A DNA stretch of 64,000 bases from Parcubacteria group bacterium (GTDB lineage Bacteria; Patescibacteriota; Patescibacteriia; UBA9934; GWF2-40-263). The position numbers and the translations under genes were made by a program. The stretch is taken from contig JABMNZ010000025.1 of the NCBI GenBank assembly GCA_013204395.1, positions 9,007 through 73,006 of the forward strand. The letters are read 5' to 3'. A model generated the notes under the pieces. It was given only the letters and a program-made list of their open reading frames with translations. It made no database searches and was not told the DNA's origin. Below are positions 1 to 64,000 of this stretch, piece after piece; within the stretch, counting starts at the first letter, position 1; every line of letters starts with the position of its first letter.

Positions 1-182
1 TTTGTGACAACTTGTCGGTCGTAGGTGATTGCCTTCTGGAACTCAGAAGTGGCAAATGGTCTTGGTTCGCGATATCCTTTCACCGCGTAACGAAGTTTGT
101 TTATTGCTAGTACCACCATGCCCATCAGGTGGAAAATGATTCGATGAGGAGTTGGAGGTGCTACCATTTTATGTTCAAACAT
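1..182 (-). CDS. hypothetical protein, N-terminal fragment (gene runs off the window start)
   Basis: Minus-strand open frame starting at ATG 180-182 (MFEHKMVAPPTPHRIIFHLMGMVVLAINKLRYAVKGYREPRPF...) with no stop before position 1. It is incomplete, so it is absent from the ORF track. No obvious SD, so this is a weak call. Confidence 0.25.
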   Translation of the reverse strand, partial: MFEHKMVAPPTPHRIIFHLMGMVVLAINKLRYAVKGYREPRPFATSEFQKAITYDRQVVT

Positions 183-195
183 AAATGCAAAAAGA

Positions 196-618
196 TTATT
201 CACCTTCTTCGTCAAGACTCTTTGGGTTAGGGGAGTATAGCTTTCCGCTAATGCGCCACTGGTCTACATATTGACCAAGGCCAACTTTGTCTCGCTTGTT
301 CTTTACGGTGGTGGTTCTTTGTGACCATTTCAAGAGAGACTCAAAGTTGATCTTGTATCGACCCTGAACCACGACGTATGTCACTTCATCTGCCTGAATG
401 GCTCTACGTATGGTTCGTTGGCTTACACCGAACATTTTTGCGGCCTCAGATACGGAAAGGCGGATTACAGACTTCATATAACTATGTTGATAACTATGTT
501 TGTCAATGCCAGTGTAGTCAAAAAATACCAACCTGTCAACCCAACCCTTGATTTTTTCCTTTATTTCCGGTAGTTTCCTCCTATTGTCGTAATACTTTTC
601 TAAATAATGATGCTTCAT
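196..618 (-). CDS. helix-turn-helix DNA-binding protein (excisionase/MerR-superfamily-type HTH)
   Basis: Motif LSVSEAAKMFGVSQRTIRRAIQADEV...YKINFESLLKW is typical of Xis/AlpA-like HTH proteins. The ATG at 616-618 lies only 2 bp from the divergent sigma-factor start. An internal ATG at 475-477 (MKSVIRLSVSEAAK...) is preceded by a tandem 12-bp direct repeat and is a plausible true start. Confidence 0.6.
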   Translation of the reverse strand: MKHHYLEKYYDNRRKLPEIKEKIKGWVDRLVFFDYTGIDKHSYQHSYMKSVIRLSVSEAAKMFGVSQRTIRRAIQADEVTYVVVQGRYKINFESLLKWSQRTTTVKNKRDKVGLGQYVDQWRISGKLYSPNPKSLDEEGE

Positions 619-620
619 CT

Positions 621-1175
621 GTGAGCAACGAAAAAGAAAAATTTCTTTTGTTCCGTATCCGGGCTTTTAATGATGAGAATGCCTTTAATAAGGTAGTTGA
701 CCTCTATAAGGATAAGGTCACAAAGTTTCTCTCATTTAAACTCCCAACCAGTCATGATGCGGAAGATGCAGTTGCAGAGACGTGGATTCGTTTCTGGAGA
801 TATGCTCGAGGAACAAAAATAGAATCCATCTCAGGCATCATTTTCACCATTGCAAGAGGGGTCGTGTATGACTTCTATAAGCTGAAAGAGAAACGTAACG
901 AACAAGCTCTTCCAGCAAGTGATGAAGCGCCTGAGCTCAGTGACCCACTGCATGAGCAAATCATCAATCAGGTGGACGTAAGTATCCTTAAAGAGTTGAT
1001 CGTACAGTTAGACGAAGAGGATGCTCACATCATACTTATGCGTCATGTCCAGCAGATGAGGATTAAGGACATGGCAAAAGAGCTTGGACTATCTGAGAAT
1101 GCAGCTTCAGTGAAACTTCATAGAGCAATTAACAAATTCAGAACAAGTATCCTGGAAAAGTTTGGAGAATTATGA
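621..1175 (+). CDS. ECF-type RNA polymerase sigma-70 family factor
   Basis: GTG start. Region-2-like segment DAEDAVAETWIRFWRY and region-4 HTH MRIKDMAKELGLSENAASVKLHRAINKFR are present. 184 aa. Confidence 0.75.
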   Translation: MSNEKEKFLLFRIRAFNDENAFNKVVDLYKDKVTKFLSFKLPTSHDAEDAVAETWIRFWRYARGTKIESISGIIFTIARGVVYDFYKLKEKRNEQALPASDEAPELSDPLHEQIINQVDVSILKELIVQLDEEDAHIILMRHVQQMRIKDMAKELGLSENAASVKLHRAINKFRTSILEKFGEL

Positions 1176-2032
1176 ACGACCACGATATCCAAAATCTATT
1201 CGACAACATCTCTGAAAGTTCAGAGTTGTTTGTGTCAGTGGATGATGCACGGGTACGTGATTTAGTTTTTGAGAGAACAGGATTAGATGTATCAAAGGAA
1301 TCAGTGTCATACGGCATGCGCGACTATCTTGAGTATCACATGTGGAATTTTTCACATGCAATGCTCAGGCCAATGGCCGCAGCAGCAGCCGTATTTTTGT
1401 TTGCTATCACCGGTTGGATCACAATGGCTAACGCTTCACAGAACACACTGCCTGGCGACAACCTTTATCCAGTTAAGATTTCAGTAGAGAAGGCACAAAT
1501 GATTCTCGCATTCAGCTCTGATCAGCGGGCAGGCCTGCAGATGGAGTTCACCAGTCGAAGATTGGATGAAATGGTGGAAGTATCCGCACGCTTGCATGAA
1601 TCAGAGCCAGAAGCAGTTCGCTTGGCAGTAGATCGTTTCAAGAGCGAAGTTGCAATCATTCAAGAGGAACTAACAACAGAAGGTGCAAGCACGGAGCTTG
1701 CAAAAGCAGTCGGTCGCAGAGTAGAAGGATATTCCTCAGCTGTAACAGCTTCATCCGCGGAACTTTCTCAAGAGGTGATCGATGAGGTGGAAGAAGTTAT
1801 AGAGGAGACAAAGGAGCAGGCAGTACAAGTCATCATCACTTCGCATGAGGCTGATCAGAATGAAGATGATGCAAGAGAGCTGGCCATAACATTTGAAAAA
1901 GAACTAGCACTTGCACTGGAAGCTGGTGCTGACGAAGAAACACTTGCAACGGCACAGGCTCTGGCAGATGAAGGAGCCTACCGACGAGCCTTCCAAGTTC
2001 TAAAAGAGTTCAACCTATTAATCCAAGAATAA
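1172..2032 (+). CDS. putative anti-sigma factor (single-pass membrane protein)
   Basis: ATGA overlap with the sigma-gene stop suggests translational coupling. One TM helix (MAAAAAVFLFAITGWITMA) separates a ~65-aa cytoplasmic N-terminus from an acidic coiled-coil C-terminus. Function is inferred from context. Confidence 0.5.
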   Translation: MNDHDIQNLFDNISESSELFVSVDDARVRDLVFERTGLDVSKESVSYGMRDYLEYHMWNFSHAMLRPMAAAAAVFLFAITGWITMANASQNTLPGDNLYPVKISVEKAQMILAFSSDQRAGLQMEFTSRRLDEMVEVSARLHESEPEAVRLAVDRFKSEVAIIQEELTTEGASTELAKAVGRRVEGYSSAVTASSAELSQEVIDEVEEVIEETKEQAVQVIITSHEADQNEDDARELAITFEKELALALEAGADEETLATAQALADEGAYRRAFQVLKEFNLLIQE

Positions 2033-2266
2033 ACTGAGCCTTGAATCGGGCCAGGTGCCTCTCATTTAATGAGGGACCTCTTGCTCGCTCATCCATTTGT
2101 GATCACCTGGATGAGCATTATTCACTGATTCGCGAAGTAGCTATAAAAGGTCGAGACCCATGAGGTCGCTGCTCGTAAATTAATCAAAAGCCCTGAACCA
2201 GGGCTAAAAAGGTTCGCCTGCCCCACAAATAATACTGAGGGCGGGTAAAGTACCCAGATACAAAAT

Positions 2267-5200
2267 ATGACTAATTCTCTTCAACTGAAGAAAGCAATCA
2301 CAATGTTTATTGCTGCTGCAACAATTCTTGCTACAGCAGGTTTGACAGCATTTGTGCCTATGCAGGCTTCTGCCGCTTCTTATGGCGACCTGATCATGGG
2401 AGAGACTCTCTCAACTGTTTATTACTACGGTTCAGACGGTCAGCGATACTCATTCCCTAACGAGAAGACCTATTTCTCTTGGTACATGAGTTTTGACGAT
2501 GTTGTACAAGTTACCGATGAGGAGCTTGCTGACATCACACTGGCAGGAAACATTGTTTACCGCCCAGGTTCACGATGGATCAAAATTCAAAGCGACGAAA
2601 AGGTATACGCTGTTTCACCAAGTGGCTCAATCCATTGGATTGAGGACGAGGCTACAGCTGTTGGCCTTGCTGGAGACGCTTGGAACACAAACATCGATGA
2701 TGTTCCAGACGTATTCTTCGTCGACTTCACTGTTGGTGACTCTCTTACAGACGCAGCAGCCGGATATGAGGGCATGCTCTGGACAGACGGTACTAACAAC
2801 TACCTCGTACTCGACGGCATGGCTAGCATGGTCGACGACGGAGGTGCAAACGGTTACCAGGCAGGCTTCTGGCTTACTGGTACTGGATTTGACCCAGCTG
2901 GTCTAACAGCAGGTACAGCTGTAACTGCTGAGCTCGCTTCTCTTACAGACGCAGCACAAATGGTTACCACTGACACCGTTGTAGAAGCTGCAGATGTTTC
3001 AGTAAGCATCTCAGGTTCTCCATCAGCTTCAACCTTGATCGCTGGTCAGGGAATTGCAGATCTTCTGCACGTAACCCTTACAAACAACTCAGGTTCTTCA
3101 GTGAACTTGAACACATTGACCCTTACCCGCAACGGTGTGTCTTCTGACACAACATTGGCAAACATTTATCTATTTGATGGATACATTCGTTTGACTGACG
3201 CTGCAACCATCTCTGATGGAAAGGTAACTTTCAATGATAGCTCAGGTCTTTGGACCCTGGCTGCAGGTGCTTCTGCAACATTGGCTGTTCGTTCAGACAT
3301 TGCTGCAAGCACAAATGGTCAGACCGTTGGTCTTTCTGTTGTAGCTAACACTGACCTAACATTCTCAAGCGCTGGTGCTGCATCAGGTTCTTTCCCAATG
3401 ACTGGATCTGTTCACACAATCGCTACTTCCCCACCCACATTTGGAACTGCTGACTTCACAGGAAGCACAACCCCATCTGCTGCTTCAATTGATCCACAAG
3501 ATGACTACCGCGTATTTGAGCGCACCTTGTCTGTTGGTTCAAACGAGCTTGATCTATACGCAGCTCGCTTCCGAAACATTGGTTCCATTGACGCTGATGA
3601 TATCAGTGGATGGCAGCTTTATGTTGGAGGTGTGGTTCGTGGATCTACCGTTGCAGCTGAGGATGCAGATGGTTACATCTCATTCGACCTTTCAGCTGAT
3701 CCATTAGCACTTGCTACTGGTAATCACCAGGTTAAAGTACTTGCCGACGTTATTGGTGGGTCTGGACGAACCGTTACTGTTGGTCTACGTAATAGCGCCG
3801 ACTTCGTCGCTATGGACCAGGATTACGGACAGCCAGTGCTCTCAACTGTTGGGGCTTCTGCCTTCGCAGCAATGGACGCAGGTGCTCAGACCATTAATAG
3901 TGGCTCACTAACCTTCACCAAGTCTACTAACTCACCTTCTGGTGATGTTACTGAGACTGCTTCAGGTGTAACTCTTGGTAGCTGGTCTGCAAGAGCTTTT
4001 GGTGAGAACATGAAGGTTGAAAGCCTCCGCTTCGCTTTCACAGAAAGTGACGGACATGACGTAACCCTTCGAAATGGTGCTGTGTTCCTTAATGGTACAC
4101 AGGTTGGTTCCACAGCTGGCCTTGAGGCCAATGCTGGTGCTGGAACAGATTACACTTCATATACATTCGGATCTTCTTTCATTGTTGTGCCTGGTACTCC
4201 AGCTACTCTTGAAATAAGAGCTGATATCTATGACACAGATGGAACTGACAGTATCGAAGATGCAGATACAATCATTGCTGAGATTGTTGACATGAATACT
4301 GTTCTAAATGTTCAACAAGTTACATCTGGTGGTTACATCGACGCTCCAGACGGAGCCGCTGTAACGGCAAATACTCTTACAGTAACAGCAGCATCTCTCA
4401 GCGTTGCTAAGAATGGTGCGTATGCTGATCAAACAACTACAGAGCCAAGAAGTAACTATAAGATTGGTTCATGGTCTGTAACAGCTGGAACATCTGAAGG
4501 AGTTAACTTGACTGATATCAACGTTGATTTCGACGGAGCCTCTGATACATCAGAGCCAGCAGGTGGTGACATGTATAATCTTTACGTGATGTACGGTCCA
4601 TCAGCTAACATGACAACATCTAGCACAAAGGGAACAATCGCTGAGACTGCCAACTCATGGTCAATTAACTATGCATTGGAAGCCGGTGAAACCATTTATG
4701 TAGATGTTTATTTGGACATTGACGCAGCTATCACCACTGGTGAAATTATTCAAGCTGTTGTTGATGTGAATGGAACAAGCATGCTCTCTGGTTCATCTCC
4801 TACAACTAATGAAATCACTGGTCAGGCGATCACCACAGCTGCAGGTACATTCACTGAGTTCAATGATGACCACCCAGTTGACGCCATTGTGGCTGGCAAC
4901 CAGGAGGTTACAGCTGCAAAGTACCGATTCAGTGCAGCTAACGAGACATACACCATCACTGAAATGAAGACGTCTGTTGCAAGTGCTACAGCCGCTGGAT
5001 TAGTAAGTGCTGTTAGTTTGTATGACGGAAGCACATTGGTAGGTACAACCATCCTCGACGAGGACACCAACACTTCTGGAACGTTTACTGGTATGAGTAT
5101 CGAGGTTGCAGACAATGCATCTAAGACTCTTACATTGAAGTACACGTTGACTGAGGTTGGAGTAGGTGGAGGAACATCACAGACTGATGTTCAGAACACT

Positions 5201-5998
5201 CTTGAGTCTGTAAAATTCCGTGACAGTAATGGAACGGAGACAACAGAAGCTGATACTAACGCTGTTGACTCTAGTGGTACCGCTTCATGGACTAATGACA
5301 CAATTCTTGGAAACAACCTCTTCGTGTTCAGGTCCATCCCAACTGTTACCCACACCGACCTCACAAACTCAACACTTGTGAACGGTCAGGCAACAGATCT
5401 CTACAAGTTCACTGTCACTGCTGACGCTAACGGCGCTGTTGCTGTTAAGCAGTTCAAGCTAACAGCTTCTTGGAGCGATGGTGGTACTGCAGACACACTA
5501 GAAGTTGAGTCCTTGAAGCTTTACAAGAATGGATCTGACATCACTACTTCTGTAGTAATTCAGGACCAGGATGGAGCTTCTCTAGAGAGCACAAGTGGTT
5601 TGCTAGAGGCAGATTCTGACCTTGTTGTCACATGGGCATCTGAGGACACCGTTTCTGCTGGTGAGACAGTTACTTATACTGTTCGTGGAACTCCACAAGG
5701 CTTCCGCCTTACTGGAGACGACACCTCTGGTGACTCTATTAGCCTCTACTTGGCTCAGGACACCTCTTCAAACAGCACAAACGTCTACCTAAACGTTGGT
5801 GATACAACTGTCAGCGTTATCGAACTCTTCACATCTGCAGCTGCAGGAAATGCAACTACAAATGAGCCTGAGTTCATGTGGTCAGACAACAGTGCTTCAG
5901 CTCACTCTTCAACTGCTGGTTCAGCCTCAACAGGTGACTGGCACAACGGATACTTGGTTAAGAATCTTGACCTTGGATCTGAAACTTGGACTAAATAG
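2267..5998 (+). CDS. giant secreted Thr/Ser/Gly/Ala-rich surface protein with repeated beta/Ig-like domains (adhesin or S-layer-like)
   Basis: 1243-aa ORF with a signal peptide (IAAATILATAGLTAFVPMQASA) and beta-rich low-complexity composition. A ~105-aa N-terminal module (VYYYGSDGQRYSFPNEK...DAWNTNIDDVPD) is shared with the C-terminus of the next gene. Confidence 0.75.
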   Translation: MTNSLQLKKAITMFIAAATILATAGLTAFVPMQASAASYGDLIMGETLSTVYYYGSDGQRYSFPNEKTYFSWYMSFDDVVQVTDEELADITLAGNIVYRPGSRWIKIQSDEKVYAVSPSGSIHWIEDEATAVGLAGDAWNTNIDDVPDVFFVDFTVGDSLTDAAAGYEGMLWTDGTNNYLVLDGMASMVDDGGANGYQAGFWLTGTGFDPAGLTAGTAVTAELASLTDAAQMVTTDTVVEAADVSVSISGSPSASTLIAGQGIADLLHVTLTNNSGSSVNLNTLTLTRNGVSSDTTLANIYLFDGYIRLTDAATISDGKVTFNDSSGLWTLAAGASATLAVRSDIAASTNGQTVGLSVVANTDLTFSSAGAASGSFPMTGSVHTIATSPPTFGTADFTGSTTPSAASIDPQDDYRVFERTLSVGSNELDLYAARFRNIGSIDADDISGWQLYVGGVVRGSTVAAEDADGYISFDLSADPLALATGNHQVKVLADVIGGSGRTVTVGLRNSADFVAMDQDYGQPVLSTVGASAFAAMDAGAQTINSGSLTFTKSTNSPSGDVTETASGVTLGSWSARAFGENMKVESLRFAFTESDGHDVTLRNGAVFLNGTQVGSTAGLEANAGAGTDYTSYTFGSSFIVVPGTPATLEIRADIYDTDGTDSIEDADTIIAEIVDMNTVLNVQQVTSGGYIDAPDGAAVTANTLTVTAASLSVAKNGAYADQTTTEPRSNYKIGSWSVTAGTSEGVNLTDINVDFDGASDTSEPAGGDMYNLYVMYGPSANMTTSSTKGTIAETANSWSINYALEAGETIYVDVYLDIDAAITTGEIIQAVVDVNGTSMLSGSSPTTNEITGQAITTAAGTFTEFNDDHPVDAIVAGNQEVTAAKYRFSAANETYTITEMKTSVASATAAGLVSAVSLYDGSTLVGTTILDEDTNTSGTFTGMSIEVADNASKTLTLKYTLTEVGVGGGTSQTDVQNTLESVKFRDSNGTETTEADTNAVDSSGTASWTNDTILGNNLFVFRSIPTVTHTDLTNSTLVNGQATDLYKFTVTADANGAVAVKQFKLTASWSDGGTADTLEVESLKLYKNGSDITTSVVIQDQDGASLESTSGLLEADSDLVVTWASEDTVSAGETVTYTVRGTPQGFRLTGDDTSGDSISLYLAQDTSSNSTNVYLNVGDTTVSVIELFTSAAAGNATTNEPEFMWSDNSASAHSSTAGSASTGDWHNGYLVKNLDLGSETWTK

Positions 5999-6115
5999 TT
6001 CAACGCTCTAACAAGAGCATCTCTCCACCGATCCATACTTTTCACGAGCATCTGACTGAAAGCTTCGGCTAGACGTCTTGGCTCACCGAGAATGGGATCC
6101 TGGGGAAACAGTAAA

Positions 6116-6144
6116 GACCGTGCCTTCGGGCACGGTCTTCTGTT
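6116..6144 (+). terminator. intrinsic terminator-like hairpin downstream of the giant surface-protein gene
   Basis: GACCGTGCC-TTCG-GGCACGGTC perfect 9-bp stem followed by TTCTGTT. It lies inside the 5' extension of track ORF 6092, which argues that the true start of the next gene is ATG 6158. Confidence 0.45.
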
Positions 6145-6157
6145 ATACTTATCCCAT

Positions 6158-7639
6158 ATGAAACTTCATCACATTATTTTTGGTTCAATGTTCATGTTCG
6201 CCTTAGCTGTTCTTCCTGCACACGCGGAAGGTTCTTGGGTGCAAAAAGAATACGGAACAATCCAAGGGCTCCAAGGAATCGCTCAAATAGGGGACACTTA
6301 TTTTGCTGCTGGTAATACTGGAAACATTATTCGCTCAACGGACGATGGGGAGACATGGTCAGCTTTTGACCAGTCAGCAAGTGTCTATTGGCAAGACATG
6401 GGAGTATTTGGAAGTTATATCTGGGCCATTGGTGAAGGTGGTGCAATGCGCGAGTCTCAGGACTCGGGTAGCACATGGGCTGGTGTGACAACGGGAGTAA
6501 GTGAGGTGCTGTATGACATGGACACATCCACTCTATATGGATACCTCGTTGGATCAGGAGGAAGGATTATGGCATACCATACCGACGCCAGGCTTTGGCT
6601 TGCTGTAACTTCAGACACGACAAGTGTTTTATATCGCGTTCAAGACCGTGGGGACGCTACAGCTTGGGTCGTGGGTGGACAAGGGATTTTGCTTTATACC
6701 CTTGACGCCGGGCAGACATGGACAAACAAAGGAAACGTTGCAACAGATGATCTCTATGGGGTGTGGTTCACGTCTGCTACTGAGGGATATGTAGTTGGTC
6801 GCAATGGAACATTTCGTAAAACAATTGACGCTGGAGCGTCATGGACAACTATCGCTGTAAGTGGACTCTCAAGCCAGTCACTTTATGACATTCGTGGATC
6901 GGGAGATGATTTGGTGATCGCTGGGGATAAGATTTTAATTAGATCCGAAGATGCGGGAGTCACGTGGTCTGTTACAGATTACACAACTGAGAATTACACA
7001 TTCCGCAACGCTCTTTTTTCTGATGAGGGTCCTTGGGTGGTCGGAACAAATTACGACATGGCCTCTGTGATGCTCCGTTATGAGCAATCCGGCGGAGCCG
7101 GATCCGGCTCCGCCGGAGAAGAAGAAGTGGTCGAGGAGGAAGAGGAAACAGTTCTACTCGTTCCCGTTGAGGCTGAGCCGGGTACTTTGATTAAAAAAGT
7201 TTGTCTCGAAGGAGCAACGGCTACTGATCCTTGTCGTGCTGTTTACTATTACGCAACAGACGGAATGCGCCATGCATTTCCAAATGAAAAAGTTTTCTTT
7301 ACCTGGTTTGATGATTTTGATTCTGTAGTAGACGTAAGCGCAGACTTTCTCTCTGATATCCAACTTGGTTCAAACGTGACATATCATCCAGGGACGCGAA
7401 TGGTGAAGTTTCTATCAGTACCAACCGTTTACACAGTATCTATTGGTAGTGAGCTCAGATCGATTGCCAGCGAGGAGATCGCGGTAGGTATGTATGGCGA
7501 TGATTGGAATCAGCAGATCGATGACATCTCAGATGCCTTCTATGGCAACTATTCTTTCGGGGAGCCAATTGAGGCTATTGAGGACTACATACCAGAGCTG
7601 GCATCTGAAGCAGTATCAAGTTTGGATGACAATTTCTAA
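6158..7639 (+). CDS. secreted BNR/Asp-box repeat beta-propeller protein (Ycf48/sialidase-like fold) with C-terminal shared module
   Basis: Five SxDxGxTW motifs (STDDGETW, SQDSGSTW, TLDAGQTW, TIDAGASW, SEDAGVTW). Signal peptide MKLHHIIFGSMFMFALAVLPAHA from ATG 6158. An acidic linker (GEEEVVEEEEE) precedes a ~105-aa domain homologous to the N-terminus of 2267..5998. Confidence 0.7.
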   Translation: MKLHHIIFGSMFMFALAVLPAHAEGSWVQKEYGTIQGLQGIAQIGDTYFAAGNTGNIIRSTDDGETWSAFDQSASVYWQDMGVFGSYIWAIGEGGAMRESQDSGSTWAGVTTGVSEVLYDMDTSTLYGYLVGSGGRIMAYHTDARLWLAVTSDTTSVLYRVQDRGDATAWVVGGQGILLYTLDAGQTWTNKGNVATDDLYGVWFTSATEGYVVGRNGTFRKTIDAGASWTTIAVSGLSSQSLYDIRGSGDDLVIAGDKILIRSEDAGVTWSVTDYTTENYTFRNALFSDEGPWVVGTNYDMASVMLRYEQSGGAGSGSAGEEEVVEEEEETVLLVPVEAEPGTLIKKVCLEGATATDPCRAVYYYATDGMRHAFPNEKVFFTWFDDFDSVVDVSADFLSDIQLGSNVTYHPGTRMVKFLSVPTVYTVSIGSELRSIASEEIAVGMYGDDWNQQIDDISDAFYGNYSFGEPIEAIEDYIPELASEAVSSLDDNF

Positions 7640-7652
7640 GAAGACCGATACA

Positions 7653-9722
7653 ATGCCGCTACTGATTATGCGGCATTTATCTTTATTTACGGAAGCTAAG
7701 CTTCCGACAACAAAGGGTTTTTTTGCGGGGCTAGTGATAGCTTCGCTCGTTTTAACTACTTTTCCTGCGCAGGCTCAGTCAGGTGATCGTTTTGACGATG
7801 AGTTGTGGTACCTCGATCAAATCTCTTTAGATCAGGCTGACATAAAGACTGGGCTCTCACCGACTGTCGTTGCTGTGCTTGATGCTGGGTTTGATTTTGA
7901 TCACGAAGATCTTGATGGTCAGTACTGGGTTAATACAGACGAGACGGCCGGTGATCAGACTGATAATGATGGTAATGGGTATGAGGATGATGTGATGGGA
8001 TGGGATTTTGTTGATAACGATCCAGATCCGTCCCCAGACACAACACCACCTATAAGGGATTCGGTTGTGTCTCACGGAACCGTTATTGCTGGAATAATTG
8101 TTGCTAAGCAGGGGAATGGTTTTGGTATTCGTGGCATTGCGCCTGAGGCTAAGATCATGCCACTACGTGTATTGAATCGCGACGGAGGTGGCTCGACAAT
8201 TGATGTCAGGCGTGCTGTCCGCTACGCAGTTGAAAACGGTGCGGACGTGATTAATCTCAGCATAAACTTTACTACCTCAGATCAGAGGCTTCGTGAAACA
8301 CTTGAGTGGGCACACGACCAAGGGGTGATTATTGTTGGGGCAATTGGCAACGGCAATACTGACACAGATCTCACACCAGTCTATCCAGCCTGCTATGACG
8401 GCGAGATTGGAAAGAATATTGTTATTGGTGTTGGCGCAAGTGATCGTTTTGATAAAAAAGCTGAGTTTTCAAATTTCGGCAGCAAGTGTGTAGACCTTGT
8501 CGCCCCCGGCGTGGATATTTTTGCAACCGTGTATCACGATCCGTCACAACTCTTACTAAGTACTGCTTACTCGTCGCCGTGGGAAGGAACATCTTTAGCA
8601 GCTCCTATCGTGTCCGGAGCTGCAGCACTTTTACGCGGCATGTATCCGTCCATTACCCCTGACCAGGTTCGCAATGTTCTTAAACTCTCTGTTGATCCAA
8701 TAAAAGAAACATCTCTTGAGGCGCGAATACGTCTTGGTGCTGGTCGGTTGAATGTTGCAAAGGCACTTGAGGTAGCAAAGATTGTTGTTGCTGGCCCACG
8801 TACTTCTGTGGCAAAGCAGGATATTTCCACCACAAGCTTTGCGATTGCTCAGGCCCATGGGTCAAGTCCTCAGGTTCGTCGGTATGATGGCAGGGGGAAT
8901 GTGATCGCAGATTTTTATGCATACAACAAAGCATTCACAGGAGGGGTGCGTGTAGCTATGGGGGATGTTGATGGTGATGGTCAACTTGAAATAGTGACGG
9001 GCGCTGGACCAGGTGGGGGGCCACAGGTTCGAGTGTTTGATTTAGATGGTCGACCAGAAAGACAATTTTTTGCCTTCGAGGAAGGAGGACGTGGCGGAAT
9101 CTATGTGGCTACAGGCGACACAAATGGAGATGGTATTGATGAGATAATTGTAACCGCGGACCGTGACAGCACTGGACAGGTTAGGATCTTTAATCAGCAC
9201 GGTCACTTAAAGGGTTCGTTTTTCCCGCTTGGAAGAACAGATGCAGCGCTGGCGGTGAGTGTTGCTAATCTAGACGATGATCCTGAAGAGGAATTGCTTA
9301 TCTCTACGATGGCCGAGTCTGATGGAACGGTTTGGGTTTATGATGGTACGGGGGTTTATGTCCGTTCGTTTGTTGCTCTTAATGGTGAAGTGGACAGCTT
9401 AACTACTACGACAGCGGATTTGGATGGTGATGGTGTTTCGGAGATACTCGTTGCATCTGGCCCGGGTCACACCCCAAGGGTTTCCGTGTATAATCAACAA
9501 GGAGTGTTGTTGGATACTTTACTTGCGTTCGCATCGAATTTTATGGGAGGAGTATCTGTAACCGTTGGGGACATTGATAACAATGGCCGTAAAGAAGTTT
9601 ACACAGCTCCACTCACAGCTGGTGGGCCACAGGTTCGAATTTTTAATCAGACGTTAGATCTCATTGGAGGTTTTTTCACTTTTGACCAAGGGAATCGTTA
9701 TGGAACATTTGTTTCGATGTAG
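7653..9722 (+). CDS. subtilisin-like S8 serine peptidase with C-terminal FG-GAP repeat beta-propeller
   Basis: Catalytic triad contexts VAVLDAGFDFDHEDL (Asp), HGTVIAGII (His) and GTSLAAPIVSGAAALL (Ser). Four or more GDVDGDG..EIV / GGPQVRVFD FG-GAP-type repeats. Start is ATG 7653 or 7668 (signal peptide MRHLSLFTEAKLPTTKGFFAGLVIASLVLTTFPAQA). The track ORF begins at 7494 and overlaps the upstream gene. Confidence 0.8.
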   Translation: MPLLIMRHLSLFTEAKLPTTKGFFAGLVIASLVLTTFPAQAQSGDRFDDELWYLDQISLDQADIKTGLSPTVVAVLDAGFDFDHEDLDGQYWVNTDETAGDQTDNDGNGYEDDVMGWDFVDNDPDPSPDTTPPIRDSVVSHGTVIAGIIVAKQGNGFGIRGIAPEAKIMPLRVLNRDGGGSTIDVRRAVRYAVENGADVINLSINFTTSDQRLRETLEWAHDQGVIIVGAIGNGNTDTDLTPVYPACYDGEIGKNIVIGVGASDRFDKKAEFSNFGSKCVDLVAPGVDIFATVYHDPSQLLLSTAYSSPWEGTSLAAPIVSGAAALLRGMYPSITPDQVRNVLKLSVDPIKETSLEARIRLGAGRLNVAKALEVAKIVVAGPRTSVAKQDISTTSFAIAQAHGSSPQVRRYDGRGNVIADFYAYNKAFTGGVRVAMGDVDGDGQLEIVTGAGPGGGPQVRVFDLDGRPERQFFAFEEGGRGGIYVATGDTNGDGIDEIIVTADRDSTGQVRIFNQHGHLKGSFFPLGRTDAALAVSVANLDDDPEEELLISTMAESDGTVWVYDGTGVYVRSFVALNGEVDSLTTTTADLDGDGVSEILVASGPGHTPRVSVYNQQGVLLDTLLAFASNFMGGVSVTVGDIDNNGRKEVYTAPLTAGGPQVRIFNQTLDLIGGFFTFDQGNRYGTFVSM
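7690..7706. repeat. perfect 17-bp palindrome CGGAAGCTAAGCTTCCG (copy 1 of 3), embedded in-frame in the signal-peptide n-region of the S8 protease
   Basis: An exact 17-mer with a central AAGCTT. The identical core recurs at 19200-19216 and 57287-57303. Three exact copies of a 17-mer in 64 kb is far above chance. Confidence 0.8.
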
Positions 9723-11802
9723 TCCGTTCTTTTACAAGGCAAAACAGGGGGCCATTTTTTGTTTGCTCTTTATTATTGCTTTGCCGGTTTACGCGCTGAC
9801 ACCGAACGATGATTATTATTCCGAGCAGTGGTACATGGAGACCATGGGAGCGCAGATTGCATGGGACGAAGAGACTGGTGATGGTTCTGTTGTTGTTGCT
9901 GTTTTAGATACTGGAATTGATTTGGACCACCCCGATCTTGAGGATAATATTTGGGTGAACTTAGGTGAGATCGCGGGCGATGGTATTGATAATGACAATA
10001 ACGGTTATATAGATGACGTGAACGGTTACGACTTTGTCGATGAAGACGGAACTCCGGTTCCAGATCGCTTTGGGGGGTTTGATGTAGACGCTGTTTCTCA
10101 TGGGACTGTTATAGCCGGCATCGTTGGTGCAGTTGGGAATAACGATGAGGGGATGGCGGGTATCAACTGGAATGTAGAACTCATGTCTGTAAGAATTTTG
10201 GATAGCAATGGTGTGGGTGATTCAAATCTCGCAACTAATGGTGTTGATTATGCCGTAGATAATGGGGCAGATGTTATTAACTTAAGTTTCACTGGGTTTG
10301 ACCACGATGAGCGATTACGTCTTGCCCTACAACGGGCTTTTGAAGCTGGGGTAGTAGTTGTGGCGGCTGTTGGGAACTCTGATAACGGAGGGGTAAATAT
10401 TGATAACAGACCAATCTTTCCTGCGTGTTATGGAGAACGAGCGGATGAAGATTGGATTTTAGGTGTGGCGGCAACGGACGCAAATGATGTGAAAGCAGAT
10501 TTCTCAAACTACGGAGCAACCTGTACGGATATATCTGCTCCCGGTGAGGATATTTTTGCCACGATCTATCAAGACGACGATTGGCCAGGACTTGAGGAGG
10601 GATTTTATCAATCTGGTTGGTCAGGGACATCTATGGCGTCCCCAATGGTGGCAGGCGCTGCGGCTTTGTTAAAGTCTCACTATCACTCTCTGACACCAAG
10701 CGATATCAAAAGTGCTTTGAGATTATCTGTGGATCCTGTGAAGGCAACCGGTGATGCTGTTGGGAAAATGGGATCCGGGAGATTAAACATTTCTAAAGCA
10801 CTTATCCTTGCCGCTTCTTATGCAGATGAGGGCGATGGGGATGATGATGAAGTAACCACAATGACCGAAACAACGAGTTCAAATTCGAGCTACAGAATCG
10901 CAGTTGCGCCAGAAAGTGGTGGTCCACCAACTGTGAGAGTGTTTACAAATTCTGGAGACGAAATAGTCGCGAGCTTCAATGCCTATGACGAATCTTTTAC
11001 TGGTGGAGTTCGACTGGCTATGGGAGATGTTGATGGCGATGGGGAGGAGGAGATTGTGACCGTGCCAGGTTCAGGTGGTCCCCATGTTCGCATATTTGAT
11101 CTAGACGGAAATCTTGAAAGTGACTTTTTTGCATTTTCGACATCCATGAGATCTGGGTTGTATGTGGCAACGGGGGATATTGATGGAGATGGACTTGAAG
11201 AGATTGTTGTGAGTACTGACGAGGGAGGTGGCGCACTTGTCAAAATTTTTGATAACAACGGTGATCAAATCGGCTCTACTATTGAGCCGTTTGAAGATGT
11301 GCCAGCGCCGCGCAGTGTGCGTGTGGCCATGGGAGATGTAGATGGTGATGGCGAGGACGAGGTGATCACAACATTGGGTGATGGTCATGAGCCATTGGTG
11401 CGTGTGCACAAAGCTGACGGAACATTTCAAAGCGAGTTTCTTGCCTATGCACAGACCTATGACAAGGGGGTCTTTGTGGCTTCAGGTGATCTAGACGGCG
11501 ATGGTGATGATGAGATTGTGACAGGTACAGATAATGGTGGTGGTCCACAGGTGCAGATTTATGATGGCGAGGGAGGGTGGCTTGGAACGTTCTTTGCCTA
11601 TGATGATCAGTTCCGTGGAGGGGTTCGTTTGTCTGTAGGGAATCTTTCTAAGTGGCCAGGTGCATCAATTATTACTGCCGCAGGACCAGGGGGAGGCCCA
11701 CATATCCGAGTTTATAATGGATACGCCTCTTTAATAGGAACGTTCTTCTCAGATGACGAAGGTGATAGAGGGGGGGTTAACTCTGGAGCCTGGAGTCTCT
11801 AA
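9700..11802 (+). CDS. second subtilisin-like S8 peptidase with FG-GAP repeats (tandem paralog)
   Basis: VAVLDTGIDLDHPDL, HGTVIAGIV, GTSMASPMVAGAAALL; seven or more FG-GAP-like repeats (AMGDVDGDGEEEIV, ATGDIDGDGLEEIV...). ATG 9700 gives the signal-anchor MEHLFRCSPFFYKAKQGAIFCLLFIIALPVYA. The track start 9664 is a TTG. Confidence 0.8.
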   Translation: MEHLFRCSPFFYKAKQGAIFCLLFIIALPVYALTPNDDYYSEQWYMETMGAQIAWDEETGDGSVVVAVLDTGIDLDHPDLEDNIWVNLGEIAGDGIDNDNNGYIDDVNGYDFVDEDGTPVPDRFGGFDVDAVSHGTVIAGIVGAVGNNDEGMAGINWNVELMSVRILDSNGVGDSNLATNGVDYAVDNGADVINLSFTGFDHDERLRLALQRAFEAGVVVVAAVGNSDNGGVNIDNRPIFPACYGERADEDWILGVAATDANDVKADFSNYGATCTDISAPGEDIFATIYQDDDWPGLEEGFYQSGWSGTSMASPMVAGAAALLKSHYHSLTPSDIKSALRLSVDPVKATGDAVGKMGSGRLNISKALILAASYADEGDGDDDEVTTMTETTSSNSSYRIAVAPESGGPPTVRVFTNSGDEIVASFNAYDESFTGGVRLAMGDVDGDGEEEIVTVPGSGGPHVRIFDLDGNLESDFFAFSTSMRSGLYVATGDIDGDGLEEIVVSTDEGGGALVKIFDNNGDQIGSTIEPFEDVPAPRSVRVAMGDVDGDGEDEVITTLGDGHEPLVRVHKADGTFQSEFLAYAQTYDKGVFVASGDLDGDGDDEIVTGTDNGGGPQVQIYDGEGGWLGTFFAYDDQFRGGVRLSVGNLSKWPGASIITAAGPGGGPHIRVYNGYASLIGTFFSDDEGDRGGVNSGAWSL

Positions 11803-11822
11803 GTTTGCTATACTACTGACAT

Positions 11823-12839
11823 ATGTCTCAAGAACTAAAGTTTACAAACAAAAATATCCTTGTGACCGGCGGTGCTGGTTTCATTGGCTCGCATTTATGT
11901 GAGCAATTGCTTCGCGATGATCATAGGGTGGTTTGCATAGATAACCTTTCAACGGGCACAGCAAGTAACATTAACGCACTTTTACAGAATCAGAACTTCA
12001 GATTTATTCGTTTGGATATCAACGAGCCATTTGATTTGGAGAGTCACGCAGAGCTCGCTACTTTCAAGTTACCTTTTCAAGGAATCCAAGAAATTTATCA
12101 TTTAGCTTGTCCAACATCGATTAAAAACTTTGACCAGTTTAAAGTTCAAACACTACTTTCAAATTCCTTGGGGAATTATCACGTGCTTGAAATTGCGAAG
12201 AAGTACCGTGCGCGCGTCATGCTGGCTTCTAGTTCCGTAGTGTACGGACAAAGAGCGGAAGGAAGTGGCATGGTTGAGGAGTCTGAAATGGGTTTGGTAA
12301 ATCAACTTTCTCAGAGAGCTTGTTATGACGAGGGTAAGAGATTCTCGGAAACCATGTTTGAGACTTATCGTCAGGTGCACGGTTTGGATATTCGTATAGC
12401 AAGAATTTTTCGCACGTATGGACCGCGCATGCCACTGTTTGATGGACAGCTCATTCCCGATTTTATCTTGAATGCCCTAGATGGAAATGACCTTGTCATG
12501 TACGGAGGAAAAGATTTCAGCACATCTCTCATGTTCATTTCAGATTTGATTGACGGCCTTGCTCGTATCATGGACGCCCCGGAATACACGGGTCCCGTGA
12601 ACATTGGAAGTGATGTTGATTTGAATCTTGTGGATGTGGCGCAGCAAATTATTGAGATGACCAGCTCATCTTCTAAAATCGTTGATGGAGATAATTTTGC
12701 CTTTCTTTCAGAGTTGGCTTTGCCAAGAATTACAGCGATTAAGGACCTTGGCTGGTTCCCCCTTGTGCGTTTGCCAGACGGTCTACGTCGCACCATTGAA
12801 TACATGAAGGCAAATAAGTTGCTTCTGACAAATGTATGA
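11823..12839 (+). CDS. NAD-dependent sugar-nucleotide dehydratase/decarboxylase, UDP-glucuronate decarboxylase (UXS/ArnA-DH)-like
   Basis: ILVTGGAGFIGSHLCEQLL Rossmann motif, IYHLACPTS and YDEGKRFSETM (YxxxK) signatures resembling the UXS family. Confidence 0.65.
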   Translation: MSQELKFTNKNILVTGGAGFIGSHLCEQLLRDDHRVVCIDNLSTGTASNINALLQNQNFRFIRLDINEPFDLESHAELATFKLPFQGIQEIYHLACPTSIKNFDQFKVQTLLSNSLGNYHVLEIAKKYRARVMLASSSVVYGQRAEGSGMVEESEMGLVNQLSQRACYDEGKRFSETMFETYRQVHGLDIRIARIFRTYGPRMPLFDGQLIPDFILNALDGNDLVMYGGKDFSTSLMFISDLIDGLARIMDAPEYTGPVNIGSDVDLNLVDVAQQIIEMTSSSSKIVDGDNFAFLSELALPRITAIKDLGWFPLVRLPDGLRRTIEYMKANKLLLTNV

Positions 12840-13501
12840 AGGTGATTGCTCTTATCCCAGCGTACAACGAAGAAACAACACTTGCGGTTGTTTTGGAAAA
12901 AACAGCTTCGTTTGTCGATTTGATGTTAGTTGTAGATGATGGCTCTACAGATAGAACAAGTGAGATCGCCTTAAGTCATGGAGCGACGGTTGTCAGCCAT
13001 GTGATTAACCGCGGCCTGGGTGCAGCCATTGGTACTGGATTCGCCGCGGCAATGATGCTTAAAGCGGATGCCGTCATAACCTTGGATGCAGATGGGCAGC
13101 ATGACCCATCGGAGATCCCATTATTTGTTGAAGCCATTAATGATGGAGCTGACGTCGTCATTGGTTCAAGAATGCTTGGAGGTACGGGTATGCCATGGTA
13201 TCGACAGGTAGCGAACCGTCTTGGAAATCTAGTGACCTTTCTTTTGTTTGGCGCTCTTGTCACAGATAGTCAATCTGGTTTCCGTGCGTTCACCGCCTAT
13301 GCCATTAGGCAGATCGAAATCAAGACTAATCGAATGGAGGTTTCTTCAGAATTGATCGCGGAGTCTCGTCGGCACAAGCTTCATCTTGTAGAGGTTCCCA
13401 TAAAAGCGATTTATACGGAGTATTCTCTCTCAAAGGGACAAAGCTTCCTTGTGGGTATCAAGACACTTATCAAACTTGTCTTGCGCCGTATCAGTCAATA
13501 A
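12836..13501 (+). CDS. GT2 polyprenyl-phosphate glycosyltransferase (DPM1/GtrB/ArnC-like catalytic domain)
   Basis: IPAYNEETTL...VVDDGSTDRT...LDADGQHDPSEI (DxD) pattern. ATGA-coupled to the upstream gene. 221 aa. Confidence 0.7.
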   Translation: MKVIALIPAYNEETTLAVVLEKTASFVDLMLVVDDGSTDRTSEIALSHGATVVSHVINRGLGAAIGTGFAAAMMLKADAVITLDADGQHDPSEIPLFVEAINDGADVVIGSRMLGGTGMPWYRQVANRLGNLVTFLLFGALVTDSQSGFRAFTAYAIRQIEIKTNRMEVSSELIAESRRHKLHLVEVPIKAIYTEYSLSKGQSFLVGIKTLIKLVLRRISQ

Positions 13502-13508
13502 TTGATCT

Positions 13509-13841
13509 ATGACCGTAATCCAGATTCTGATTGTCGTATTTGCGCTTTTTGCCATCTCTCGAACAGTCTGGCAATTTAAGAGGGGGTCACTCACCATTGC
13601 TTGGCTTCTTTTTTGGATGATCTTTTGGTTGGTTGCCGCAACGGTTGCTGTGCTGCCGCAGACCACAGACACGGTTGCAAGATTTGTGGGTGTTGGCCGT
13701 GGGGCTGACGCAGTGATCTATTTTTCATTGGTAGCATTGTTTTATCTGGTGTTCCGCACATACGTGAAGATCGAAAAAACAGAAAACGAAATCACAAAGC
13801 TTGTTCGCAAGCTTTCCCTAGATGAACTAGATGACAAATAG
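13509..13841 (+). CDS. small 3-TM membrane protein (DUF2304-like; candidate flippase-type partner of the GT2)
   Basis: 110 aa with three hydrophobic helices. The position immediately after a GtrB-like GT2 mirrors GtrA/ArnEF arrangements. Function is inferred. Confidence 0.45.
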   Translation: MTVIQILIVVFALFAISRTVWQFKRGSLTIAWLLFWMIFWLVAATVAVLPQTTDTVARFVGVGRGADAVIYFSLVALFYLVFRTYVKIEKTENEITKLVRKLSLDELDDK

Positions 13842-14883
13842 TATGCACCCGAAAGTTTCCATTATCTATCTGGCTTACAACACTCATAAATACCTCGACG
13901 AGGTATTTTCGTCTTTACGGCAGTTGAACTACCCAAAGGACAGGCTTGAGATTATTGCGGTTGATAATGATTCAAAAGATGAGAGCGCCGCGTGGCTGCA
14001 CAAGCAAGATGGAATCACGTTTTTTCCAAGTGAGACGAATCTCGGGTTTGCGGGTGGAAACAATCTTGGGATCACCCATGCCCTGCTAAATGGAGCAGAC
14101 TACGTTTTTCTTCTTAATGGGGACGCAAAGTTAGATCCCGATGCCATCATGGGGGCCGTGAAGGTGGCTGAGGCAGATCCTTCGATTGGTTCGGTCCAGT
14201 CCAGGATTATGCTTTGGGAAAAGCCTGAGATTGTAAATGCGACTGGTGGCATGGTGCACTTTTTAGGATTCGGATTTGTAAAAGACAACGGGCTTCCTTG
14301 GAAAGGATCCACACAACCAAGTGAGATTGCTTATGCTTCAGGGGCTGCTGTCCTGTATCGGGCATCCGTTTTGCAAAAAGTTGGTTTACTTGATCCATTC
14401 TTTTTCATGTATCACGAAGATCTGGAACTTGGTTGGAGGATTCGTCTAGCTGGAGGGAAAAATATGTTAGCTCCACAATCTGTCGCCTATCATGATTATG
14501 AGTTCTCTCGATCCATTCAAAAGTTCTACTGGATGGAACGAGCTCGAGTTCTTGTTCATTTTTCACATTTGACATGGAGGTCACTTTTAATTCTCGCCCC
14601 AGCAATGGCGTTATCAGAACTCGGACTACTTGTTTTTGCCATCAAAGGTGGTTGGCTCAAAGAAAAATTTCTTGTCTACGCTTCTTTACTCTCACCTAAA
14701 TCGTGGAGATATATTTCACGCAAGCGAAAAGAGAGCACTGCTATTCGATCGGTGAGCGATAGAGAAATTGCTTCACTTTGGACGGGTCGCATAGAACATC
14801 AAGACACAAGTAGCCCAATTGTGGATCGCGTTATCAATCCTGTTATGTCGATCGCTTGGTCGGTTATGAAAAAATTTATCTAA
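13831..14883 (+). CDS. glycosyltransferase family 2
   Basis: VSIIYLAYNTHKYLDEVFSSL...IIAVDNDSKDES, typical of GT2 rhamnosyl/glucosyltransferases. An alternative ATG lies at 13843. Confidence 0.7.
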   Translation: MTNSMHPKVSIIYLAYNTHKYLDEVFSSLRQLNYPKDRLEIIAVDNDSKDESAAWLHKQDGITFFPSETNLGFAGGNNLGITHALLNGADYVFLLNGDAKLDPDAIMGAVKVAEADPSIGSVQSRIMLWEKPEIVNATGGMVHFLGFGFVKDNGLPWKGSTQPSEIAYASGAAVLYRASVLQKVGLLDPFFFMYHEDLELGWRIRLAGGKNMLAPQSVAYHDYEFSRSIQKFYWMERARVLVHFSHLTWRSLLILAPAMALSELGLLVFAIKGGWLKEKFLVYASLLSPKSWRYISRKRKESTAIRSVSDREIASLWTGRIEHQDTSSPIVDRVINPVMSIAWSVMKKFI

Positions 14884-16044
14884 ATGGACAAGCAAATAAA
14901 AATTGCGCACGTTGTTTCAACTTATCCTCCTTACCGAGGTGGAATGGGGAGGGTTGCTTTTGAATATGTGGAGCGACAAAGAGCAAGAGGTTATAGCGCG
15001 CATGTGTTTACCATTGCTGGTGAAAAAGTTGAGGACGACCCCCGTTATGTCCATAGGGTCCCGTCGATAATGCATATCGGTAATGCTGGCGTACTGCCGT
15101 CACTGTTTAAGCGACTTTCTGGTTTTGATCTTGTTCATCTTCATTATCCATTTTACGGTGGCGCTGAGCCCACTATTGTCCGTAAGGCTCTTCGTCAGAA
15201 CCAAGGTCTGGTTATGACCTACCACATGGATAACTATGCCCCTGGACTTAAGGGGGCAATCTTTTCTGCTCACAGGCGTCTTTTGTTTCCATGGCTCATG
15301 AATCGTGTTGATAGAATCTTGGTGAGCTCTTTAGACTATGCAAAACATTCAGCCCTTGCGGAACTTAATCTAGAAGACCGTATCGAAGAGCATCCGTTTG
15401 GTGTTGAGTTGGATCGATTCAAACCAGGTGAGGAAACACATCTACGGTCAGATTTGAATCTTGATTCTGACATTCCTGTCCTTTTATTTGTTGGGGGTCT
15501 TGATGCGGCCCATCATTTCAAGGGACTCACGGTGCTATTTGAAGCTTTGGAAAAGTTAGTGGCACAGTCTTGGCATTTGGTTGTGGTTGGAGAGGGTCCA
15601 CTTCGGGAGACATACAAAGCAAACGCGGACGCTGCTGACCTTTCACAAAGAGTGACCTTTGCTGGTAATGTTTCAGATGAGGATCTTCCTCGTTACTATC
15701 GCCTAGCTGATATGCACTTGTTTCCTTCGACGGGCAGGGGAGAGGCATTTGGACTTGTGGCTGCAGAAGCGGCGGCTAGCGGAACTCCATCCATTGCTTC
15801 GAATCTTCCTGGTGTTCGCACGGTTGTGAGAGATGGGGACACAGGGCTCCTCGTAACCCCAAACGATGTAGAGGAGCTGTCTAAGGGCATTTTAACGCTT
15901 CTGGAACAGCCTGAGGTGAGGAGAAGGTTTGGATTATCGGCTCGCATTCATGCTGAGCAACATTACGGTTGGGAACCCATTATGGATCGTCTTGAGGAAA
16001 CTTATGAATCCGTCTTAGGACAACAATCAACGCGCGCCTACTAA
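14884..16044 (+). CDS. glycosyltransferase family 4 (GT-B)
   Basis: C-terminal EAFGLVAAEAAASGTPSIASNLPGVRTVVRDGDTGLLV (EX7E-type motif). Confidence 0.75.
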   Translation: MDKQIKIAHVVSTYPPYRGGMGRVAFEYVERQRARGYSAHVFTIAGEKVEDDPRYVHRVPSIMHIGNAGVLPSLFKRLSGFDLVHLHYPFYGGAEPTIVRKALRQNQGLVMTYHMDNYAPGLKGAIFSAHRRLLFPWLMNRVDRILVSSLDYAKHSALAELNLEDRIEEHPFGVELDRFKPGEETHLRSDLNLDSDIPVLLFVGGLDAAHHFKGLTVLFEALEKLVAQSWHLVVVGEGPLRETYKANADAADLSQRVTFAGNVSDEDLPRYYRLADMHLFPSTGRGEAFGLVAAEAAASGTPSIASNLPGVRTVVRDGDTGLLVTPNDVEELSKGILTLLEQPEVRRRFGLSARIHAEQHYGWEPIMDRLEETYESVLGQQSTRAY

Positions 16045-16045
16045 T

Positions 16046-17251
16046 ATGAAAATCGGGATTGTCTCAAACTTGTATCCACCAGCCGCTCGTGGTGGGGCGG
16101 AGCTTGTGGCTCAACGCATTGCAGATGAACTGTATATTCGTGGCCATGAGGTTTTTGTATTGAGCAGCCAGCCCTATGATGGGGTACGAACTTTGTTCCC
16201 GTCTATACGTGAAAGAACATTAGAGGCGGTGTACCGGTTTTTCCCCTTGAACTTTTATTATCTCCGACATGATCACTCCATTCCTTTTCCTATTCGCGCC
16301 CTCTGGCACGTAGTCGATTTGTTCAACCCGTTTTCTCGAGGGGCAATAAGACATTTGATTAAGGACGAACAACCGGATGTTATTTTTACGCATAATTTGA
16401 AAGGCATCGGAATTTCTATTGGCAAGGAGATTCAAAAACAAGGGATCCCACATATCCATACCCTGCACGATGTTCAGCTAAGTGTCCCAAGTGGACTGTT
16501 GATTGCCGGTGGTGAAGACGCTTGGCAGAACACGTCTTTTTTACGGAGGTGGTATGAGAAAGCGGTGATGTCACAGATTGGGACTCCAGACATGGTAATT
16601 TCTCCGTCAGAATTTTTGCTGAAATTTCATCATGATCGTGGAATGATGACCAACTCTCCATCAGAAATTATTCCAAACCCACTTCCACCAGGGATGATCA
16701 ACCCTCGTGGTGAACGGATAGATGGACCAACAAGGTTTTTGTACATTGGTCAGCTTGAAAAACATAAGGGGATCATCGAACTTTTTGATGCTCTAGAGCA
16801 GCTTCCAGATGATGTGCAGCTTCACATTGCTGGCGAAGGGACCCTTGGTGAGTATGTCTCACAGCGTGCTGAGCGGGATCGTCGCATCAAGTATCATGGT
16901 TTCGTGTCGCTCAAACACTTGGTGAGCATTCTACGTTCCACCGATGCCGTCATTGTTCCGTCTACCTGTTATGAGAATTCTCCCACGGTTATTTACGAAG
17001 CGTTTCTTATAGGTGTGCCAGTCATTGCCTCGCGCATCGGGGGGATACCCGAGTTGATCGAGGACCGTGAGACAGGGTGGCTTGTGGAGCCTGGGAACGT
17101 AGACGAATTAGCCGCCGGCATGCTTCGTTGTTATGAGCGCCAAGATGAATGGTGGGCCATGACAAAAAAGATCCGCGCTAATGTGGAGAAGTATTCTGTA
17201 AAAAATTATATTGATCGGCTAGAGACACTGATGCAAACCGTTATTAAATAA
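16046..17251 (+). CDS. glycosyltransferase family 4 (GT-B)
   Basis: ENSPTVIYEAFLIGVPVIASRIGGIPELIEDRETGWLVEPGN motif. Confidence 0.75.
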   Translation: MKIGIVSNLYPPAARGGAELVAQRIADELYIRGHEVFVLSSQPYDGVRTLFPSIRERTLEAVYRFFPLNFYYLRHDHSIPFPIRALWHVVDLFNPFSRGAIRHLIKDEQPDVIFTHNLKGIGISIGKEIQKQGIPHIHTLHDVQLSVPSGLLIAGGEDAWQNTSFLRRWYEKAVMSQIGTPDMVISPSEFLLKFHHDRGMMTNSPSEIIPNPLPPGMINPRGERIDGPTRFLYIGQLEKHKGIIELFDALEQLPDDVQLHIAGEGTLGEYVSQRAERDRRIKYHGFVSLKHLVSILRSTDAVIVPSTCYENSPTVIYEAFLIGVPVIASRIGGIPELIEDRETGWLVEPGNVDELAAGMLRCYERQDEWWAMTKKIRANVEKYSVKNYIDRLETLMQTVIK

Positions 17252-17255
17252 GAAA

Positions 17256-17279
17256 AACCGAGCGAACGCTCGGTTTTTG
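17256..17279 (+). terminator. rho-independent terminator of the glycosyltransferase operon
   Basis: ACCGAGCG-AA-CGCTCGGT hairpin followed by TTTTT. Confidence 0.6.
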
Positions 17280-17281
17280 GA

Positions 17282-17340
17282 TTGACAAAATCTATTAAAT
17301 AGGGTACTTTTTGTCGTTCGCTCAACCAGAAAGGAGGTCC
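17282..17340 (+). promoter_or_regulatory. candidate sigma-70 promoter plus strong SD for the ABC exporter
   Basis: TTGACA (17282-17287), 17-nt spacer, TACTTT; AAAGGAGG sits 5 nt before the TTG start at 17343. Confidence 0.4.
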
Positions 17341-17342
17341 AT

Positions 17343-19145
17343 TTGAACTTCTGGAAGCGATATTGGGCTCTCACGAGTCCGTTCAAGCGTGACATTGGTT
17401 GGTCCATCGGTTGGATCGCTGTGGCAACGTTGATGAGCCTTGCGGCTCCCTACGTCAACAAGTTGGTCTTTGACTTGGTCAACATCTGGTGCATGCCTCA
17501 GACGGGATCCCATGTCGGGGTCATCGAAACTCTGAGCGGGTGGATGCCCAGCGCGAACACCATGTGGTGGCTCGCCGGCACAATCATCCTGATCAAGGTT
17601 GTTGTCGAAGGTCTTTCAAGCACGGTGGGAATGCTCAACCAGCGCAGCTGGCTCAAGCTCATCCTGCTCATGAACGAGCGCATGCCCGTTTTGACCATGA
17701 GTCACTTGCTCAAGCTTTCCATGGGTCACCACATCCGTGAGAGTACGAGCAAGCAGATCACCAAGCTAGAGCGCGGTATCAACGCCGCGAGCCAGCTCAC
17801 GGATCGTCTCTTCGGAAGACTCCTGCCCGAACTCCTCGTCATTCCAGTCTTTTCAGTGGTCCTCTTGGTCCTTGATTGGCGTGTTGGGGTGCTAAGCCTA
17901 GTGCTGGGGGTGGTGAGTGGAATTTGGTCGGTGTACGATTTCCGGTCACTAACCCCACATCGCAAGAGGATGGAGACGCTCTACCAACAATCGAGCACCA
18001 TCGGCTACGAAGCCATCAGCAACATCGCGACCGTTCAAGCATTCGGTTGCGAGCAGCACGAACGTGGAAGGATCAAGGGCATCCTCGCGAATATTCGTGC
18101 GGTCGAATGGGCTCAACTGGCACGTGCCATGTTCGGTGGGTACCTACGAGACGGGATGTCCAACATCTCCGGTGCTGCCGTCATCTTGATTGGTCTCTGG
18201 GGACTTCAGTCCAATGCCATGTCATTGGGAACGATGGTGATGCTACTTCAACTCAACGGTCGGTTTATCCGTTCGTGTCGCACTGTGACGCGGGAATGGA
18301 TGGAGATGGGGCGGAATCAGGAGTCGCTCTCACACCTCATGGACCTGCTGGACAAGCAGCCTGACGTTGTATCGCTTCCAACAGCGGTTGACGTAGGTTC
18401 GTCGGTTGGAGATATCGAGTTTGAACAGGTGGTCTTCTCCTACGACGGCAAAGGTCCTGCAGTACAAGACGTCAGTTTCCTGGCCAAGGCTGGGGAGATG
18501 GTGGCGATTGTCGGTCCGTCAGGATCTGGTAAGTCCACTCTGATCTCGCTTCTGCTGCGCGCCTACGACGTGGAATCGGGTGCAATCAGGATCGGGCGAC
18601 AGGATCTCCGTGTACTGAGCCTGGACAGCTGGCGCTCCAAGGTGGGCATTGTTCCACAGAGCGTGGAGCTGTTCTCCATCTCTATTGCTGCCAACATTGC
18701 CTACGGGCGACAAGGCGCAACGGATGAGGAGATCATGGCGGCAGCCAAGCTTGCTGGAGCTCATGAGTTCATCTTGGCCAAGCCAGACGGCTACGACACC
18801 ATCGTTGGTGAAAGGGGCCTGGATCTTTCCGGTGGCGAGCGCCAACGGATCGGGATCGCACGCGCGATCCTCCGGGATCCACAGGTTCTGATCTTCGACG
18901 AGGCAACTAGCAGCTTGGACGTCATTTCCGAGGCTCACATCCAGGAAGCACTGGAAACGCTCCGCAAGGACCGAACGACCATCGTGGTCGCTCACCGGTT
19001 CTCAACGATCAAGAAGGCTGACCGCATCGTGGTCATGGACGGCGGCCGAATCGTTGCCCAAGGAACGCGCGAGGAACTGCTCGAAGGCAGCCCGCTCTTC
19101 ACCGAGTTGGCACGCCTGCAAAGCGAACTCGCAATCCGCGACTGA
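17343..19145 (+). CDS. ABC transporter, fused permease/ATP-binding exporter (MsbA/ABCB-type)
   Basis: 600 aa with six TM helices, then Walker A GPSGSGKST, signature LSGGERQR and Walker B LIFDEATS. TTG start with a perfect SD. GC content is visibly higher than the flanking DNA. Confidence 0.8.
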   Translation: MNFWKRYWALTSPFKRDIGWSIGWIAVATLMSLAAPYVNKLVFDLVNIWCMPQTGSHVGVIETLSGWMPSANTMWWLAGTIILIKVVVEGLSSTVGMLNQRSWLKLILLMNERMPVLTMSHLLKLSMGHHIRESTSKQITKLERGINAASQLTDRLFGRLLPELLVIPVFSVVLLVLDWRVGVLSLVLGVVSGIWSVYDFRSLTPHRKRMETLYQQSSTIGYEAISNIATVQAFGCEQHERGRIKGILANIRAVEWAQLARAMFGGYLRDGMSNISGAAVILIGLWGLQSNAMSLGTMVMLLQLNGRFIRSCRTVTREWMEMGRNQESLSHLMDLLDKQPDVVSLPTAVDVGSSVGDIEFEQVVFSYDGKGPAVQDVSFLAKAGEMVAIVGPSGSGKSTLISLLLRAYDVESGAIRIGRQDLRVLSLDSWRSKVGIVPQSVELFSISIAANIAYGRQGATDEEIMAAAKLAGAHEFILAKPDGYDTIVGERGLDLSGGERQRIGIARAILRDPQVLIFDEATSSLDVISEAHIQEALETLRKDRTTIVVAHRFSTIKKADRIVVMDGGRIVAQGTREELLEGSPLFTELARLQSELAIRD

Positions 19146-19191
19146 CCGAGCCTGTGCTCGGTCGAGGGACTCCACGAGTCCCTCTTTTTTG
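19146..19191 (+). terminator. twin hairpin terminator after the ABC exporter
   Basis: CCGAGC-CTGT-GCTCGG followed by GAGGGACTC-CAC-GAGTCCCTC, then TTTTTT. Confidence 0.6.
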
Positions 19192-19197
19192 TTGCCC

Positions 19198-19219
19198 GTC
19201 GGAAGCTAAGCTTCCGGCC
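19198..19219. repeat. palindrome element GTCGGAAGCTAAGCTTCCGGCC (copy 2 of 3)
   Basis: This 22-mer is identical to 57285-57306. It sits immediately 3' of a terminator at the right border of a GC-rich insert. Confidence 0.8.
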
Positions 19220-19332
19220 TGTATAGAAAAAAACGACCCTATGGTCAAAAACCATGCATTGAATGCAACAATCGATACTAAGTTTAGTTATGAATCATGC
19301 ATTCAATGTGCGATATATTGTTTGTCTGACAA

Positions 19333-19358
19333 ATAAAAAAACGACCCGTATGGTCGTG
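19333..19358 (-). terminator. minus-strand terminator for the 19386..19778 gene
   Basis: The reverse complement reads CGACC-CATACG-GGTCG followed by TTTTTTT. A near-duplicate motif AAAACGACCCTATGGTC occurs at about 19228. Confidence 0.5.
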
Positions 19359-19385
19359 GTGGTTGGGGGGCGAGTTGGTGGAGAG

Positions 19386-19778
19386 CTAGGAGAAGAAGCC
19401 TCGAGTGAGCGAGATCACTCGGTCGCGACGTTCGGAGTTCAGTGCCATTGCAGCGACGATGGCGGTCTGGCCATCGAGCTCATGCAGGCCTTCGGGCACA
19501 GTCGGCGTCACAGGCTCGGCGCTCTCGATGACGATGCGGGTGTACGAGCAGATGCCGCCATCGATCATCTTGAAAGGCAGGATGTGAGCGCAGCGCGTGC
19601 GCAGGGAGATTTCTCCGATCACGGGAACGCTGTCGGTCATGCCGGTGCCCAAGGCAGCCAGCACGATCATGGCTTCGGCGAGCGCCTCGGGGGAGTCGAA
19701 GGTGACTTGGTGGTTCTCAATCACCTGACTGAGCTCACCTCTTTGAAAGACCAGGATCTTGAAAGCGAGTGTGAACAT
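19386..19778 (-). CDS. Roadblock/LC7 (MglB-like) domain small protein
   Basis: 130 aa; the pattern ...EALAEAMIVLAALGTGMTDSVPVIGEISL... resembles robl/LC7 proteins. GGAGA SD. GC-rich. The overlapping plus-strand ORF 19263..19844 looks like antisense noise. Confidence 0.45.
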   Translation of the reverse strand: MFTLAFKILVFQRGELSQVIENHQVTFDSPEALAEAMIVLAALGTGMTDSVPVIGEISLRTRCAHILPFKMIDGGICSYTRIVIESAEPVTPTVPEGLHELDGQTAIVAAMALNSERRDRVISLTRGFFS

Positions 19779-20120
19779 GGTGGGTCTCCACGGTTGGTGT
19801 TCGGCAAGAGTAGATCACAATTGCCGCGGTGGGTCAATATTTAAGTGGAAATATGGCCGACGAGTTTATCCACATTCTTAGTCTACTGGGAGTCTGTATA
19901 ACTAACACAGCGCATAGCCGTAGGGCGTTAAGTGAAATAATAATACATTCCTTCCGTCACTATCGTGGTGGTTGGAAATCAAGATGATTTCCCTTTGCTA
20001 TTTCTAAACTAAAAACCCCTTCTTCTGAACATCACCTTTTTGATGTGCAAAAGAAGGGGTGGGGCGCAGCTTGTGGCTGCGCCCCGACGATTCGTTATCC
20101 CGCCGAAGCAGGATGTATCA

Positions 20121-20330
20121 TCACCCCCCTGCGTCTTTCTTGTGTCTCACGTTGTGGTAGACGCTGTAACCGACGCCGTAGACGAGGAGCAAGGACAGCA
20201 TGATCATGGGGATCAGCTCCAGCGGCTCCTCCTTCCACAAGCCGGCGTGGACGTTCCATCCCAGAATGAAGACAGCCGGGCCAAAAATCCCGACACCAAT
20301 GGCAATCTTGGCGATGAACCTGCTGGACAT
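20121..20330 (-). CDS. small two-TM membrane protein
   Basis: The internal ATG (MSSRFIAKIAIGVGIFGPAVFILGW...) has a perfect GGGAGGA SD 5 nt upstream. 69 aa, GC-rich. Confidence 0.5.
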   Translation of the reverse strand: MSSRFIAKIAIGVGIFGPAVFILGWNVHAGLWKEEPLELIPMIMLSLLLVYGVGYSVYHNVRHKKDAGG

Positions 20331-20532
20331 AAGGTCCTCCCTTTTGGGTGATGATGTTGTCAGTAAATACCTGTTCTTGGTTCGCCGACAACAGGGTTGC
20401 GAGCAGTACCATGAGATACAGGATAGGCAATTCAAACATTTCAAGGCGTTTAAGTCAATAGTCGCGCCCCATAAAATTGCTCAAATAAGCAAGATCTTAA
20501 TACCCAGGCAAACAAAAGACCTCTCAACAAAA

Positions 20533-22674
20533 CTAATATTCAAATATGTATTCAAACATATAGACTTGGCCGTCTTCGCCTACGGCGCGCCAGTCGTCTG
20601 CGGTGTTCTTGGCTGTTTCTATAATGCGTGGCGCTTGCCACCAATAGTTGTTTACAAGGAAATAGAGTCGCTTAACATCACCGTGTTGTGGTACTAGATC
20701 AAGGGCTTGTTGCGCAGTTTCTCGCGTGGGGGATTCGTTCATGGCGAGGAACACCTCGTAGAGAGGGCCGCCAGTTGGGATTGGGTAGAAGAACAAGTCT
20801 CCGAAGTAGTTGAAGCCGATTTCAGAAATCGCCGCCGCGCTAACAGACTGGTTGGCAAGCGTTAGGTATGGTTTACCCCCTGAGAGGGTATCTACCATGT
20901 GTACTGCATCGATGTCTGATTGGGAGACGTTAAAGCCACGGTTATTTTCATACGCGTCGCGCCTTGGGTAGGCCATGTAGAAGCTTGAGCTTGCAACGGC
21001 AACAAGGAGTACGAGAGCGCCAGCGCGTAGAACAACCGGCTGAGTTTTGATGTTTACGAAAAGATGTCCCAAGGCCAGGATCACATACGGCACAAGAAAG
21101 AATCCTATGAGTGGGAGCAGGCGAGTTGCGTAGTTTGATCGCTCGTAGTCGATGAGGAAGGTGAACTCGATGGCCCCTGACAAGATGAAGTAGTTAATCG
21201 AAAGGGCCATGACCATTAGGGAGATGGCACGGAATCGGCGAGAAAGTTCTTTGCGATATTCAAACCAGGCAAAGATCGCCAGGATGCCAAGGACCACCAT
21301 GGTGTTGAGGCCATAGAGGTACACGAGGTCCAGGAGAGGATCAAAACGATTTTCAAAAAAGACGGTGAGGTTTAGCTGGGAAAACCATTGCAGTGGATTG
21401 AGGGCGGCTAGGTCTATACCAAGCGACTGTCCACTGATGAGCGCGTTGATAACAAAACTCAGTGGTAGGACAATGCTGGCAAAAGCAATAAGTAGGATTC
21501 GTACCAGACGATTGGTTGTAGGGGTGCGAGGGTTTGTGCGCGACGGGTCTGTAGATAAGAACATGAAGTACAGAAGCGCCGGAATTCCTGCGATCGGATG
21601 GATGAGTGCTGTGGCCATCGCCCCTATGGCTAGTACGCGCAGGCGTGGGTGCTCATGCTCAAGCAGGTACGGAACAGACGCGAGGATGAGCAAGAGAGTC
21701 CAGAGGTTTGCGAGGCCCTGGGGGGTGGTTACGATGAAGTTTGAAAGTGGAACAAGGAATAGTCCTGTGAGGGTCAACATTGCCACGGACTTCTTTCTAA
21801 CAATATGTGCTGCAGCAAAGTACCAGGCCATTGGAAGTAGAAGGGCCGTAAGGATCGGCACAAGGAAGGTGTCCGCCAGATCAACAGGAATGGAAAATCC
21901 GTGGTGGGCAAACAAGACAAGCGCGTACTGCCCGATGTAGTAGAACGGTTTAGGAGTGATCGTTCCAAACTCTGCCAGGTGCATTTCTGTTGCCTTGTGA
22001 ATGAACGAGTCAAAACCGAACCCGATTGGAAAGGCAATGGCCGCTACACTTACGGCGGCAAAAAGAAGGGTAGAAAGTAGTACTAGCGATAGGGATCGCT
22101 CCTTTCCTCTCCAGAGCATGGCAAAGATTAAGGCCGTGGCCAAGAAGAACAATAAGAACAGTCCGCCTGGCAATCTTTCCCACACAGAACGTACGGCGTC
22201 AGTTACAAGAGACTCAGAGAGGGTAGAAAAAAACAGTGTAAGAAGAAGGAGTGTAGCTGCAGCCACGATCCACACGGCTCCTGGGACATGATGCTTTTTT
22301 TCTTTCCAAAGATTGTGGGCGTTAGAAAAAAGAGAGTGGTGTTTGGTTTTGCGTGCGGCCACCAATAGTACTGGTGGAGTGAGAAGAATGGTTACGTGAA
22401 TGATCGTCGGGGTGATGGCCCAGATGTAGTAGCTTGCGGTGATGATGATCAGCACAAAGCTCAGGAGAATCCAGATTCCAAGCCACCACCGGAGCACGGC
22501 TTTTTCATTTTGAGTTACAACCCCACCAAGCTCCCATCCAAATACCCCTAAATACATGATAAGAAGCAAGACACCAAAAAACACGCTTCCCACGAGGAAC
22601 GTGTTGATGACAAAAAGTGCTAGAAACAGCACTGCAATGATGGTAGCATGGAGTCTGTGGAACATAATCTCCAC
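20533..22674 (-). CDS. polytopic membrane protein, putative GT-C-type glycosyltransferase (ArnT/PMT/DUF2298-like)
   Basis: 713 aa with at least 12 predicted TM helices and a ~150-aa C-terminal soluble domain. It sits in a glycosylation locus. The family assignment is inferred. Confidence 0.5.
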   Translation of the reverse strand: MEIMFHRLHATIIAVLFLALFVINTFLVGSVFFGVLLLIMYLGVFGWELGGVVTQNEKAVLRWWLGIWILLSFVLIIITASYYIWAITPTIIHVTILLTPPVLLVAARKTKHHSLFSNAHNLWKEKKHHVPGAVWIVAAATLLLLTLFFSTLSESLVTDAVRSVWERLPGGLFLLFFLATALIFAMLWRGKERSLSLVLLSTLLFAAVSVAAIAFPIGFGFDSFIHKATEMHLAEFGTITPKPFYYIGQYALVLFAHHGFSIPVDLADTFLVPILTALLLPMAWYFAAAHIVRKKSVAMLTLTGLFLVPLSNFIVTTPQGLANLWTLLLILASVPYLLEHEHPRLRVLAIGAMATALIHPIAGIPALLYFMFLSTDPSRTNPRTPTTNRLVRILLIAFASIVLPLSFVINALISGQSLGIDLAALNPLQWFSQLNLTVFFENRFDPLLDLVYLYGLNTMVVLGILAIFAWFEYRKELSRRFRAISLMVMALSINYFILSGAIEFTFLIDYERSNYATRLLPLIGFFLVPYVILALGHLFVNIKTQPVVLRAGALVLLVAVASSSFYMAYPRRDAYENNRGFNVSQSDIDAVHMVDTLSGGKPYLTLANQSVSAAAISEIGFNYFGDLFFYPIPTGGPLYEVFLAMNESPTRETAQQALDLVPQHGDVKRLYFLVNNYWWQAPRIIETAKNTADDWRAVGEDGQVYMFEYIFEY

Positions 22675-22684
22675 TAAGTTTACT

Positions 22685-23263
22685 ATGTCAGAGCGCGATC
22701 CGGCAAAGTTGTTTCCGCACGATCATGTCATGCGTTACACATTCGTCGCTTTAGTGCCACCATTTGTCACGCCAAACATGATCACCATGTTCCGGATTGT
22801 GATGACTCCGGTGGTACTCTGGTTTTTGTATATTGGGAATTTCGAGGTGGGCGTACCACTCTTTTTGTTTGTAGCATTTACTGACGCCATTGATGGATCA
22901 GTAGCAAGAATCCGCAAACAAATTACCCAATGGGGATCCTTTTATGACCCTCTTGCCGATAAGGTCCTGATTGGTTCTGTCGTGCTTCTTGTTGTAGTGC
23001 AACATGTAAATCTGTTTTTTGCCCTTCTGATCGTGCTGATTGAGGCCATGTTAATGACTGGGGGAATTGTTAGAAGGAGACGTGGGATAGAGGTGAGCGC
23101 TAATGTGTACGGCAAGACGAAGATGGTTCTTCAAGTACTTGGAGTCACCATGCTTTTGATTGCTTTGTGGGCAGGATTTGATTTGTTTATACCGATCAGT
23201 GTAGGAACACTTTCATTGGCAATCGTTTTTGCCGTGATAAGTTTATTCACCTATGGGATCTAA
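22685..23263 (+). CDS. CDP-alcohol phosphatidyltransferase family protein
   Basis: Canonical motif FTDAIDGSVARIRKQITQWGSFYDPLADKV (DG..AR...G...D...D). ATG 22685 lies 10 bp from the divergent upstream gene. Confidence 0.75.
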   Translation: MSERDPAKLFPHDHVMRYTFVALVPPFVTPNMITMFRIVMTPVVLWFLYIGNFEVGVPLFLFVAFTDAIDGSVARIRKQITQWGSFYDPLADKVLIGSVVLLVVVQHVNLFFALLIVLIEAMLMTGGIVRRRRGIEVSANVYGKTKMVLQVLGVTMLLIALWAGFDLFIPISVGTLSLAIVFAVISLFTYGI

Positions 23264-24860
23264 GAAAAAGAAACAATCTAAGAAAAAAAACTGGAATGTG
23301 CTGGTGATGTCAGTTGTGGCAGCTTTATTTTTTGTAGGTTCACTTGTTTTAGTGAACCCATCGAATCTTTACGTGTCACCAGATGAAACAGCAAATGCGT
23401 TCTTTGCACAGGAGTTTGCAGATCATGCAGATTTTCTTGGGGGGTATTTTCCAGCCTTGGTAGGATTGGAGGATCGTATTCATCCTAGGTCAACGGCGAT
23501 TGGGGAGTTTTACAGTTTGGCTCCGGGGAGTTTTCTTGGGCTTCCGTTTCTTTATGGAGTTTTGGCGATGGTCTTAGGGGGTTGGATCTTATGGGTCCTG
23601 ACGCCTCTTGTAACCATCGGAGCGGCACTGGCATGGCGAAAGTTGGTTGAGAAGTTTACAACGCCAGCCATAGGCCTCTTAAGTTTTGGTTTGTTTCTTT
23701 TGCATCCCGCCGTTTGGTATTACAGCGCGCGCGGGCTGATGCATAATGTTTTGTTTTTAGATCTTTTGATTTTGGGAGCATGGCTATGGGTGTGCAAGCC
23801 AAAGCGGCTTGGACCCTGGGCTGATCTGCTTGCTGGCTTGGCCTTAGGGCTCGCCTTGATGGTCCGCACTTCAGAAGCTGTTTGGATTTTTGGCGTATTG
23901 ATCGTGGCAGCATGGATTTGGCGACGGGCTTTAACATGGCGGCGGTTACGAGCGGGGCTGCTTGGCTTAGCTCTTGGGCTCGCATTATTGTTTGGAATGA
24001 ATTACGCGACCTATGGCCATCCACTAGCCACGGGATACACGACTCAGGCAGTGTCGCAGGCGATCGATTCAAGTGTAGGAGATTCACTTGATGCGTTTGA
24101 GCTGCTTCCATTTGGTTTTCATCCAATGAACGCCTGGAACCATTTTAGTGCCTATGGTGTTGGTATGTTTTGGTGGCTAAGTGTGTTGGCTGCAATAGGA
24201 TTGTTCATTTTATTTTCACAAAAGAAACACCAGAGAGATTTGCGATGGATGATAGCCCTGGCGGTAGCTGTAAGTGCTTGGCTGGTTTTAATGTACGGCT
24301 CATGGGAGATTCATGACAATCCAGATCCGTTGCAGATCACCATGGCTAACTCGTATGTACGGTATTGGCTGCCTCTGTACTTGTTTGCTACACCAATGAT
24401 CTCGGCATGTATTGTATGGCTCTCAGGCTTTGGTCGAACAAAACTTGCAAAAGGTCTGTTGGTGGCAGCTTTGTGTACGGCAGTAGTCGGCTTGAATATC
24501 AGTGCGGTTTTTGTGCAGGGCCAAGACGGTCTTCTGAAAATGAGTTCTGAGCTTCAGCGATCAGGCGAGATTCAAGAATCTGTCCTTGGTCATGTTGAGA
24601 AAAACGCAGTCGTGATTGTGGATCGCTCTGATAAACTATTTTTCCCACACCGTCGGGTCATGTATCCACTCAGGGATGATGCAACGTATGCGGCCATGCC
24701 TATAGTTCTCGAGTCTCTACCGTTGTATTATTACGGCATCACATTTCCTCAAAAAGATATAGATTTTCTAAACGATTCTAAGTTGGCGGATATGGGCCTG
24801 GCGATCGAGCTGGTCCAAACCTATGATGCAGAGTCGCTCTATCATATTTATCGACCATGA
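23253..24860 (+). CDS. GT-C family membrane glycosyltransferase (ArnT/PMT, GT39/GT83-like)
   Basis: 535 aa, polytopic, with an early periplasmic-loop acidic motif SPDETANAFFAQEF similar to the DE/DxD loop of ArnT/PMT enzymes. Confidence 0.55.
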   Translation: MGSKKKKQSKKKNWNVLVMSVVAALFFVGSLVLVNPSNLYVSPDETANAFFAQEFADHADFLGGYFPALVGLEDRIHPRSTAIGEFYSLAPGSFLGLPFLYGVLAMVLGGWILWVLTPLVTIGAALAWRKLVEKFTTPAIGLLSFGLFLLHPAVWYYSARGLMHNVLFLDLLILGAWLWVCKPKRLGPWADLLAGLALGLALMVRTSEAVWIFGVLIVAAWIWRRALTWRRLRAGLLGLALGLALLFGMNYATYGHPLATGYTTQAVSQAIDSSVGDSLDAFELLPFGFHPMNAWNHFSAYGVGMFWWLSVLAAIGLFILFSQKKHQRDLRWMIALAVAVSAWLVLMYGSWEIHDNPDPLQITMANSYVRYWLPLYLFATPMISACIVWLSGFGRTKLAKGLLVAALCTAVVGLNISAVFVQGQDGLLKMSSELQRSGEIQESVLGHVEKNAVVIVDRSDKLFFPHRRVMYPLRDDATYAAMPIVLESLPLYYYGITFPQKDIDFLNDSKLADMGLAIELVQTYDAESLYHIYRP

Positions 24861-26266
24861 CATTCATTACACGAATCGCACAATTGATTATCATATTGGC
24901 TCCAGTGGTGATCCTTGGCTGGCTTGCAACACAATGGTTTGTGCCATCTGGAGTATTTTTTGTTGAGCATATTGTAGGGGATGAGTCGCCATTTATCGAC
25001 GAGCTTGGTCCATCTCAGCGTGTTAGCGATGCTGTGGACGGGGAGCAGTCAATCATTGCAGACCCTGCGTTTTTCTTTGTGCACCCACATCGTGACTTTG
25101 AAGCAGTTCAACTTGAGGTGTGGTTTCAAAATGAAGATCTCCCAATTGTAGAACTCGGGGCACTCTCTGGACTTGATCCGGAAGCTTACAAACTCTTACC
25201 TCTCCACAACTTGTTGATCGATGAGAGTAATTGGTCTCGCATGGAACAAGATGGGCTCTTGTTGTTACAGCGAGAGAAGACATACGGTTCCATTGCCGAT
25301 TTTTTTGCTAGCCCTCCATCAAGAGATCAAGTTGCTACCTACAGGACCGGTTATGACGTCCCTTATCGTATAGACGGATATAGTCCTACGGACAGGTGGC
25401 AGGGTATAGATGTATCCCTTAGGGGTCATCATGAGTTTAAGACTTACATCAAAAATGAGACTCTGCGTTTCAATTTTGAGTACATGGACATGAATCGGGA
25501 CGAGGGCGAGGACGTTGTGCGCATCACAGTGTTCAATGAACAAGGTCAGCCAGTTGCAGAAGCGCGTGCGTCTGATGACGGAGACAGCTCAGATGATGCT
25601 CGGCCGAGCGGCCTGGAGTCTTTGGAGCTAACCGCTGGTGGGCTAGCTGAAGGCGTGTACAAGGTGGTCATGTCTACCACAAGGGATGTCTTTTTTAGAA
25701 CAATGAAAACCCCGCAGCAAAAAATCGTATTCTTGAACACGGTATTTATTGGTGATGAGGTTGGTTTCAGTGAACCACCTCGCGGCGCCAAGCTCTGGAC
25801 TACGACAAAGTGGCTACGAGCACAGACACGACATGCAGAAGGTGTACAAACCCTTACGGGGGATTCAGCCTCGGTTGAGATTGATCAACCATATGAGTGG
25901 TACCCACTCGAGCTTACTGGATCGGGGGTTGAATCTGTGGAGATTCCGTTTGGAGACATAGAGATTGTGACCGAGGGGAAGATCGCTTTTTCTTCATCAC
26001 AATATTTTGATCCAGACCCAGCTCCTTTGAGCGCGTATGCCACACTAGATCAAATGGAAGTTGATTATGTTCTGGCGCATTACACGTCGCCTCGCCAGGA
26101 GGGGGAGTGGTTAGTTGCTGACATAGGTTTCCTCGTGGATGATATCGTCAATGATGAAGGAACATGGAAGTTCAGTTTCTCTACGCCAGGAATATTAGAT
26201 CTTGAGGCAGAGATGATCGTCCACAAAACAAACCTTTGGTTTTATAAAGATCCAATGGGATTATGA
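24857..26266 (+). CDS. membrane-anchored hypothetical protein
   Basis: ATGA-coupled to the GT-C gene. N-terminal TM (IAQLIIILAPVVILGWLATQWF), then a ~440-aa extracytoplasmic domain. Confidence 0.6.
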   Translation: MTFITRIAQLIIILAPVVILGWLATQWFVPSGVFFVEHIVGDESPFIDELGPSQRVSDAVDGEQSIIADPAFFFVHPHRDFEAVQLEVWFQNEDLPIVELGALSGLDPEAYKLLPLHNLLIDESNWSRMEQDGLLLLQREKTYGSIADFFASPPSRDQVATYRTGYDVPYRIDGYSPTDRWQGIDVSLRGHHEFKTYIKNETLRFNFEYMDMNRDEGEDVVRITVFNEQGQPVAEARASDDGDSSDDARPSGLESLELTAGGLAEGVYKVVMSTTRDVFFRTMKTPQQKIVFLNTVFIGDEVGFSEPPRGAKLWTTTKWLRAQTRHAEGVQTLTGDSASVEIDQPYEWYPLELTGSGVESVEIPFGDIEIVTEGKIAFSSSQYFDPDPAPLSAYATLDQMEVDYVLAHYTSPRQEGEWLVADIGFLVDDIVNDEGTWKFSFSTPGILDLEAEMIVHKTNLWFYKDPMGL

Positions 26267-26625
26267 TCTGGAAAACAAAAACATTTTCTGCAGCTGAGGC
26301 GATATCGAGGACTGGGTTTATTGTGTCTACCACATCGTATGTATTGTTTTGGTTGATTGATCTTGCTCAGCCAGGTTTTGTATCGAGATATTTTTCTGTT
26401 CACGCCTTTTTACTCTCAGCGATAGTATTCGGAGTTTGGTGGTCGGCAGTTGTTAGAGATTACACACAAAGGCCATGGCTTGAGTCGGCAGTTGCTTTGG
26501 CTTTAGGTCTCATTCTCGCTGTGATAACCTGGGGCGCATCAGATGGCATTGAGGGATACAGACTCTTTTTGACCCTTATGGCCGTCTTTACGCCAACCAT
26601 TATTTACGTGTTAATCAAGGATTGA
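26263..26625 (+). CDS. small 4-TM membrane protein
   Basis: ATGA-coupled; 120 aa with four hydrophobic helices. Confidence 0.55.
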   Translation: MIWKTKTFSAAEAISRTGFIVSTTSYVLFWLIDLAQPGFVSRYFSVHAFLLSAIVFGVWWSAVVRDYTQRPWLESAVALALGLILAVITWGASDGIEGYRLFLTLMAVFTPTIIYVLIKD

Positions 26626-26626
26626 T

Positions 26627-27118
26627 ATGTCTGACTGCCTATTTTGCAAAATTATCGCCGGGGAGATTCCTTCGGTAAACGTATATGAGGACGAGTATGT
26701 CCTGGCGTTTCTTGATATCAATCCAGTAAAAGCTGGCCACACACTTGTGGTTCCCAAGAACCATGCTGATGATGTGTCACAGTCGTCTAACGAGGATCTT
26801 GCACAGGTCATGGGGGTAGTGCTAAAGATTGCACCAAAGATTCAGGAAACTGTTGGAGGTGATGGTTTTAATCTCATGAGTAATGTTGGAGAGGCTGCAG
26901 GGCAATCAGTTTTTCACACGCACTTTCATATCATTCCTCGATTCAATGGCGATGGATTACCAATGTGGGAGCATGAGGGTGCAACAGACGAGGGTCGTGA
27001 GGCTCTTGGTGAAAAGATTCGTAATGCCTTAATTCATCAGTCTGATACTTTACCCCCTGAGCCTGTCGAAGGGGCATCATATGAAAAAATGGAAGAGAAT
27101 AAGTACAGAAGTAATTAA
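26627..27118 (+). CDS. HIT-family (histidine triad) nucleotide hydrolase/transferase
   Basis: CLFCKIIAGEIPS ... VFHTHFHIIPRF (HxHxHxx). Confidence 0.85.
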   Translation: MSDCLFCKIIAGEIPSVNVYEDEYVLAFLDINPVKAGHTLVVPKNHADDVSQSSNEDLAQVMGVVLKIAPKIQETVGGDGFNLMSNVGEAAGQSVFHTHFHIIPRFNGDGLPMWEHEGATDEGREALGEKIRNALIHQSDTLPPEPVEGASYEKMEENKYRSN

Positions 27119-27635
27119 TAAAAATCCGTGGACCGAGTTCCTTCACGATCGTTTTGAGACACCTGATGGAAGGCAAGGAGATTATTATTACATGAAGACT
27201 CCGGTTGGATCTGTTCTTATCGTTCCACTTCTAGATGATGGTCGACTTGTTCTGCACCGAGAGTATCGATACTTGTTCGATCGGATAAGTCTTGAGTTTC
27301 CTGCCGGGGGAATCAAAATTGAACAATCTCCTGAACAAGCGGCAAGAGCAGAGTTACAAGAAGAGACGGGGTACACCGTTAATCATCTTGAGGAGATTCA
27401 AAAAATAGCTCCCGGTAATGGATTATTCTTAGAGTATACTCATGTATTTCTTGCCAAGGAACTTACCGCTGGTGAAACGAGCCCGGATGAATTTGAGGAA
27501 TTTGAACCAGTCTTAATGACGGTGGGAGAGGTTGATGCCGCGATTCAAACTGGTGAGATTTGGGATGGGTTTAGCTTGTCGGCTTGGTGTCTTGTCAGAC
27601 AAAGGGTTTTAGATATTCTTGAAAAGAATTTATGA
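27081..27635 (+). CDS. NUDIX hydrolase (ADP-ribose pyrophosphatase-like)
   Basis: Nudix box GGIKIEQSPEQAARAELQEETGY; GAAGGGG SD before ATG 27081. Confidence 0.8.
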   Translation: MKKWKRISTEVINKNPWTEFLHDRFETPDGRQGDYYYMKTPVGSVLIVPLLDDGRLVLHREYRYLFDRISLEFPAGGIKIEQSPEQAARAELQEETGYTVNHLEEIQKIAPGNGLFLEYTHVFLAKELTAGETSPDEFEEFEPVLMTVGEVDAAIQTGEIWDGFSLSAWCLVRQRVLDILEKNL

Positions 27636-28633
27636 AGATACTTTTGACAGGTGGCGCGGGGTTTATGGGATCAAACATGATCCATTATTTATTGCGCGAA
27701 TATAAAGATGTGGAGATCGTAAACTTTGATGATCTTACTTACGCAGGGAACCTGACAAACCTTTCAGATATACAGGATGACCCTCGTTACAGATTTGTTA
27801 AAGGCAACGTTGCTGATTCTAAAGCTGTCGACGCAGTGGTTAAGGGGGTGGATCTAGTGATCAACTATGCGGCCGAGACTCACGTTGATCGAAGCATCTT
27901 GGAGCCAAAGGCATTCATCGATACAAATATTTACGGTGCTTACAATTTGCTTGAGGCCGTGCGTAAGCACAAGATTCCTAAAATGGTGCAGATTTCAACT
28001 GACGAGGTTTATGGCGCTGTGATGGAAGGAGAGAGCGACGAGGAGAGCAAGTTTGAACCACGCTCGCCGTATAGCGCATCAAAGGCTGCGGCTGATCACT
28101 TGTGCAGCTCTTATGCGGTCACATACGATATGCCGGTGATTATTACGCACTCGTGCAATTTCTATGGTCCGTATCAGTTTCCAGAAAAGTTAATTCCTTT
28201 GTTCACCATGAATCTACTCGAGGGCAAGACCGTGCCTGTCTATGGCGATGGTCAGCAAATAAGAGAGTGGATTTTTACAGAGGACCATTGCCGTGCCATT
28301 GATGCGATTGCCCAAAAGGGTCGCTTGGGAGAGACCTACAATATCGGAACTGGTTTCCGAGTGCCAAACATGGATGTCACTAGAAAGTTGATGGAACTGA
28401 CTGGTCGAGGAGAAGATGCGATTGAGTATGTAAAAGACAGGCCTGGCCATGACCGTCGCTATGCAATCAACTCAAACAAACTCCGCACAGAAGTAGGCTG
28501 GGAGCCAAAGATTAGTTTCGAAGACGGACTTGCACAGACGGTCGAGTGGTATAGGTCCAACCACCAGTGGGTCGACGCCTGCCGCACCGGTTCTTATAAA
28601 GATTATTACAAACAGCAATATGTCGACCGTTGA
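27632..28633 (+). CDS. rmlB: dTDP-glucose 4,6-dehydratase
   Basis: MKILLTGGAGFMGSN..., YSASKAAADHL (YxxxK), 333 aa; typical RfbB/RmlB. Confidence 0.85.
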   Translation: MKILLTGGAGFMGSNMIHYLLREYKDVEIVNFDDLTYAGNLTNLSDIQDDPRYRFVKGNVADSKAVDAVVKGVDLVINYAAETHVDRSILEPKAFIDTNIYGAYNLLEAVRKHKIPKMVQISTDEVYGAVMEGESDEESKFEPRSPYSASKAAADHLCSSYAVTYDMPVIITHSCNFYGPYQFPEKLIPLFTMNLLEGKTVPVYGDGQQIREWIFTEDHCRAIDAIAQKGRLGETYNIGTGFRVPNMDVTRKLMELTGRGEDAIEYVKDRPGHDRRYAINSNKLRTEVGWEPKISFEDGLAQTVEWYRSNHQWVDACRTGSYKDYYKQQYVDR

Positions 28634-29102
28634 AGATGTGGCAAATAAGAAGGAGATTCAATACCAGGTGAATACTACTGCTGGATTGATAATCGGGTTC
28701 GTTGCTGTCTTGGCTGTTTTCCTTATGATTTTTGGCATGGCTTTTGTAAGTGGAGATTTCAGCAGAGAAAACATTGTTCTGTATCTCGTATTGGGTTTGT
28801 TTGGGTTAGTGGTTTTATCCAGCATCCGGAATATTCTTCATGGGCTTCGAATGGTGAAAATTATCGGCAATGAGGTTGTTCTTGAGTATAAAGAAAAGAC
28901 AGAGCATGTTCCTGTGTCAGAGATTTCTAGTGTGAATACAATGCGGTTTAAGGATAAGAATAAAAACAATTTCAAAGGGGTTGTGTACTTTAAGGTGTAT
29001 CAAGAGACGAAGAAAGGATTAACGTTTAATACGCATAAACCTGGAGGATTAGAAGCATTCGAATGGTTTGAGCGTCTTCAGAAATCACAAAAAGAATTAT
29101 GA
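28620..29102 (+). CDS. hypothetical membrane protein
   Basis: ATG 28620 (MSTVEDVANKK...) overlaps the rmlB stop. Two TM helices. Confidence 0.5.
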   Translation: MSTVEDVANKKEIQYQVNTTAGLIIGFVAVLAVFLMIFGMAFVSGDFSRENIVLYLVLGLFGLVVLSSIRNILHGLRMVKIIGNEVVLEYKEKTEHVPVSEISSVNTMRFKDKNKNNFKGVVYFKVYQETKKGLTFNTHKPGGLEAFEWFERLQKSQKEL

Positions 29103-29950
29103 AAATACTTATTATCGGAGCGGGGTACATGGGGCAGCGTTGTAAGGAAGAGTGGGGGGATGAGGCTGAACTTTCTGAAAAGATTATTGAGACCAAACGG
29201 GACGCACTCGACGAGATTGAACGGGTGAAACCTGATGTTGTGTTTAATGCCGCAGGCGTTAAGGGGGTACCGAATGTTGATTGGTGTGAAGATAATCAAC
29301 TGAAGACCATCCTTGGTAACACATTGGAACCGATTGTTTTGGCGCAGGCGTGTCAGGAAAAAGGTTTGTACCTGCTTCACATGGGGTCTGGTTGTATCTT
29401 CTATGGCGACGCTCCTCATGAGGACAAGGCTTGGCGTGAAGATGACTTTGGAAACCCACGACCTGTTTACTCACGAACCAAGTGGGCAGCAGACCTGGTC
29501 TTGTCGACATTGCCAAACGTAGGGATCGCTCGTATCCGAATGCCGATCGACTGGAAGCCATCACCCGGCAATTTGATAAACAAGTTGGCTGGATACACAA
29601 AGGTGATCGATGTAGAAAACTCTGTGACGATTGTTGAGGACATGATTGACGTGTTCCATCAGCTTTTGGAAAAGAAAGCTGAAGGGATTTTTCACGTGAC
29701 AAACCCTGGGACCATGCGCCATCGTGAGTTCATCGGGCTCTATGAGGAGCTCGTCGATCCAACTCATACAAACGAATGGATCACCAATGACGAGCTTGTC
29801 GGACAAGGGCTCGCCACCAAGGGGCGATCAAATAATTTCTTAGCCAACGAGAATCTTGGCAAAGTAGGAATCACAATGCGGCCGATATCCGAGGCACTAC
29901 GTGAAACGTTCGTGAAGTACGCAAAGGCAAAAAAAGTAGATGATGAATAG
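29099..29950 (+). CDS. rmlD: dTDP-4-dehydrorhamnose reductase-like NAD(P)-dependent sugar reductase
   Basis: MKILIIGAGYMG, VKPDVVFNAAGVKGV, YSRTKWAADLVL; collinear with the RmlD topology. ATGA-coupled. Confidence 0.6.
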   Translation: MKILIIGAGYMGQRCKEEWGDEAELSEKIIETKRDALDEIERVKPDVVFNAAGVKGVPNVDWCEDNQLKTILGNTLEPIVLAQACQEKGLYLLHMGSGCIFYGDAPHEDKAWREDDFGNPRPVYSRTKWAADLVLSTLPNVGIARIRMPIDWKPSPGNLINKLAGYTKVIDVENSVTIVEDMIDVFHQLLEKKAEGIFHVTNPGTMRHREFIGLYEELVDPTHTNEWITNDELVGQGLATKGRSNNFLANENLGKVGITMRPISEALRETFVKYAKAKKVDDE

Positions 29951-30046
29951 GATTAATTCCTGTTACGAAAAGGATTTTGAGAGCGTTATCTAGATTCATT
30001 CATTGACAAACCATAAAAAATCTGGTTTCATAAACATACAAGTTTA

Positions 30047-30079
30047 AACCCCCTGTCTATAACGACTGGGGGTTTTGTG
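30047..30079 (+). terminator. terminator after rmlD-like gene
   Basis: AACCCCC-(14 nt)-GGGGGTT followed by TTGTGTTT. Confidence 0.5.
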
Positions 30080-30101
30080 TTTCAAATATCTCAAACGAAA
30101 C

Positions 30102-30119
30102 ATACGACGGCCGTCGCAT
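30102..30119. repeat. 16-bp-class perfect palindrome ACGACGGCCGTCG(T/C) element, copy 1 of 3
   Basis: ATACGACGGCCGTCGCAT followed by AAAGCGTTTTTTT. Copies 2 (30673-30690) and 3 (54025-54044) share a ~30-bp consensus ACGACGGCCGTCGYATRAAnnGTTTkTT. Confidence 0.8.
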
Positions 30120-30140
30120 AAAGCGTTTTTTTAGAAACAT

Positions 30141-30692
30141 ATGTCAAAGAAAAGAATTCCAAAAACAAGAGCGTATTTGCAAAAACTTACAAGGCGAATA
30201 GAACGACTCGAATCAGATATACCTATTAGTTTTGGGGCACGTGGTACAGGGGTGAGAGCAGGATCGTTTGAGATCGGTGCAAGAATCGAGAATCGAATTC
30301 AAGCAAATAAACTTAGAGTCGAAAGAGATTTGGTCAGAAATGGACTCCTAGAGATTCAGCAGAGAGGGGCTGAGACTACTTTTAGCTTGACTGTAGCGGG
30401 ATTATTACAGGTATTGAAAGACAGGATTGTTCTGGAGAGGAGAGAGATGCTTGAAGATGAGCGTTGTTTTGTTATCTTTGATGTTCCAGAAGATATTCGA
30501 AAAACCAGAAATACATTACGTCACTTTTTAAAACAAGCCGGATTTAAGCAAGTTCAGCAAAGTGTTTGGGTGACAGATAAGGATGTTGCTGATGACATGA
30601 GACAACTTGTTGAAGAACTTAAGATCTCAGATTGGGTTCGAGTGATAGTGGGGCGTTTGATCGAGACGGAATATACGACGGCCGTCGTATGA
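30141..30692 (+). CDS. winged-HTH + Cas2-fold-like domain protein (PaaX-like architecture); putative regulator or nuclease
   Basis: C-terminal CFVIFDVPEDIRKTRNTLRHFLKQAGFKQVQQSVWV...DDMRQLVEELKISDWVRVIV matches the Cas2 pattern (beta1-D, basic helix, G..Q.SVF). N-terminal LVRNGLLEIQQRGAETTFSLT looks like a recognition helix plus wing. The ORF ends inside palindrome copy 2. Confidence 0.5.
   Translation: MSKKRIPKTRAYLQKLTRRIERLESDIPISFGARGTGVRAGSFEIGARIENRIQANKLRVERDLVRNGLLEIQQRGAETTFSLTVAGLLQVLKDRIVLERREMLEDERCFVIFDVPEDIRKTRNTLRHFLKQAGFKQVQQSVWVTDKDVADDMRQLVEELKISDWVRVIVGRLIETEYTTAVV
30673..30690. repeat. palindrome TACGACGGCCGTCGTA, copy 2
   Basis: Perfect 16-bp palindrome overlapping the last codons and stop of 30141..30692. 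Confidence 0.8.
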
Positions 30693-30763
30693 ATCGTTTG
30701 TTGGAAATTTGTGATTTTATTTGGACATGTTGGCAATTAGAGATTTCTGTAGTTGAGTTAATG

Positions 30764-30842
30764 ATTGACAAAGAGGTGTCGCGCTGCTAAGTTCTTTCTC
30801 TCTGTCATCCGGCAGGGGTTTGCTAAGGAGTCTCATAATAAG
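30764..30842 (+). promoter_or_regulatory. conserved cassette promoter/leader A
   Basis: GATTGACAA...GCTGCTAAGTT...CTCTGTCATCCGGCAGGGGTTTGC, then AAGGAG and ATG 30843. Near-identical to leader B, with an 18-nt exact block. Confidence 0.55.
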
Positions 30843-31577
30843 ATGAGTAGAGACAAACGTGACGGTGGGATGGTGCTGCTCGAGGAGCCGCATTTTGATC
30901 AAATGAATCCATGGGGACAGCCGGTCGTTGGCTGGCTCCCAACTTCTCAAGGAGTGGGAGGGATTCAGAACCATCGCGGCTGGGCCATGCTCAGGACCGT
31001 GCTGTGGAAGCTGGACGAGGGTGGCAACCCCATTCCTCTGTACGACCAGCCCGTGATCGTGGAGAAGCCGGGTGCCATCGTGATCGCCACGGTGGGAGAT
31101 CGGATCGGTTTGATCCAGAGCTACCGCATGGTGGCCGAGCGACTCATGCCGGAATCGGGGAACGACTACATCCGTCGTCTTCAGAGCGAAGAACGATGGG
31201 GTGAACTGGTCGAGAGTACCGGAAAGTGGATGTGGGAGGCCCCTCGCGGTCTCATCGATGGCGACCCAAAGGAGATGGACGCAGAAGCGTTCGTGATCAA
31301 GTCGGCGAAGCTGGAGGCGGCTGAAGAGGCTGGTTTCCGTCTGAAGGGAGCTCGGCTTGTCGGTCGAGTGAACGTGAACCCCACCTTCTACCTGCACTCG
31401 CAGTGGGTGGTTCACGCCGAGATCGAATCCGTTGGTGATGCCAAGCCGGAGAACCTCGAGATCATCGGGGACAAGCGCCTGTTCACCATGGATGAACTTC
31501 GTGCGGCGAGCATCGACGGCACATTCGACGATGGACTTACTCTGGCGGGCATGGCCCTGTGCGGAATGAGTCTCTGA
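30843..31577 (+). CDS. hypothetical protein (cassette gene A; weak Nudix-like signature)
   Basis: GC-rich 244-aa ORF. ...GDPKEMDAEAFVIKSAKLEAAEEAGF loosely resembles a Nudix box. The overlapping minus ORF 30717..31415 looks like antisense noise. Confidence 0.55.
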   Translation: MSRDKRDGGMVLLEEPHFDQMNPWGQPVVGWLPTSQGVGGIQNHRGWAMLRTVLWKLDEGGNPIPLYDQPVIVEKPGAIVIATVGDRIGLIQSYRMVAERLMPESGNDYIRRLQSEERWGELVESTGKWMWEAPRGLIDGDPKEMDAEAFVIKSAKLEAAEEAGFRLKGARLVGRVNVNPTFYLHSQWVVHAEIESVGDAKPENLEIIGDKRLFTMDELRAASIDGTFDDGLTLAGMALCGMSL

Positions 31578-31588
31578 AGCGAGTCTGT

Positions 31589-31672
31589 GTTCCAGAATGA
31601 GTCCATACGAGGACTAATTCTGGAGTAAAGATTTTCTACGCGCGGTCTGAAATACGGCTGCTTTTTTGTTTG
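31589..31672 (+). repeat. cassette 3' module A: 14-bp-stem hairpin plus conserved 43-nt element
   Basis: TTCCAGAATGAGTCC...GGACTAATTCTGGAG hairpin, then GATTTTCTACGCGCGGTCTGAAATACGGCTGCTTTTTTGTTTG (31630-31672). The same 43-mer, with 1 mismatch, occurs at 32753-32795. Confidence 0.7.
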
Positions 31673-31701
31673 AGTCGAATTGTCGATCTTATACCTTTAC
31701 G

Positions 31702-31806
31702 ATTGACAATAAGTGAAATGGCTGCTAATTTGAGTCCTCTCTGTCATCCGGCAGGGTTTTGCAGATGCAGCTCTGGCCCACCAAGGTCAGTCTGTGCGAG
31801 GTTCAC
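31702..31806 (+). promoter_or_regulatory. conserved cassette promoter/leader B
   Basis: GATTGACAA...GCTGCTAATTT...CTCTGTCATCCGGCAGGGTTTTGC; GAGG SD before ATG 31807. Confidence 0.55.
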
Positions 31807-32703
31807 ATGGGAGACGAAATCACAGAGGTTCCACCCGAGATTCAGAGAGTCGCTTGTTTGGCGATGACTCCTGAGGGGCAGGTGGTGTTCGACCACACAG
31901 GTGACAGGGCGGAGCTCAGGCTTGTGCAAGGTCAGCTGTGGGCAATGGAAACGGCAGAAGAGTGTGCTCAGCGACGGCTGACCACAAGTCTCTTCGTGCG
32001 CTCAGGCTCCGAGATGAGTCTTCATAACCTGGGGCTGATCAGCCTCGGATCCGAGAGTCAGAGGACCCAGATGGTCCTGTTCGTTGCAACGGGAGTCGAT
32101 CTGAGAAAGGAAGGTATGCGGTCCATGGACGGACTGCAGGAAAACGACGAGCCTGTCCTACTGTCGCTCTACGAGATCTACAAGCAGATCAGGGAAGGGG
32201 CTATCAGCGACACGCTGGTCCAGACTGCCGTGATGCGGATGCTGGTTACCGGACTCATCAATCCACCAGGGGTATTGCCACTGGCTCGATTCACGCCGGT
32301 GCACTCGATCACTCACCACTGGTTCTCTTCATTCATGGGCCATGGGATGACCTTGACCGTCATGTCTGATGGGCGCATCAGGCTTTACGACGGGTCAGAT
32401 GACTTCTGCTCGATGCCTCCGTCGGTCTTCGGAGTTCTCGCCACGGACCTCAAGCCGATCATTCGTCGGTTGAAGCGTCAGTCGCGTCGCAAGAGTGGTG
32501 TCTGGAGCTTCCGTCTCTACTTCTACCACGGCTACACCTACGACTACGCCGCCAAGAGGGACCGTGGAGGCAATGGTCCGCACCTGACGTTGTACTACGA
32601 GGTCAAGGAGCTCGAAAATGCACGTGCGCTCGCCATCAAGTTCCAGGAGATCCTGGATGCTCAAGCGAAGCTCCCTCAACTGAACCGACTCTGGTTCTTC
32701 TGA
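31807..32703 (+). CDS. hypothetical protein (cassette gene B)
   Basis: GC-rich 298-aa ORF with no recognisable motif. The track ORF starts at TTG 31759 inside the leader. Confidence 0.55.
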   Translation: MGDEITEVPPEIQRVACLAMTPEGQVVFDHTGDRAELRLVQGQLWAMETAEECAQRRLTTSLFVRSGSEMSLHNLGLISLGSESQRTQMVLFVATGVDLRKEGMRSMDGLQENDEPVLLSLYEIYKQIREGAISDTLVQTAVMRMLVTGLINPPGVLPLARFTPVHSITHHWFSSFMGHGMTLTVMSDGRIRLYDGSDDFCSMPPSVFGVLATDLKPIIRRLKRQSRRKSGVWSFRLYFYHGYTYDYAAKRDRGGNGPHLTLYYEVKELENARALAIKFQEILDAQAKLPQLNRLWFF

Positions 32704-32711
32704 GAATCTCT

Positions 32712-32795
32712 AATCCCGAACCTGCGCTTAGATGTGCAGGTTCGGGATTGTGGATTTTCTACGCGCGGTCTGAAATACGGCCGCTTTTTTGTTTG
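32712..32795 (+). repeat. cassette 3' module B: perfect 14-bp-stem hairpin plus conserved 43-nt element
   Basis: AATCCCGAACCTGC-GCTTAGAT-GCAGGTTCGGGATT, then GATTTTCTACGCGCGGTCTGAAATACGGCCGCTTTTTTGTTTG. Confidence 0.7.
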
Positions 32796-32841
32796 GTTGG
32801 AAGTTTGACGACATTTTATACACATCGTAGAGTATCGCCGT

Positions 32842-33924
32842 ATGAAAGCACTCATTGCAGCAGGTGGGCACGCAACACGTTTGCGGCCTATTACATGGAC
32901 GAGAAATAAGCATTTGATACCAATGGCTAACAAGCCAATGCTTTGGTATGTTCTTAAAAAGGTTACGGATGCTGGAATCAAAGACATCATCGTTAATGTG
33001 AATCCTGGCGAGGTAAAGTACATGTCTGATGCCCTGGGTGATGGCAGTGAGTTTGGTGCAACCATCACGTACTTGGAGCAGCGCGGGGGTGCTAAGGGGT
33101 TGGCTCATGTTGTGGCCAATGCTGAGGAACATCTCAAGGGTGAGCGATTCCTATTTTTCTTGGGCGACAATATTATCTTGGGATCCATCAATAAGTTTGT
33201 TGATCGATTTCAAAATGAGGAGCTCGACTGCATGATTGCTTTGTCGCATGTGAAGGACCCACATCGTTTTGGTGTTGCAGAGTTTGGTGTTGATGGAGAA
33301 CTTACACGGACGGTTGAAAAACCAAAGGATCCACCATCACCATTTGCCGTCACAGGAATTTATTTATTCGACGAAAAGTATTTTGAAGCTTTCAAGAACA
33401 TTGATCCATCTCCACGAGGTGAATATGAAATTACGGATATCATTACCTGGTATATCCGTAATGGAAAAGTTGGGCACGAGGAGATTACTGGATGGTGGAA
33501 AGATACTGGAACACCAGACGCACTTATTGAGGGCAACGCTCTCATTATGGATGACATGGAGCGCGGTGAATTCTGCGTGGACTGTAAGCCTCATGTGGAC
33601 GCACAGATTCAAGGACTTGTATCCATAGGTGAGGGGTCGGTTATTTCAAGTGACTGCTTGATCCGTGGACCTGTAACCATTGGAAAGAACTGTGTGATCG
33701 AATCAAGTTTTATCGGTCCGTACACGGCCATAGGGGATGGTGTGACGGTTCGCAATACAGAGGTTGAGCACTCCATCGTATTTGAGGGAGCAACGATCGA
33801 TACCACAAGACGTATTGTAAATAGTCTTATTGGCACAAACGCAACGCTGGTAGATCACAAACGGTCGCATCCAAAAACCAGCCATAGGCTGGTGATCGGT
33901 GATAATAGTTTTGTAGAGCTGTAA
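32842..33924 (+). CDS. rmlA: glucose-1-phosphate thymidylyltransferase (long form with C-terminal left-handed beta-helix)
   Basis: MKALIAAGGHATRLRPITWTRNKHLIPMANKPM... nucleotidyltransferase motif. 360 aa. Upstream TTGACG-17-TAGAGT promoter-like sequence. Confidence 0.8.
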   Translation: MKALIAAGGHATRLRPITWTRNKHLIPMANKPMLWYVLKKVTDAGIKDIIVNVNPGEVKYMSDALGDGSEFGATITYLEQRGGAKGLAHVVANAEEHLKGERFLFFLGDNIILGSINKFVDRFQNEELDCMIALSHVKDPHRFGVAEFGVDGELTRTVEKPKDPPSPFAVTGIYLFDEKYFEAFKNIDPSPRGEYEITDIITWYIRNGKVGHEEITGWWKDTGTPDALIEGNALIMDDMERGEFCVDCKPHVDAQIQGLVSIGEGSVISSDCLIRGPVTIGKNCVIESSFIGPYTAIGDGVTVRNTEVEHSIVFEGATIDTTRRIVNSLIGTNATLVDHKRSHPKTSHRLVIGDNSFVEL

Positions 33925-33959
33925 AAACAATCAGGTGAAACAAGTCCTTATGGGCTTGT

Positions 33960-35282
33960 TTATTTTTGAAGCTCTCTTTGCCAGATGGTTCCATCTTCTC
34001 CCATAAGAAGCATGACGTCTCCTTCGTCTAAGATTAGAACTTGCCCAGGAGTATCTGTGATTAATGGAAGGTGATCTGGTTGAGGGTCTTTGATGGCTAG
34101 GGCAAACGTGGTACCCGCCGCTTGATAGAGAACCACGGACCCCTTTGGGTACCATGCAATTTGATCGATTTTTTCACTGAGTCGCGTGATGGTGTGGGTT
34201 TGGTGCTGATCTCGTTGATAAAGTCGTAAGTCGAAATCACTTGTGTAGAGAAGTTGTTGGCCGTTTTTGTTCCATGTCCACCGTACTGCCATTTCATTGA
34301 GAAGAATTGGCTGCTCTCTGTTATTGGTATCAATGAGAATCAGTCGGTTGTGTTGAGAATCAAAAAGTCCAATGAGGGGTGATGGCGTAGGAATAAATGT
34401 GTAGTTTCCCAGTGGAAGATAGGTGATGATCGAGGCAATCTCTTCATCAAGAAAAGAGAGGACTGATCGATTGTTGTGTTCTGAGAGAATGATATTTCGT
34501 TCCTCAAACGAGGTTATTACAGACAGATCTGTGATAATGAGTTCCTTTGTGTAGGCTTTGATATCTACCTTAAGGGTTTCGTTGTCTGCCTTTACGTATA
34601 GCAAGTTGTCGTCTTCAACATCCCACCAGTAGGAGTCAACGTCTGCGAGCTCCATTGAAAGAGTTGATGGAACGTTACTATTTGTTTCAACTGGGACAAG
34701 TTCATGAAGTGATCCATATTCCCTTACTAGGAGAACATAGTCACCCTGAGGAGAAAATGAAATTGTGTAATGACTTGAACGGTTAAAGGAGAGTCTCATG
34801 AGCAGTTGAGTTGAGCTTTCATCTCCCTCTGTGCTCCACATTTCGAGCCAAGAACTTTCTTGGGTGAGGTATATGAGTTTATCTCCAGAGGGGCTTACAC
34901 CTGAAGCCAATATATTAAGATGCTGGACCGGTACAGGCTCTTTGTCTAGAAAAAGAATGACATCAGCGAATGTTGTTTCTCTACTTTTGAAGAATAGATT
35001 TTGTTTCCAGGAGATATACTCATCTTTTTCCAGCTTGATTTCATGCTCCCCTGGCAACACCGTTTCAATAACTGATGGAGTACGATCATATTCTTGTTCT
35101 CCGTCTATAAGCACATTGGCATTTCGTGGAACAGAGGTCATGTTGAGCACGGCGGTGTGTACAATGCGTCCGGATGCAATATCGAGTCTATAGCCAGCTG
35201 TATACAACACCAAAAGTGGTGCAGCAATCAAAAACATGAGAACAAAGGTTAGAAAAATGATTAGTCGAAGTTTGGATGACAT
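33960..35282 (-). CDS. membrane-anchored PEGA-domain protein with beta-propeller-like C-terminal region
   Basis: N-terminal TM, then a PEGA-like segment VLIDGEQEYDRTPSVIETVLPGEHEIKLEKDEY. 440 aa. Confidence 0.5.
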   Translation of the reverse strand: MSSKLRLIIFLTFVLMFLIAAPLLVLYTAGYRLDIASGRIVHTAVLNMTSVPRNANVLIDGEQEYDRTPSVIETVLPGEHEIKLEKDEYISWKQNLFFKSRETTFADVILFLDKEPVPVQHLNILASGVSPSGDKLIYLTQESSWLEMWSTEGDESSTQLLMRLSFNRSSHYTISFSPQGDYVLLVREYGSLHELVPVETNSNVPSTLSMELADVDSYWWDVEDDNLLYVKADNETLKVDIKAYTKELIITDLSVITSFEERNIILSEHNNRSVLSFLDEEIASIITYLPLGNYTFIPTPSPLIGLFDSQHNRLILIDTNNREQPILLNEMAVRWTWNKNGQQLLYTSDFDLRLYQRDQHQTHTITRLSEKIDQIAWYPKGSVVLYQAAGTTFALAIKDPQPDHLPLITDTPGQVLILDEGDVMLLMGEDGTIWQRELQK

Positions 35283-35340
35283 ACGAAGGTAGTTTACACC
35301 ATTCTCAGATGAGGTATCCTATGAATCGTTAGATACTATT

Positions 35341-36645
35341 ATGCTTCCAAGAAAACAACAAAAAAATAAGCAACCATTTCCAAGATCATTTACAGTTTTA
35401 CTTCTCCTCCTCGTAACAACGATTGCCTTCAGCATCGGTTTTTTTGTTGGGGAGACAAGTAGAGCACGTGAGCTGGTTCCAGTTGGAGAGGGGGTTGTTA
35501 CTGAGAAAGGGGATGTGCCTCCATATTTAGCGGATGATATTTCGTTTGAACAGTTTTGGAGTGTGTGGAACTTTGTCAAAGAAGAGTTTTACAAACAGCC
35601 GGTAAGTGATAAGGATTTGTTTTATGGATCTCTAAAGGGGTTGCTTTCTGGATTAGATGATCCGTACTCTGTCTATTTTGATCCAGAAGAAAGGAATAAG
35701 TTTAATGCAGATCTTGAGGGGAGTTTTGAGGGAATCGGGGCTGAGATTGGAATTAAAGACGATCAGTTGCAGATTATCGCACCTCTTTCGGGTATGCCAG
35801 CTGATTTAGCTGGTTTGTTGCCGGGAGATTGGATTGTAAAGATTGATGGGACAGAAACAAGAAACATGAGTGTTGAGGCCGCCGTCTCTCTTATTCGTGG
35901 TGAGGGAGGAACAGAGGTGGTTCTCTCTATTTATCATGAGGGATTAGAGGCAATTAAAGATGTGACCATTGTTCGAGGCAAGATTGTGATCGATTCCGTA
36001 AAGTGGGAGACAGATGAGAATAAGATCATGGAGATCTCTATCTCTACATTTAATCACGACACAAGTGGGTTGATGAATGAGGCTATTCAGGAGGCGCTTT
36101 CTACAAACGTAGAAGGCATTGTTCTCAATCTTCGCTCAAATCCAGGTGGGTTGTTAACCACAGCGATTGATATAGCCAGTGCCTGGGTTGGATATGACAC
36201 AGTGGTAATAGAGAGAACTAGAAGTCAGGCAAATACCTTTAATGGTGTAACCGCTCCTCGACTTCAGGATATCCCAACGGTTGTCCTGGTAAATGGTGGA
36301 AGTGCCTCTGCTTCTGAGATTGTTGCTGGAGCACTCCAGGACTATGGTTATGCGACTGTTGTTGGGACTCAGACATTTGGAAAAGGATCCGTACAGGATT
36401 ATCAGGAGCTCTCTGATGGTTCTGCGGTAAAGATCACCACAGCGGAGTGGTATACACCAAATGGGAGGACAATAAATAAGACTGGGCTTTCGCCGGATAT
36501 AGAAATCTTGTTTACACTTGAAGAGTATGAAGCGGGGATCGATCCTCAGTTGATTGTCGCCAAAGAGATCATTTTGGGAACGTATGAACCAACCGAAGTC
36601 ACAATCGAAGAAACCGACCCCACCGAGAACATCGAAACCGAATAA
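35341..36645 (+). CDS. S41 C-terminal processing (tail-specific) peptidase with PDZ domain
   Basis: PDZ GIGAEIGIKDDQLQIIAPLSGMPADLAGLLPGDWIVKIDG; catalytic region LNLRSNPGGLL ... Signal anchor. Confidence 0.8.
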   Translation: MLPRKQQKNKQPFPRSFTVLLLLLVTTIAFSIGFFVGETSRARELVPVGEGVVTEKGDVPPYLADDISFEQFWSVWNFVKEEFYKQPVSDKDLFYGSLKGLLSGLDDPYSVYFDPEERNKFNADLEGSFEGIGAEIGIKDDQLQIIAPLSGMPADLAGLLPGDWIVKIDGTETRNMSVEAAVSLIRGEGGTEVVLSIYHEGLEAIKDVTIVRGKIVIDSVKWETDENKIMEISISTFNHDTSGLMNEAIQEALSTNVEGIVLNLRSNPGGLLTTAIDIASAWVGYDTVVIERTRSQANTFNGVTAPRLQDIPTVVLVNGGSASASEIVAGALQDYGYATVVGTQTFGKGSVQDYQELSDGSAVKITTAEWYTPNGRTINKTGLSPDIEILFTLEEYEAGIDPQLIVAKEIILGTYEPTEVTIEETDPTENIETE

Positions 36646-36664
36646 AAAAGGAAAGCGAGAAAAG

Positions 36665-37105
36665 GTGCAGAGAGAGCTCTCCGCGGGTGGTGTGGTGTTT
36701 AGACGCTCCGGTAATGGAGTCTCGTTTGCGATGATGAAAGATTCCTATGGCAAATGGACATTTCCCAAGGGGCATATTGAAACAGGTGAGGATATTGAAG
36801 AGACTGCCGCACGTGAAACACTTGAGGAGCTTGGTCTTGAACAGGTTAGATTACTTGAATATTTGGGTTCAATTGATATTTGGTTTCGTGATCGATTTGA
36901 AAAGAAGGGACAGTTAATCAACAAGGACATTCATTACTATTTGTTCGAGGCCCCATCAGGAAGCCAGCTGGCACCAAATCCAGATGAGCATGCTTATGAT
37001 GCTTCCTGGGTACCAATGAGTCGTGTTGAAAAAATGTCTAGTTATCAGGACATGATTCCAATTGTAAAGAAGGCACTCGCCCATGTAAAAAGGCTTGGGC
37101 GTTGA
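36665..37105 (+). CDS. NUDIX hydrolase
   Basis: Nudix box GHIETGEDIEETAARETLEELGL. Probable GTG start at 36665 after AAAGGA. Confidence 0.7.
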   Translation: MQRELSAGGVVFRRSGNGVSFAMMKDSYGKWTFPKGHIETGEDIEETAARETLEELGLEQVRLLEYLGSIDIWFRDRFEKKGQLINKDIHYYLFEAPSGSQLAPNPDEHAYDASWVPMSRVEKMSSYQDMIPIVKKALAHVKRLGR

Positions 37106-37138
37106 CCAGACTCACGTGGTCTGATCTACTAATAGTGT

Positions 37139-37528
37139 ATGCAATTATCATTCCAAGGACGTGTGGTACCAGGAGAGGGAATGGCGCGTCGACTTGGTTG
37201 TCCGACTGCGAATATTGCGGTTGAACAAGGTGTTATTATTCCAGCTCTTGGGGTTTACGTTGGTGAGACTGAGGTAAATGGGAGGCGTTATGGATCATTG
37301 ATTTGTATTAATGATGGTCGAACAGGCTATAACCTAAAGATGGAGGTTCACCTATTGGGGCAGGACATTGAGCTTAATGGGAAGCGCATTAAAGTAAGGC
37401 TTGTGGATAAGATCAGAGACCTCATTCCTTATCCTGGCGAAAAGGAAATGGCGGAGATCGTTCAGCAAGATATGGTGAAGGCAACAGCTTGGATGCAGGG
37501 TCTTGAGACTCAAAAAAGCGCGGTATGA
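37139..37528 (+). CDS. riboflavin kinase (stand-alone RFK domain)
   Basis: GEGMARRLGCPTANI motif typical of the RibF C-terminal kinase domain. 129 aa. Confidence 0.7.
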   Translation: MQLSFQGRVVPGEGMARRLGCPTANIAVEQGVIIPALGVYVGETEVNGRRYGSLICINDGRTGYNLKMEVHLLGQDIELNGKRIKVRLVDKIRDLIPYPGEKEMAEIVQQDMVKATAWMQGLETQKSAV

Positions 37529-37812
37529 AACGCGTTTTTATTGTTTATTAGGAGTGTGAATCATGGTTTTTTTTGATCTTGATGTATAAAGTGGATCTTA
37601 AATACGGTACTGAGTTGAGTCAAAAATTGGGTGCTGAGTTGGTTGTAGTTTCGGGCAAGAAGCACTTCTCTGGTCCTGTTGATAATGAAGAGAGTTGTGT
37701 GGAGCTTCCTCAGGCTCTAGATGCCGTAGTGGATATCTCAAGGGCTTGATATTCCCAAAAAATTAACATCGTGTTAACCTAATCCGCGTAAACATTAAGT
37801 TTTTCACACCTT

Positions 37813-38094
37813 ATGGCCAAACTTACCAAGAGCCAGTTCATGGTTGCGTTCGGTGAGCAGCTAGGACTCTCTAAGAAAGACGCTACAGAGAAGTGGGAGG
37901 CGTTTGTAGAACTCGCTTTGCGCGAGGTAGTTACAAACGGCGAATTCCCACTCCCAGGACTCGGCAAGCTCGTTAAGAAAGAACGTGCAGCCCGAATGGG
38001 TCGCAACCCAATGACAGGGGAGTCAATCTCGATTCCTGCAAAGACCGTTGTAAAGTTCCGTGTAGCAAAGTCCGCAAAGGACGCGTTGCTTTAA
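37813..38094 (+). CDS. hup: DNA-binding protein HU
   Basis: MAKLTKSQFMVAFGEQLGLSKKDATE...GKLVKKERAARMGRNPMTGESISIPAKTVVKFRVAK; classic HU/IHF family. Confidence 0.9.
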   Translation: MAKLTKSQFMVAFGEQLGLSKKDATEKWEAFVELALREVVTNGEFPLPGLGKLVKKERAARMGRNPMTGESISIPAKTVVKFRVAKSAKDALL

Positions 38095-38108
38095 AAGGTT
38101 CAGTACAA

Positions 38109-38137
38109 AAAGCCGTCCCTCACGGGGCGGTTTTTTG
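38109..38137 (+). terminator. rho-independent terminator of hup
   Basis: AAAGCCGTCCCTCACGGGGCGGTTTTTTG. Confidence 0.7.
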
Positions 38138-38164
38138 TTTTAAGTTTTTTAATGATTGAAGCAT

Positions 38165-38344
38165 TGGTATAAGAATGGAGGATACACCTGTCGAAGTGGA
38201 GGGTGTGAGACAGGTTGTCTCAGCCGTCATCATGGAACTCAGTTTCATCATGAGACACTTATAGTGCCCATCAAACCTGGTTTGATTCACGTAAGGTTAC
38301 TTGCTCCGATACGACATCGGAGTTTTTTGTTATGATAGCCGCGC
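38165..38344 (+). promoter_or_regulatory. structured ~165-nt leader ending in an intrinsic terminator 17 nt before the hflX ATG (candidate attenuator or riboregulator)
   Basis: Extended -10-like TGGTATAAG at about 38165. Three additional stem-loops: ACCTGTC...GACAGGT, TGTCTCA...TGAGACA and ATCAAAC-CTG-GTTTGAT. Terminator CTCCGAT-ACGAC-ATCGGAG followed by TTTTTT (38304-38328). A possible 30-codon uORF (MEDTPVEVEGVRQVVSAVIMELSFIMRHL) is also present. Confidence 0.4.
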
Positions 38345-39436
38345 ATGGAAAAAGAAAAAGCAATACTAGTGGATTTGATACATCCTCGCATGGATAGGCG
38401 CCATGCAATGGATCGAATGCAGGAATTAGAAGAATTGGTTAATACCTATGGGGGTATTGTCGTTGTGAAGCAATGGCAGAAAAGAAGTGCCCCTCATCCA
38501 AAGACGTACATTGGCACAGGAAAGGTTGAGGAGTTGGGTAATGAGGGTAAAGAGCATGGGGTGAGTATACTCATTATTAATGATCAGCTAAGGCCACGTC
38601 AGGTTTACGATGTTGGTGAGATGCTCAGTCCGTTTGGGATTCAGGTATGGGATAGGATTGATTTGATCTTGAAGATCTTTGCCAAGCACGCAAAAACAGC
38701 AGAAGCCAAGCTTGAGATAGAATTGGCTAGTGTGAGGCACATGGGTCCACGGATCTTTGGTATGGGAATGGAACTCTCTCGACAGGGAGGGGGCACAGGG
38801 ACTCGTGGAATCGGAGAGACAAACAGTGAGAGAATGAAAAGACACCTGAAAGAGAAAGAACGTCGTATTAAATCGAAGTTGGAAAAGTTTAAAAATGGGA
38901 GGAGCCTGGCACGCCAAGGACGTCGACGCAGAGGCCTCAAAACGGTCTCTATCGTTGGATACACCAATGCTGGGAAGACAACACTCCTTAATGCGCTCAC
39001 AGGGCGTAAGGAGTACGTCGCCAATGAGCTTTTTGCGACCTTAGATACCCGTGTGGGGCAGCTGTATTTGCCAGAGAGTCATTCGACCGCGCTTTTGTCT
39101 GATACTATTGGTTTTATTAAGGACCTGCCACCCGAACTTTTGAACGCTTTTTCCTCGACATTGTCTGAGGCTGTTGAAGCAGATCTTTTGCTGCAAGTGA
39201 TTGACGTTAGTGATAAGGACTATAAGCAGCACATAGAAGTTGTGGATGATATTTTGGAAAGGCTGGGCCTAACGGAGACGAAGCGACTGTTGGTTTTCAG
39301 TAAAATTGACGGGATAAGTAAAAAAACCAAACTAGAAATTCAGGAGCAATTTAAAGAAACTCAGCATGTATTTGTCTCAGCACTAAAACGCACGGGCCTG
39401 GACACATTAACCAGCGCAATAGAAAACAGCCTCTAG
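38345..39436 (+). CDS. hflX: GTPase HflX
   Basis: G1 GYTNAGKTTLLNALTG, DTIGF, and the HflX N-terminal domain. Confidence 0.85.
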   Translation: MEKEKAILVDLIHPRMDRRHAMDRMQELEELVNTYGGIVVVKQWQKRSAPHPKTYIGTGKVEELGNEGKEHGVSILIINDQLRPRQVYDVGEMLSPFGIQVWDRIDLILKIFAKHAKTAEAKLEIELASVRHMGPRIFGMGMELSRQGGGTGTRGIGETNSERMKRHLKEKERRIKSKLEKFKNGRSLARQGRRRRGLKTVSIVGYTNAGKTTLLNALTGRKEYVANELFATLDTRVGQLYLPESHSTALLSDTIGFIKDLPPELLNAFSSTLSEAVEADLLLQVIDVSDKDYKQHIEVVDDILERLGLTETKRLLVFSKIDGISKKTKLEIQEQFKETQHVFVSALKRTGLDTLTSAIENSL

Positions 39437-39448
39437 TGAGGCTGTTTT

Positions 39449-39691
39449 CTATTTCTTCGATTCTTTCTTTAGGGCCATGAGGTCATACGTCTTTCCTTCG
39501 CGATCCCACTTGCGCAATGTGCGCAGGCCACGAGTTGAGATGGTGACAGTCACGATTCTACCGGTCGCTGGATTACGCAGGCGCTTCTTCATCAGATTGG
39601 CCTTGAGTTTGCGTTTTGTCTTCACGTTTGAGTGAGAGACATTGTTTCCAGAGATCGTCTTTTTGCCCGTTACGAGACAAGATGTAGACAT
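39449..39691 (-). CDS. rpmB: 50S ribosomal protein L28
   Basis: MSTSCLVTGKKTISGNNVSHSNVKTKRKLKANL... signature. Confidence 0.85.
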   Translation of the reverse strand: MSTSCLVTGKKTISGNNVSHSNVKTKRKLKANLMKKRLRNPATGRIVTVTISTRGLRTLRKWDREGKTYDLMALKKESKK

Positions 39692-39739
39692 AATCTATAG
39701 GTTAATTGACGTCCACGAGTATAGCCGAGAGTTCATTTT

Positions 39740-40306
39740 GTGTCCACCCCTGTGATAGACTTGGGGTATATGACAAATCAAGTACCAAAGCTTTGGATCT
39801 TTTTCTTTATTATTATCGCCGGACTTATTGTTGGGTTCGCCTTGAGTAGTCCCGCCGTTCAGGAACAGGAAGAAGTTGTAGACTTTCAGGAAAATGTTGA
39901 AATGACGGGGGTTAGAGAACAAACCTTCGGTGCGATGTTGGATGGTGGGGGTAATGCTATTTACTTAGAGAACCAGTTGTCCGGTACTACGGGTGTGCAA
40001 GTTGGATTTGCCGTCCTGGCTAGGCCTGGGTTTGTGGTGATCTTTGATGATGACGATGGTGTGCCCGGGAAGGTGATAGGGGCCTCTGATTATCTGCAGA
40101 ATGGTGGGGAGCATTTAACCGTCGCATTGCAAACGTTTTTAATTGACGGAGCTGTGTACTACGCCGTTCTATATCACGACAACGGAGATCTTGTTTTTGA
40201 CGAGAATGCTGACTCACAAGCACTGGATTCGACAGATTCTGTAGTCCTTATGACCTTTCTTTCAACCTATGAAGCACAACCTGAGGTTGGTGCGATAACG
40301 CCTTGA
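39740..40306 (+). CDS. hypothetical secreted/membrane-anchored protein
   Basis: N-terminal TM LWIFFFIIIAGLIVGFAL; 188 aa. Confidence 0.5.
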   Translation: MSTPVIDLGYMTNQVPKLWIFFFIIIAGLIVGFALSSPAVQEQEEVVDFQENVEMTGVREQTFGAMLDGGGNAIYLENQLSGTTGVQVGFAVLARPGFVVIFDDDDGVPGKVIGASDYLQNGGEHLTVALQTFLIDGAVYYAVLYHDNGDLVFDENADSQALDSTDSVVLMTFLSTYEAQPEVGAITP

Positions 40307-40378
40307 CACCTTTGTTTGCGGAGCGTATCTTCATTACTCGTTGGCGCATCCCGTGCTGACAAGTGACAAGGAGAGCTC

Positions 40379-40867
40379 GTGTCTCGAAGAAGTCGAATGA
40401 AAGACAGGCCCAAGAATCCCCGTCAGCGCATGCTTGAGGAGCTGCAGGAATTGCTGGCGTTGGCTCGTGAAGCCATCTCCACGGAGACCGATCCGCTGCT
40501 GATCAACGCTGATCAGCTCGCACCGGTTCTGGAGTTGGCGGAGCGGACCGCGAAGATCGCGCGGACCTACACGATTCAGCGTGAGCTGATGATGGAGATC
40601 TACGGGCTGTTGATCAGTGGGAAGTTCAACTTCCGTCTGCTCGACGAGATCTTCCAGGGACGTCGTGGGAAGAGGCCTACGGCCGTCTTCGACCAGAGCA
40701 TCAAGATCATCTCGATCCAGGTCGCTGGTCGCATCCCCGTGAACGAGGCACATGTTCGTGACCCGCTCACCGGTGAGAGCATGCCGGCCACGGAAGTCCG
40801 TGTGGGTCTGATCGAGTTCCTCACGTCCATTGGGCGTCACGTCGAAGCCGGAGCCTTCGCGCTTTAG
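40379..40867 (+). CDS. hypothetical protein (GC-rich islet)
   Basis: AGGAGA SD then GTG start. 162 aa. The overlapping minus ORF 40334..40903 looks like antisense noise. TTGACA-17-TATCTT promoter-like sequence at about 40303. Confidence 0.5.
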   Translation: MSRRSRMKDRPKNPRQRMLEELQELLALAREAISTETDPLLINADQLAPVLELAERTAKIARTYTIQRELMMEIYGLLISGKFNFRLLDEIFQGRRGKRPTAVFDQSIKIISIQVAGRIPVNEAHVRDPLTGESMPATEVRVGLIEFLTSIGRHVEAGAFAL

Positions 40868-40890
40868 GCCACACGACCACAACACGCAAT

Positions 40891-40921
40891 CCCGGTATGG
40901 CACCTGTCATCCGGGTTTTTT
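40891..40921 (+). terminator. terminator after 40379..40867
   Basis: CCCGG-(15 nt)-CCGGG followed by TTTTTTG. It contains CTGTCATCCGG, the same 11-mer as the cassette leaders. Confidence 0.5.
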
Positions 40922-40938
40922 GATAGAATGGTTTTGAT

Positions 40939-41472
40939 ATGGATATTCCAGTTAGAAAAAGTAAACGTGCCAAGAACATGTCTATTGTGGTTCATTCCGG
41001 TGGGCGATGGGAGGTTGTGGTACCAGCTCTTAGGGGTCCGTCTGACAGAACGATCAAAAGACATGTGGATAACCATCGTGACTGGATCGAGAAACAGGTG
41101 GATCGTATGAGTCGGGAAAAAGAGCGAGATACGCTCTGTCATGGTGGTGTGGCACGAAGCGTTGTTGAAGAACAGACATTGCAGATGATCGAGGCAACAG
41201 TTTTGAAAATGAGACGGGTTCATCCTGTAACGATCGAAAAGATCCGTCTTGGAAACTGGAAGAGGCAGTGGGGGAGTTGTAGCAGTGGTATGACCCTTGG
41301 TTTTCACTATAAGCTTTCTTTGCTGCCCACACATCTCGCAGAATATATCGTCGCTCACGAACTTGCCCACACAACCCATTTTAACCACTCAAAGGCCTTT
41401 TGGGAGCTGGTTGAGAGACTTTGTCCCAATGCTAAATCTTGCCGAAAAGCTCTGCGACAGTTCACCTTGTGA
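40939..41472 (+). CDS. YgjP-like (DUF45) HExxH metal-dependent hydrolase
   Basis: HELAHTTHFNHSKAFWELVERL matches the YgjP family signature. Confidence 0.75.
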   Translation: MDIPVRKSKRAKNMSIVVHSGGRWEVVVPALRGPSDRTIKRHVDNHRDWIEKQVDRMSREKERDTLCHGGVARSVVEEQTLQMIEATVLKMRRVHPVTIEKIRLGNWKRQWGSCSSGMTLGFHYKLSLLPTHLAEYIVAHELAHTTHFNHSKAFWELVERLCPNAKSCRKALRQFTL

Positions 41473-41492
41473 TGTGATAAACTATCTCTACT

Positions 41493-42230
41493 ATGCCAAC
41501 GAAAAAATCAAAATCTAAAAAGAAAGAAGTTGTCCCATCTCACAATACTTGCCGGATACCCCTGGCAAGTAATGAGAATATTAATGAACCAGTTAGGATT
41601 TATGAAATCTCATGGAGAATCTTTAGGATCATGTCAGAATTTGTTGATGGATTTCAATTTTTGTCTGAATCCAGCAGAGAGGTGACATTTTGGGGGTCTG
41701 CTCGTTTAAAACCAGCGAACAAGTGGTACAAGGTTGCTGTTCAACTCGGTGAGATGTTGGGTGAGTGCGGATTTACAATCATAACGGGAGGTGGTGGTGG
41801 CATCATGGAAGCTGGTAATCGTGGTGCACAGAAGGTTGGGGCAGAATCAATTGGACTGAACATTCAATTGCCTTTTGAACAAACAGTAAACAAGTACGTA
41901 ACAAAGAGTCGAACATTTCATTATTTCTTTACCCGCAAGGTTCTCATGGCCGCGTCAGCGCAAGCTTATGTTTTTTTCCCAGGGGGCTTTGGGACATTGG
42001 ACGAGTTTTTTGAGATCGTAACACTCATTCAAACAAAGAAAATGCAGTCCACCCCCATTGTGTGTGTCGGGCATGATTTCTGGGATGGATTGTTTGAGTG
42101 GTCTGCAGATGTTCAGCGGGACAACTTTCACACAATCGGACCAGATGACCTTAATTTATTCACTGTCGTGGATACGGCAGAGGAGGCATATAAAATAGTT
42201 TCTAAATCTCAAGAAAGGTCATTTTTCTAG
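41493..42230 (+). CDS. LOG family (TIGR00730) Rossmann-fold nucleotide-binding protein
   Basis: ITGGGGGIMEAGNRGA ... PGGFGTLDEFFEI motifs. Confidence 0.8.
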   Translation: MPTKKSKSKKKEVVPSHNTCRIPLASNENINEPVRIYEISWRIFRIMSEFVDGFQFLSESSREVTFWGSARLKPANKWYKVAVQLGEMLGECGFTIITGGGGGIMEAGNRGAQKVGAESIGLNIQLPFEQTVNKYVTKSRTFHYFFTRKVLMAASAQAYVFFPGGFGTLDEFFEIVTLIQTKKMQSTPIVCVGHDFWDGLFEWSADVQRDNFHTIGPDDLNLFTVVDTAEEAYKIVSKSQERSFF

Positions 42231-42231
42231 T

Positions 42232-43581
42232 ATGCCGAATCATTCACATACACATTCAAAACAACAGGCTTGGATCATTGATGTAAACATGGGATATGGG
42301 CATTCTCGCGCTGCCTATGCATTAAAGGATTTATCTAAAGGACAAGTTATTTCAGCAAATGACTACGATGGAATTCCCGAAGAAGACATGAAGCTTTGGA
42401 ATGAGAGTCGAAAGATATACGAAGCTATTTCTAGAATGAAACCTATTCCCGTGATCGGAAACTATTTGTTCGAGGCGCTTGATTACTGGCAACAAATTGA
42501 AAAGTTTTACCCAAGGAGGGATTTATCAAAACCAAACATTCAAGTAAGACAGATTTTTCAAATGATAAAAAAGGGTCTTGGTAAGCACCTTATTGAACAG
42601 CTTTCTGAGAATCCACTCCCGTTCGTCACCACTTTTTTCATTCCAGCGTTCTTTGCTGAGTATTATAATTACCCTGGCGATATCTGGTGTGTAACGACTG
42701 ACGCAGACATTTCTCGTGCTTGGGCTCCAATGGACCCAAAGCGATCACGAATTAAATATTTAGCAAGCAACGGACGAGTGGTGGAGAGGTTGAAATTGTA
42801 TGGAGTCCCTGCAGAAAATATTTTTGCCACAGGTTTTCCTTTACCAAAGGAACTTATTGGTGGACCAAATTCAAAGATTTTAAAGGACCTACTCACGCAT
42901 AGGTTGTGCAATCTTGACCCAAACGGAATTTTTCATAATCGATATGCGGATATTCTTAAAGCAAAACTTGGTGCAGCTCGTTGTAAAACTGAAAGTGCTG
43001 CTCATCCTTTAACCGTGACCTATTCAGTTGGTGGGGCCGGGGCGCAGCGTGCTCTTGGAGTGAAGATTATGAAGAGCCTCAAGGCAAAGATTGCTCGACA
43101 TGAAATCCGCTTGAATCTTATGGCTGGATTTCGAAAAGATGCCATAGATTATTATCGTAGCGCCGCCATAAAATTAGGATTAGAAAATGAGCTCGGTACA
43201 TGGATTAACGTTCCAGAGCATGAGAGCCGAGCCTCTTATTTTTCTGACTATAACCAGGTTCTCAAAACCACAGATATTTTATGGACGAAACCGTCAGAGA
43301 TGTCGTTTTATTGTGGGCTGGGGATTGCGCTTATCATGGCTCCGCCAATTGGAAGCCAAGAAGAGTTTAATCGTATCTGGGTTGGGTATGTTGGTGGTGG
43401 AGTGCCTATGAATGACCCTCGTTATACAGATGAATGGCTTGAAGATTGGATCGAGTCTGGTGGAGTTGCTAGGATGGCCTACAATGGTTACATTGAAGCC
43501 CCGACGCACGGTACTTATCGTATCGAAGACCTTGTTTTAGGCAGAAAAAGTGAAATTCAACCGTTACCGTTGATTGTGTAA
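42232..43581 (+). CDS. putative GT-B glycosyltransferase (GT28, MGDG-synthase/UgtP-like)
   Basis: N-terminal WIIDVNMGYGHSRAAYAL resembles the GGGH..AA.AL motif of MGDG synthases. C-terminal GLGIALIMAPPIGSQEE.N resembles MurG-like donor-binding regions. Weak call. Confidence 0.4.
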   Translation: MPNHSHTHSKQQAWIIDVNMGYGHSRAAYALKDLSKGQVISANDYDGIPEEDMKLWNESRKIYEAISRMKPIPVIGNYLFEALDYWQQIEKFYPRRDLSKPNIQVRQIFQMIKKGLGKHLIEQLSENPLPFVTTFFIPAFFAEYYNYPGDIWCVTTDADISRAWAPMDPKRSRIKYLASNGRVVERLKLYGVPAENIFATGFPLPKELIGGPNSKILKDLLTHRLCNLDPNGIFHNRYADILKAKLGAARCKTESAAHPLTVTYSVGGAGAQRALGVKIMKSLKAKIARHEIRLNLMAGFRKDAIDYYRSAAIKLGLENELGTWINVPEHESRASYFSDYNQVLKTTDILWTKPSEMSFYCGLGIALIMAPPIGSQEEFNRIWVGYVGGGVPMNDPRYTDEWLEDWIESGGVARMAYNGYIEAPTHGTYRIEDLVLGRKSEIQPLPLIV

Positions 43582-43584
43582 AAT

Positions 43585-45171
43585 ATGGATAAGGCCCTTG
43601 AACATCTTCTTGCTACCATCGCTCAGATGAAGCGAGAAAAAGATGACACAAAAAATAATGAGGATGTTATCAAAGTCTCAGACACAGTGTCTGTGGCTGC
43701 TTCTGTTTACGAGACGGTTCGCAATACACTTGAGTACGATGAAGAGCATTTGCTCAGACGCAATGCTATTCGTCGCATTCTTAAGCGCAGCATGATTGAG
43801 GGTCCCACAGGCGAAATGGCGGGAAAGTTAGTGAGAGAACTTATCTGGGCGAAGTACATGCCCAATGCGAGTGTTCCAACCAACATGATCGATAAGGTTG
43901 CTGGGATTTTAGAGAAGTACAAGTTCATGTTTGGAATTCTTGAACCTGAAAGTCCTGAAGGGCAAAAAGTCTACACGTGGCTTCTAGATGTACTGTCTGT
44001 TGAAATCGAATATGTCTTGGGCCCGCCGTGTATTGATGAGGCTCTGGCAAGTTATGCTTATCAAGAGCTGAAGAAACGTGTTGAATGGCAAACGCAAGTG
44101 ATTTCGGAAAGTGATAGAGAGCTTCAGCTTTATATTGCCATTCACCGCTCCGTTTTGAAATCAAATCTTGCAACTTTGCGTTACAGAATTCTGACGCTCT
44201 ATTATCCAAATTGGAGAAAAGCAAAACCAGGAGACCATGTTGTCAAAGAGATTTCCATGAACCTAGTGAAGGTTATTGATTCTGTTGAGGGGCAAATTTT
44301 GCACCATGCACAGGATTCAGTTTTTCGATTTGTGCGTCGGCATGGAATCGTATTTCATTTACTTTCTGATATTGCAAAAGATAATCCAGACGCGTTTGCA
44401 CAGGCCATACAGGGTAAGGATGTGGCTAGTATAGACACAGCTATCTCAAAGGCGGCTCAAGAGCGATATAATACTTTTAGAAAGAAGCTAACACGAACGG
44501 TATTCCGTGCGGCCGTTTTTCTTCTGTTGACCAAATCTATTTTGGCGATCTTGGTTGAATATCCATATGAGCTTCTGATTCTACGCTCAACGGATTACTT
44601 ACCATTGATGATTAATATTTTGTTTCCCCCATTGCTTCTTGCAGTGGTTGGTTTAACGGTTCGTATTCCAAAAACAAAGAATACGGAAAAGGTCCTTGAA
44701 GAGTTGCATGGCCTATTGGGGTTTGGAGATGACTTTACATTGATCTTTAAACGTAAAATGCAATGGACCAAGGGGGCTATTTGGTGGATCTTTAATAGTC
44801 TGTATCTGTCCGTGTGGCTTGTGACTATTTCGCTCATTGCTTGGATGCTCCGTGTTGGACTAGATTTTAATGCTTTGTCGATAATCTTCTTTATATTTTT
44901 CTTGTCCCTTGTTGCCTACTTTGGACTTCGTATCCGCAACACACGTCGTGAGTTGATTGTGATCGATGTCTCACGTGGATTTTTTGGGAGCATCTCGGAT
45001 ATTTTATTCCTTCCGATTGTCAGAGCAGGACGTTGGGTTGCCCTAAGGGCACCTAAGGTGAATATCTTCCTGTTCTTTTTTGACTTTATTATCGAAGCAC
45101 CATTTAAAGCCGCAATAGGAATTATTGAAAGTTGGCTAGCATTCTTGCGTGAGAAAAGAGAGGAGATTTAA
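43585..45171 (+). CDS. hypothetical membrane protein (large cytoplasmic N-domain plus C-terminal TM bundle)
   Basis: 528 aa; TM helices after about residue 300. Confidence 0.5.
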   Translation: MDKALEHLLATIAQMKREKDDTKNNEDVIKVSDTVSVAASVYETVRNTLEYDEEHLLRRNAIRRILKRSMIEGPTGEMAGKLVRELIWAKYMPNASVPTNMIDKVAGILEKYKFMFGILEPESPEGQKVYTWLLDVLSVEIEYVLGPPCIDEALASYAYQELKKRVEWQTQVISESDRELQLYIAIHRSVLKSNLATLRYRILTLYYPNWRKAKPGDHVVKEISMNLVKVIDSVEGQILHHAQDSVFRFVRRHGIVFHLLSDIAKDNPDAFAQAIQGKDVASIDTAISKAAQERYNTFRKKLTRTVFRAAVFLLLTKSILAILVEYPYELLILRSTDYLPLMINILFPPLLLAVVGLTVRIPKTKNTEKVLEELHGLLGFGDDFTLIFKRKMQWTKGAIWWIFNSLYLSVWLVTISLIAWMLRVGLDFNALSIIFFIFFLSLVAYFGLRIRNTRRELIVIDVSRGFFGSISDILFLPIVRAGRWVALRAPKVNIFLFFFDFIIEAPFKAAIGIIESWLAFLREKREEI

Positions 45172-45194
45172 TAGGGTTCAAGTTCGATGGGGGT

Positions 45195-46181
45195 ATGAAA
45201 GAAAAACATCTACGAATAATGCTCGTTATAGCTCTCATTGGTGCGGTGGGAGTGTTTACCTTCGCGTCATTTTGGATGAACAACAACCCCGATATAGAGC
45301 CTAATTTTGGCGTTACATACTCGTGGCTGTACGCAGAACAGCTTGGATTAGATTATAAAGAAACCTACAAGGCGCTCGTGCATGAAATGGGAGTGAAATC
45401 TATTAGATTACCAATCTATTGGTCTGATATCGAGTCTGCTGAAGGGGAGTATGACTGGAAAAAGCCAGATTGGTTGATTGATATTGCTGAGGATAATGAT
45501 TTGAAAATAACGATGGTTGTCGGGGCAAAGGTTCCAAGGTGGCCTGAATGCTTTGTGCCTGATTGGGTGGAAAAGTTGAATACAACTTATCAGCAACAAG
45601 CTACACTTTCGTTTATTGAAGAAACAGTGAATCGGTATAAAAATTCCTCGGCTATTGTTCGTTGGCAAGTAGAGAACGAACCGTTTTTTCCATTCGGAGA
45701 ATGTCCTAAAGTGGATGTGCCTCAGATTACTGAGCGAGTTGATTTGGTGCGCCGTCTTGACGATCGACCTATCCAAATGACGGTGAGTGGTGAATTAGGA
45801 TCCTGGATAGATTCAGCAGAGGCTGCTGACATACTTGGGATCTCCATGTACAGACAGACTTGGAATGATCTCTTTGGATATTTTGTTTATCCACTAAGTC
45901 CGGAGTATTATTATTTTCGAGCAAAGCTGGTGGACGGTCATGTTCAGCAGGTAATAGTCTCAGAGCTACAGGCAGAGCCTTGGTTTAATGAGCCGATCAA
46001 TACTCGGTCAATTGCCGATTGGTATGATGCGTTCACCGTTGAAATGTTCCAAGAAAATATTAGCTTTGCCCGTGAGGCTGGTTTGTCTGAAGTCTATTTG
46101 TGGGGAGCTGAGTGGTGGTATGCCCTTAGGCAAGCCGGAGAAGATCGTTTGTGGAATGAAGCTCAATCAATTTTTGAATAA
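45195..46181 (+). CDS. glycoside hydrolase, clan GH-A TIM-barrel (GH5/GH113-like)
   Basis: Acid/base motif WQVENEP and candidate nucleophile VSELQAEPW. N-terminal signal anchor. Confidence 0.5.
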   Translation: MKEKHLRIMLVIALIGAVGVFTFASFWMNNNPDIEPNFGVTYSWLYAEQLGLDYKETYKALVHEMGVKSIRLPIYWSDIESAEGEYDWKKPDWLIDIAEDNDLKITMVVGAKVPRWPECFVPDWVEKLNTTYQQQATLSFIEETVNRYKNSSAIVRWQVENEPFFPFGECPKVDVPQITERVDLVRRLDDRPIQMTVSGELGSWIDSAEAADILGISMYRQTWNDLFGYFVYPLSPEYYYFRAKLVDGHVQQVIVSELQAEPWFNEPINTRSIADWYDAFTVEMFQENISFAREAGLSEVYLWGAEWWYALRQAGEDRLWNEAQSIFE

Positions 46182-46184
46182 CAT

Positions 46185-47600
46185 ATGCCAAAAGTACCCT
46201 CTTACGACGTGATTGTTATAGGAACAGGATCCGCTGGGTTCTCTGCTATTGAAGCCGCTAGAAGTCTCGGGGCTTCCGTGTGTGTGATAGAAAAGGATCG
46301 GTTCGGGGGAGAATGCCCGAATTATGCTTGCGTGCCTTCTAAGGCCATTTTAAAGGCAGCAGCAGCCTATAGATTCATGGGGCACGCTCGTGAATTCGGT
46401 ATGGAGATCGGGGGTAGATCTTTTGATTTTAAAAAAGTGATGAACTATCGACAAAAGGTTGTGGACACCATTACGGGTGGTGGAGAATATGGAGATCGGT
46501 ATGTAAAAATTTTAGAACAACATAAGGTTGATAGTATTATTGGTGAAGCGAGTTTTGTGGACCCACACACCATTGAAGTGAATGGAAAGAATATTTCCGG
46601 AAAAACCATTGTTGTAGCAACAGGGACGGTCGATTTTATCCCACCAATTCCAGGACTTAGTGAGATTAAGTATTGGGGGTGGAAAGAAGCTCTCGCACCA
46701 AAGCGACGGACAAAGAGCATGGCGATTATAGGTGGCGGTCCGGTCGGTTGTGAAATAGCCATGTTTTATGTGAGTTTTGGAACACGAGTGATACTGTTAC
46801 AAACAGCGCCGGTTGTTTTACAGCGAGAGGATTTAGAGATTTCAAAATTAGCGGAAGAGGCTCTTTTAAAAGCCGGTGTTGAAATTCATGTGAATGTTCA
46901 GATTCAGGAAGTCATCAGTGCTAATGGTGGTGTGACTGGGATTAAGATTCATGCCGCTGGCGGACCACAGATGCTTGCGGTTGAAACCGTTGTGGTGGCA
47001 ACTGGAAAGAGGCCAAATATTGATAGCTTAGGGCTTGAGGACGCCGGTGTGACAATGGATAAAGATGGAAGATTTACAACAAGCAAAGATCAGCGAACAA
47101 ATGTAAAACATATTTTTGCTGCGGGAGATGTTGATGGTGGACTTCAATTTACACACACAGCTCATTACGAAGGGTGGATTGCTGGCAACAACGCTGCACT
47201 TGTTGCAAAACGAAAGCGCACGGCACCAGATAAGAGAGATATGCGTGTTGTGCCAAGAGTGACGTATATCGATCCTGAAGTTGCCTCTGTTGGTATGACC
47301 GAGACTGAGGCTCGTAACCAATACAAAAAATTGTTAATCGGTAGATATGATGTTGCTGCACTTGGCAGGGCGGTCACTGATAATAGTCGCTTTGGTCTTA
47401 TAAAGATTATTGCTCATCCAACAACTAGAAAAATCCTAGGTGCACATATGATAGGTGAAAGATCTGGGGAAGTAATTCATGAAGCTGCTATGGCAATGTT
47501 TCTTGGTGCAAAGATCGATAAGCTCGCAGAGATGATCCATGCGTTCCCAACGTATTCTGAGGGGTTAAAGGCAGCTGCGGCATCTGCTAGCTTGGAATAA
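46185..47600 (+). CDS. FAD-dependent pyridine nucleotide-disulfide oxidoreductase, class I (dihydrolipoyl dehydrogenase/mercuric reductase-like)
   Basis: YDVIVIGTGSAGFSA, redox-active GGECPNYACVPSK, C-terminal dimerisation HAFPTYSEG. Confidence 0.8.
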   Translation: MPKVPSYDVIVIGTGSAGFSAIEAARSLGASVCVIEKDRFGGECPNYACVPSKAILKAAAAYRFMGHAREFGMEIGGRSFDFKKVMNYRQKVVDTITGGGEYGDRYVKILEQHKVDSIIGEASFVDPHTIEVNGKNISGKTIVVATGTVDFIPPIPGLSEIKYWGWKEALAPKRRTKSMAIIGGGPVGCEIAMFYVSFGTRVILLQTAPVVLQREDLEISKLAEEALLKAGVEIHVNVQIQEVISANGGVTGIKIHAAGGPQMLAVETVVVATGKRPNIDSLGLEDAGVTMDKDGRFTTSKDQRTNVKHIFAAGDVDGGLQFTHTAHYEGWIAGNNAALVAKRKRTAPDKRDMRVVPRVTYIDPEVASVGMTETEARNQYKKLLIGRYDVAALGRAVTDNSRFGLIKIIAHPTTRKILGAHMIGERSGEVIHEAAMAMFLGAKIDKLAEMIHAFPTYSEGLKAAAASASLE

Positions 47601-47602
47601 TT

Positions 47603-48145
47603 ATGATAACGATTTACCTCTACAGCTTATTTTTCCTGATGATTGTATTGATGGGAATCATTGGGATGGTGGCCTATTTTTTGTTTAACGGAATTGTCAG
47701 TGTTCCATGGGTTCGCACGCCAACAAGACATACGAGTGAGATGTTGACTCTTGCAAAGTTGAAGCCGGGAGAAAGAGTGATTGACTTCGGGGCAGGTGAT
47801 GGCACCATAATTATTCAAGCGGTGAAAGAGTTTGGGGCCATTGGGTATGGCATTGAAAGGTTGTCTTTACTTGTGTGGTGGTCTAGGTGGCTTGCAAAAC
47901 TTAATGGAGTTTCAGATCGAACCACATTTGTAAAAGGGGATATGTTCGCCAAGACACCTCCTCCAGCTGACGTGATTACCAGTTACCTGTTTAGTGAAAT
48001 AAATAGCAAGCTCGAGCCAGTATTAATCAAACATTATCCAAGTGGAACAAGAGTGGTTGCAAGGGTTTTTAGTTTTCCTGGTCTTAAACACATTAGGTCT
48101 CAGGTCATTGATTCAGACACGATTCACTTGTATGAGATCCCATAA
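47603..48145 (+). CDS. class I SAM-dependent methyltransferase
   Basis: Motif I VIDFGAGDGTIIIQAV. Confidence 0.6.
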   Translation: MITIYLYSLFFLMIVLMGIIGMVAYFLFNGIVSVPWVRTPTRHTSEMLTLAKLKPGERVIDFGAGDGTIIIQAVKEFGAIGYGIERLSLLVWWSRWLAKLNGVSDRTTFVKGDMFAKTPPPADVITSYLFSEINSKLEPVLIKHYPSGTRVVARVFSFPGLKHIRSQVIDSDTIHLYEIP

Positions 48146-48171
48146 TAAGATGTGCTATAATCGGTCACGTT

Positions 48172-48738
48172 ATGCCAAATAAAGAAGTTGTTTTAGACAT
48201 AGAAACACAAACCGCTGCCGGCCCTGATTTTAAGCAGATGAAGATATCTGTTATAGGGGTCTATTTTTATGAGACGGATTCATACGAATGTTATGAAGAG
48301 AAAGACTTCGCTCGCTTGTGGCCACTTCTTGAGCATGCTGATCGAGTAATCGGATACAACTCTCGATACTTCGACATGCCAATCATGAATAATTACTACC
48401 CGGGTGACCTTAATGCATTTCCTCAATTGGATATGTTAGAAGAAATACGCAACTCACTTGGGTTCAGATTGAAGTTGGATGACGTAGCAGCTGCCACGGT
48501 GGGGTATCGCAAAAGTGGGCATGGACTTCAGGCTGTCGACTGGTGGAAAGAGGGGGAGATTCAGAAGATAAAAGATTATTGCCTTCAAGACGTAAAAGTA
48601 ACCAAAGGGGTGTATGAGTATGGTCTAAAATACAATGCTTTGGCCTATGAAGATCGTGTGGGTGGGAGGAAGGCAATCCCAGTTGATTTTGCATTAAAAG
48701 AGGAAGCTCCCGCCATCAACCTAAGTATGGGGTTTTAG
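48172..48738 (+). CDS. DEDDy-type 3'-5' exonuclease (RNase D/DnaQ-like fold)
   Basis: VLDIETQT (Exo I), IGYNSRYFDMPI (Exo II), YCLQDV (Y-x3-D, Exo III). Confidence 0.6.
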   Translation: MPNKEVVLDIETQTAAGPDFKQMKISVIGVYFYETDSYECYEEKDFARLWPLLEHADRVIGYNSRYFDMPIMNNYYPGDLNAFPQLDMLEEIRNSLGFRLKLDDVAAATVGYRKSGHGLQAVDWWKEGEIQKIKDYCLQDVKVTKGVYEYGLKYNALAYEDRVGGRKAIPVDFALKEEAPAINLSMGF

Positions 48739-48784
48739 ACCCAACCTGTGTCTAGTGTCGTGAAAATGTGTGGATAACCACCTC

Positions 48785-48839
48785 TTTGACACACAACATA
48801 TAGTGGCCTATCATACTAACTGACCACAAGATGTAGTGG
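48785..48839 (+). promoter_or_regulatory. nrdJ promoter with two tandem NrdR boxes
   Basis: TTGACA (48785-90), 17 nt, TATCAT (48808-13). Box 1 ACACAACATATAGTGG (48791-48806) matches the acaCwAtATaTwGtgt consensus at 14/16. Box 2 CCACAAGATGTAGTGG (48824-48839) matches at 12/16. The boxes are 33 bp apart, about three helical turns. Confidence 0.6.
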
Positions 48840-48986
48840 TGGCAGTGGGGAAGAGGATCTTTAGATGGTGCAGACCCTTCCAGGAGAATATATGATCCCA
48901 ACGTTGGATCGTATTTTTATCTGCCAAGTATCAGCCAAACATTTCTTTCAAAAACTCGCCTAATCAACCTAAGTTCCTCGCTTGTT

Positions 48987-51900
48987 ATGCTAGACCAAAC
49001 CAACATCAAGGTTAATGACCAAACCGTTGATACAAAAGCGATATCAGAAACAGTTTGGGATTTTATGACATCTGTAAAAACCGTTCAGAAACGTAGCGGC
49101 GAAGAACAATCTTTCGACCAAAAAAAGTTGATGGATTCAATCCAGCATGCACTGCATGCTGCAGGAATGAAGGATGGACGGTTGGCACAAAAGATTACAG
49201 AGCAAGTGCTTACTCGTCTTACCCGCCAGTTTGATGGTCATACAATTCCATCTATTACAGACGTTCGCGAATTTGTTTACCTCACGTTTATTGATAATAA
49301 CTTGGTGCACGTTGCAAAATCATATAGTTCATTTAGGAGCACAAATCGTGAAGATGACCGTAATGAGAAATATGGGCATGGCATAAGTACTTCACGTTAC
49401 TTTACAAAACAAGGAGTTCATCCTTATGACGAGATCGAGTGGGAAAAGCGAGATGCGGTCATTAATGATTTCAAGGGAAACATAGTTTTTGAACAAAAGG
49501 GTGTAGAGGTTCCAAAGACATGGTCACAGACTGCAACCAACATTGTTGTTTCAAAGTATTTCTTTGGCACAGTTGGAAATGAAAACCGAGAGTATTCAGT
49601 CAGGCAGCTTGTTGGTCGAGTTGCAAAGACTATTTCAAATTGGGGGCGCAAGGATGGTTATTTTCAAACTCAAGAAGACGCACAAGTATTTGATGATGAG
49701 CTACATCACATTTTGGTAAACCAGATGGCAGCGTTCAATTCACCGGTTTGGTTTAATGTAGGTACAACACGTCCACAGCAGTGCTCTGCATGCTTTATCA
49801 ACTCTGTTGAGGATGACATGCGTTCAATTCTGAACCTATGTGTTACCGAGGGCATGCTTTTTAAAGGTGGTTCTGGTGCAGGTTCAAATCTTTCAAGACT
49901 TCGTTCTAGTCATGAGTACCTTGGTGGTTCAAATGGAAAGGCCTCTGGACCAGTGTCTTTCATGAAAGGATTAGATGCTTTTGCTGGTGTGATCAAGTCT
50001 GGTGGAAAGACACGTCGAGCGGCAAAGATGGTTATTCTAGATATTGGACATCCAGACATCGACAAGTTTATTACCTGTAAGGTGGCCGAAGAGGAAAAAG
50101 CATGGGCTCTTATGGATGCTGGGTATGACGGTTCTATTGATGGACCAGCTTATGCATCGATTTATTTCCAAAATGCCAACAACTCTGTTCGTGTAACAGA
50201 TGAATTCATGCAGGCTGTTGAAGATGATGGTGATTGGGAGACAAAAGCTGTAACGACTGGAGAAACAATGCAGACTTGGAAGGCACGTGAGCTCATGGCT
50301 ATGATGGCTGAGGCTGCATGGAAGTGTGGTGACCCAGGAATGCAGTACGACACAACCATTAACAAGTGGCATACCAGTAAAAACACGGACCGAATTTACG
50401 CATCAAACCCATGTAGCGAGTACATGTTCCTAAACGATAGTGCTTGTAATCTTGCTTCACTTAACCTTTTGAAGTTCCGTAAGGAAGTCAATGGTGAATT
50501 GATATTTGATGTAGAGGCCTTTAAGAGGGCTAACGAGATCATTATTACAGCCATGGAGATTCTTATTGGAAACTCTGTGTACCCAACACCTGCCATCGAG
50601 CAGAACTCTCACGACTACCGCCCACTTGGAATCGGCTATGCCAACCTTGGGGCCTTGCTCATGAGTCGTGGTTTAGCTTATGACTCAGATGAGGGACGAA
50701 ACTTGGCTGGTGCCATCACCTCGTTGCAGAGTGGACACTGTTACTATCAAAGTTCAAAGATCGCGGAAAAGATTGGGGCCTTTAATGGTTACGCCAAAAA
50801 TGCAGAGCCTGCCATGGAGGTCATGCGCATGCATCGTGATGCCGCTTACTCAGCGAGCAACGCCGGTGTCCCCGAAGAGCTCATGACAGAATCTCGGAAG
50901 TCTTGGGACAATGTGGTTGAGCACGGAAGCAAGTTTGGTCTTCGGAACGCGCAGATTTCAGTGCTTGCCCCAACGGGAACGATTAGTTTCTTGATGGACT
51001 GTGACACCACAGGTGTTGAACCTGATATTGCGCTAGTAAAGTACAAGTGGCTTGTAGGTGGCGGAATGATGAAGATTGTAAACGGAACCGTTCCTGAGGC
51101 GCTCACACGTCTTGGTTACACAGATGTTCAAAGAAATGAGATTCTTGCCTTCATTGAAGAAACAGACACTATTGAAGGAGCTCCTCATGTGAGACCAGAA
51201 CATTTGTCTGTATTCGATTGCGCATTTAAAGCCGCGAAGGGGACACGAACAATTCAGTATATGGGTCATCTTAAAATGATGGCCGCTGTACAACCGTATA
51301 TTTCTGGTGCCATCTCCAAGACTGTAAACATGCCTCACGAGGCAACCGAGCAGGAGATTGCCGATGTGTATATGGCTGGATGGAAGCTTGGTCTTAAGGC
51401 TATTGCTATCTATCGTGACGGATCTAAGCGTCAGCAGGCGCTTACAACATCTAAGGAATCAGATGCGAAAAAGCAGAACACGGATCGTGATCAGGAGGTT
51501 GAGGACGAGAAAGCACGTGTCATAGAGACTGTGAAGGTCATGAATGATAGGAAACTGCGACGACGACGACTACCAGATGAACGTCGATCCATCACACATA
51601 AGTTTGCCGTTGGAAATCATGAGGGCTATATCACCGTTGGACTTTATGACGACGGAACGCCAGGTGAGCTATTCATGACAATGGCCAAGGAAGGTTCAGT
51701 AATATCAGGTTTAATGGATTCGTTTGCTACGTCGATTTCGATCGGCCTTCAGTACGGGGTGCCACTGGAGGTATTGGTAAACAAGTTCGTCCACATGCGC
51801 TTTGAGCCATCTGGTTACACGAACAACCCACAGATCCGTATTGCCAAGTCCATCACGGACTACATCTTCCGCTGGCTAGCGATCAAATTCCTGCCACGTG

Positions 51901-52184
51901 AGAGTCAGTTGTCAGTAGGGATTAATGTGGTAGATGAGGATGTTGATGAAGCAGCTGTGTCGGGGGGCACAGGGGAGGTGGCAAAAGAAATGGTTGCAGA
52001 CAAAGCTGCTGATCAACCAAATCTTTTCCAGGCTGCTCCTGAACAGAGTGCAACCCGCGCTCACACACAAACCTTTGACAACCAGTCCGACGCACCAGCC
52101 TGCGACACATGCGGCTCCATCATGGTCCGCAACGCTGCCTGCTATAAGTGCTTGAACTGCGGTGCAACAAGCGGTTGTTCATAA
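48987..52184 (+). CDS. nrdJ: class II (adenosylcobalamin-dependent) ribonucleotide reductase with N-terminal ATP-cone
   Basis: 1065 aa. ATP-cone VQKRSGEEQSFDQKKLMDSI. C-terminal Cys cluster CDTCGSIMVRNAACYKCLNCG typical of NrdJ. Confidence 0.85.
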   Translation: MLDQTNIKVNDQTVDTKAISETVWDFMTSVKTVQKRSGEEQSFDQKKLMDSIQHALHAAGMKDGRLAQKITEQVLTRLTRQFDGHTIPSITDVREFVYLTFIDNNLVHVAKSYSSFRSTNREDDRNEKYGHGISTSRYFTKQGVHPYDEIEWEKRDAVINDFKGNIVFEQKGVEVPKTWSQTATNIVVSKYFFGTVGNENREYSVRQLVGRVAKTISNWGRKDGYFQTQEDAQVFDDELHHILVNQMAAFNSPVWFNVGTTRPQQCSACFINSVEDDMRSILNLCVTEGMLFKGGSGAGSNLSRLRSSHEYLGGSNGKASGPVSFMKGLDAFAGVIKSGGKTRRAAKMVILDIGHPDIDKFITCKVAEEEKAWALMDAGYDGSIDGPAYASIYFQNANNSVRVTDEFMQAVEDDGDWETKAVTTGETMQTWKARELMAMMAEAAWKCGDPGMQYDTTINKWHTSKNTDRIYASNPCSEYMFLNDSACNLASLNLLKFRKEVNGELIFDVEAFKRANEIIITAMEILIGNSVYPTPAIEQNSHDYRPLGIGYANLGALLMSRGLAYDSDEGRNLAGAITSLQSGHCYYQSSKIAEKIGAFNGYAKNAEPAMEVMRMHRDAAYSASNAGVPEELMTESRKSWDNVVEHGSKFGLRNAQISVLAPTGTISFLMDCDTTGVEPDIALVKYKWLVGGGMMKIVNGTVPEALTRLGYTDVQRNEILAFIEETDTIEGAPHVRPEHLSVFDCAFKAAKGTRTIQYMGHLKMMAAVQPYISGAISKTVNMPHEATEQEIADVYMAGWKLGLKAIAIYRDGSKRQQALTTSKESDAKKQNTDRDQEVEDEKARVIETVKVMNDRKLRRRRLPDERRSITHKFAVGNHEGYITVGLYDDGTPGELFMTMAKEGSVISGLMDSFATSISIGLQYGVPLEVLVNKFVHMRFEPSGYTNNPQIRIAKSITDYIFRWLAIKFLPRESQLSVGINVVDEDVDEAAVSGGTGEVAKEMVADKAADQPNLFQAAPEQSATRAHTQTFDNQSDAPACDTCGSIMVRNAACYKCLNCGATSGCS

Positions 52185-52194
52185 GAGATAATAA

Positions 52195-52220
52195 AACGAG
52201 GTCCTATGGCCTCGTTTTTG
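52195..52220 (+). terminator. terminator of nrdJ
   Basis: CGAGGTCC-TAT-GGCCTCG followed by TTTTTG. Confidence 0.6.
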
Positions 52221-52245
52221 GTATACTGAATAAAATAGTATTTTT

Positions 52246-53931
52246 ATGAAAAGATTTTATTTACTCCTACTTCTTACCCTTCTCATTATCCCAGGGGTGA
52301 TCTATGCCTTTAATCAAGATCTGACTGAGCGGCTACATGGGTACATCTTGCTCCAGGTCGATCAGCATGGGGAAGCATGGTATGTGCGGGACACGGATGA
52401 CAAACGCTATTACATGGCCAATGGGGATGCGGCGTACTCAATGATGCGTTTCTTTTCTTTGGGGATTACAGACGCTGACCTGGCAACGATTCCTTCTGTT
52501 TCTGATACCACAGAGATGTTGGCATCTGCGTCGGCATGTGATTATAACTCCCTCGCTAACAGTCTCAAGGGAAAAATATTGCTTCAGGTCGAGCAACATG
52601 GGGAGGCGTGGTACATCTATCCGGATCGATGTCGGATGATTTACATGGAAGACGGAGCTGCGGCTTACACCATCATGCGCTTTTTGGGACTTGGAATTGC
52701 GGATAATGATCTTGCACAAATAGAGATGGGAAAAGTGGATGGCTATACCGAGGTTCAATACGATGATTCGACATCGATAGACCCCAATGAGACGAGTGAG
52801 TCCACGGCCGTATCATGGCCATCAGATATAGGAACGTCACATTTTGGTCGGCTGACAGAATTTGGACGGATTGACTCACAGCTTGAGGGGGGATGGGTGC
52901 GCCCACACTCAGGACCGTTTGTTTGGGATTGGATTGAGGGTACTCAGGGCACCTACCAATGGGATCAGGCCGATGAGGTCGTTGCTAGTCTTCAGGGGGA
53001 TCGTCAGGCCATTCTTGCTACGATCTGGGGATTTGCAAACTGGGATCAGGAGCAATGCCATGACAGCAGCGACGATACAAACAATGGATTCATTCGCACC
53101 ATGGATTGGATGCATGCACCGTGTGATGAGAGTGCTTATCTCGCTTGGTTAAGTGATGTGGTTGAGCGCTATGATGGTGATGGGGTCGATGACATGCCGG
53201 GACTTGAATACCCCGTCAGGCATTGGGAGATTTTTAATGAGCCGTCAATGCAAGATGGCACCGTCTTCTTTCAGGATGATGCTCAGACCTATGCTGAACT
53301 TCTGGCCGTTTCGTATGAAGCGATTTTAGCCGCTGATTCAAATGCCATCGTCCTTCCGGCGGGGCAAGCTGGAATGCATGCAAGTTCAGTAGCTTATTGG
53401 GATAACGTCCTTGGCGAGATTAGTGGCGTATTTGATATCGGAAACATTCATTCAATTTCATCGAGTAATGTTTTTTGGAGCGATGACTATCGAGACTATC
53501 TGGACGATTTTGGGTATGCAGATACCGATTTCTGGGTCACCGAAGCACTTGTTGGCGATTTTTCACAGAATCTTTCAGATGATGACGCGGCACAACTGAC
53601 GTTTACAAGCTATGTCAACGCCTTTGCAAACGGAGCCTCTGTTATATTCAACGTTGGCGCTCACGATCCAACGGGTGGGCCTGGAGAAGCCTCTGAAGAG
53701 ACATTCGAGATGATGGCTGCCTTCATTGGTGCGTTTAGCCGTGTTGAACGCATGGACGATACGACCGTCCTTTTTCAGCTACCTGACGGAACAACTGTTT
53801 ACGCAATATGGGACGGAGCCTCGTTACCAAATGGAGTCACCGGGACAATGAGTGTCTTGGAGTATGACGGTGATAGCTATCAGGCAGAAGCCGATCACGT
53901 CACTAGCACCATTCCATTGTTTGTTTATTAG
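52246..53931 (+). CDS. secreted protein with two tandem ~60-aa N-terminal repeats and a GH-A-like (NEP motif) catalytic domain
   Basis: Signal peptide MKRFYLLLLLTLLIIPGVIYA. Repeats LHGYILLQVDQHGEAWYVRDTDDKRYYMANGDAAYSMMRFFSLGITDADLA and LKGKILLQVEQHGEAWYIYPDRCRMIYMEDGAAAYTIMRFLGLGIADNDLA. HWEIFNEPS motif. Confidence 0.5.
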   Translation: MKRFYLLLLLTLLIIPGVIYAFNQDLTERLHGYILLQVDQHGEAWYVRDTDDKRYYMANGDAAYSMMRFFSLGITDADLATIPSVSDTTEMLASASACDYNSLANSLKGKILLQVEQHGEAWYIYPDRCRMIYMEDGAAAYTIMRFLGLGIADNDLAQIEMGKVDGYTEVQYDDSTSIDPNETSESTAVSWPSDIGTSHFGRLTEFGRIDSQLEGGWVRPHSGPFVWDWIEGTQGTYQWDQADEVVASLQGDRQAILATIWGFANWDQEQCHDSSDDTNNGFIRTMDWMHAPCDESAYLAWLSDVVERYDGDGVDDMPGLEYPVRHWEIFNEPSMQDGTVFFQDDAQTYAELLAVSYEAILAADSNAIVLPAGQAGMHASSVAYWDNVLGEISGVFDIGNIHSISSSNVFWSDDYRDYLDDFGYADTDFWVTEALVGDFSQNLSDDDAAQLTFTSYVNAFANGASVIFNVGAHDPTGGPGEASEETFEMMAAFIGAFSRVERMDDTTVLFQLPDGTTVYAIWDGASLPNGVTGTMSVLEYDGDSYQAEADHVTSTIPLFVY

Positions 53932-53953
53932 ATTCAGTTATTAGTGAAGAAAA

Positions 53954-53981
53954 ACATTCGCCATGAGGCGGATGTTTTTTG
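53954..53981 (+). terminator. terminator after 52246..53931
   Basis: CATTCGCC-ATGA-GGCGGATG (one G-U) followed by TTTTTT. Confidence 0.55.
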
Positions 53982-54024
53982 ATGGTGACATGGTGTGATT
54001 ATGAGCAAATCAGTCCCGACGGAA

Positions 54025-54044
54025 ATACCGACGGCCGTCGTATA
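54025..54044. repeat. palindrome element ATACCGACGGCCGTCGTATA, copy 3 (1-nt insertion relative to TACGACGGCCGTCGTA)
   Basis: It shares the extended consensus with 30102 and 30673 and is preceded by a partial direct repeat CCGACGGAAATACCGACGG. Confidence 0.7.
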
Positions 54045-54093
54045 AATGGTTTTAGATCTTTCTCAATCAGACAACCATTTAAATGATCCATGT

Positions 54094-54121
54094 AAAGAAA
54101 AAAGACCCCTGCGTTGGGGTC
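54094..54121 (-). terminator. minus-strand terminator for 54132..54554
   Basis: The reverse complement reads GACCCC-AACGCA-GGGGTC followed by TTTTTTC. Confidence 0.5.
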
Positions 54122-54131
54122 GGTCGTGGGG

Positions 54132-54554
54132 TCAGGGGGTGTCGGACTTGAGCGGTGGGAGGTTCAGCGGTTCGCCGATCCAAACGATCTGGTCGCGAAC
54201 ACGTTGCCTCACGTGGTCGTTGAACGCGATTTCCTCGCTGTAGATGAGGAGGCCTCCGGTGTGTTGAATCCGGAGTCCGCGCTCTGTCAGGATGCACACG
54301 GCGGGGATCCCACCGGAGACACATGGGCGGACGTTCTCTCTCCAGGAGATGACGGCCGGAGTGACGGCCCTCTTGCAGTTTCCCGCGCCCCAGATGTCGG
54401 CGTAGGCTTCACTGCAGATCTGCTCGACGATCATGTCGATCTCAGCTTGCTCTTCCTTGTCAGGGTTGAAGATCCATGACACTCCCCCAACAAGCAGAAA
54501 AAGCATCCAGCCGATGAGTCCGGCAACCCAGAAGTATCTCAATGGATTCATTGT
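54132..54554 (-). CDS. hypothetical membrane-anchored Cys-containing protein (GC-rich islet)
   Basis: ATG 54552-54554 (MNPLRYFWVAGLIGWMLFLLVGG...) with GGGAGA 10 nt upstream. 140 aa. The track ORF extends further to 54692. Confidence 0.5.
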   Translation of the reverse strand, partial: TMNPLRYFWVAGLIGWMLFLLVGGVSWIFNPDKEEQAEIDMIVEQICSEAYADIWGAGNCKRAVTPAVISWRENVRPCVSGGIPAVCILTERGLRIQHTGGLLIYSEEIAFNDHVRQRVRDQIVWIGEPLNLPPLKSDTP

Positions 54555-54742
54555 GTTGGTCTCCCAGTGGTTACGCCACGAACCGTTCGTTGTGGGACTA
54601 CTTGAGTAGTAGCTTTCTAGGCTTACCCAGCCGTAAGGGGGTCTTGGCTTGCAAGAACGAGTTAATCTAGCCATATTTTCGTTCTTTGTCAACCCAAAGA
54701 GATCATAGGGTTGGTTATACTTTCTGATATACTACTTTCCAT

Positions 54743-55750
54743 ATGGAAAAGAAATACGTTGCTAATAAGGCGTTTATTGTGAATCAAGCTGGGAAAGTTC
54801 TTATGCTTCGCGATGCTGGGAAAGGCGATCATGTAAATGCGAAAGGGAAGCTTGGGTTTCCTGGTGGGCGCATGGATCGAGGTGAGACACCTCAAGAGGG
54901 TCTATTGCGCGAATTAAAAGAAGAGATTGGGGTTGAGGAGGGGGCACTCGATATCGGCCCACCGATTCATGTGAGTATCTGGGGTATAGGGGGAGATGTC
55001 CTTGAAAAGCCAATCATTGGAATTCACTATTTGTGTCGACCTCGTGGAGAGCTCACGATCACACTCTCTGACGAGCATGACGAGATTGTCTGGATTGATC
55101 CAAGGCAGTCTCTTCCAGAGGAACAGACAGATCACGACCTTAGAGCTCTTCTAGAGGCGTATAGGGCGCATGAGGGTATTGTTGTGGCGGCAGATGTGGC
55201 GATTAAGGGTCGACAGGGATACGGACTTATTCAATTATTCACAGGCAATGGTAAAGGTAAGACAACGGCTGGTATAGGTGAGGCGATTCGGGCTGTGGGT
55301 GCGGGTAAAAAAGTAGGAATTGTCTTTTTTGATAAGGGTGGTGACGATCATTATTTTGAAAGATTGGTGCTTGAAAAGCTTGATGGTGTTGATTTTGTGG
55401 CTACAGGTAGGGACAGAATTCATCCTTCCACAGGAGCGTTTGACTTTTCAATTCAGGACCTAGATTTGGTAGAGGCGCAGCGTGGCTTGGGGGAAGTCCA
55501 CAGGATGTTCACCGAAGGATACGATCTTGTCATCATGGACGAGATTAACTCAACAACAGACCTTGGTATGATCTCTGTGGAATCTGTTTTGGCAGCACTC
55601 GACAAGAAACCTGAGGGTACTGAGCTCATCATGACTGGCCGAAATGCTCCTCAGGAATTTCTTGATCGTGCGCATCTTGTCAGCGAGATGAAACTTAGGA
55701 AACACTATTTTTATTCAGGCGTGAAAGCACGTGAAGGCCTTGACTACTAA
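54743..55750 (+). CDS. NUDIX hydrolase - corrinoid (cob(I)alamin) adenosyltransferase CobA/CobO/BtuR-type fusion protein
   Basis: N-terminal Nudix box GGRMDRGETPQEGLLRELKEEIGV. C-terminal P-loop LIQLFTGNGKGKTTAGIG and MDEINSTTDLGMI, typical of the CobA family. Confidence 0.7.
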   Translation: MEKKYVANKAFIVNQAGKVLMLRDAGKGDHVNAKGKLGFPGGRMDRGETPQEGLLRELKEEIGVEEGALDIGPPIHVSIWGIGGDVLEKPIIGIHYLCRPRGELTITLSDEHDEIVWIDPRQSLPEEQTDHDLRALLEAYRAHEGIVVAADVAIKGRQGYGLIQLFTGNGKGKTTAGIGEAIRAVGAGKKVGIVFFDKGGDDHYFERLVLEKLDGVDFVATGRDRIHPSTGAFDFSIQDLDLVEAQRGLGEVHRMFTEGYDLVIMDEINSTTDLGMISVESVLAALDKKPEGTELIMTGRNAPQEFLDRAHLVSEMKLRKHYFYSGVKAREGLDY

Positions 55751-55762
55751 TGGTATTCAAAA

Positions 55763-55790
55763 CTCCCCCGCGTAACGGGGGAGTTTTTTG
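55763..55790. terminator. bidirectional terminator between convergent genes
   Basis: CTCCCCCG-CGTAA-CGGGGGAG flanked by A-run/T-run (AAAA...TTTTTTG). Confidence 0.65.
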
Positions 55791-56522
55791 TTACCGATAC
55801 TTTTCAACGAATCTACGCAGGATTTCCATAGGCACGGAGATCTCCTCTTTTTTACACCTTTCTTTTAAAGCCTCCGCTTCTTCAGGTGGGAAGTAGCCTT
55901 CATTTTTGTAGACATCGATTCGATCACAGACCCCTACGTTATCCAGCTCTGGGTGAAACTGAGTTGTGTAAACATTCTTTCCGATTCTGAATATGTTGTA
56001 AGGACATTGTTCAGATGATGCTAGCCACACAGCACCATTGGGTAGTTCCTGGCAGGCTTCTTTATGGCCAGTGAATGCTTGAAATGTGCTTGGCAGCCCC
56101 GTGAGAAGAGGATCGTCTTGGGCTTCAGGCTTTAACTTTATGGTGACACTCCCAGCGGCTTCCCCATACTTTTCCTTTGATACGAGACCTCCATGTTCTC
56201 GTGCAAGAAGGCCAAGTCCGTAGCACGCGCCAAAATAGGGAAAGTCCTTTGCGACAACACGTCTGAGTATTTCAGACAGCCATGCTTCTGCGGCAAGCTG
56301 GCGCTCGGACTTTTTCTCCTGAGCGTCGCTAACATTCCATGGTCCACCACCAACAATGATTCCTGAATAATCTTCAAGATTAATATCAGTAAGCTCGTCA
56401 GAGTCCATACGCATTCGAAATACATCTTCGGCGTTCATGTCGCCGTATTTCAAAATCGCGTCGAACTCGCCTTTAGAGACAAGGTCATTCTTACGTAGCT
56501 GTAAAATCAAGAATGGTTTCAT
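55791..56522 (-). CDS. class I glutamine amidotransferase-like protein
   Basis: Nucleophile context FGACYGLGLL, TTQFHPELD (His/Glu). 243 aa. Confidence 0.7.
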   Translation of the reverse strand: MKPFLILQLRKNDLVSKGEFDAILKYGDMNAEDVFRMRMDSDELTDINLEDYSGIIVGGGPWNVSDAQEKKSERQLAAEAWLSEILRRVVAKDFPYFGACYGLGLLAREHGGLVSKEKYGEAAGSVTIKLKPEAQDDPLLTGLPSTFQAFTGHKEACQELPNGAVWLASSEQCPYNIFRIGKNVYTTQFHPELDNVGVCDRIDVYKNEGYFPPEEAEALKERCKKEEISVPMEILRRFVEKYR

Positions 56523-56553
56523 ATAAGATCAATAATAATATTGAGTTCGAAGT

Positions 56554-56581
56554 TTGACAACTATTTATTCTCACGTATGAT
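56554..56581 (+). promoter_or_regulatory. strong sigma-70-like promoter at left border of GC-rich island
   Basis: TTGACA (56554-59), 16-nt spacer, TATGAT (56576-81). Two terminator-like hairpins follow (about 56627-56660 and 56672-56704) before the GNAT ATG at 56724. Confidence 0.45.
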
Positions 56582-56723
56582 GATTCTAGGTATGAATACA
56601 CAGATCCACACAACAACTTCACGCCGCCGCGGTCGCCACTAGGACGATCCGCGTTTTGTTATCATGCAACCGAGAGTCGTCCATAGGGCGACTCTTTTTG
56701 TTTTATCTAAAAAGGAGACGTCC

Positions 56724-57233
56724 ATGCCGACGATTCACACACATCCCTCATCTGTCCCGGATCACGTCTGGGACATCATCTCTGTGGCCACCACAGCAGA
56801 GCCAAAGATCGATTCCACCCGCAACACCCCTGAGAACCTCAAGGGTCTCTACCAGCGCCACCTTGCTGTGGTGCTCATGGCAGAAGGGGAGCCGGTCGGA
56901 TTCATCGCGGCCTGGCCGGTGGAAGATGGTTTCGCGGAGATCGGCTCCATCTGGATTCGCAGTGATCATCGTGGCAGGGGACTCAGTCACAAGCTATACG
57001 ATGCCGTGGCAGGTCTCAGAGGAATCAAAGAACTGGTGGCCTTCGGGGTCACAACCAACCCTATTTCCGTTCACGTCGGAAAGCGCGTAGGGCTGACGAT
57101 CGTCGATGACTGGAGCCGCCCGGTTCCCATGCATCTGACCTGCGGGCCTTGCGAGCTCATCGCACTCGCTGATCAGGCTACGTGTCCAAAACGAGGGACA
57201 TCATGTTGGCTTAGGGTCATGAAGCCTAAGTAA
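56724..57233 (+). CDS. GNAT family N-acetyltransferase
   Basis: AGGAGA SD then ATG 56724. IWIRSDHRGRGLSHKLYDAV (R/QxxGxG/A acetyl-CoA motif). GC-rich. The track ORF begins at 56664. Confidence 0.65.
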   Translation: MPTIHTHPSSVPDHVWDIISVATTAEPKIDSTRNTPENLKGLYQRHLAVVLMAEGEPVGFIAAWPVEDGFAEIGSIWIRSDHRGRGLSHKLYDAVAGLRGIKELVAFGVTTNPISVHVGKRVGLTIVDDWSRPVPMHLTCGPCELIALADQATCPKRGTSCWLRVMKPK

Positions 57234-57245
57234 CGCCCCGCACCA

Positions 57246-57280
57246 CCTGCCAGGACATACGGTCACGGCAGGTTTTTCTT
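57246..57280 (+). terminator. terminator after GNAT gene
   Basis: CCTGCC-(15 nt)-GGCAGG followed by TTTTTCTT. Confidence 0.55.
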
Positions 57281-57284
57281 ATCT

Positions 57285-57306
57285 GTCGGAAGCTAAGCTT
57301 CCGGCC
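57285..57306. repeat. palindrome element GTCGGAAGCTAAGCTTCCGGCC (copy 3 of 3)
   Basis: Identical 22-mer to 19198-19219, again directly after a terminator. Confidence 0.8.
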
Positions 57307-57395
57307 CGTGGGGGTTTTCTTAGCCTTTCTCGTTCCAGTGCAGGTTGTTTATGTAGGTATTTAAAAACCCCGATGTCGTATCGGGGGGGGGTGGA

Positions 57396-58220
57396 TCAGA
57401 GTTCCGGGTAGCGGTCCTCGATCCGGCGCACTAGTCGTTCGAACTCGGGCAGTCGGTGGTTGTCTGGTCTCCAGGCGATGGAGTCCATCAGGTTGATCTC
57501 CTCTACGATCCTTGCGCCATCTTGCGGAACGCCATCGACGAAGTCGCGACCCATGAGCCATACCGTGTCTGCGATGCGCAGAGCAGACCGGATGTCATGG
57601 GAGATCACAACGATGGTTCGGTGCTCGTCCATGTTGGTCGTTTCGACGAGAAGGTCACACACAGCCGTCTTAGCCAGGGTGTCGAGCCCGGAGAACGGTT
57701 CGTCCATCATGATCAGCTTGTCACCGTTGATGACCTGCTGAGCGATCGCCAGTCTTTGACGTTGGCCACCAGAGAGCTGAATGGGGTACTTGTCGATCTC
57801 TCGGGCGATTCCGAACCGCTCGAGGAGCTCCATGATTCGACTCTTGTAGTCGGTGGCAGAGATCTCGGGATTGTTCCGTGCCGATACCAACATGTTGCCC
57901 ATCACCGTGCGGTGAACGAGCAGCATGTAGTTCTGGTACACCACCCCCACTGATCCTGCGACCACTGGGACAAGCGGTGAGCCAGCCCTCACGATGCCCT
58001 CATTGGGCCTTTCCAGTCCGGCAAGGGCCCTGAACAACGTGGTCTTTCCACAACCCGATGGGCCGAGAATTGCCACGATCTGTCCTTGGGTCATGCCAGG
58101 TCGGATCACGTCATGAACTTGTACGGACAAACCCTTGAGGATGGTTCTGTCTCCGAAGGACTTGGTCACACCAACGGCTTCCAACAGCAGGTCGCCCCTT
58201 GAGTGTTCGTAGTCTCCCAT
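57396..58220 (-). CDS. ABC transporter ATP-binding protein (NitT/TauT nitrate/sulfonate/bicarbonate family)
   Basis: Walker A GPSGCGKTT, signature LSGGQRQR, Walker B LIMMDEPFS. GC-rich. Confidence 0.8.
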   Translation of the reverse strand: MGDYEHSRGDLLLEAVGVTKSFGDRTILKGLSVQVHDVIRPGMTQGQIVAILGPSGCGKTTLFRALAGLERPNEGIVRAGSPLVPVVAGSVGVVYQNYMLLVHRTVMGNMLVSARNNPEISATDYKSRIMELLERFGIAREIDKYPIQLSGGQRQRLAIAQQVINGDKLIMMDEPFSGLDTLAKTAVCDLLVETTNMDEHRTIVVISHDIRSALRIADTVWLMGRDFVDGVPQDGARIVEEINLMDSIAWRPDNHRLPEFERLVRRIEDRYPEL

Positions 58221-58221
58221 C

Positions 58222-58998
58222 TCAGTGTCCTCCTAGTGCGGTGTGCGGAGCGCAGACGCGCTTGGCCAGGCCCAACAGGTAGTCGATGCCGATGCCCATG
58301 ACAAGCACAAGCAGCATGATGGCCGTCTGGACGCCAGGGTCGGTGTACTTCTTGGCGTCGTACATGATGACTCCCAGGCCTCCTGAGCGTGAGATGACCT
58401 CCACACCAGCGAGCATGGCAAAGCCGATGGCGTTGTTCTGCCGCATGGCCTCCAGCGCATCTGCGAAGGTGCCAAAGACGACAATCTCTTTGACGATCTC
58501 CCACTCGCTCATCCTGAGCGTGCGGGCGTAGTCATATTTGCTCTGGGGAATCGCCATGACCACGGCAACCATGGAGGTCGTGAAGAAGACCGTGATGGCG
58601 AAGGTGAGCAGGGAGAGCTTTACACCGTCTCCGCTCACGAACATCTGCCTGGCGATGAACGAAAGTCCAGCGATCGACAGAAAGCGCATCAGGGTGACCC
58701 CCCTGACCAATGGCTGAACAAAGCCGAGGCTCCGTGCGTAGCTCAGGAGCAGGGAGATCACCGTTGCCAGGCCTAGGGCCATGGTGGTCAGCTTCAAGCT
58801 TTCCATGATGTCCAGGTAGAAGCTCTGTTTGCCCATAAGCCCCATGAGGGCGGAGAGCGTGTCAGAGACACCCGGAACGGTTGGGGAGCGCCACAGCTCC
58901 CACGTCAGGATGAAGACGGCGATCCAGATGATGGACCACAGCCAGAAACCAGCGGGAGACAAGGGTTGGTTTGGTGTAAACCATGCCTTGGGGTTCAT
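58222..58998 (-). CDS. ABC transporter permease (binding-protein-dependent inner membrane component)
   Basis: 258 aa, 6 TM. Adjacent to and 1 bp from the ATPase gene. Confidence 0.7.
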   Translation of the reverse strand: MNPKAWFTPNQPLSPAGFWLWSIIWIAVFILTWELWRSPTVPGVSDTLSALMGLMGKQSFYLDIMESLKLTTMALGLATVISLLLSYARSLGFVQPLVRGVTLMRFLSIAGLSFIARQMFVSGDGVKLSLLTFAITVFFTTSMVAVVMAIPQSKYDYARTLRMSEWEIVKEIVVFGTFADALEAMRQNNAIGFAMLAGVEVISRSGGLGVIMYDAKKYTDPGVQTAIMLLVLVMGIGIDYLLGLAKRVCAPHTALGGH

Positions 58999-59146
58999 TG
59001 CGCGCCCTCCTTAGACTGACTACATTTTGTCGTCAGCTTGAAATCATTGACTTGAGCAGCCGGGAAATACCAGCCGCTTAAGAAAATGCCCGACATCCAC
59101 ATCTGCAAGAGATGCTTAGTCGGGCAGCGTTGTCGTGCTCTACGTC

Positions 59147-59803
59147 CTAGAGCGTGATCACCCTCACTTCCACGCGACGGTTGGTCGCGCGACCCTGGGG
59201 AGTCCCGTTGGACTCCAGGGGGTTGTCCTCCCCGTGGGGGTGGACCGTGATCCGGTCCTTGGGGAAGGTCGCCGGGGCGATCTCCTGCAGGTAGACCTTG
59301 ACCGCGAAGGCGCGATCTTCGGACAGGACCAAGTTGGTCTCAGCTTCTCCCTGGCTGTCGGTGTAGCCGTGGATCTCTACCCGTGTGCTCTCGGCCATGA
59401 CCAGCAGGGTTGCCAGCTCGTCCAGGTCGCCGGCGGCGCTGGTGTTGAACTGTGCCGAACCGCTCTTGAAGCTGATCTGCCAGCTCCGCGATCCGATCAC
59501 CTGACCGGGGGCGCTGGAGGCCTTGGCGAAGTCCGGAGCGGCGATGCCACCACCCTCGACGCCTTCCAACTTGGAGGCGGCCAGGAGGTACTCACCGTTG
59601 AACACGTCGTCGAACGCGGGATAGGACGAGATGTCCTCGGGCCAGAGATCGACGGCGAGGTCGCCGTAGTACTCGTAGGAGCGCTTGAAGGGGTTGCCCG
59701 CCGATGGGTCAACTCCGTAGAACTGGAGTGCCTCGTCCATGGTGAAGGCCTGGCTTCCGCCGAGTCTCACGCGAACGGTGCGGGTCTTGTCCCACTCCTC
59801 CAT
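59147..59803 (-). CDS. OmpA/MotB-like C-terminal domain protein, in-frame continuation of upstream ORF across a single TAA
   Basis: VEIHGYTDSQGEAETNLVLSEDRAFAVKVYL ... NRRVEVRV OmpA-like signature. The ATG is 3 nt after the TAA of 59807..60964, in the same frame. Confidence 0.55.
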   Translation of the reverse strand: MEEWDKTRTVRVRLGGSQAFTMDEALQFYGVDPSAGNPFKRSYEYYGDLAVDLWPEDISSYPAFDDVFNGEYLLAASKLEGVEGGGIAAPDFAKASSAPGQVIGSRSWQISFKSGSAQFNTSAAGDLDELATLLVMAESTRVEIHGYTDSQGEAETNLVLSEDRAFAVKVYLQEIAPATFPKDRITVHPHGEDNPLESNGTPQGRATNRRVEVRVITL

Positions 59804-59806
59804 GCC

Positions 59807-60964
59807 TTAGTAGTAGGCGGCCCAGTCCTTCGCGTCCATGACGGCCGTCTGGTAGATGGCGAAGGACGCTTCGCCGCTGTGGGTGAGGGCTTCGCGGCTG
59901 GAGCGGACCTCGAGGTTGCCCTCGAAACCACCTGCCAGCCAGTTCACCACCTCGCCCTTGTGGGCCTGGTTCCACTTGCGGATGCCGAAGATCGCGTTGG
60001 GCATCTGCCCACTGTTCTCTTTGGTGGAGAAGATCTTCGCCAGGCCACCCTTGAGACGGGTGACGTTCACGTCGCCGGGGGTCCATGTGCAGGTGCCTGC
60101 GATGCAAACATTCTGCGTGCGACCGGTGAGCTTGCCACCCTTGACCTCCTTGAGGTCGTCGCACTGGTCCTCGATGTAGGCCTTGTCGCCCTCGTCGAAG
60201 CTGCCGGTGTACAGGAAGTTCAGCGCGTCGGGATCCCAGGTGTTCCCGTTGGGATTCACTGGGATGTTGTTGAGTGCTGCCCAAGTGAGGGCCACGTTGA
60301 TGTCGCCGTCACCCTGCACCCCCGCGAAGCGCTTGCCTCGGCAGAAGTCCGGGTTGTTCACGCACTCGGGTGGACCCATGAAGGTGTCCTCGCCCAGCGA
60401 CCGTCCGAAACCGCCGATGATCTCGGCGCGATACTCCGGTCCCAGCTTGGCGAGCTCACGGTTGAGTCCGTCGACGTACCAGGCCGCCGCATCGCCCATC
60501 ATGGCGGTGTGCGTGTAGCCGGCCGTGCAGTTGTCCGAGTTTGTGCGCTGCATCTGCGTGGCACAGGCGATGAGACCGTCCTTCTGGTCTCCGTACATGT
60601 CCTGGCCTTCGATGCGGAGGTTGACCCCCCACTTCTCCATGATGGAGCCCTGCAAGGTGCGGGGTCCACCGTTGGCGTGGTTCACGCCGGCCATGGAGTT
60701 CCAGGGGATGACGCCCCAGTAGATCTCGGTCGAGGTCATGGCCGCCGGGCTGTTCCCGGGGATGGTCACTCCCTCGCTGCTCGCGCTGACGCGCTGGTTC
60801 TGGAAGCTGTTGTCCAGCTCGACGTTGCCGTCGATGGTCACCGACTCGGTGCTCTCGGGTGCGGCCATGCGGTAGAGGGTGAGTCCACCAGCGAACATTG
60901 CCGCCAGAACAGCCACTACGGCGAACAGTCCACCGACCGCGCCCTTGTTTACGGATGTGCCCAT
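59807..60964 (-). CDS. secreted protein (signal peptide; possible solute-binding-like domain), N-terminal part of a split secreted/OmpA-domain gene
   Basis: Signal anchor GAVGGLFAVVAVLAAMFAGG. 385 aa, Cys-rich. Placed in an operon with ABC permease and ATPase. The TAA at 59807-59809 is followed in-frame by 59147..59803. Confidence 0.5.
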   Translation of the reverse strand: MGTSVNKGAVGGLFAVVAVLAAMFAGGLTLYRMAAPESTESVTIDGNVELDNSFQNQRVSASSEGVTIPGNSPAAMTSTEIYWGVIPWNSMAGVNHANGGPRTLQGSIMEKWGVNLRIEGQDMYGDQKDGLIACATQMQRTNSDNCTAGYTHTAMMGDAAAWYVDGLNRELAKLGPEYRAEIIGGFGRSLGEDTFMGPPECVNNPDFCRGKRFAGVQGDGDINVALTWAALNNIPVNPNGNTWDPDALNFLYTGSFDEGDKAYIEDQCDDLKEVKGGKLTGRTQNVCIAGTCTWTPGDVNVTRLKGGLAKIFSTKENSGQMPNAIFGIRKWNQAHKGEVVNWLAGGFEGNLEVRSSREALTHSGEASFAIYQTAVMDAKDWAAYY

Positions 60965-60994
60965 GTAACTATCTCCTCGAATGCCCAGAACTTG

Positions 60995-62125
60995 CTAGGA
61001 CTTGTTGGTTCTTCTTGCGGCGAGTTCCCTGCGGATTCTCGCCCGGCGATCTTCATCCGATTCCCCGGATGTGGTGGGAGCAGATTCTGGCTCTGCTACG
61101 GAAAGCGCTCTAGCTCTCCTGCCAAGTCTGCTTGTCGCAGACGATGGGTGTTCACTGGGAAGCTCCATGGCTGCCAGTTCACGTGTTGCCCCGCTCCATT
61201 GCCGAAGCACTTGCTGGCTTCCAGCAACGTTTGCGATGTTCACACGAGCCAGAACGTCATGTCCTTCTGCAAGGCGAATCTCGATATCAGCGGCACGCAT
61301 CTCTGCGGCAGCTCGGAGTTCTGCGACGGCTTGTCGGACAGAAAGTTCTTGCTCGGAACGTTCTCCCAGCTCACCAAGGTGGCTGCCTAGTGCATCCTGC
61401 CTCAGGTCCGCGCTGCGGAGCTGTGCTTCCTGCAAGGAAAGCTCTTCTTTGATCCGCATGATGTCCAGCTCCAGCTGGTTGCTCATCGTTTGGAGCGAAT
61501 CTCTGAACTGCTTGATGCCGGCGGTGAGTTGGCCGAATTTTGCGGCTGTTTGTTCTTTGAGGCCAGCCTTCTGAATGAGGACTTCAGCTCGACGTCTGTC
61601 ACCAGAGTCATCCAGATCCAGGGCTTCAGCCTTGAAGGCTTCAGCCTCACGGCTGCTCGAGTCTTCTTCTCGCTGACAGTCAGCGATGAATCGATCGATT
61701 CCAACCTGAGCCAGGAGCATGCGCTGGTGCTGCTTTTCAAGCCGGTCGATGACGTCACGTGTCTTTTCAACCGGATCTTCTTGCTCCGCTTCTTCATGTT
61801 CCCAATCATCTTCGGAGACATCCTCGTCTTCGATCAGGAACGTTCGGTAGGCCTTGGTGAACAAGGCTAGATACGAGGTGTAGGCAAGTCCTGCCAGGCC
61901 ACGCGCAGTCCTGTTCATTGCGGCCAAACCTGCCAGCAAGCCTCCACCCAAGATGGCACCCGCTACGATGAGCGGACCAGCAGGGGTGAAGGCAGCAGCG
62001 GCAAGCAAGGGCAGAAGGAGCCAGGCCAGCATTACGAGCACAGGAGCAAGAAGAACGGCACCAGTCATCTTGGCCGCCTTCAACTCCTTGGGAGTCATCC
62101 GTAGGCGGTCGATGAGGTCGTTCAT
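60995..62125 (-). CDS. membrane-anchored coiled-coil protein
   Basis: Two N-terminal TM helices, then about 250 aa of Glu/Arg/Ala-rich heptad-like sequence. Confidence 0.5.
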   Translation of the reverse strand: MNDLIDRLRMTPKELKAAKMTGAVLLAPVLVMLAWLLLPLLAAAAFTPAGPLIVAGAILGGGLLAGLAAMNRTARGLAGLAYTSYLALFTKAYRTFLIEDEDVSEDDWEHEEAEQEDPVEKTRDVIDRLEKQHQRMLLAQVGIDRFIADCQREEDSSSREAEAFKAEALDLDDSGDRRRAEVLIQKAGLKEQTAAKFGQLTAGIKQFRDSLQTMSNQLELDIMRIKEELSLQEAQLRSADLRQDALGSHLGELGERSEQELSVRQAVAELRAAAEMRAADIEIRLAEGHDVLARVNIANVAGSQQVLRQWSGATRELAAMELPSEHPSSATSRLGRRARALSVAEPESAPTTSGESDEDRRARIRRELAARRTNKS

Positions 62126-62140
62126 TGGTACTTACTCCTC

Positions 62141-62854
62141 TTAGGGGTTGTTGCCCGGGGGCTCCTCGGGGGTGGCATCGGGGTGCTGACCACGGACGAA
62201 GGCATCGGCCGCCATGAGTCCAGCATCGCGCTGTGCGATGTGGGCCATGGAGGCTTCCACCGCTTGTCCGATGGCGGCGCGCCGCGACTGAGCCTCGGCT
62301 TCTTCGATTTGGGCTTCACGGCGCAGCTGAGCGATCTCCATCTCCATCACCTGGGCACGCGCCCGCTTGTCGAGAACACTCGCTTCCAGCTCACCGACCT
62401 GCTCCTCGATGGCGCCGTCACGTCCCGCTTCGACTTCTTGACGGATGTCGGCGCAGGCTTGCCTGGCTTCGGCGATGTCCCAGAGCACATGTCCGGGCGT
62501 GAATCCTTGAGTGGTCTGCATGGCACCGGCCACGATCATGGCACGTTGGCCAGAGTCGGGCAGGCCCGGAGCAAACTGAGCATCGAGTTGACGCCACAGC
62601 GAGAATGCCGGAGCTGCTGCTGCAGCGATCTCGTCGTCGACGAGCCTGATGATCTCTTCGGGATCCATCTGCACGATCTCCGCACCCAAGGGGGCAGGGG
62701 TCGTGACTGGCGGCATGGTCGGCGGGGCCAACTCGGCTTCGAGCTGATTCATGGCCGCGGCCAAGTCTTCTGCTGAGAGCTCGGGGGTGTCGCCACCTCC
62801 TTTGGTCTCAACCAACAGTCCGGTTTTCAAACCGAGGGTCTTGAAAAAGCTCAT
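62141..62854 (-). CDS. coiled-coil protein (PspA-like composition, unassigned)
   Basis: 237 aa, N-terminal amphipathic MSFFKTLGLKTGLL, long acidic/Ala-rich helices. Confidence 0.5.
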   Translation of the reverse strand: MSFFKTLGLKTGLLVETKGGGDTPELSAEDLAAAMNQLEAELAPPTMPPVTTPAPLGAEIVQMDPEEIIRLVDDEIAAAAAPAFSLWRQLDAQFAPGLPDSGQRAMIVAGAMQTTQGFTPGHVLWDIAEARQACADIRQEVEAGRDGAIEEQVGELEASVLDKRARAQVMEMEIAQLRREAQIEEAEAQSRRAAIGQAVEASMAHIAQRDAGLMAADAFVRGQHPDATPEEPPGNNP

Positions 62855-63031
62855 ATCTCCTCCATGGTCCGGTTAGGACCAGTTCAGTGTTGTGATTCAT
62901 GGTTTTGTGAAGGTGTTCAGTTGTGAAGAACGACGGGGATTTTTACGTTAAAATGCTGAAAATGTCAACGGGTATAAAGGTGTGGATGAATCATTCGCTG
63001 TAAGGCCGTAGATTTAGTACCCTTTTATCGT

Positions 63032-63556
63032 ATGTTTACGAAAATATTGCTTTTTTTCGGTCTTATCCTTCTGGCATCAGTTGCTTATGCTGGTCATAAA
63101 GGGGCTCCTTGGGTTCCTACTTGGAAAAAGGACATGAAGAGGATTCGTGATTTGTTAAATCTGCAGGCAGGGGAGAGATGTGTAGAGCTTGGCTGTGGCA
63201 ATGGACGGATTTCTCGTGATCTTGCCAAGACAACAGATGCAAAAGAAATTGTCGGTTTTGAACTTAGCTTGCTACAATGGATGGTAGCGAAGTTGCAGAG
63301 TCGTCTGGACGGCTCATTTACAAAGACATCATTTGTTTTGGGTAACGCATTTAAGCATGACCTGTCTGGCTATGATGCGGTGTACATGTTTCTGATGCCA
63401 GAGACCTATAATAAAATCCAGCACAAACTTGAGAGTGAACTGAAGCCTGGCGCACGCGTTGTGACTTATGTCTGGCCTATAGCAGGTTGGATGCCAACAA
63501 AAATAGACAGGCAAGAAGGTTCCGTAGATATTTATCTTTATAAGCGTCCTTTATGA
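63032..63556 (+). CDS. signal-anchored class I SAM-dependent methyltransferase
   Basis: N-terminal hydrophobic MFTKILLFFGLILLASVAYA; motif I CVELGCGNGRIS. Confidence 0.55.
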   Translation: MFTKILLFFGLILLASVAYAGHKGAPWVPTWKKDMKRIRDLLNLQAGERCVELGCGNGRISRDLAKTTDAKEIVGFELSLLQWMVAKLQSRLDGSFTKTSFVLGNAFKHDLSGYDAVYMFLMPETYNKIQHKLESELKPGARVVTYVWPIAGWMPTKIDRQEGSVDIYLYKRPL

Positions 63557-64000
63557 GTGTTCAAGATCAAAATGCCTGGGAGCGTGAGCAGGTTGTGGTG
63601 CAAGCGGCTAGAGAAGCAACGCCAGAAAAGTTTGTCGGGTCTGAAAAAGAACCAAACGCTTTGTTTAAATCCATTGGGATCATGAACACGCCAGAGCGTC
63701 TGCCCGTTGGATACTTCAAGTATCGCCCTGAAGATTTTATTGTTGAGGAAGAGCGTCCAGATGACACGGTCATTACCGTCGATGGTAAACCAGCTGCACC
63801 AGAGTTTGAGGGCGGAGAGGGAACAGTTTACTTTGACATGACCAAGGTTGGGATTTCAACCATCGATGCAGAGAACAGAATCTCCGAGATCACGGGCTAT
63901 CCAAATAAAGATATCGGCTACGCTGGGATCAAAGATGCGGTCGCCCTTACGTCCCAAAGAATGTCAGTGAGAGGCGGAATATTAAATGAAATTTTAATGT
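63553..64000 (+). CDS. truD: tRNA pseudouridine(13) synthase TruD, N-terminal fragment (continues past window end)
   Basis: ATGA overlap with upstream stop. ...YFKYRPEDFIVEEE... and GYAGIKDAVALTSQ resemble the TruD N-terminus and catalytic Asp context (GxKD). Incomplete, so absent from the ORF track. Confidence 0.55.
   Translation, partial: MSVQDQNAWEREQVVVQAAREATPEKFVGSEKEPNALFKSIGIMNTPERLPVGYFKYRPEDFIVEEERPDDTVITVDGKPAAPEFEGGEGTVYFDMTKVGISTIDAENRISEITGYPNKDIGYAGIKDAVALTSQRMSVRGGILNEILM

Follow-up and report, generated by a model that had tools for sequence, protein, structure and literature searches.

The 64,000-nucleotide stretch of Parcubacteria group DNA analyzed here (the window) raises the question of why sharply bounded GC-rich islets lie in a lower-GC backbone, and whether they are recent imports or old residents. 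The window has a GC content of 0.478 (median of 300-bp windows, 0.467), and six GC-rich segments are confirmed as a real feature at 17301-19900 (GC 0.56), 19951-20400 (0.52), 30751-32800 (0.56-0.57), 40251-41050 (0.55), 54001-54650 (0.55), and 56601-62950 (0.596, with 500-bp peaks of 0.65), matching the coordinates of the original prediction within about 100 bp. The genes in these segments (n=13) deviate strongly from backbone genes (n=41), with a GC3 of 0.714±0.095 versus 0.423±0.046 (Mann-Whitney p=4e-8) and z-scores of 2.6-9.5. The excess lies mostly at third codon positions (GC3 > GC1 > GC2), and composition changes sharply at gene borders; since the intergenic spacers within islets are not GC-rich (GC 0.39-0.55), the enrichment is limited to ORFs. 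Spurious antisense ORFs, counted from 100 aa upward, are concentrated in the islets, as had been anticipated (14 per 10 kb versus 4.3 per 10 kb in the backbone). The plus-strand ORF at 19263-19844 is an antisense artefact of a 130-aa minus-strand gene, and it is this gene, without a Pfam match, that stands where a Roadblock/LC7 protein had been proposed. NNC codons are strongly preferred over NNT in the islets, and likewise in the gene for HU, a classic abundant protein (37813-38094, 93 codons; GC3 0.55; NNC 9/11 versus a backbone rate of 0.37). Genes adjoining the variable slots show a mild GC3 halo; variable genes of backbone-like or lower GC exist too (e.g., 52246-53931 in the window, or 8626-10280 in L167).

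The islets stand apart in composition and form self-contained units in variable slots (Table 1), and terminator hairpins flank the units as claimed, which is normal for transcription units. Palindromes had also been placed at the borders; family D3 (TACGACGGCCGTCGTA) does mark the left border of islet 3 (30666) and that of islet 5 (54019), but family D6 (CGGAAGCTAAGCTTCCG) lies between transcription units inside islets 1 (19186) and 6 (57273) and also in the backbone (7676). Islet 3 resembles an integron cassette array in consisting of two unrelated tandem ORFs, each bounded by conserved 5' and 3' elements common to both. However, both cassettes carry a promoter-like site of their own, the 3' element is a plain hairpin and T-run terminator rather than an attC-type site, and the elements occur in only two copies and in none of the relatives; a Pfam scan covering part of the window genes found no integrase domain.

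Table 1. Features of the GC-rich islets and their borders, in window coordinates.
Feature	Position	Strand	Details
Bidirectional terminator hairpin, left border of islet 1	17253-17278		Between glycosyltransferase gene (ends 17251, GC3 0.46) and exporter gene
Islet 1: 600-aa ABC exporter	17343-19145	+	GC3 0.69; ABC_membrane and ABC_tran (Pfam)
Exporter terminator, then D6 palindrome CGGAAGCTAAGCTTCCG	19164-19222	+	Terminator 19164-19184
Islet 1b: 130-aa orphan	19386-19778	-	GC3 0.77; own terminator 19357-19341
Islet 2: 69-aa protein	20121-20330	-	Two predicted membrane helices; frame GC3 about 0.7; read from sequence
713-aa conserved protein	20533-22674	-	Mild GC3 rise (0.56), 'halo' beside variable slot
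Islet 3, cassette 1	30765-31679	+	Promoter-like site TTGACA-17-TAAGTT 30765-30793; 26-nt leader 30798-30823; 244-aa ORF 30843-31577 (GC3 0.70); 62-nt terminator element 31618-31679 (hairpin 31642-31661)
Islet 3, cassette 2	31703-32802	+	Promoter-like site TTGACA-17-TAATTT 31703-31731; 26-nt leader identical to that of cassette 1, 31737-31762; 298-aa orphan ORF 31807-32703 (GC3 0.71); same 62-nt terminator element 32741-32802 (hairpin 32765-32784)
Islet 4: 162-aa protein	40379-40867	+	GC3 0.75; without family (Pfam)
Islet 5: 139-aa membrane orphan	54019-54692	-	Promoter-like site 54692-54664; ORF 54132-54551 (GC3 0.74); terminator 54121-54104; D3 palindrome 54019-54055
GNAT acetyltransferase	56554-57233	+	Near-consensus promoter 56554-56581; ORF 56724-57233, or from 56664 (GC3 0.65); Pfam
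D6 palindrome and minus-strand module terminator	57273-57386		Palindrome 57273-57309; terminator 57386-57368
Islet 6, gene 5: ABC ATPase	57396-58220	-	GC3 0.71; Pfam ABC_tran (1.9e-26); phrog_293; orthologues
Islet 6, gene 4: permease	58222-58998	-	GC3 0.80; weak BPD_transp_1 match (E 0.007)
Islet 6, gene 3: solute-binding protein fused to OmpA-like peptidoglycan anchor (SBP-OmpA)	59147-60964	-	GC3 0.86; in-frame TAA 59807-59809
Islet 6, gene 2: 376-aa protein	60995-62125	-	GC3 0.57; profile of phage ORFs at same position (E 1.5e-5)
Islet 6, gene 1: 237-aa protein	62141-62968	-	ORF 62141-62854 (GC3 0.70); phage profile (E 2e-13); module promoter TTGACA-18-AAAAAT 62968-62939

The backbone is that of Candidatus Uhrbacteria, a group of tiny bacteria not yet in culture, which fits the earlier guess of an epibiont-type (CPR) organism, and every islet protein belongs to an Uhrbacteria-restricted family or is an orphan. 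Positional orthologues in other Uhrbacteria species were found for the exporter, cassette gene 1, the islet-4 gene, the GNAT gene, and the five-gene cassette of islet 6. Uhrbacterial members of the exporter family share 56-75% identity (75% aa in BH28, 61% in L248), and its GC3 of 0.69, 0.75, and 0.67 in the window, BH28, and L248 compares with backbones of 0.41, 0.53, and 0.51. The cassette-1 protein has a homologue at the same position in L248 (62-67% aa, GC3 0.60-0.74), and the islet-4 protein one in BH28 (L003:419-889; 41% aa, GC3 0.94 versus backbone 0.53). The GNAT gene, retained even in genomes without the five-gene module, has orthologues in L004 (65% aa), BH28, L167, and SI072, with logit GC3 offsets of +0.97/+0.99/+1.04/+0.26/+0.73 across the five species. 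The conserved 713-aa protein also has orthologues with raised GC3 (0.69 in BH28, 0.60 in L248; logit offsets +0.59/+0.67/+0.37). What the slots contain varies from one species to another, GC-rich orphans being frequent, which indicates that a GC-rich supply exists; for example, where the window has the 130-aa gene, BH28 has a pentapeptide-repeat gene and L248 a 126-aa orphan, both of them GC-rich. Neither the 130-aa nor the 69-aa protein has a homologue in the relatives. The only homologue of the islet-5 protein (72%) occupies the same slot, directly after the RNR gene, on a JGI Uhrbacteria-like contig, and the cassette-2 protein has just 3 relatives, all distant, in a set of 1.84 billion representatives.

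Islet 6 is, on structural modeling, a predicted TauA/NrtA-type ABC importer whose binding protein would be tethered to peptidoglycan. The SBP-OmpA model (pLDDT 86.8) combines a TauA/NrtA fold matching TauA (6ssy, TM 0.72) and NrtA (2g29, TM 0.63) with an OmpA_C domain. An NMT1-like Pfam match was seen in a related Uhrbacterial islet. The binding fold and the expected sizes of permease and ATPase recall the NitT/TauT-family importers (TauABC, SsuABC, NrtABCD), from which the module differs in the fusion of the binding protein to OmpA_C and a membrane anchor and in the weakness of the permease match. In the window the in-frame stop splits the binding-protein gene into 385 aa and 218 aa (relatives, about 605 aa); in BH28, where the phage profile also detects gene 2 (E 7e-9), it is intact. 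About 80 contigs with huge-phage gene content and 22-64% GC carry the same five genes in conserved order, and a literature search found no description of such a cassette on huge phages with an anchored binding protein. The Uhrbacterial SBP-OmpA genes are monophyletic, with a 63%-GC phage-like contig (L085) as sister, and nested among IMG/VR contigs. On phages the GC3 of the module follows that of the carrier (0.14-0.91), with a mean excess of +0.05; the large excess is thus confined to Uhrbacteria. Nutrient-uptake genes are known among the auxiliary metabolic genes of phages, such as the cyanophage pstS phosphate-binding protein, and the module resembles these and the PHROG 'ABC transporter' morons (phrog_293) in placing solute-binding or ABC genes with cellular counterparts on phages. 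It differs in being complete, with two unknown proteins besides binding protein, permease, and ATPase, and in the N-terminal membrane helix and C-terminal peptidoglycan anchor of its binding protein.

The reading we prefer, with about an even chance of being correct, is that the islets are mostly old residents whose GC excess is maintained, the largest having come from the phage pool. SBP-OmpA has a GC3 of 0.86, 0.97, 0.65, and 0.60 against backbones of 0.41, 0.53, 0.32, and 0.47 (window and BH28 first), while GC1+2 stays flat (0.52-0.54). Backbone genes of the window and BH28 have an identity of 0.28-0.43 at four-fold sites, near saturation given a random expectation of 0.23-0.28, and GC4 is nevertheless high in both (exporter 0.61/0.67, SBP-OmpA 0.81/0.95). 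Because positional orthologues have high GC3 in all the species examined despite near-saturated synonymous sites, recency of transfer cannot explain the excess. Under a simple relaxation model, about 0.3 of an initial excess would be kept per lineage, so that present excesses of 0.40-0.46 would require an impossible start above 1. Logit GC3 offsets are conserved gene by gene (window/BH28: exporter 1.16/0.97, GNAT 0.97/1.04, permease 1.72/1.75, ATPase 1.25/1.49), which together with the ending of the enrichment at ORF borders makes the excess look actively maintained. Composition, synteny, the conserved offsets, the distribution on phages, and the tree are observed directly; active maintenance and its cause are inferred. 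Between species, orthologue GC3 is correlated even when only backbone genes are counted (rho 0.56, 0.80, 0.89), making the islets the upper tail of a conserved continuum. At four-fold sites the T->C shift (1.50) only marginally exceeds A->G (1.12; CI of the difference 0.03-0.76), so codon selection and strand-symmetric conversion are inseparable. The module of SI072_bin28 is nearly flat (offset at most +0.54), and the GC-favoring force is thus not universal.

A continuing flux, in which the slots are recombination hot spots re-seeded through crossovers in conserved flanking genes from mobile GC-rich sources (huge phages such as L085, or Uhrbacteria of higher GC), is possible though improbable. 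The excess would then be transient, seeming persistent since copies are replaced faster than they ameliorate. The species-specific slot contents, the presence of the module in four genomes, counting the window, and its absence from two at one exact junction, and the mild halo fit such a flux, and because the small slots turn over between species some continuing import is possible; the 130-aa and 69-aa genes without orthologues and the islet-5 gene with one could be recent arrivals. At synonymous sites, the window and BH28 copies of the module are also more alike than their backbones are (excess identity 0.19-0.35 versus about 0.1), which could reflect a younger introgressed copy rather than constraint. 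Against this, the module tree mirrors species relationships, here represented by a single gene (BH28 and window copies are sisters, and the Uhrbacterial copies are not nested among donors), exporter identity matches that of flanking genes, the offsets are conserved and orthologue GC3 is correlated, and the nearest non-Uhrbacterial homologue is 50% identical, with no close donor copy found. The codon usage of L085, the module's GC-rich sister, correlates with that of the islets at r=0.95, but such a fingerprint is common to GC-rich DNA in general (mean r=0.86 for unrelated bacteria); the spacers are native-like, and the variable genes mentioned above are not all GC-rich.

Recent, repeated uptake from a high-GC bacterial host of the epibiont (e.g., Actinobacteria), as originally proposed, is very unlikely. 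The organism does belong to CPR, a group with epibiotic members, and both the sharp shifts at gene borders and the ordering of codon positions resemble GC-rich coding DNA. A few actinobacterial names do appear among the next exporter matches after Uhrbacteria, and a few SBP-OmpA homologues are labelled Polyangiaceae; the exporter matches, however, are 44-49% identical and cover only the conserved ATPase half. No islet protein has its best match in a high-GC bacterium; instead, close homologues are all Uhrbacterial and syntenic, same-lineage best matches with conserved synteny being found for islets 1, 3, 4, and 6 and the GNAT gene, which contradicts host uptake for those four islets. Databases holding 5.8 and 1.8 billion proteins leave the islet-5 and cassette-2 proteins as orphans. 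The islets use AGA+AGG for 23% of Arg and GGT+GGA for 53% of Gly, compared with 2-18% and 12-44% in the sampled GC-rich bacteria; the spacers again are native-like, and the islets predate speciations whose synonymous sites are already saturated. What survives of the proposed acquisition is the turnover of slots with GC-rich orphans and the mobile, phage-like element that is the nearest outgroup of the largest islet. Assembly or binning chimerism, suggested by the metagenome-assembled source and the sharp junctions, has practically no chance of being right, since independent Logan and JGI assemblies reproduce 7721-29145 (L250, 99.991% identity) and 57358-64000 (L001, 99.985%; both matches from another sample), including the junctions of islets 1 and 2 and the right-hand one of islet 6, and gene order including islets 1, 3, 4, and 6 recurs among BH28, L248, L167, and SI072_bin28.

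Flexible islets or hypervariable regions between conserved flanks have been described in Prochlorococcus and SAR11 populations. The Uhrbacteria islets share with them small variable slots at fixed positions of a collinear chromosome, orphans and envelope or transport genes, phage links, and presence/absence polymorphism at one junction. They differ in being GC-richer than the backbone, whereas islands and mobile DNA are usually AT-richer, and in that several genes are conserved positional orthologues rather than strain-specific cargo; neither an integrase nor a tRNA nor att repeats were found. In the model of Lawrence and Ochman, acquired genes reportedly converge on host composition, fastest at GC3; the sharp third-position contrast and the probable phage-pool origin of the largest islet agree with amelioration, but the contrast is undecayed across near-saturated lineages and the gene-specific offsets are conserved. 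Synonymous GC bias can arise from translational selection for C-ending codons, selection for GC-rich coding sequence, or GC-biased gene conversion. Restriction of the bias to synonymous sites of ORFs, correlated orthologue GC3, and the NNC preference shared with HU resemble such gene-specific bias, although the magnitude is far beyond that usual within one genome (GC3 0.41 versus 0.86-0.97) and the affected genes, in a CPR lineage, are accessory or orphan rather than classical highly expressed core genes. Weak translational selection is expected in CPR bacteria, which speaks against codon selection. As regards expression-linked selection, HU is a single 93-codon gene with a GC3 of only 0.55.

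Under the preferred reading, the islets would be separate transcription units with individual promoters and terminators, encoding accessory envelope and transport proteins and orphans in a few variable slots of an otherwise collinear Candidatus Uhrbacteria chromosome. The excess, which recurs gene by gene in each species atop its own backbone GC, would be held at quasi-equilibrium by a gene-specific force favoring synonymous G or C, most likely selection on synonymous sites tied to expression or mRNA stability, or alternatively GC-biased gene conversion in recombination-prone slots. The ultimate origins of the islets are probably mixed. The importer cassette, whose binding-protein gene carries a nonsense mutation in the window genome, may have reached Uhrbacteria in a single transfer from the huge-phage gene pool and then been inherited vertically with occasional loss, and the small slots would keep gaining and losing orphans.

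The window has a GC content of 47.8% (median of 300-bp windows, 46.7%), and its profile contains six segments above 53% GC (the islets; see table) at coordinates that agree with those drawn by eye in the original prediction. The segment forming islet 6 averages 59.6% GC, with 500-bp peaks of 65%. Per-gene analysis places the contrast with the backbone (i.e., the non-islet genes) chiefly at third codon positions, where GC (GC3) is 0.714±0.095 in 13 islet genes versus 0.423±0.046 in 41 backbone genes (z = 2.6-9.5; Mann-Whitney p = 4e-8), which bears out the proposed GC-rich segments over a lower-GC background. Islet codon usage is atypical for the genome, with codon fractions correlating with those of the backbone at r=0.20-0.35. 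Spacers between islet genes have a GC content of 0.39-0.55, compared with 0.31-0.49 in the backbone; since these spacers are not GC-rich, the enrichment starts and stops at the boundaries of open reading frames (ORFs). As had been anticipated, the islets have a threefold higher density of antisense ORFs of at least 100 aa. A sigma-70-like promoter and an intrinsic terminator accompany each islet, indicating self-contained units. The suggestion that terminators and palindromes frame the islets held for the terminators at the units; two palindrome families lie either at the islet borders or inside them. Several gene calls were also corrected, including the one originally assigned at 19.3-19.8 kb.

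Coordinates of the islets, genes and repeated elements discussed in the text
Feature	Position in window	Strand	Description
S8 peptidases	7494-11802		tandem paralogues with FG-GAP/VCBS-like repeats
CGGAAGCTAAGCTTCCG element	7676-7712, 19186-19222, 57273-57309		three copies
Islet 1	17301-19900		segment >53% GC
Islet 1b gene	~19.3-19.8 kb	minus	130-aa ORF; corrected gene call
Islet 2	19951-20400		segment >53% GC
Islet 2 gene			69-aa two-helix membrane protein; corrected gene call
TACGACGGCCGTCGTA palindrome	30095-30131, 30666-30702, 54019-54055		three copies
PaaX-like regulator gene	30141-30692		PF20803, 1.5e-17
Islet 3	30751-32800		segment >53% GC
Islet 3 cassettes	30765-32802		ORF starts at 30843 and 31807; corrected gene calls
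HU-type DNA-binding protein gene	37813-38094		93 aa; PF00216, 8e-23; in a stretch without ORFs of at least 100 aa
Collinear region	39740-52184		shared by ~10 species
Islet 4	40251-41050		segment >53% GC
561-aa protein gene	52246-53931		no Pfam family
Islet 5	54001-54650		segment >53% GC
Islet 5 gene	54132-54551		corrected gene call
Islet 6	56601-62950		segment >53% GC
Binding-protein ORFs	59807-60964, 59147-59803	minus	one ~605-aa protein in relatives
In-frame TAA	59804-59809	minus	within the binding-protein gene

Islet 3 consists of two unrelated ORFs set in an identical frame (TTGACA-17-TAAKTT, the 26-nt leader CTCTCTGTCATCCGGCAGGGKTTTGC, the ORF, and a 62-nt terminator element whose copies are 85% identical), which looks like a swap-in expression slot. 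These elements occur nowhere else in the window. An integron array was rejected because there is no attC, no integrase domain was found in the proteins scanned, the 3' element forms a terminator hairpin, the two cassettes have separate promoters, and only two copies are present. The first two copies of the perfect 16-bp palindrome TACGACGGCCGTCGTA bracket the low-GC gene of a PaaX-like regulator with a Cas2-like domain, and the third precedes islet 5; the palindrome could be an operator for this regulator or a terminator. The copies of the palindromic element CGGAAGCTAAGCTTCCG, which has a HindIII site inside, each lie just 3' of genes, and the element is putatively REP-like or a bidirectional terminator. 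No exact copies of the cassette elements or of either palindrome family were found in the relatives' loci compared, and these elements are therefore genome-specific. The S8 peptidases are the source of the 65-nt direct-repeat families D1, D2, D4 and D5.

The gene order of the window is widely shared among Uhrbacterial genomes. The best ten loci for the class II ribonucleotide reductase (RNR; 76-85% amino acid identity) are all in genomes with Uhrbacteria gene order, seven labelled Candidatus Uhrbacteria or Patescibacteria and three 'Gammaproteobacteria'. One exact protein match has the annotation 'Parcubacteria group bacterium'. Three records of 'uncultured Gammaproteobacteria' (L006, L009 and L013) show Uhrbacteria-type order around RNR (60-78% aa), and their labels are probably taxonomic errors for CPR metagenome-assembled genomes. 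An exact look-up found no identical protein on record for HflX or a 1243-aa protein. In the genomes BH28 and L248, the gene order of 7.5-30 kb of the window is the same, including the S8 peptidases, which precede a glycosyltransferase cluster whose last gene is the GC-rich exporter of islet 1; the exporter family (600 aa, 56-75% identity) occupies exactly identical gene order in both. Cassette gene 1 has a homologue (62-67%) at the same position in L248, the islet 4 gene has a 41% positional orthologue in BH28, and the GNAT gene adjoining islet 6 has orthologues in five species. BH28, L167 and SI072_bin28 (binding-protein identity to the window of 84%, 65% and 54%, respectively) carry the five-gene module of islet 6 between the methyltransferase gene and the GNAT gene, as in the window; the module is absent, with GNAT abutting the methyltransferase, from L004 and one JGI contig, giving four carrier genomes (the window and three other species) and two non-carriers. 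A search of 5.8 billion proteins gave a single homologue of the islet 5 membrane protein, located in the corresponding slot of the module-less JGI contig, and a search of 1.84 billion representatives gave three relatives of cassette gene 2, all distant. No counterpart of the 130-aa or the 69-aa gene was present in any relative examined.

GC3 exceeds that of the genome's own backbone for the exporter in the window (0.69 versus 0.41), BH28 (0.75 versus 0.53) and L248 (0.67 versus 0.51), for the binding protein in the window (0.86 versus 0.41), BH28 (0.97 versus 0.53), L167 (0.65 versus 0.32) and SI072 (0.60 versus 0.47), and for GNAT in L004 (0.61 versus 0.37); the islet 4 gene has a GC3 of 0.75 in the window and 0.94 in BH28. 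Offsets on the logit scale nearly coincide between the window and BH28 (exporter, 1.16 and 0.97; GNAT, 0.97 and 1.04; permease, 1.72 and 1.75; ATPase, 1.25 and 1.49). Orthologue GC3 is correlated between species for backbone genes alone (rho 0.56, 0.80 and 0.89), with the islets forming the top end of this conserved GC3 continuum. Four-fold sites of the backbone are near saturation between the window and BH28 (28-43% identity versus 23-28% by chance). In a simple relaxation model, only about one third of an initial GC excess would survive in each lineage, so that the excesses of 0.40-0.46 at four-fold sites of the module would need an impossible starting value. The synonymous sites of the module are less scrambled than those of the backbone (excess identity 0.19-0.35), which fits either constraint or a younger shared copy; neutral decay is unfitting either way. 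On 79 viral contigs, module GC3 follows that of the carrier (0.14-0.91), the excess averaging just +0.05, so the family has no large intrinsic bias and the large excess is specific to Uhrbacteria. The compositional mosaic is real and striking, but it reflects a conserved, lineage-wide property of an accessory gene set rather than genes recently stolen from a high-GC host.

The codon pattern of the islets reflects mainly NNT-to-NNC (ATC 0.86, TAC 0.91, TTC 0.88) and AAA-to-AAG changes, with GAA/GAG nearly unchanged, GGG lower, and AGA plus AGG still accounting for 23% of arginine codons. At four-fold sites, the strand-symmetry test gave a T-to-C shift of 1.50 versus an A-to-G shift of 1.12 (CI of the difference 0.03-0.76); a T-to-C shift barely above A-to-G fits sense-specific codon selection and strand-symmetric GC-biased conversion alike and cannot separate them. 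GC at first and second positions across orthologues served as a test of mutation or conversion pressure, one that RNR shows to have little power; in the binding protein it is constant (0.52-0.54) while GC3 varies from 0.60 to 0.97. HU is a classic abundant protein, and its gene was the sole proxy for highly expressed genes in the DNA compared, there being no ribosomal-protein, EF-Tu or chaperonin (GroEL) gene in the window or the Uhrbacterial DNA compared. In the HU gene, 9 of the 11 two-fold pyrimidine codons end in C, compared with a backbone rate of 0.37, although its GC3 is only 0.55.

The module of islet 6, whose gene order is kept in all carriers, makes a predicted NitT/TauT-type importer from its binding protein, permease and ATPase. 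The ATPase matches PF00005 at 1.9e-26, and the permease gives a weak match to PF00528 (BPD_transp_1; E 0.007, below the family cut-off). The AlphaFold model of the BH28 binding protein (pLDDT 86.8) contains, in order, an N-terminal membrane helix, a linker, a TauA/NrtA-fold binding domain and an OmpA-like peptidoglycan-binding domain. Foldseek matched the binding domain to TauA (6ssy; E 2e-8, TM 0.72) and NrtA (2g29; TM 0.63), and the C-terminal domain to those of OmpA, Pal and TagL (TM 0.8-0.9); PF00691 is recorded for the homologues, and PDB profile matches to the OmpA-like domain reach 2.6e-28. The window copy has an in-frame TAA where a conserved YYKG motif has its Lys, which divides the gene into ORFs of 385 and 218 aa, the second having an ATG two codons past the TAA and no Shine-Dalgarno site. 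The same TAA is found in two other independent assemblies, whereas BH28 has an uninterrupted gene; the window copy would be either in the early stages of pseudogenisation or split but still functional. A known anti-phage defence system was rejected for islet 6, as PADLOC gave only generic MotB/ZorB-type OmpA-domain and ABC-ATPase matches and no ZorA or other defence partner protein. The equivalent region of another Uhrbacterium contains a GC-rich islet (L011:13715-18226; GC3 0.73-0.83) that is a second, analogous envelope/uptake module and encodes a 635-aa NMT1-like binding protein, a VWA protein and a 618-aa protein with an OmpA domain.

Homologues of the module occur on huge-phage contigs. 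IMG/VR yielded 96 matches to the binding protein, many on contigs of 150-580 kb (22-64% GC), and the binding protein, permease and ATPase occur together on about 75 of the 80 IMG/VR loci kept. The 376-aa and 237-aa proteins of the window are detected by profiles of the phage ORFs that occupy the two upstream positions, and the five-gene order is therefore common to the phages and the window. This cassette is kept on about 80 huge-phage contigs of 22-64% GC (L086-L165, L085 and LR756500.1), including a 462-kb uncultured phage (LR756500.1) with a full-length binding-protein homologue. ORFs flanking it on the carriers match 122 PHROG families (e.g., ligases, NAD salvage enzymes, polymerase, clamp loader and endolysin). 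In a neighbour-joining tree of binding-protein genes, the Uhrbacterial copies form one clade (SI072,((P0003,L167),(BH28,window))) whose sister is L085 (63% GC, phage-like), the group being nested among viral sequences. Module-bearing genomes are interspersed with the module-less L004 in the single-gene RNR tree, making loss of the module likely. We infer one ancient capture of the module from the huge-phage pool, followed by vertical descent. The searched literature contained no description of the five-gene phage cassette and nothing on GC-rich islets in CPR bacteria.

The best reading of these data, to which we give an even chance, combines long residence with an active GC-favoring force at synonymous sites, the largest islet having come from the phage pool; long-resident accessory genes would be held GC3-rich by that force. 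The main rival, that genes are continually replaced from a GC-rich mobile pool at recombination-prone slots, is in our judgment unlikely, but the turnover of orphans in small slots shows that such replacement does occur to some extent. In other species (L003, L009, L011 and L012), GC3-rich genes, mostly orphans, likewise occupy variable slots. The gene for the 561-aa protein is absent from every relative examined, where either the next conserved gene or other slot genes come immediately after RNR; the backbone-like GC3 of this gene (0.47) means that variable genes are not all GC-rich. The original prediction favored repeated acquisition from a high-GC donor, possibly of genes from a high-GC bacterial host. 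In database searches, the closest homologues of islet proteins are Uhrbacterial (56-84%) or absent, and none belongs to a high-GC bacterial lineage. Outside its own family, the exporter has only partial matches of ~45% to the ATPase half, some of them actinobacterial-named, and an uninformative metagenome scan from its alignment (generic Walker A/B motifs) recovered only ABC exporters of 30-40% identity. Since no islet protein points to a high-GC bacterium, and same-lineage best matches with conserved synteny were found for most islets, neither recent acquisition nor a host origin is supported for these islets. A classical genomic island fits in atypical composition and codon usage but not in mobility genes or insertion site: no islet protein has an integrase or transposase domain, the islets lack bracketing direct repeats (islet 3 cassette elements excepted), and the window contains no tRNA or tmRNA. 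The Rfam scan was likewise empty; the short islets therefore correspond to no known structured RNA, and integration sites at tRNA genes are lacking. Naming a donor by codon fingerprint was not diagnostic; the islets correlate with each other and with L085 at r=0.87-0.97 (L085, r=0.95), yet for unrelated GC-rich bacteria the mean is still r=0.86, and AGR, GGT/GGA and CCC usage in the islets is intermediate between the backbone and GC-rich bacteria. An assembly artefact is ruled out by contigs of another sample that reproduce 7721-29145 and 57358-64000 of the window at 99.99%.

Atypical GC content is routinely taken as a sign of recent horizontal transfer, and in CPR epibionts it invites the idea of stolen host genes. 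Here the GC signal is strong, yet that reading is mostly wrong, because the GC-rich genes are syntenic across species and still GC-rich past synonymous saturation; this calls for caution in composition-based calls of horizontal transfer in CPR genomes. Little codon selection is expected in CPR bacteria, and if the GC excess is actively maintained, a substantial force acts on synonymous sites in organisms thought weak in such selection. We tentatively propose a 'two-dialect' Uhrbacteria genome, in which a conserved subset of the accessory genes for envelope and transport functions, partly captured from huge phages, would have long been held at a GC3-rich, C-ending equilibrium (up to 0.97) over a backbone of 41-53% GC3. 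If this is true, selection or biased conversion at synonymous sites would be unexpectedly strong in an ultra-small CPR bacterium, and a complete ABC importer carried by phages, its binding protein tethered to peptidoglycan, would tie the CPR accessory genome to the huge-phage pool. The importer cassette shared with phages suggests that huge phages reprogram nutrient uptake and exchange genes with CPR bacteria.

Follow-up and report, generated by a model that had tools for sequence, protein, structure and literature searches.

Integrons are recognised by an adjacent IntI tyrosine recombinase with its attI site and Pc promoter, by cassettes that lack promoters of their own, and by the presence of the same recombination sites around unrelated cargo. 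Variable polysaccharide loci with conserved flanks (the O-antigen region between galF and gnd, or the pneumococcal cps region between dexB and aliA) have alleles that are replaced by homologous recombination. In addition, bacterial mRNAs can be stabilised by stem-loops, as described for the ompA 5' UTR and for 3' ends carrying REP sequences. Related to the proteins discussed below, the PDB entry 3o52 is YffH/NudK of E. coli, a GDP-mannose hydrolase, and 1g0s is NudF, the ADP-ribose pyrophosphatase of the same organism. Bd3179 from Bdellovibrio (PDB 5c7q) is a Nudix hydrolase of NDP-sugars (PMC4629899).

The locus analysed here belongs to a Parcubacteria/Uhrbacteria-like lineage and lies within a window of 64 kb, which is the whole stretch of DNA that was studied. 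It seems probable, with some reserve, that the interval between rmlD and rmlA consists in this lineage of one or two stand-alone single-gene transcription units encoding Nudix-family proteins, and that the repeated modules around these genes are ordinary expression signals. The interval resembles the polysaccharide loci in being flanked by conserved genes (rmlB/D and rmlA), in holding genes that differ among close relatives, in its atypical base composition and in an allele history discordant with that of the backbone. It differs from them in that its cargo is one or two Nudix genes instead of glycosyltransferases, flippases and polymerases, in that it spans only 1-3 kb, and in that its units share conserved 5' and 3' UTR modules. 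As in the stabilised mRNAs, a short hairpin stands at the extreme 5' end of the predicted transcript and a long hairpin between the stop codon and the terminator; unlike REP, the 3' element is confined to one locus and is not a dispersed family, and its stabilising role is a prediction.

Genes and expression signals between rmlD and rmlA

The first-pass annotation of this DNA had described two GC-rich genes between rmlD and rmlA, each bracketed by similar modules. Both genes are indeed compositionally foreign, with GC3 values of 0.70 (gene 1) and 0.71 (gene 2) versus 0.33-0.52 in their neighbours, and the repeated modules are real and lie at the positions originally given. That inventory of the interval was incomplete, as a third, AT-rich gene had gone unnamed. 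The features are as follows:

30092..30120, no strand: palindromic repeat, copy 1, with the core ATACGACGGCCGTCGCAT, 22 nt upstream of the PaaX-like ORF
30141..30692, + strand: AT-rich PaaX_M/Cas2-like ORF (183 aa, GC3 0.33), bracketed by the palindromes
30672..30700, no strand: palindromic repeat, copy 2, a perfect 18-nt palindrome overlapping the final codons and stop of the PaaX-like ORF
30765..30793, + strand: predicted gene 1 promoter (TTGACA, 17-nt spacer, TAAGTT), read from the sequence
30800..30817, + strand: 5'-terminal stem-loop of gene 1 (18-nt block; 7-bp stem, AUCC loop), from the predicted transcription start
30843..31577, + strand: gene 1, a 244-aa Nudix-fold protein similar to NDP-sugar hydrolases and ADP-ribose pyrophosphatases
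31578..31637, + strand: long imperfect 3' hairpin of gene 1, immediately past the stop codon
31642..31667, + strand: predicted intrinsic terminator of gene 1 (GCGGTC / GGCTGC stem, 8-nt loop, T6), core of the module at 31630-31672
31703..31731, + strand: predicted gene 2 promoter (TTGACA, 17-nt spacer, TAATTT), read from the sequence
31739..31756, + strand: gene 2 copy of the 18-nt stem-loop block, an exact repeat of that of gene 1
31807..32703, + strand: gene 2 (298 aa), with an N-terminal Nudix domain similar to ADP-ribose pyrophosphatase and a C-terminal domain of about 150 aa
32702..32759, + strand: long 3' hairpin of gene 2, beginning within the stop codon
32765..32790, + strand: predicted intrinsic terminator of gene 2, core of the module at 32753-32795
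32805..32833, + strand: predicted rmlA promoter (TTGACG, 17-nt spacer, TAGAGT)

The AT-rich ORF matches Pfam PF20803 (1.5e-17), TIGR01573 cas2 (2.9e-07) and the PADLOC Cas2 models. It is absent from five loci of related genomes (L001, L015, L016, L019 and L021; the loci compared are numbered in this way throughout) and is an insertion relative to them. The two borders of the interval (30696-30720 and 32790-32818) had been thought to carry related repeats, but this likeness is weak, as its alignment score of 23 was reached by 24 of 2000 shuffled sequences. The right-hand segment is better matched by another promoter at about 56550, and the resemblance is a similarity of promoter type, not the footprint of a duplication.

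The promoters of both genes are predicted to be of the sigma-70 type. Positions 30763 and 31701 each carry the sequence GATTGACAA, which occurs once more at 17280. In the comparison of gene 1 with L001, the -35 and -10 elements are conserved and the spacer has partly diverged. This promoter was missed by a consensus scan whose rule for the -10 element was A at position 2, T at position 6 and 9 of 12 matches. Starting 6-7 nt past the -10 element, the 18-nt block folds into a hairpin of 7 bp, which is predicted to be the first of the mRNA. In the leader of gene 2, which is longer, the minimum-free-energy fold takes an alternative structure, and the 5' hairpins are thermodynamically unexceptional (z from -0.1 to -2). 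The stem shows compensatory changes among orthologous leaders (CUGUC/GGCAG, CUGCC/GGCAG, CUGCU/AGCAG and CUCGC/GCGAG), the covarying hairpins being found in L015/16, L019/21 and L005/8.

Past the stop codons, the 43-nt module is present at 31630-31672 and 32753-32795 with one mismatch between the copies, a similarity matched by none of 100 shuffles. The long hairpins that precede the terminators differ in sequence, as had been noticed before, and have energies of -34 kcal/mol (z -3.9) for gene 1 and -52 kcal/mol (z -8.2) for gene 2. A 6-bp stem and a T run come next in both units; the G+C-rich stems at 31642-31661 and 32765-32784, both continued by TTTTTT, predict intrinsic termination. Five copies of the whole 3' element adopt one two-hairpin shape in which 91% of cells are paired, versus 31-44% when the partners are slid, and 11 pairs carry compensatory changes, versus 3.6+-1.5 in shuffles (none of 500 reached 11). 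The base of the long hairpin is GAGAATCT / AGATTTTC, and all five copies keep the sequence of the single-stranded TACGCGC linker and of the CUGAAAYAC loop. Many G-U pairs on the + strand and a covariance-model score that falls from 102 to 32 bits on the antisense point to an RNA structure of the sense strand.

The first-pass annotation had proposed looking for further copies of the 3' module. With g1 and g2 denoting the homologues of gene 1 and gene 2, a covariance model (run on the window and 40 loci) and pattern scans found the element only past g1 or g2, in the window, L001-4, L015 and L016-18, that is, at one locus in one clade. None appeared in the rest of the window, the other fetched loci, 596 Gb of genomes, the JGI metagenomes or IMG/VR, and no Rfam family matched the shared modules. 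The element is not a dispersed repeat of the REP or MITE kind, with two copies in 64 kb, both in one slot. Within the window the two terminator modules share 97% identity, versus 78-89% with the copies of other genomes, and the hairpin parts only 60%. In L001 and L016-18 the element follows g1, in L016-18 directly upstream of the rmlA promoter; likewise, the rmlA promoter of the window is orthologous to the sequence immediately after the gene 1 terminator in L016/L018. The g2 units of L019 and L021 are devoid of the element. The element is probably the native terminator region of gene 1, of which the gene 2 unit holds a copy.

The two Nudix-family proteins

Profile and structure analyses, which had been recommended for both proteins, gave an assignment to the Nudix superfamily in each case, so the former description of two unrelated proteins of no assignable family does not stand. 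Gene 1 has 67 homologues, mostly in Patescibacteria. Its AF2 model (pLDDT 94.8) has the Nudix alpha/beta/alpha fold, and its top Foldseek matches in the PDB are 5c7q, 3o52 and 1g0s (E ~1e-9, TM 0.54-0.72). More than 300 Nudix structures match at E <= 1e-3, the best being NDP-sugar hydrolases and ADP-ribose pyrophosphatases, on which the model superposes with just 12-17% of residues identical. Pfam gives no match for the window protein, which falls below the NUDIX cut-off; the distant family member P0067 clears it. Within the family alignment E158, E162 and G164 of the Nudix box are invariant or nearly so, and E161 is present in the window protein. When compared with the motif GX5EX7REUXEEXGU, the box has L in place of R before the first Glu and an insertion in its N-terminal half; the protein also differs from known Nudix hydrolases in an extended N-terminal region. 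Judging from the model, gene 1 encodes a widely conserved Nudix protein of Patescibacteria with a fold like that of NDP-sugar hydrolases. It might act on dTDP-sugars, by hydrolysis or binding, as a putative substrate.

Regarding gene 2, the family profile matches the E. coli ADP-ribose pyrophosphatase (1g0s, NudF) at 1e-4, and hhalign relates the two families at E 1.4e-4; a C-terminal 'DG.T..A' helix is common to them and known Nudix hydrolases. Canonical Nudix boxes are found in the relatives P0070 and P0072, both of which score above the Pfam NUDIX cut-off. In the window the protein has no Pfam match and its box is degenerate (GQLWAMETAEECAQRRLTTSL), with E16 replaced by R, E19 by T and E20 by S. 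As these catalytic glutamates are lost, which sets it apart from the known hydrolases, the window protein is probably a non-catalytic binder or regulator. Its extra C-terminal domain of about 150 aa is family-specific and novel; single-sequence structure prediction for the protein reached a pLDDT of 34. From these comparisons, gene 2 appears to be a clade-restricted relative of gene 1 forming a small family, and every g2 homologue whose genomic context was examined lies in the slot between rmlD and rmlA.

The gene 1 family is also tied to this region. In many lineages g1 neighbours rml genes: it lies between rmlD and rmlA in L005, L008, L016-18 and L026, whereas L013, L024, L025, L029, L033, L036 and L038/39 have it beside rml genes that are arranged differently. 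It is an old, widely conserved rml neighbour and not a foreign insert, and it usually exceeds its host genome in GC.

Variation of the slot among relatives

Comparison of the rmlD-rmlA junction among relatives, another check that had been suggested at the outset, reveals that the number and identity of the ORFs vary. The slot holds g1 alone in L005, L008 and L016-18, g1 with a 554-aa HNH_repeat protein in L001-L003 (L004 is a short contig ending within the ORF after g1), and g1 with other ORFs in L042. In L019/L020 it holds g2 alone and in L021 an unrelated 254-aa gene and g2. In L015 the order is g2 then g1, versus g1 then g2 in the window, and the unit of g2 forms a clean insert of 1033 bp, bearing ATTGAC at either end.

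The alleles of g1 do not follow the backbone. Between the window and L001, identity at third codon positions is 95.5% in g1 versus 70-77% in rmlB, rmlD, rmlA and S41; between L015 and L016 it is 94.7% in g1 versus 72% in rmlD and 67% in rmlB. In these two independent genome pairs the synonymous-site divergence of g1 is about six-fold below that of its neighbours. Deeper pairs show the reverse, with g1 far more diverged than its neighbours; between the window and L016 the protein identity is about 62% for g1 versus 92% for rmlA and 85% for rmlD. The slot is a recombination hot spot in which g1 alleles are discordant with the backbone. The window and L001 share a tract of high identity, 30800-31577, whose limits coincide exactly with the two hairpins.

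Origin of the shared modules

The former interpretation of the interval was that of exchangeable gene cassettes. What stands of it is a variable slot of discrete promoter-to-terminator units whose content differs among relatives; neither the analogy with integrons nor the notion of a general cassette system is supported. Two outcomes that the first-pass annotation had itself named as contrary to the cassette idea, modules unique to the locus and fixation at this site in homologous genomes (here that of g1), were largely observed.

A site-specific mechanism, by which the long hairpins would serve as attC-like sites and the unit from leader to hairpin would be excised and inserted by a recombinase, is very unlikely. 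The likeness is one of layout: an imperfect hairpin with conserved base and variable top lies directly past each ORF, units occur in tandem with variable order and content (both g1-g2 and g2-g1 are found), and the bounded tract shared with L001 and the clean insert of L015 would fit such a process. Nevertheless, Pfam scans of those ORFs of 120 aa or more in the 64-kb window that were considered genes, a set covering all but a few of the larger ORFs, revealed no domain of an integrase, recombinase or transposase, each unit has its own predicted promoter and terminator whereas integron cassettes are typically promoterless, and no RYYYAAC or GTTRRRY core sites can be read at the hairpin bases or junctions, the junction sequences GTTTGAG and GTTGGAA both departing from GTTRRRY. 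Nor is the cargo arbitrary, both genes being Nudix paralogues; the 3' element follows only these two genes, at one related locus in all the genome, metagenome and viral contig scans; and its G-U pairs favour RNA of the sense strand. Assignment to the integron/attC cassettes was consequently rejected (no IntI found, own promoters, no R''/L'' and L'/R' boxes, no diverse cargo at other loci).

If the gene 1 unit had simply been duplicated in tandem within this lineage, with the second ORF diverging beyond recognition and no exchange with other genomes, this would account for two Nudix-superfamily ORFs of similar GC3 between near-identical modules unique to the locus. It is nonetheless an unlikely history. 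The coding regions have no similarity detectable by BLASTP (E = 16) while the flanks are 97-100% identical, and non-coding DNA should not outlast coding DNA. Moreover, g2 homologues occupy the slot without the 3' element in L019/L020 and L021, and without g1 in L019/L020; g2 must therefore be far older than the identity of the modules. In addition, two genome pairs in which the history of the g1 allele departs from that of the backbone speak against it. On the other hand, the modules could be cis-regulatory RNA elements kept alike by selection and not by recombination history, for example if the two paralogues were under the joint control of one RNA-binding regulator or of the Nudix proteins themselves. 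In favour of this, conservation begins at the predicted +1 of both mRNAs although the promoter spacers differ, the 5' stem covaries over g1 and g2 units of distant relatives, and the 3' structure covaries and keeps its linker and loop sequences. Against it are the ordinary energies of the 5' hairpins, the lack of an Rfam match, the g2 units of L019 and L021 that do without the 3' element, and the intragenomic identity of 97%, which exceeds the orthologous 78-89% and points to conversion or duplication over selection alone. Selection as the whole cause is quite improbable. An assembly artefact, in which short repeats would have caused GC-rich pieces of a different organism to be fused into an AT-richer contig, is the least credible: the sharp GC3 step (0.70 versus about 0.45) and the repeats of 43-62 nt that flank g2 would suit it, and a strain-level join at such a repeat is conceivable because only one contig shows g2 in this arrangement. 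However, GC-rich g1 stands at the same place with the same leader in four independent assemblies (L001-L004), GC-rich g1 or g2 is embedded in lower-GC backbones in many unrelated assemblies, the g2 homologues of L015, L019/L020 and L021 share the slot across independent assemblies, and the unit flanks are AT-rich, host-like promoters and terminators.

The reading considered here the most reasonable, and held with fair though limited confidence, is that of Nudix units with expression modules which are swapped at the slot without genome-wide cassette machinery. Each unit would run from a sigma-70-type promoter through the 5' stem-loop, a Shine-Dalgarno sequence and the ORF to the long imperfect hairpin starting at the stop codon and a short intrinsic terminator, the hairpins having a predicted stabilising role for the mRNA. 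Two paralogous units may have been brought side by side through homologous recombination, and the modules would have become nearly identical within the window by local duplication or gene conversion during this juxtaposition, and not through a genome-wide cassette machinery. Divergent g1 and g2 alleles, together with other genes, would be exchanged between backbones in the manner of the variable polysaccharide loci.

Plain homologous recombination does not predict a tract bounded by hairpins, which leaves room for a hairpin-directed mechanism. Related to this, it has been considered, as a speculative and rather doubtful extension, that g1 and g2 are autonomous expression cassettes, from promoter to terminator, moving horizontally among Patescibacteria, with exchange tracts bounded by the 5' stem-loop and the post-stop hairpin. 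If this were true, the structured modules would act as portable homology or recombination boundaries, making a dedicated integrase dispensable, and the GC3 of g1, often higher than that of its host genome, would be a footprint of frequent exchange, left by a GC-rich donor pool or by GC-biased gene conversion.

Two Nudix families between rmlD and rmlA

Two "hypothetical" proteins encoded in the dTDP-rhamnose (rml) cluster can now be given family assignments. The features concerned are as follows.

29099-29950, rmlD-like gene
30141-30692, AT-rich ORF with a PaaX_M/Cas2-like domain, between rmlD and gene 1
30843-31577 (+), gene 1
31807-32703 (+), gene 2
32842-33924, rmlA

Gene 1 has 67 homologues, mostly in Patescibacteria. 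Its AF2 model, built on a 34-sequence alignment, has a pLDDT of 94.8 and is matched by Foldseek (E ~1e-9) to the Bdellovibrio NDP-sugar hydrolase (Bd3179, described in PMC4629899), the E. coli GDP-mannose hydrolase and ADP-ribose pyrophosphatases. Across the family the Nudix-box Glu residues and the Gly after them are retained; the box also carries an insertion and an Arg-to-Leu change, and most members are therefore missed by Pfam, P0067 being a member that lies above the cut-off. The analysis identifies the gene 1 proteins as a previously unannotated Nudix family. Judging from its modelled fold and its neighbourhood, the protein probably hydrolyses dTDP-sugars or related NDP-sugars.

In the case of gene 2, a word-indexed homologue search returned the self-match only. 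Exhaustive HMMER found P0069-71 and, with the profile search, the relatives are P0069, P0070, P0071 and P0072. Canonical Nudix boxes are present in P0070 and P0072, both above the Pfam cut-off; for P0070 the matches in PADLOC and PHROGs were no more than generic Nudix ones, and the family profile matches E. coli ADP-ribose pyrophosphatase (1e-4). Besides, hhalign aligns the two families over the Nudix box and a C-terminal helix (E 1.4e-4, probability 52%). The two proteins are therefore distant paralogues, and the first-pass annotation was mistaken in calling them unrelated. The C-terminal domain of about 150 aa common to all gene 2 members had no match, and single-sequence AF2 of gene 2 gave a pLDDT of 34. 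With R-R-L-T-T-S at the catalytic positions, the gene 2 protein of the window is probably inactive; its fold and neighbourhood suggest that it probably binds dTDP-sugars or related NDP-sugars.

Neither gene 1 nor the window gene 2 is matched in PADLOC and PHROGs, and no homologues of either were found in IMG/VR, which leaves a phage origin without support. The gene 1 family recurs beside dTDP-rhamnose genes across the Candidate Phyla Radiation (CPR) and points to a candidate step in these reduced genomes, the putative hydrolysis or sensing of dTDP-sugars; nothing specific was found in the literature on Nudix proteins with rml genes in Patescibacteria. Nudix-family genes in the 64 kb are five (27081-27635, 30843-31577, 31807-32703, 36554-37105 and 54743-55750), and the last of them is a Nudix-CobA/CobO (corrinoid adenosyltransferase) fusion.

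Promoters, 5' leaders and 3' elements

Upstream of both genes a -35 box, TTGACA, can be read within GATTGACAA, and the -10 elements lie exactly 17 nt below it (TAAGTT in gene 1, TAATTT in gene 2). The 18-nt block CTCTGTCATCCGGCAGGG is located, as first described, at 30800-30817 and 31739-31756. It begins 6-7 nt past the -10 element, at the predicted transcription start of both genes, and folds as a hairpin with a 7-bp stem and a 4-nt loop. Comparing the gene 1 and gene 2 copies, the hexamers and the transcribed block are identical, whereas the promoter spacers have diverged. The hairpin is kept at the same position, with compensatory changes, across orthologous and paralogous units of relatives. 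Its folding energies are unexceptional, and the element is therefore recognised solely by conservation and covariation.

Stem pairs of the 5' hairpin in the window and in related loci (L numbers)
Window and L001: CUGUC/GGCAG
L015/L016: CUGCC/GGCAG
Gene 2 units of L019/L021: CUGCU/AGCAG
L005/L008: CUCGC/GCGAG

A third promoter-like site, ATTGACAAA, is found at 29993-30010; some 35 nt on, a CCCCC...GGGGG hairpin and its T run (30046-30085) form either simply the terminator of rmlD or a tiny transcription unit about 50 nt long. Related to the leader, the 11-mer CTGTCATCCGG, core of the 18-nt block, recurs in the terminator (40885-40915) of the GC-rich ORFan 40379-40867, probably by coincidence, given a chance expectation of about 0.2 matches of this kind.

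Downstream of the genes, the 43-nt module was verified at 31630-31672 and 32753-32795, with a single C/T difference (0 matches in 100 shuffles), and so was the long inverted repeat, differing in sequence, that follows each gene. Five copies of the whole 3' element were compared (window gene 1 and gene 2, L001 gene 1, L015 gene 2 and L016 gene 1), and all five share the same layout: from the stop codon a hairpin of 55-60 nt, then a conserved single-stranded linker (TACGCGC), a stem of 6 bp capped by the loop CUGAAAYAC, and finally a U run. In the alignment 91% of the cells are paired, as against 31-44% in slid controls, and 11 of the 27 pairs show compensatory changes (3.6+-1.5 in shuffles, 0/500 reaching the observed count). 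The 43-nt module is therefore the base of the 3' arm of the long hairpin plus the linker and an intrinsic terminator. The many G-U pairs on the + strand and the weak antisense scores of the covariance model favour a sense-strand RNA structure.

The 3' element was seen only in the window, L001-4, L015 and L016-18, where the covariance model places each copy downstream of gene 1 or gene 2. In L016-18 the element of gene 1 stands directly before an rmlA promoter matching window 32805-32844, an arrangement that identifies it as the native terminator region of gene 1. The two terminator modules of the window match each other at 97% identity and copies in other genomes at 78-89%, and the hairpin parts of the two 3' elements are only 60% identical; on sequence comparison, the near-identity of the modules indicates local duplication or conversion. 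Neither the 43-nt module nor the 18-nt block has further copies within the 64-kb window. Exact and degenerate scans for the 3' module yielded L015 only in 596 Gb of genomes and no copy in JGI metagenomes and IMG/VR, and the leader block was absent from IMG/VR viral contigs. Rfam gave nothing relevant at gathering thresholds over the whole window or at E-value thresholds over 29900-32900.

Variable content of the slot and its possible origin

The interval between rmlD and rmlA varies in content among relatives, as had been supposed.

Genes between rmlD and rmlA in the window and related loci
L005, L008, L016-18: gene 1 only
L001-L003: gene 1 and a 554-aa HNH_repeat protein (short contig L004 ends inside the ORF after gene 1)
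Window: PaaX-like ORF, gene 1, gene 2
L015: gene 2, then gene 1
L019/L020: gene 2 only
L021: unrelated 254-aa gene and gene 2
L042: gene 1 and minus-strand ORFs

In L005, L008, L016-18 and L026 gene 1 is placed between rmlD and rmlA; at least 7 other lineages have it next to rml genes in a different arrangement, and in a few it is found away from them. The gene is a long-standing partner of the rml pathway and not a foreign insert. In L015 the gene 2 unit is, by comparison with L016, a 1033-bp insert within the gene 1 promoter spacer, with ATTGAC at both ends.

Several other elements of the cluster were observed. The position of gene 2 is occupied in the closest relatives (L001 6922-8586, L002, partially L003) by the GC-rich gene of the 554-aa protein, which in L001 is made up of some eight HNH_repeat units of the "homing endonuclease associated" type (Pfam PF18780, 2.1e-08); the gene has a promoter to itself and a simple terminator. 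The PaaX_M/Cas2-like ORF is flanked on both sides by an 18-nt palindrome. The palindromic element, about 30 nt long with the core ATACGACGGCCGTCGTAT, is present three times in the 64 kb (30092-30120 and 30672-30700, either side of this ORF, and 54026-54043) and is absent from all 46 related loci; one copy, 22 nt upstream of the ATG of the PaaX_M/Cas2-like ORF, could be an operator, and the third has similar flanks and adjoins the GC-rich ORF 54132-54692(-). Between rmlB and rmlD lies an AT-rich ORF (28620-29102, about 160 aa) whose hydrophobic sequence suggests a membrane-spanning protein. L019 and L021 have ORFs (158-159 aa) alike in size and place, and L001, L015 and L016 lack it, which makes it another presence/absence polymorphism in the cluster.

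The best-supported account is that of two paralogous Nudix units, independently transcribed, at a site of the rml cluster that is prone to recombination. Terminators would insulate both units from rmlD and from rmlA, which has its own promoter, and the 5' stem-loop and post-stop hairpin may plausibly protect the mRNA ends, as known 5'-terminal and 3' stem-loops do. The gene 2 unit could have been integrated, for example, via crossover in the terminator or leader homology. The reading of both genes as integron-like, site-specifically exchanged cassettes fails on four defining features; in the ORFs of the window that were scanned, no recombinase domain was found. The repeats proposed at the island borders also proved weak: shuffled sequences reached their alignment score 24 times in 2000, and for the rmlA-proximal copy another promoter, at ~56550, is the better match. 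A target-site duplication was rejected because the direct repeat is not above chance and promoter similarity accounts for the match.

Plain tandem duplication of one unit is contradicted by flanks that outlast the coding sequence and by gene 2 homologues that occupy the same slot of L019-L021 without the 3' element. The gene 2 junction itself is known from one contig, as an assembly artefact would have it, but many independent assemblies contradict that explanation. Selection maintaining the 5' and 3' modules as regulatory RNAs may be a contributing factor. The locus is a small slot of variable content within a polysaccharide-precursor cluster, and its UTR modules are structured and locally homogenised; the repeats are those of promoters, of a 5' hairpin and of a structured terminator, and reveal no new class of mobile element.

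Gene 1 alleles and base composition

Between the window and L001, third-codon-position identity is 95.5% in gene 1, versus 70-77% in rmlB, rmlD, rmlA and the S41 protease gene. Segment by segment, the two are 83% identical for the promoter, 97.7% for the 5' UTR, 98.2% for the CDS, 67% for the long hairpin and 86% for the terminator. The pattern is similar between L015 and L016 (gene 1 94.7%, rmlD 72%, rmlB 67%) and is reversed between the window and L016, where protein identity is only ~62% for gene 1 and 92% and 85% for rmlA and rmlD. A uniformly slow synonymous rate cannot account for both low and high divergence of gene 1; discrete gene 1 allele classes spread across backbones can explain both patterns. 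Such allele swapping shows up as synonymous divergence lowered six-fold and as a persistent GC excess, and documents, in an uncultivated lineage, a small recombination hot spot within a gene cluster for cell-envelope sugars.

Related to this excess, the GC3 of both genes is 0.70-0.71 and that of the backbone 0.33-0.52. Of the 18 loci in which a simple ORF caller picked up both gene 1 and neighbours, 11 have gene 1 ahead by more than 0.1, and in none does it fall more than 0.01 below; L005, L008, L022, L037 and L044-46 were left out of this comparison because the greedy caller is unreliable in GC-rich loci. Curated gene calls add the window and L001 (0.70 vs ~0.45). Across Patescibacteria the gene 1 family shows this excess over its neighbourhood systematically, by up to +0.42 and never with the opposite sign, as in L009, L011, L013, L016, L023, L024, L029, L031, L033, L036 and L043. 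Gene 1 of L013 has 0.49 vs 0.18 and that of L011 0.85-0.88 vs ~0.4; GroEL of L011 is at 0.42, so expression level is not the explanation. Gene 2 homologues show the same excess. Residual oddities are that exchange tracts stop at the hairpins and that the GC excess of gene 1 extends across much of the phylum.

GC3-rich patches (0.6-0.86; genome 0.4-0.5) also occur at 17343-19145, 40379-40867, 54132-54692(-) and 56664-62854. Among them are an ABC transporter that has a GGATTGACAAA promoter, a pair of solitary ORFans that both have a promoter and terminator of their own, and a block of 6 kb that codes for a GNAT, an ABC ATPase, a permease-like protein and unknowns; single-gene units of foreign composition appear to be scattered through the genome.

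Follow-up and report, generated by a model that had tools for sequence, protein, structure and literature searches.

The closest described relative of the protein considered here is PaaX, the phenylacetyl-CoA-responsive repressor of E. coli and Pseudomonas (PDB 8a39 and 3L09; NCBIfam TIGR02277), in which a winged helix is followed by a Cas2-like middle dimerization domain and a C-terminal effector (phenylacetyl-CoA) domain. E. coli PaaX acts as a repressor of its own promoter; its target, TGATTC(N27)GAATCA, is a dyad of 39 bp with widely spaced half-sites (PMC9493321). The locus described here resembles this system in the first two domains of its protein and in its long dyads, which span 32–45 bp and, in their upstream copies, lie over promoter-like elements. 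It differs in that the protein has 183 residues rather than ∼305 and lacks the effector domain, there is no paa operon, no aromatic catabolic gene and indeed no conserved neighbor at all, and a second matching site lies at the stop codon. The family, moreover, has strongly diversified apparent specificities, with several paralogs per genome, and is nearly limited to Patescibacteria.

With Cas2 of CRISPR adaptation, and with VapD, the protein shares the ferredoxin fold, the FD motif of strand β1 and an invariant Asp, and its gene is formally spacer-like, sitting between two partly palindromic repeats of ∼36 bp. Unlike in CRISPR, there is neither a cas1 gene nor a CRISPR array, array-like repeats are missing from the window, nothing Cas1-like appears among the recurrent neighbor clusters, only two repeats are present, 571 bp apart, and the protein is twice the size of Cas2 with an extra N-terminal DNA-binding domain. 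A gene flanked by cognate palindromic repeats, with palindromes specific to each paralog, is reportedly also the arrangement of the REP-associated tyrosine transposases (REP/RAYT and REPIN systems); here a small gene is likewise enclosed, but the protein is not an HUH/Y1 (IS200-like) transposase and the palindromes, as judged from the window and ∼0.5 Mb of DNA flanking 80 loci, do not form dispersed repeats. Controller (C) proteins of restriction–modification systems and type II antitoxins are small dimers with orthogonal specificities that act on palindromes at their own promoters, are carried on accessory DNA and control an adjacent endonuclease or toxin gene. The present unit would similarly combine a small autoregulator and palindromic operators in an accessory module, but it has no partner gene, and its second site lies where the regulator gene itself ends. 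Identity with an integron cassette was rejected: a 3′ palindrome is present but is repeated upstream, the core is CGGCCG and not the GTTRRRY of attC, and no integrase recurs as a neighbor. No description of a palindrome–gene–matching palindrome layout around PaaX-like genes was found in literature searches.

The window (the whole 64-kb stretch of DNA that was analyzed) contains four features of interest, given here with a slash separating the two halves of each dyad.
30093 to 30128, no strand: palindrome copy 1 (upstream, U), 36-bp dyad AAACGAAACATACGACGG/CCGTCGCATAAAGCGTTT
30141 to 30692, + strand: gene for the PaaX-like protein, 183 aa, identified by Pfam PaaX_M, NCBIfam cas2, an AF2 model and fold matches
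30664 to 30699, no strand: palindrome copy 2 (downstream, D), 36-bp dyad AGACGGAATATACGACGG/CCGTCGTATGAATCGTTT
54017 to 54053, no strand: palindrome copy 3 (solo), CGACGGAAATACCGACGG/CCGTCGTATAAATGGTTT, the left arm having one additional C

The 183-aa protein combines an N-terminal winged helix (helices and a β-hairpin wing) with a C-terminal Cas2-type ferredoxin fold, the layout of the first two domains of PaaX. Pfam PaaX_M (PF20803) was matched with E = 1.5e-17 and 63.9 bits (cutoff 24) and NCBIfam cas2 (TIGR01573) with 30.6 bits (cutoff 24.5), whereas the score against the PaaX equivalog TIGR02277 was below its cutoff (25.5 versus 264.55 bits). PaaX_C gave no match, the protein stopping at residue 183. 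The AF2 model had a pLDDT of 85, and the closest folds in the PDB were E. coli PaaX (8a39, the best match), Cas2 structures and Rv0674; Cas2 entries in the PDB were also matched by sequence. Residue D114, equivalent to the catalytic Asp of Cas2, was invariant in the family alignment, which makes a nuclease role possible. PaaX_M/Cas2 were the sole domain matches, and neither an HUH motif nor a catalytic Tyr was present among the invariant columns. The NCBI name for this protein, “CRISPR-associated endonuclease Cas2,” is most likely a misannotation.

The palindromes share a dyad of ∼36 bp, AAACG-N4-ATACGACGG/CCGTCGTAT-N4-CGTTT, of which 0.07 copies would be expected in 64 kb and three were found. 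In the window scan, TACGACGGCCGTCGTA was matched three times with three or fewer mismatches, a count reached by 0 of 100 dinucleotide shuffles. These matches lie at 30103–30118 with one mismatch (copy 1), at 30674–30689 without mismatch (copy 2), where the full perfect palindrome has 18 bp (ATACGACGGCCGTCGTAT, 30673–30690), and at 54027–54042 with two mismatches, equivalent to one inserted C (copy 3). The original prediction had announced a perfect palindrome present three times; the three copies stand, but as only copy 2 is perfect, that title was a slight overstatement. The context shared by the copies proved wider than the 30 bp claimed, with a common element of ∼36–37 nt, ACG-N4-ATACGACGGCCGTCGYAT-N4-(C/G)GTTT (repeat family D3; ungapped identity to copy 1 of 84 and 73%). 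Further copies were found neither in the window nor in 4.8 kb past its left end.

As had also been proposed, two of the copies flank the winged-helix/Cas2-like gene. Copy 1 is centered at 30110/30111, 31 nt ahead of the ATG (30141), in the same position class as the U copies at homologous loci and just downstream of a terminator-like hairpin (30050–30079) belonging to an rmlD-like gene. Copy 2 (center 30681/30682) runs across the end of the gene, over its final six codons (YTTAVV) and its TGA stop codon (30690–30692). Copy 3 (center 54034/54035) is situated in the 200-nt spacer separating the convergent genes 52246–53931 (+) and 54132–54692 (−), both of which are equipped with a terminator-like hairpin. 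Remnants of PaaX-like coding sequence were not detectable at copy 3, and a tblastn search of the window gave no family gene besides 30141–30692. Identity of the solo copy as a MITE was rejected: it consists of the ∼37-nt dyad alone, with no flanking duplication and a low copy number.

For comparison, 99 unique homologous loci from Patescibacteria were collected, and at each of them the 150 nt preceding the start were compared with a 140-nt stretch spanning the stop; motifs common to both were scored against a background of mismatched locus pairs. The median score was 22.5 versus 8 for mismatched pairs, and the score lay above the 99th percentile of the latter at 65% of the loci and above the 95th at 78%. 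The motif common to U and D is a palindrome of 20–64 bp, usually with CGGCCG at its center and with lineage-specific arms; median arm scores were 10.5 (U) and 14 (D), compared with 4.5 for both shuffles and control windows 1–2.5 kb away. The D copies peak 10–30 nt past the stop (35 of 63 centers at +10 to +30), and U and D have no fixed orientation relative to each other. Paralogs of one MAG have differing palindromes (e.g. L026, L033, L037 and L039), and locus-specific probes of 22–24 nt gave matches only at U and D of family genes. Within ∼0.5 Mb of DNA flanking 80 loci, the locus-specific palindrome was confined essentially to the two gene-flanking sites, and there was only ∼1 true solo palindrome among these loci; the solo at L081 occupies an operator-like position, 18 nt upstream of the start of a TrxB-like gene. 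The family is large (>5000 clusters at 50% identity, often with several divergent paralogs per small genome) and is found almost only in Patescibacteria. That palindrome and gene are tied family-wide, and not just in the window, is strongly supported.

A promoter-like −35/−10 pair tends to overlap the U copy and not the D copy. A −10-like hexamer was present 15–41 nt to the gene side of the U dyad center at 28 of 50 loci, compared with 42 of 172 controls (the far side of U plus both sides of D; Fisher p = 5e-5), and a −35-like hexamer often fell within the right arm of U. Upstream of the window's own gene, no consensus σ70 promoter was detectable. Between U and D, 111 compensated changes were counted versus 8.8 expected, and the one-sided mismatches were 12 of the G·T type and 12 of the A·C type, with no wobble excess. 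Because the arms change together and leave no wobble-pair signature, the symmetry is maintained at the DNA level. The parts in which U and D differ remain self-complementary inside each copy, suggesting that hairpins or cruciforms form or that the two arms are homogenized against each other.

Hairpins that act independently of the protein, as bidirectional intrinsic terminators or mRNA-end stabilizers insulating the gene, would be one explanation of the palindromes. Copy 2 (+ strand) and copy 1 (− strand) were indeed called terminator-like in a simple, lax scan, the D copies begin right past the stop, and many family palindromes have a GC-rich core with A/T tracts on its flanks. However, the tracts that follow the core of D copies were T-rich in 11 cases and A-rich in 19, an orientation that is not terminator-like; the mismatches show neither G·U excess nor strand asymmetry; the hairpins of the window have no extra stability over shuffles (z-scores of −0.2 to −0.5); and Rfam gave no match for the palindromes. 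The ordinary terminators of the source genome look different and adjoin copies 1 and 3, and generic terminators are not expected to be identical at both ends of a gene yet different between paralogs of the same genome. We consider this explanation improbable. A REP/MITE-like repeat had been suggested at the outset. As a generic dispersed repeat placed beside the PaaX-like gene by chance, it would account for finding three copies in 64 kb, of which one is remote from the gene. This reading is largely refuted, and its remaining probability is very small: different palindromes flank the gene at most of the 99 homologous loci, they almost never occur elsewhere in the ∼0.5 Mb of flanking DNA, and the 24-nt pattern had 0 matches among 185,579 species-representative genomes.

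The palindromes might instead mark the termini of a small cassette, mobile or selfish in nature, or serve as its recombination sites, an explanation that we regard as unlikely. Its winged-helix–Cas2-fold protein would read the arms and cleave the C-GGCC-G center, itself or through a host enzyme directed there, possibly on hairpins or cruciforms, so allowing the gene to be excised, inserted or exchanged; solo copies would represent vacant targets or scars left by excision. The comparison of orthologous loci in related genomes, which the original prediction had recommended, did reveal presence/absence polymorphism in a single syntenic slot, as a cassette would produce. The unit of gene and palindromes is present in the window, among rml sugar-nucleotide genes, and in L003, and is not present in L125, L126, L127 and L129–L132 (RmlA 83–86% identical); four syntenic genomes from which it is missing are equally close. 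The slot occupied by the PaaX-like module is a variable one. Also in favor of a cassette, the L099 and L100 units are 99% identical with flanks of 84–88%, a case of recent exchange, L020 and L027 are paralogs in unrelated contexts in one MAG, and no neighbor is conserved across 109 loci (465 neighbor proteins in 383 clusters). The number of divergent paralogs and clusters, the invariant Cas2-type Asp, the conserved center with variable arms and perfect self-complementarity in every copy, the solos (copy 3 and L081) and an unrelated solo perfect palindrome of 46 bp in the empty slot of L129/L130 point the same way. The empty slots of L125–L127, however, contain no palindrome, and the block exchanged between L099 and L100 has its boundaries away from the palindromes, 81 nt beyond U and >110 nt beyond D. 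Together with a homologous GC-rich ORF that occupies the same RmlD–RmlA slot in L125 and L127 without palindrome or PaaX-like gene, these boundaries speak against the earlier proposal of a recombination site marking GC-rich acquired DNA. Neither target-site duplications nor a hybrid-arm pattern were seen, U and D being each symmetric and not mutual mirror images; identical copies at different sites were not found, and the mixed U/D orientation and the unremarkable stability of the window's hairpins likewise count against a cassette. No Cas2-fold protein is known to act as a recombinase or transposase. Also doubtful is a version in which the unit is a hitherto unrecognized element of candidate-phyla-radiation bacteria, either a cassette of mobile or selfish nature or a module that processes DNA on its own, with a Cas2-fold nuclease working at the C-GGCC-G center of long palindromes, perhaps extruded as cruciforms or hairpins, arm specificity provided by the winged helix, and solos as empty or vacated sites; if true, the protein would be a Cas2 relative with its own sequence-specific DNA transaction, outside CRISPR.

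The reading that we favor, with a probability of about 0.58, is that the 183-aa PaaX-like protein recognizes all three palindromes as its cognate sites in double-stranded DNA and that gene and sites form a self-contained autoregulated accessory module. It is supported by the homology to PaaX in the winged-helix and Cas2-like domains and by dyads in the size class of the 39-bp PaaX dyad, along with the family-wide tie between gene and palindrome, the paralog-specific palindromes, the promoter overlap of U copies, the DNA-level symmetry and the operator-like L081 solo. The protein would dimerize via its Cas2-fold domain, as PaaX does via its middle domain, so that each outer arm of the ∼36-bp dyad would be contacted by one winged-helix domain, with the CGGCCG center under the dimer. 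The upstream site, over the gene's own promoter, would serve negative autoregulation, and the site at the stop codon may be a second operator without a promoter, bracketing the gene as a loop anchor or as a transcriptional roadblock or insulator. The module is autonomous, as judged from its unconserved neighbors and the random orientation of the downstream neighbor (49 on the same strand, 45 on the opposite). Gene and both sites would constitute a fast-evolving accessory module that is gained, lost or exchanged as a unit in candidate-phyla-radiation genomes. Copy 3 would be a solo site sharing their specificity, as an additional target or as the remnant of a lost module. Of the operator regulon first proposed, the strong, family-wide link between palindrome and gene and the tendency of U copies to overlap a promoter were upheld; no regulon beyond the module's own gene was shown, solo copy 3 and the L081 solo being the only hints of one.

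Some observations run counter to the operator reading. With no conserved neighbors and almost no sites beyond its own gene, the target of the protein is not obvious. The D site is promoterless and tightly coupled to the stop codon, and classical operator models need neither; palindromes of up to 40–64 perfectly symmetric bp exceed what a winged-helix dimer should specify; and copy 3 sits between two convergent terminators, away from a promoter. The invariant Cas2-type Asp, the self-complementarity within each copy and the window gene's lack of a consensus σ70 promoter belong here as well.

Candidate-phyla-radiation bacteria have tiny genomes with few recognizable regulators. A family in which each member has its own pair of long cognate palindromes supplies a directly testable predicted DNA site, which is rare for uncultivated organisms, and would represent a natural library of orthogonal protein–DNA pairs on the PaaX/Cas2 scaffold. 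A widespread “Cas2/VapD” annotation is corrected at the same time. The compensated evolution, seen in both arms of both copies, is a clean case of concerted evolution of a DNA palindrome, and the unit as a whole is a candidate for a new autonomous module, which may be a self-insulating autoregulator or a mobile cassette.

The palindrome TACGACGGCCGTCGTA matches the window three times, against 0.07 matches expected, and none of 100 shuffles reached three. These copies, and the gene bracketed by the first two, are as follows.

30103–30118 (dyad 30093–30128), copy 1 of TACGACGGCCGTCGTA, one mismatch
30141–30692, + strand, PaaX-like gene (winged helix plus Cas2 fold)
30674–30689 (dyad 30664–30699), copy 2, perfect, inside an 18-bp perfect palindrome
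54027–54042 (dyad 54017–54053), copy 3, one extra C

The original prediction of one palindrome present three times with a common context held for the sequence as described, but the palindrome is perfect only at 30674–30689, and the context amounts to a dyad of ~36 bp, (A)AACG-N4-ATACGACGG/CCGTCGTAT-N4-CGTTT, outside which alignment of the three copies showed no similarity. Two copies do flank the wHTH/Cas2-like gene, as had been proposed: copy 1 is centered 31 nt upstream of the ATG and comes directly after a terminator-like hairpin that is distinct from it and belongs to the rmlD-like gene upstream, and copy 2, 571 bp from copy 1, extends over the final six codons and the stop. Copy 3 is intergenic; the genes on its two sides are convergent, and both have a terminator-like hairpin of their own. 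By eye, roughly half of the ~23 bases preceding the motif of copy 3 agree with the 3′ end of the PaaX-like gene, and tblastn found no coding remnant of a decayed paralogue there; the adjoining ORF (54132–54692) had no family match in any library. No further copy was present in the 4.8 kb outside the window, the window itself holding one solo copy in 64 kb. The exact pattern CGACGGCCGTCGYATRAANNGTTT gave no match in 185,579 species genomes, and the source species is therefore not among them.

The 183-amino acid product matched Pfam PaaX_M ("PaaX central Cas2-like domain") at 1.5e-17 and the Cas2 model TIGR01573 weakly, and scored far below the PaaX equivalog cutoff. Its AlphaFold model (pLDDT 85) comprised two N-terminal helices, a beta-hairpin wing, another helix, and a ferredoxin fold (beta-alpha-beta-beta-alpha-beta); the best PDB matches were E. 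coli PaaX (8a39), many Cas2 structures, and the PaaX-like Rv0674. By these domain, model, and structure matches, the protein is of PaaX type, cut down to the DNA-binding and dimerisation domains. Asp-114, which aligns with the Cas2 catalytic Asp, was invariant across 19 relatives, and nothing CRISPR-like was found near the gene. The window derives from a Parcubacteria/Uhrbacteria-like MAG, in which NCBI names the protein "CRISPR-associated endonuclease Cas2", and a homologue is named "VapD" by JGI; across the family both names are likely to mislead, given that cas1 and an array are lacking and a further DNA-binding domain is present. A phage or defence link was also considered and rejected, with PADLOC returning Cas2 models only and PHROGs nothing.

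Relatives of this protein form a family of 5198 representatives of 50%-identity clusters (E ≤ 1e-10), nearly all of 160–200 amino acids. The first three homologues examined (41–55% identical) each had their own, different near-palindrome, placed ~35 nt upstream of the start as well as at or after the stop. Loci encoding relatives were then fetched (120 in total, almost all from Patescibacteria and often several per MAG), and in the 99 unique loci the stretch of 150 nt before the start was compared with the 140 nt around the stop, with mismatched locus pairs as the null. The best motif shared by the two regions had a median score of 22.5, compared with 8 in mismatched pairs, and exceeded the 99th percentile of the null in 65% of loci and the 95th in 78%. 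This motif is a palindrome of 20–64 bp, termed U upstream of the gene and D at its stop, with arm scores that greatly exceed those in shuffles and in control windows 1–2.5 kb away. The center hexamer was CGGCCG in 67 of 109 palindromes, and nearly all others had C-NNNN-G; the arms were lineage-specific, and paralogues of one MAG had different arms. No conserved neighbor was found among 465 neighboring proteins (383 clusters), and the downstream neighbor was codirectional with the gene in 49 cases and oppositely oriented in 45. Both sites therefore belong to the gene and not to an operon partner.

Where both U and D were clear palindromes (33 loci), 111 differences between the two copies were compensated (both arms changed, still Watson–Crick), against 8.8 expected under independence, and 80 were one-sided. 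The outer arms of U and D may differ completely yet remain self-complementary within each copy (L098, L032, L033, and L038). Between L014 and L021, whose genes are 86% identical, 5 of 19 arm positions differ by eye, and the changes are repeated in the other arm and in the other copy. Within the TGTCC-AGCT-GGACA subgroup (L037, L044, L046, and L056), the tract on the 5′ side of the core is of A in U (GAAATATGTCC...) and of T in D (GATTTATGTCC...). This distinction is kept across different MAGs; U and D are thus not interchangeable, which suggests two functionally distinct sites.

D centers were tightly placed, with 35 of 63 at 10–30 nt past the stop, and U centers were scattered from −10 to −110. 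A −10-like hexamer was found 15–41 nt to the gene side of the U dyad center in 28 of 50 loci, compared with 42 of 172 controls, which were taken from the side of U facing away from the gene and from either side of D (Fisher p = 5e-5), and the matching −35-like hexamer was often the right arm of U itself, e.g. TGGACA or TTGACG. Relative to these controls, the placement of the hexamers suggests that U tends to overlap a promoter-like pair of the gene and that D lacks a promoter. Elsewhere, the rmlA start codon lies 8 nt after a TTGACG-N17-TAGAGT promoter-like pair (window 32805–32844; L125 9956–10003), which suggests that mRNAs in the window/L125 lineage may be leaderless or near-leaderless and bears on how promoter positions are judged there. 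A solo 38-bp perfect palindrome of the locus's own type was observed at L081 770–807, 2.9 kb from the family gene; its neighbors are a DsbA-like gene on one side and, 18 nt downstream, the start of a TrxB-like gene, which is an operator-like position, and it is one compensated pair of changes apart from the D copy.

The operator dyad bound by E. coli PaaX, TGATTC(N27)GAATCA, spans 39 bp; PaaX represses its own promoter through steric hindrance, and its middle domain has been described as a dimerisation motif (PMC9493321). The family palindromes agree with this operator in size and geometry. We favor, with a probability of about 0.58, the reading in which the encoded PaaX-like protein, as a dimer, has the palindromes as its cognate operators. 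On this reading, copy 1 would serve autoregulation of the gene's own promoter, copy 2, as a second site that lacks a promoter, would bracket the gene as a loop anchor or as a roadblock/insulator, and copy 3 would be a lone site with the same specificity. The chief difficulty for this operator model is the excess symmetry of the palindromes: strict symmetry over 40 bp is more than a winged-helix dimer should specify, which suggests arm-to-arm homogenisation via transient hairpins or a need for cruciform or hairpin DNA.

Orthologous loci were compared for presence or absence of the unit (U, gene, and D), a check that came with the original prediction, using genomes equally related to the window genome, with RmlA 83–86% identical. 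In the slot between rmlD and rmlA, the unit was present in L003 but absent from L125, L126, L127, L129/L130, and L131/L132, where other cassettes or a bare spacer fill the slot. Between the window and L003, the PaaX-like proteins are 54% identical and the RmlA proteins 84%. The L099 and L100 units are 99% identical to each other and their flanks 84–88%; the identical block begins 81 nt before U and extends >110 nt beyond D, so the palindromes were rejected as boundaries of the exchanged block. The L020/L027 paralogues share 77% nucleotide identity in unrelated contexts within one MAG. Taken with presence and absence in the slot, the L099/L100 and L020/L027 sequence comparisons indicate that the unit is an accessory, fast-evolving, laterally exchanged module. 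An IS-like insertion, absent from the otherwise near-identical L099, was seen ~110 nt downstream of D in L100 (2772–4130), with a 410-amino acid ORF resembling an HTH plus DDE transposase by eye and a 17-nt duplication, GTTAGCACGTTGAGCGT. The 250-nt spacer of the empty slot in L129 contains a 46-bp perfect palindrome at 3861–3906 (in L130 at ~2919–2964), TGTAGGGAACCCAAGACCCTACA/TGTAGGGTCTTGGGTTCCCTACA. Either arm forms a hairpin by itself; the sequence bears no relation to the window palindrome, and there is no family gene nearby.

Between copy 2 and rmlA (window 30700–32842) are two GC-rich ORFs, 30765–31577 and 31759–32703 (~55% GC versus ~45% for the genome), both absent from L003. They share a TTGACA promoter and leader (30798–30823 and 31737–31762, 96% identical) and a 62-nt 3′ element (31618–31679 and 32741–32802, 85%). 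The first has a NUDIX-like motif by eye, and neither had a match in Pfam, NCBIfam, PADLOC, or PHROG. More GC-rich blocks (52–63% versus a ~45% background) at 17000–22000, 40000–41000, 54100–54700, and 57000–63000 suggest several patches of foreign or atypical DNA in the window contig. A second, unrelated palindrome family, TCGGAAGCTAAGCTTCCG, occurs at 7689–7707, 19199–19217, and 57286–57304 (0 expected by chance) with 37–49 nt of shared context; the copies at 19199 and 57286 are in GC-rich DNA beside hairpin-like sequences, and no gene associated with these palindromes was identified. A 30-bp perfect palindrome at 7088–7117, TCCGGCGGAGCCGGATCCGGCTCCGCCGGA, is unrelated to the three copies of the dyad.

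The main rival to the operator reading, a mobile or selfish cassette with the palindromes as substrates of the Cas2-fold domain, is considered unlikely. The slot, L099/L100, and L020/L027 comparisons gave no sign of the palindromes themselves as recombination points. Cut-at-center insertion, with hybrid arms and U the mirror of D, was not supported by eye in the window, L037, L044, L052, or L098. Nor did the palindromes prove to be recombination sites marking acquired GC-rich DNA: the L099/L100 block edges lie outside them, and the RmlD–RmlA slot holds a homologue of window ORF 30765–31577 (52% identity) in L125 and a NUDIX ORF in L127, with neither palindrome nor PaaX-like gene at either locus. 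The palindromes are thus not needed for the GC-rich ORFs and were rejected as their insertion sites.

A role as terminators only is improbable, since after the GC core more D copies are A-rich (19) than T-rich (11) and the window copies fold no better than shuffles; termination as a general role was rejected on these two grounds. A sense-strand RNA hairpin was likewise rejected for want of wobble enrichment or strand asymmetry, the one-sided mismatches comprising 12 of G.T type and 12 of A.C type, neither of them more frequent than T.T or A.A. Rfam gave no matches over the whole window. That the copies belong to a dispersed REP/MITE-like mobile repeat, as also proposed at the outset, is scarcely credible and was rejected: 22–24-nt probes from 77–80 loci matched only U and D of family genes, with a single genuine solo, that of L081, as the exception.

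An autoregulator with a palindromic operator is an already known kind of system. In the full-text literature searched, no description was found of the palindrome pair that brackets the gene, of its conservation throughout the family alongside diversified specificities, or of its restriction to bacteria of the candidate phyla radiation (the fetched loci being almost all Patescibacteria).
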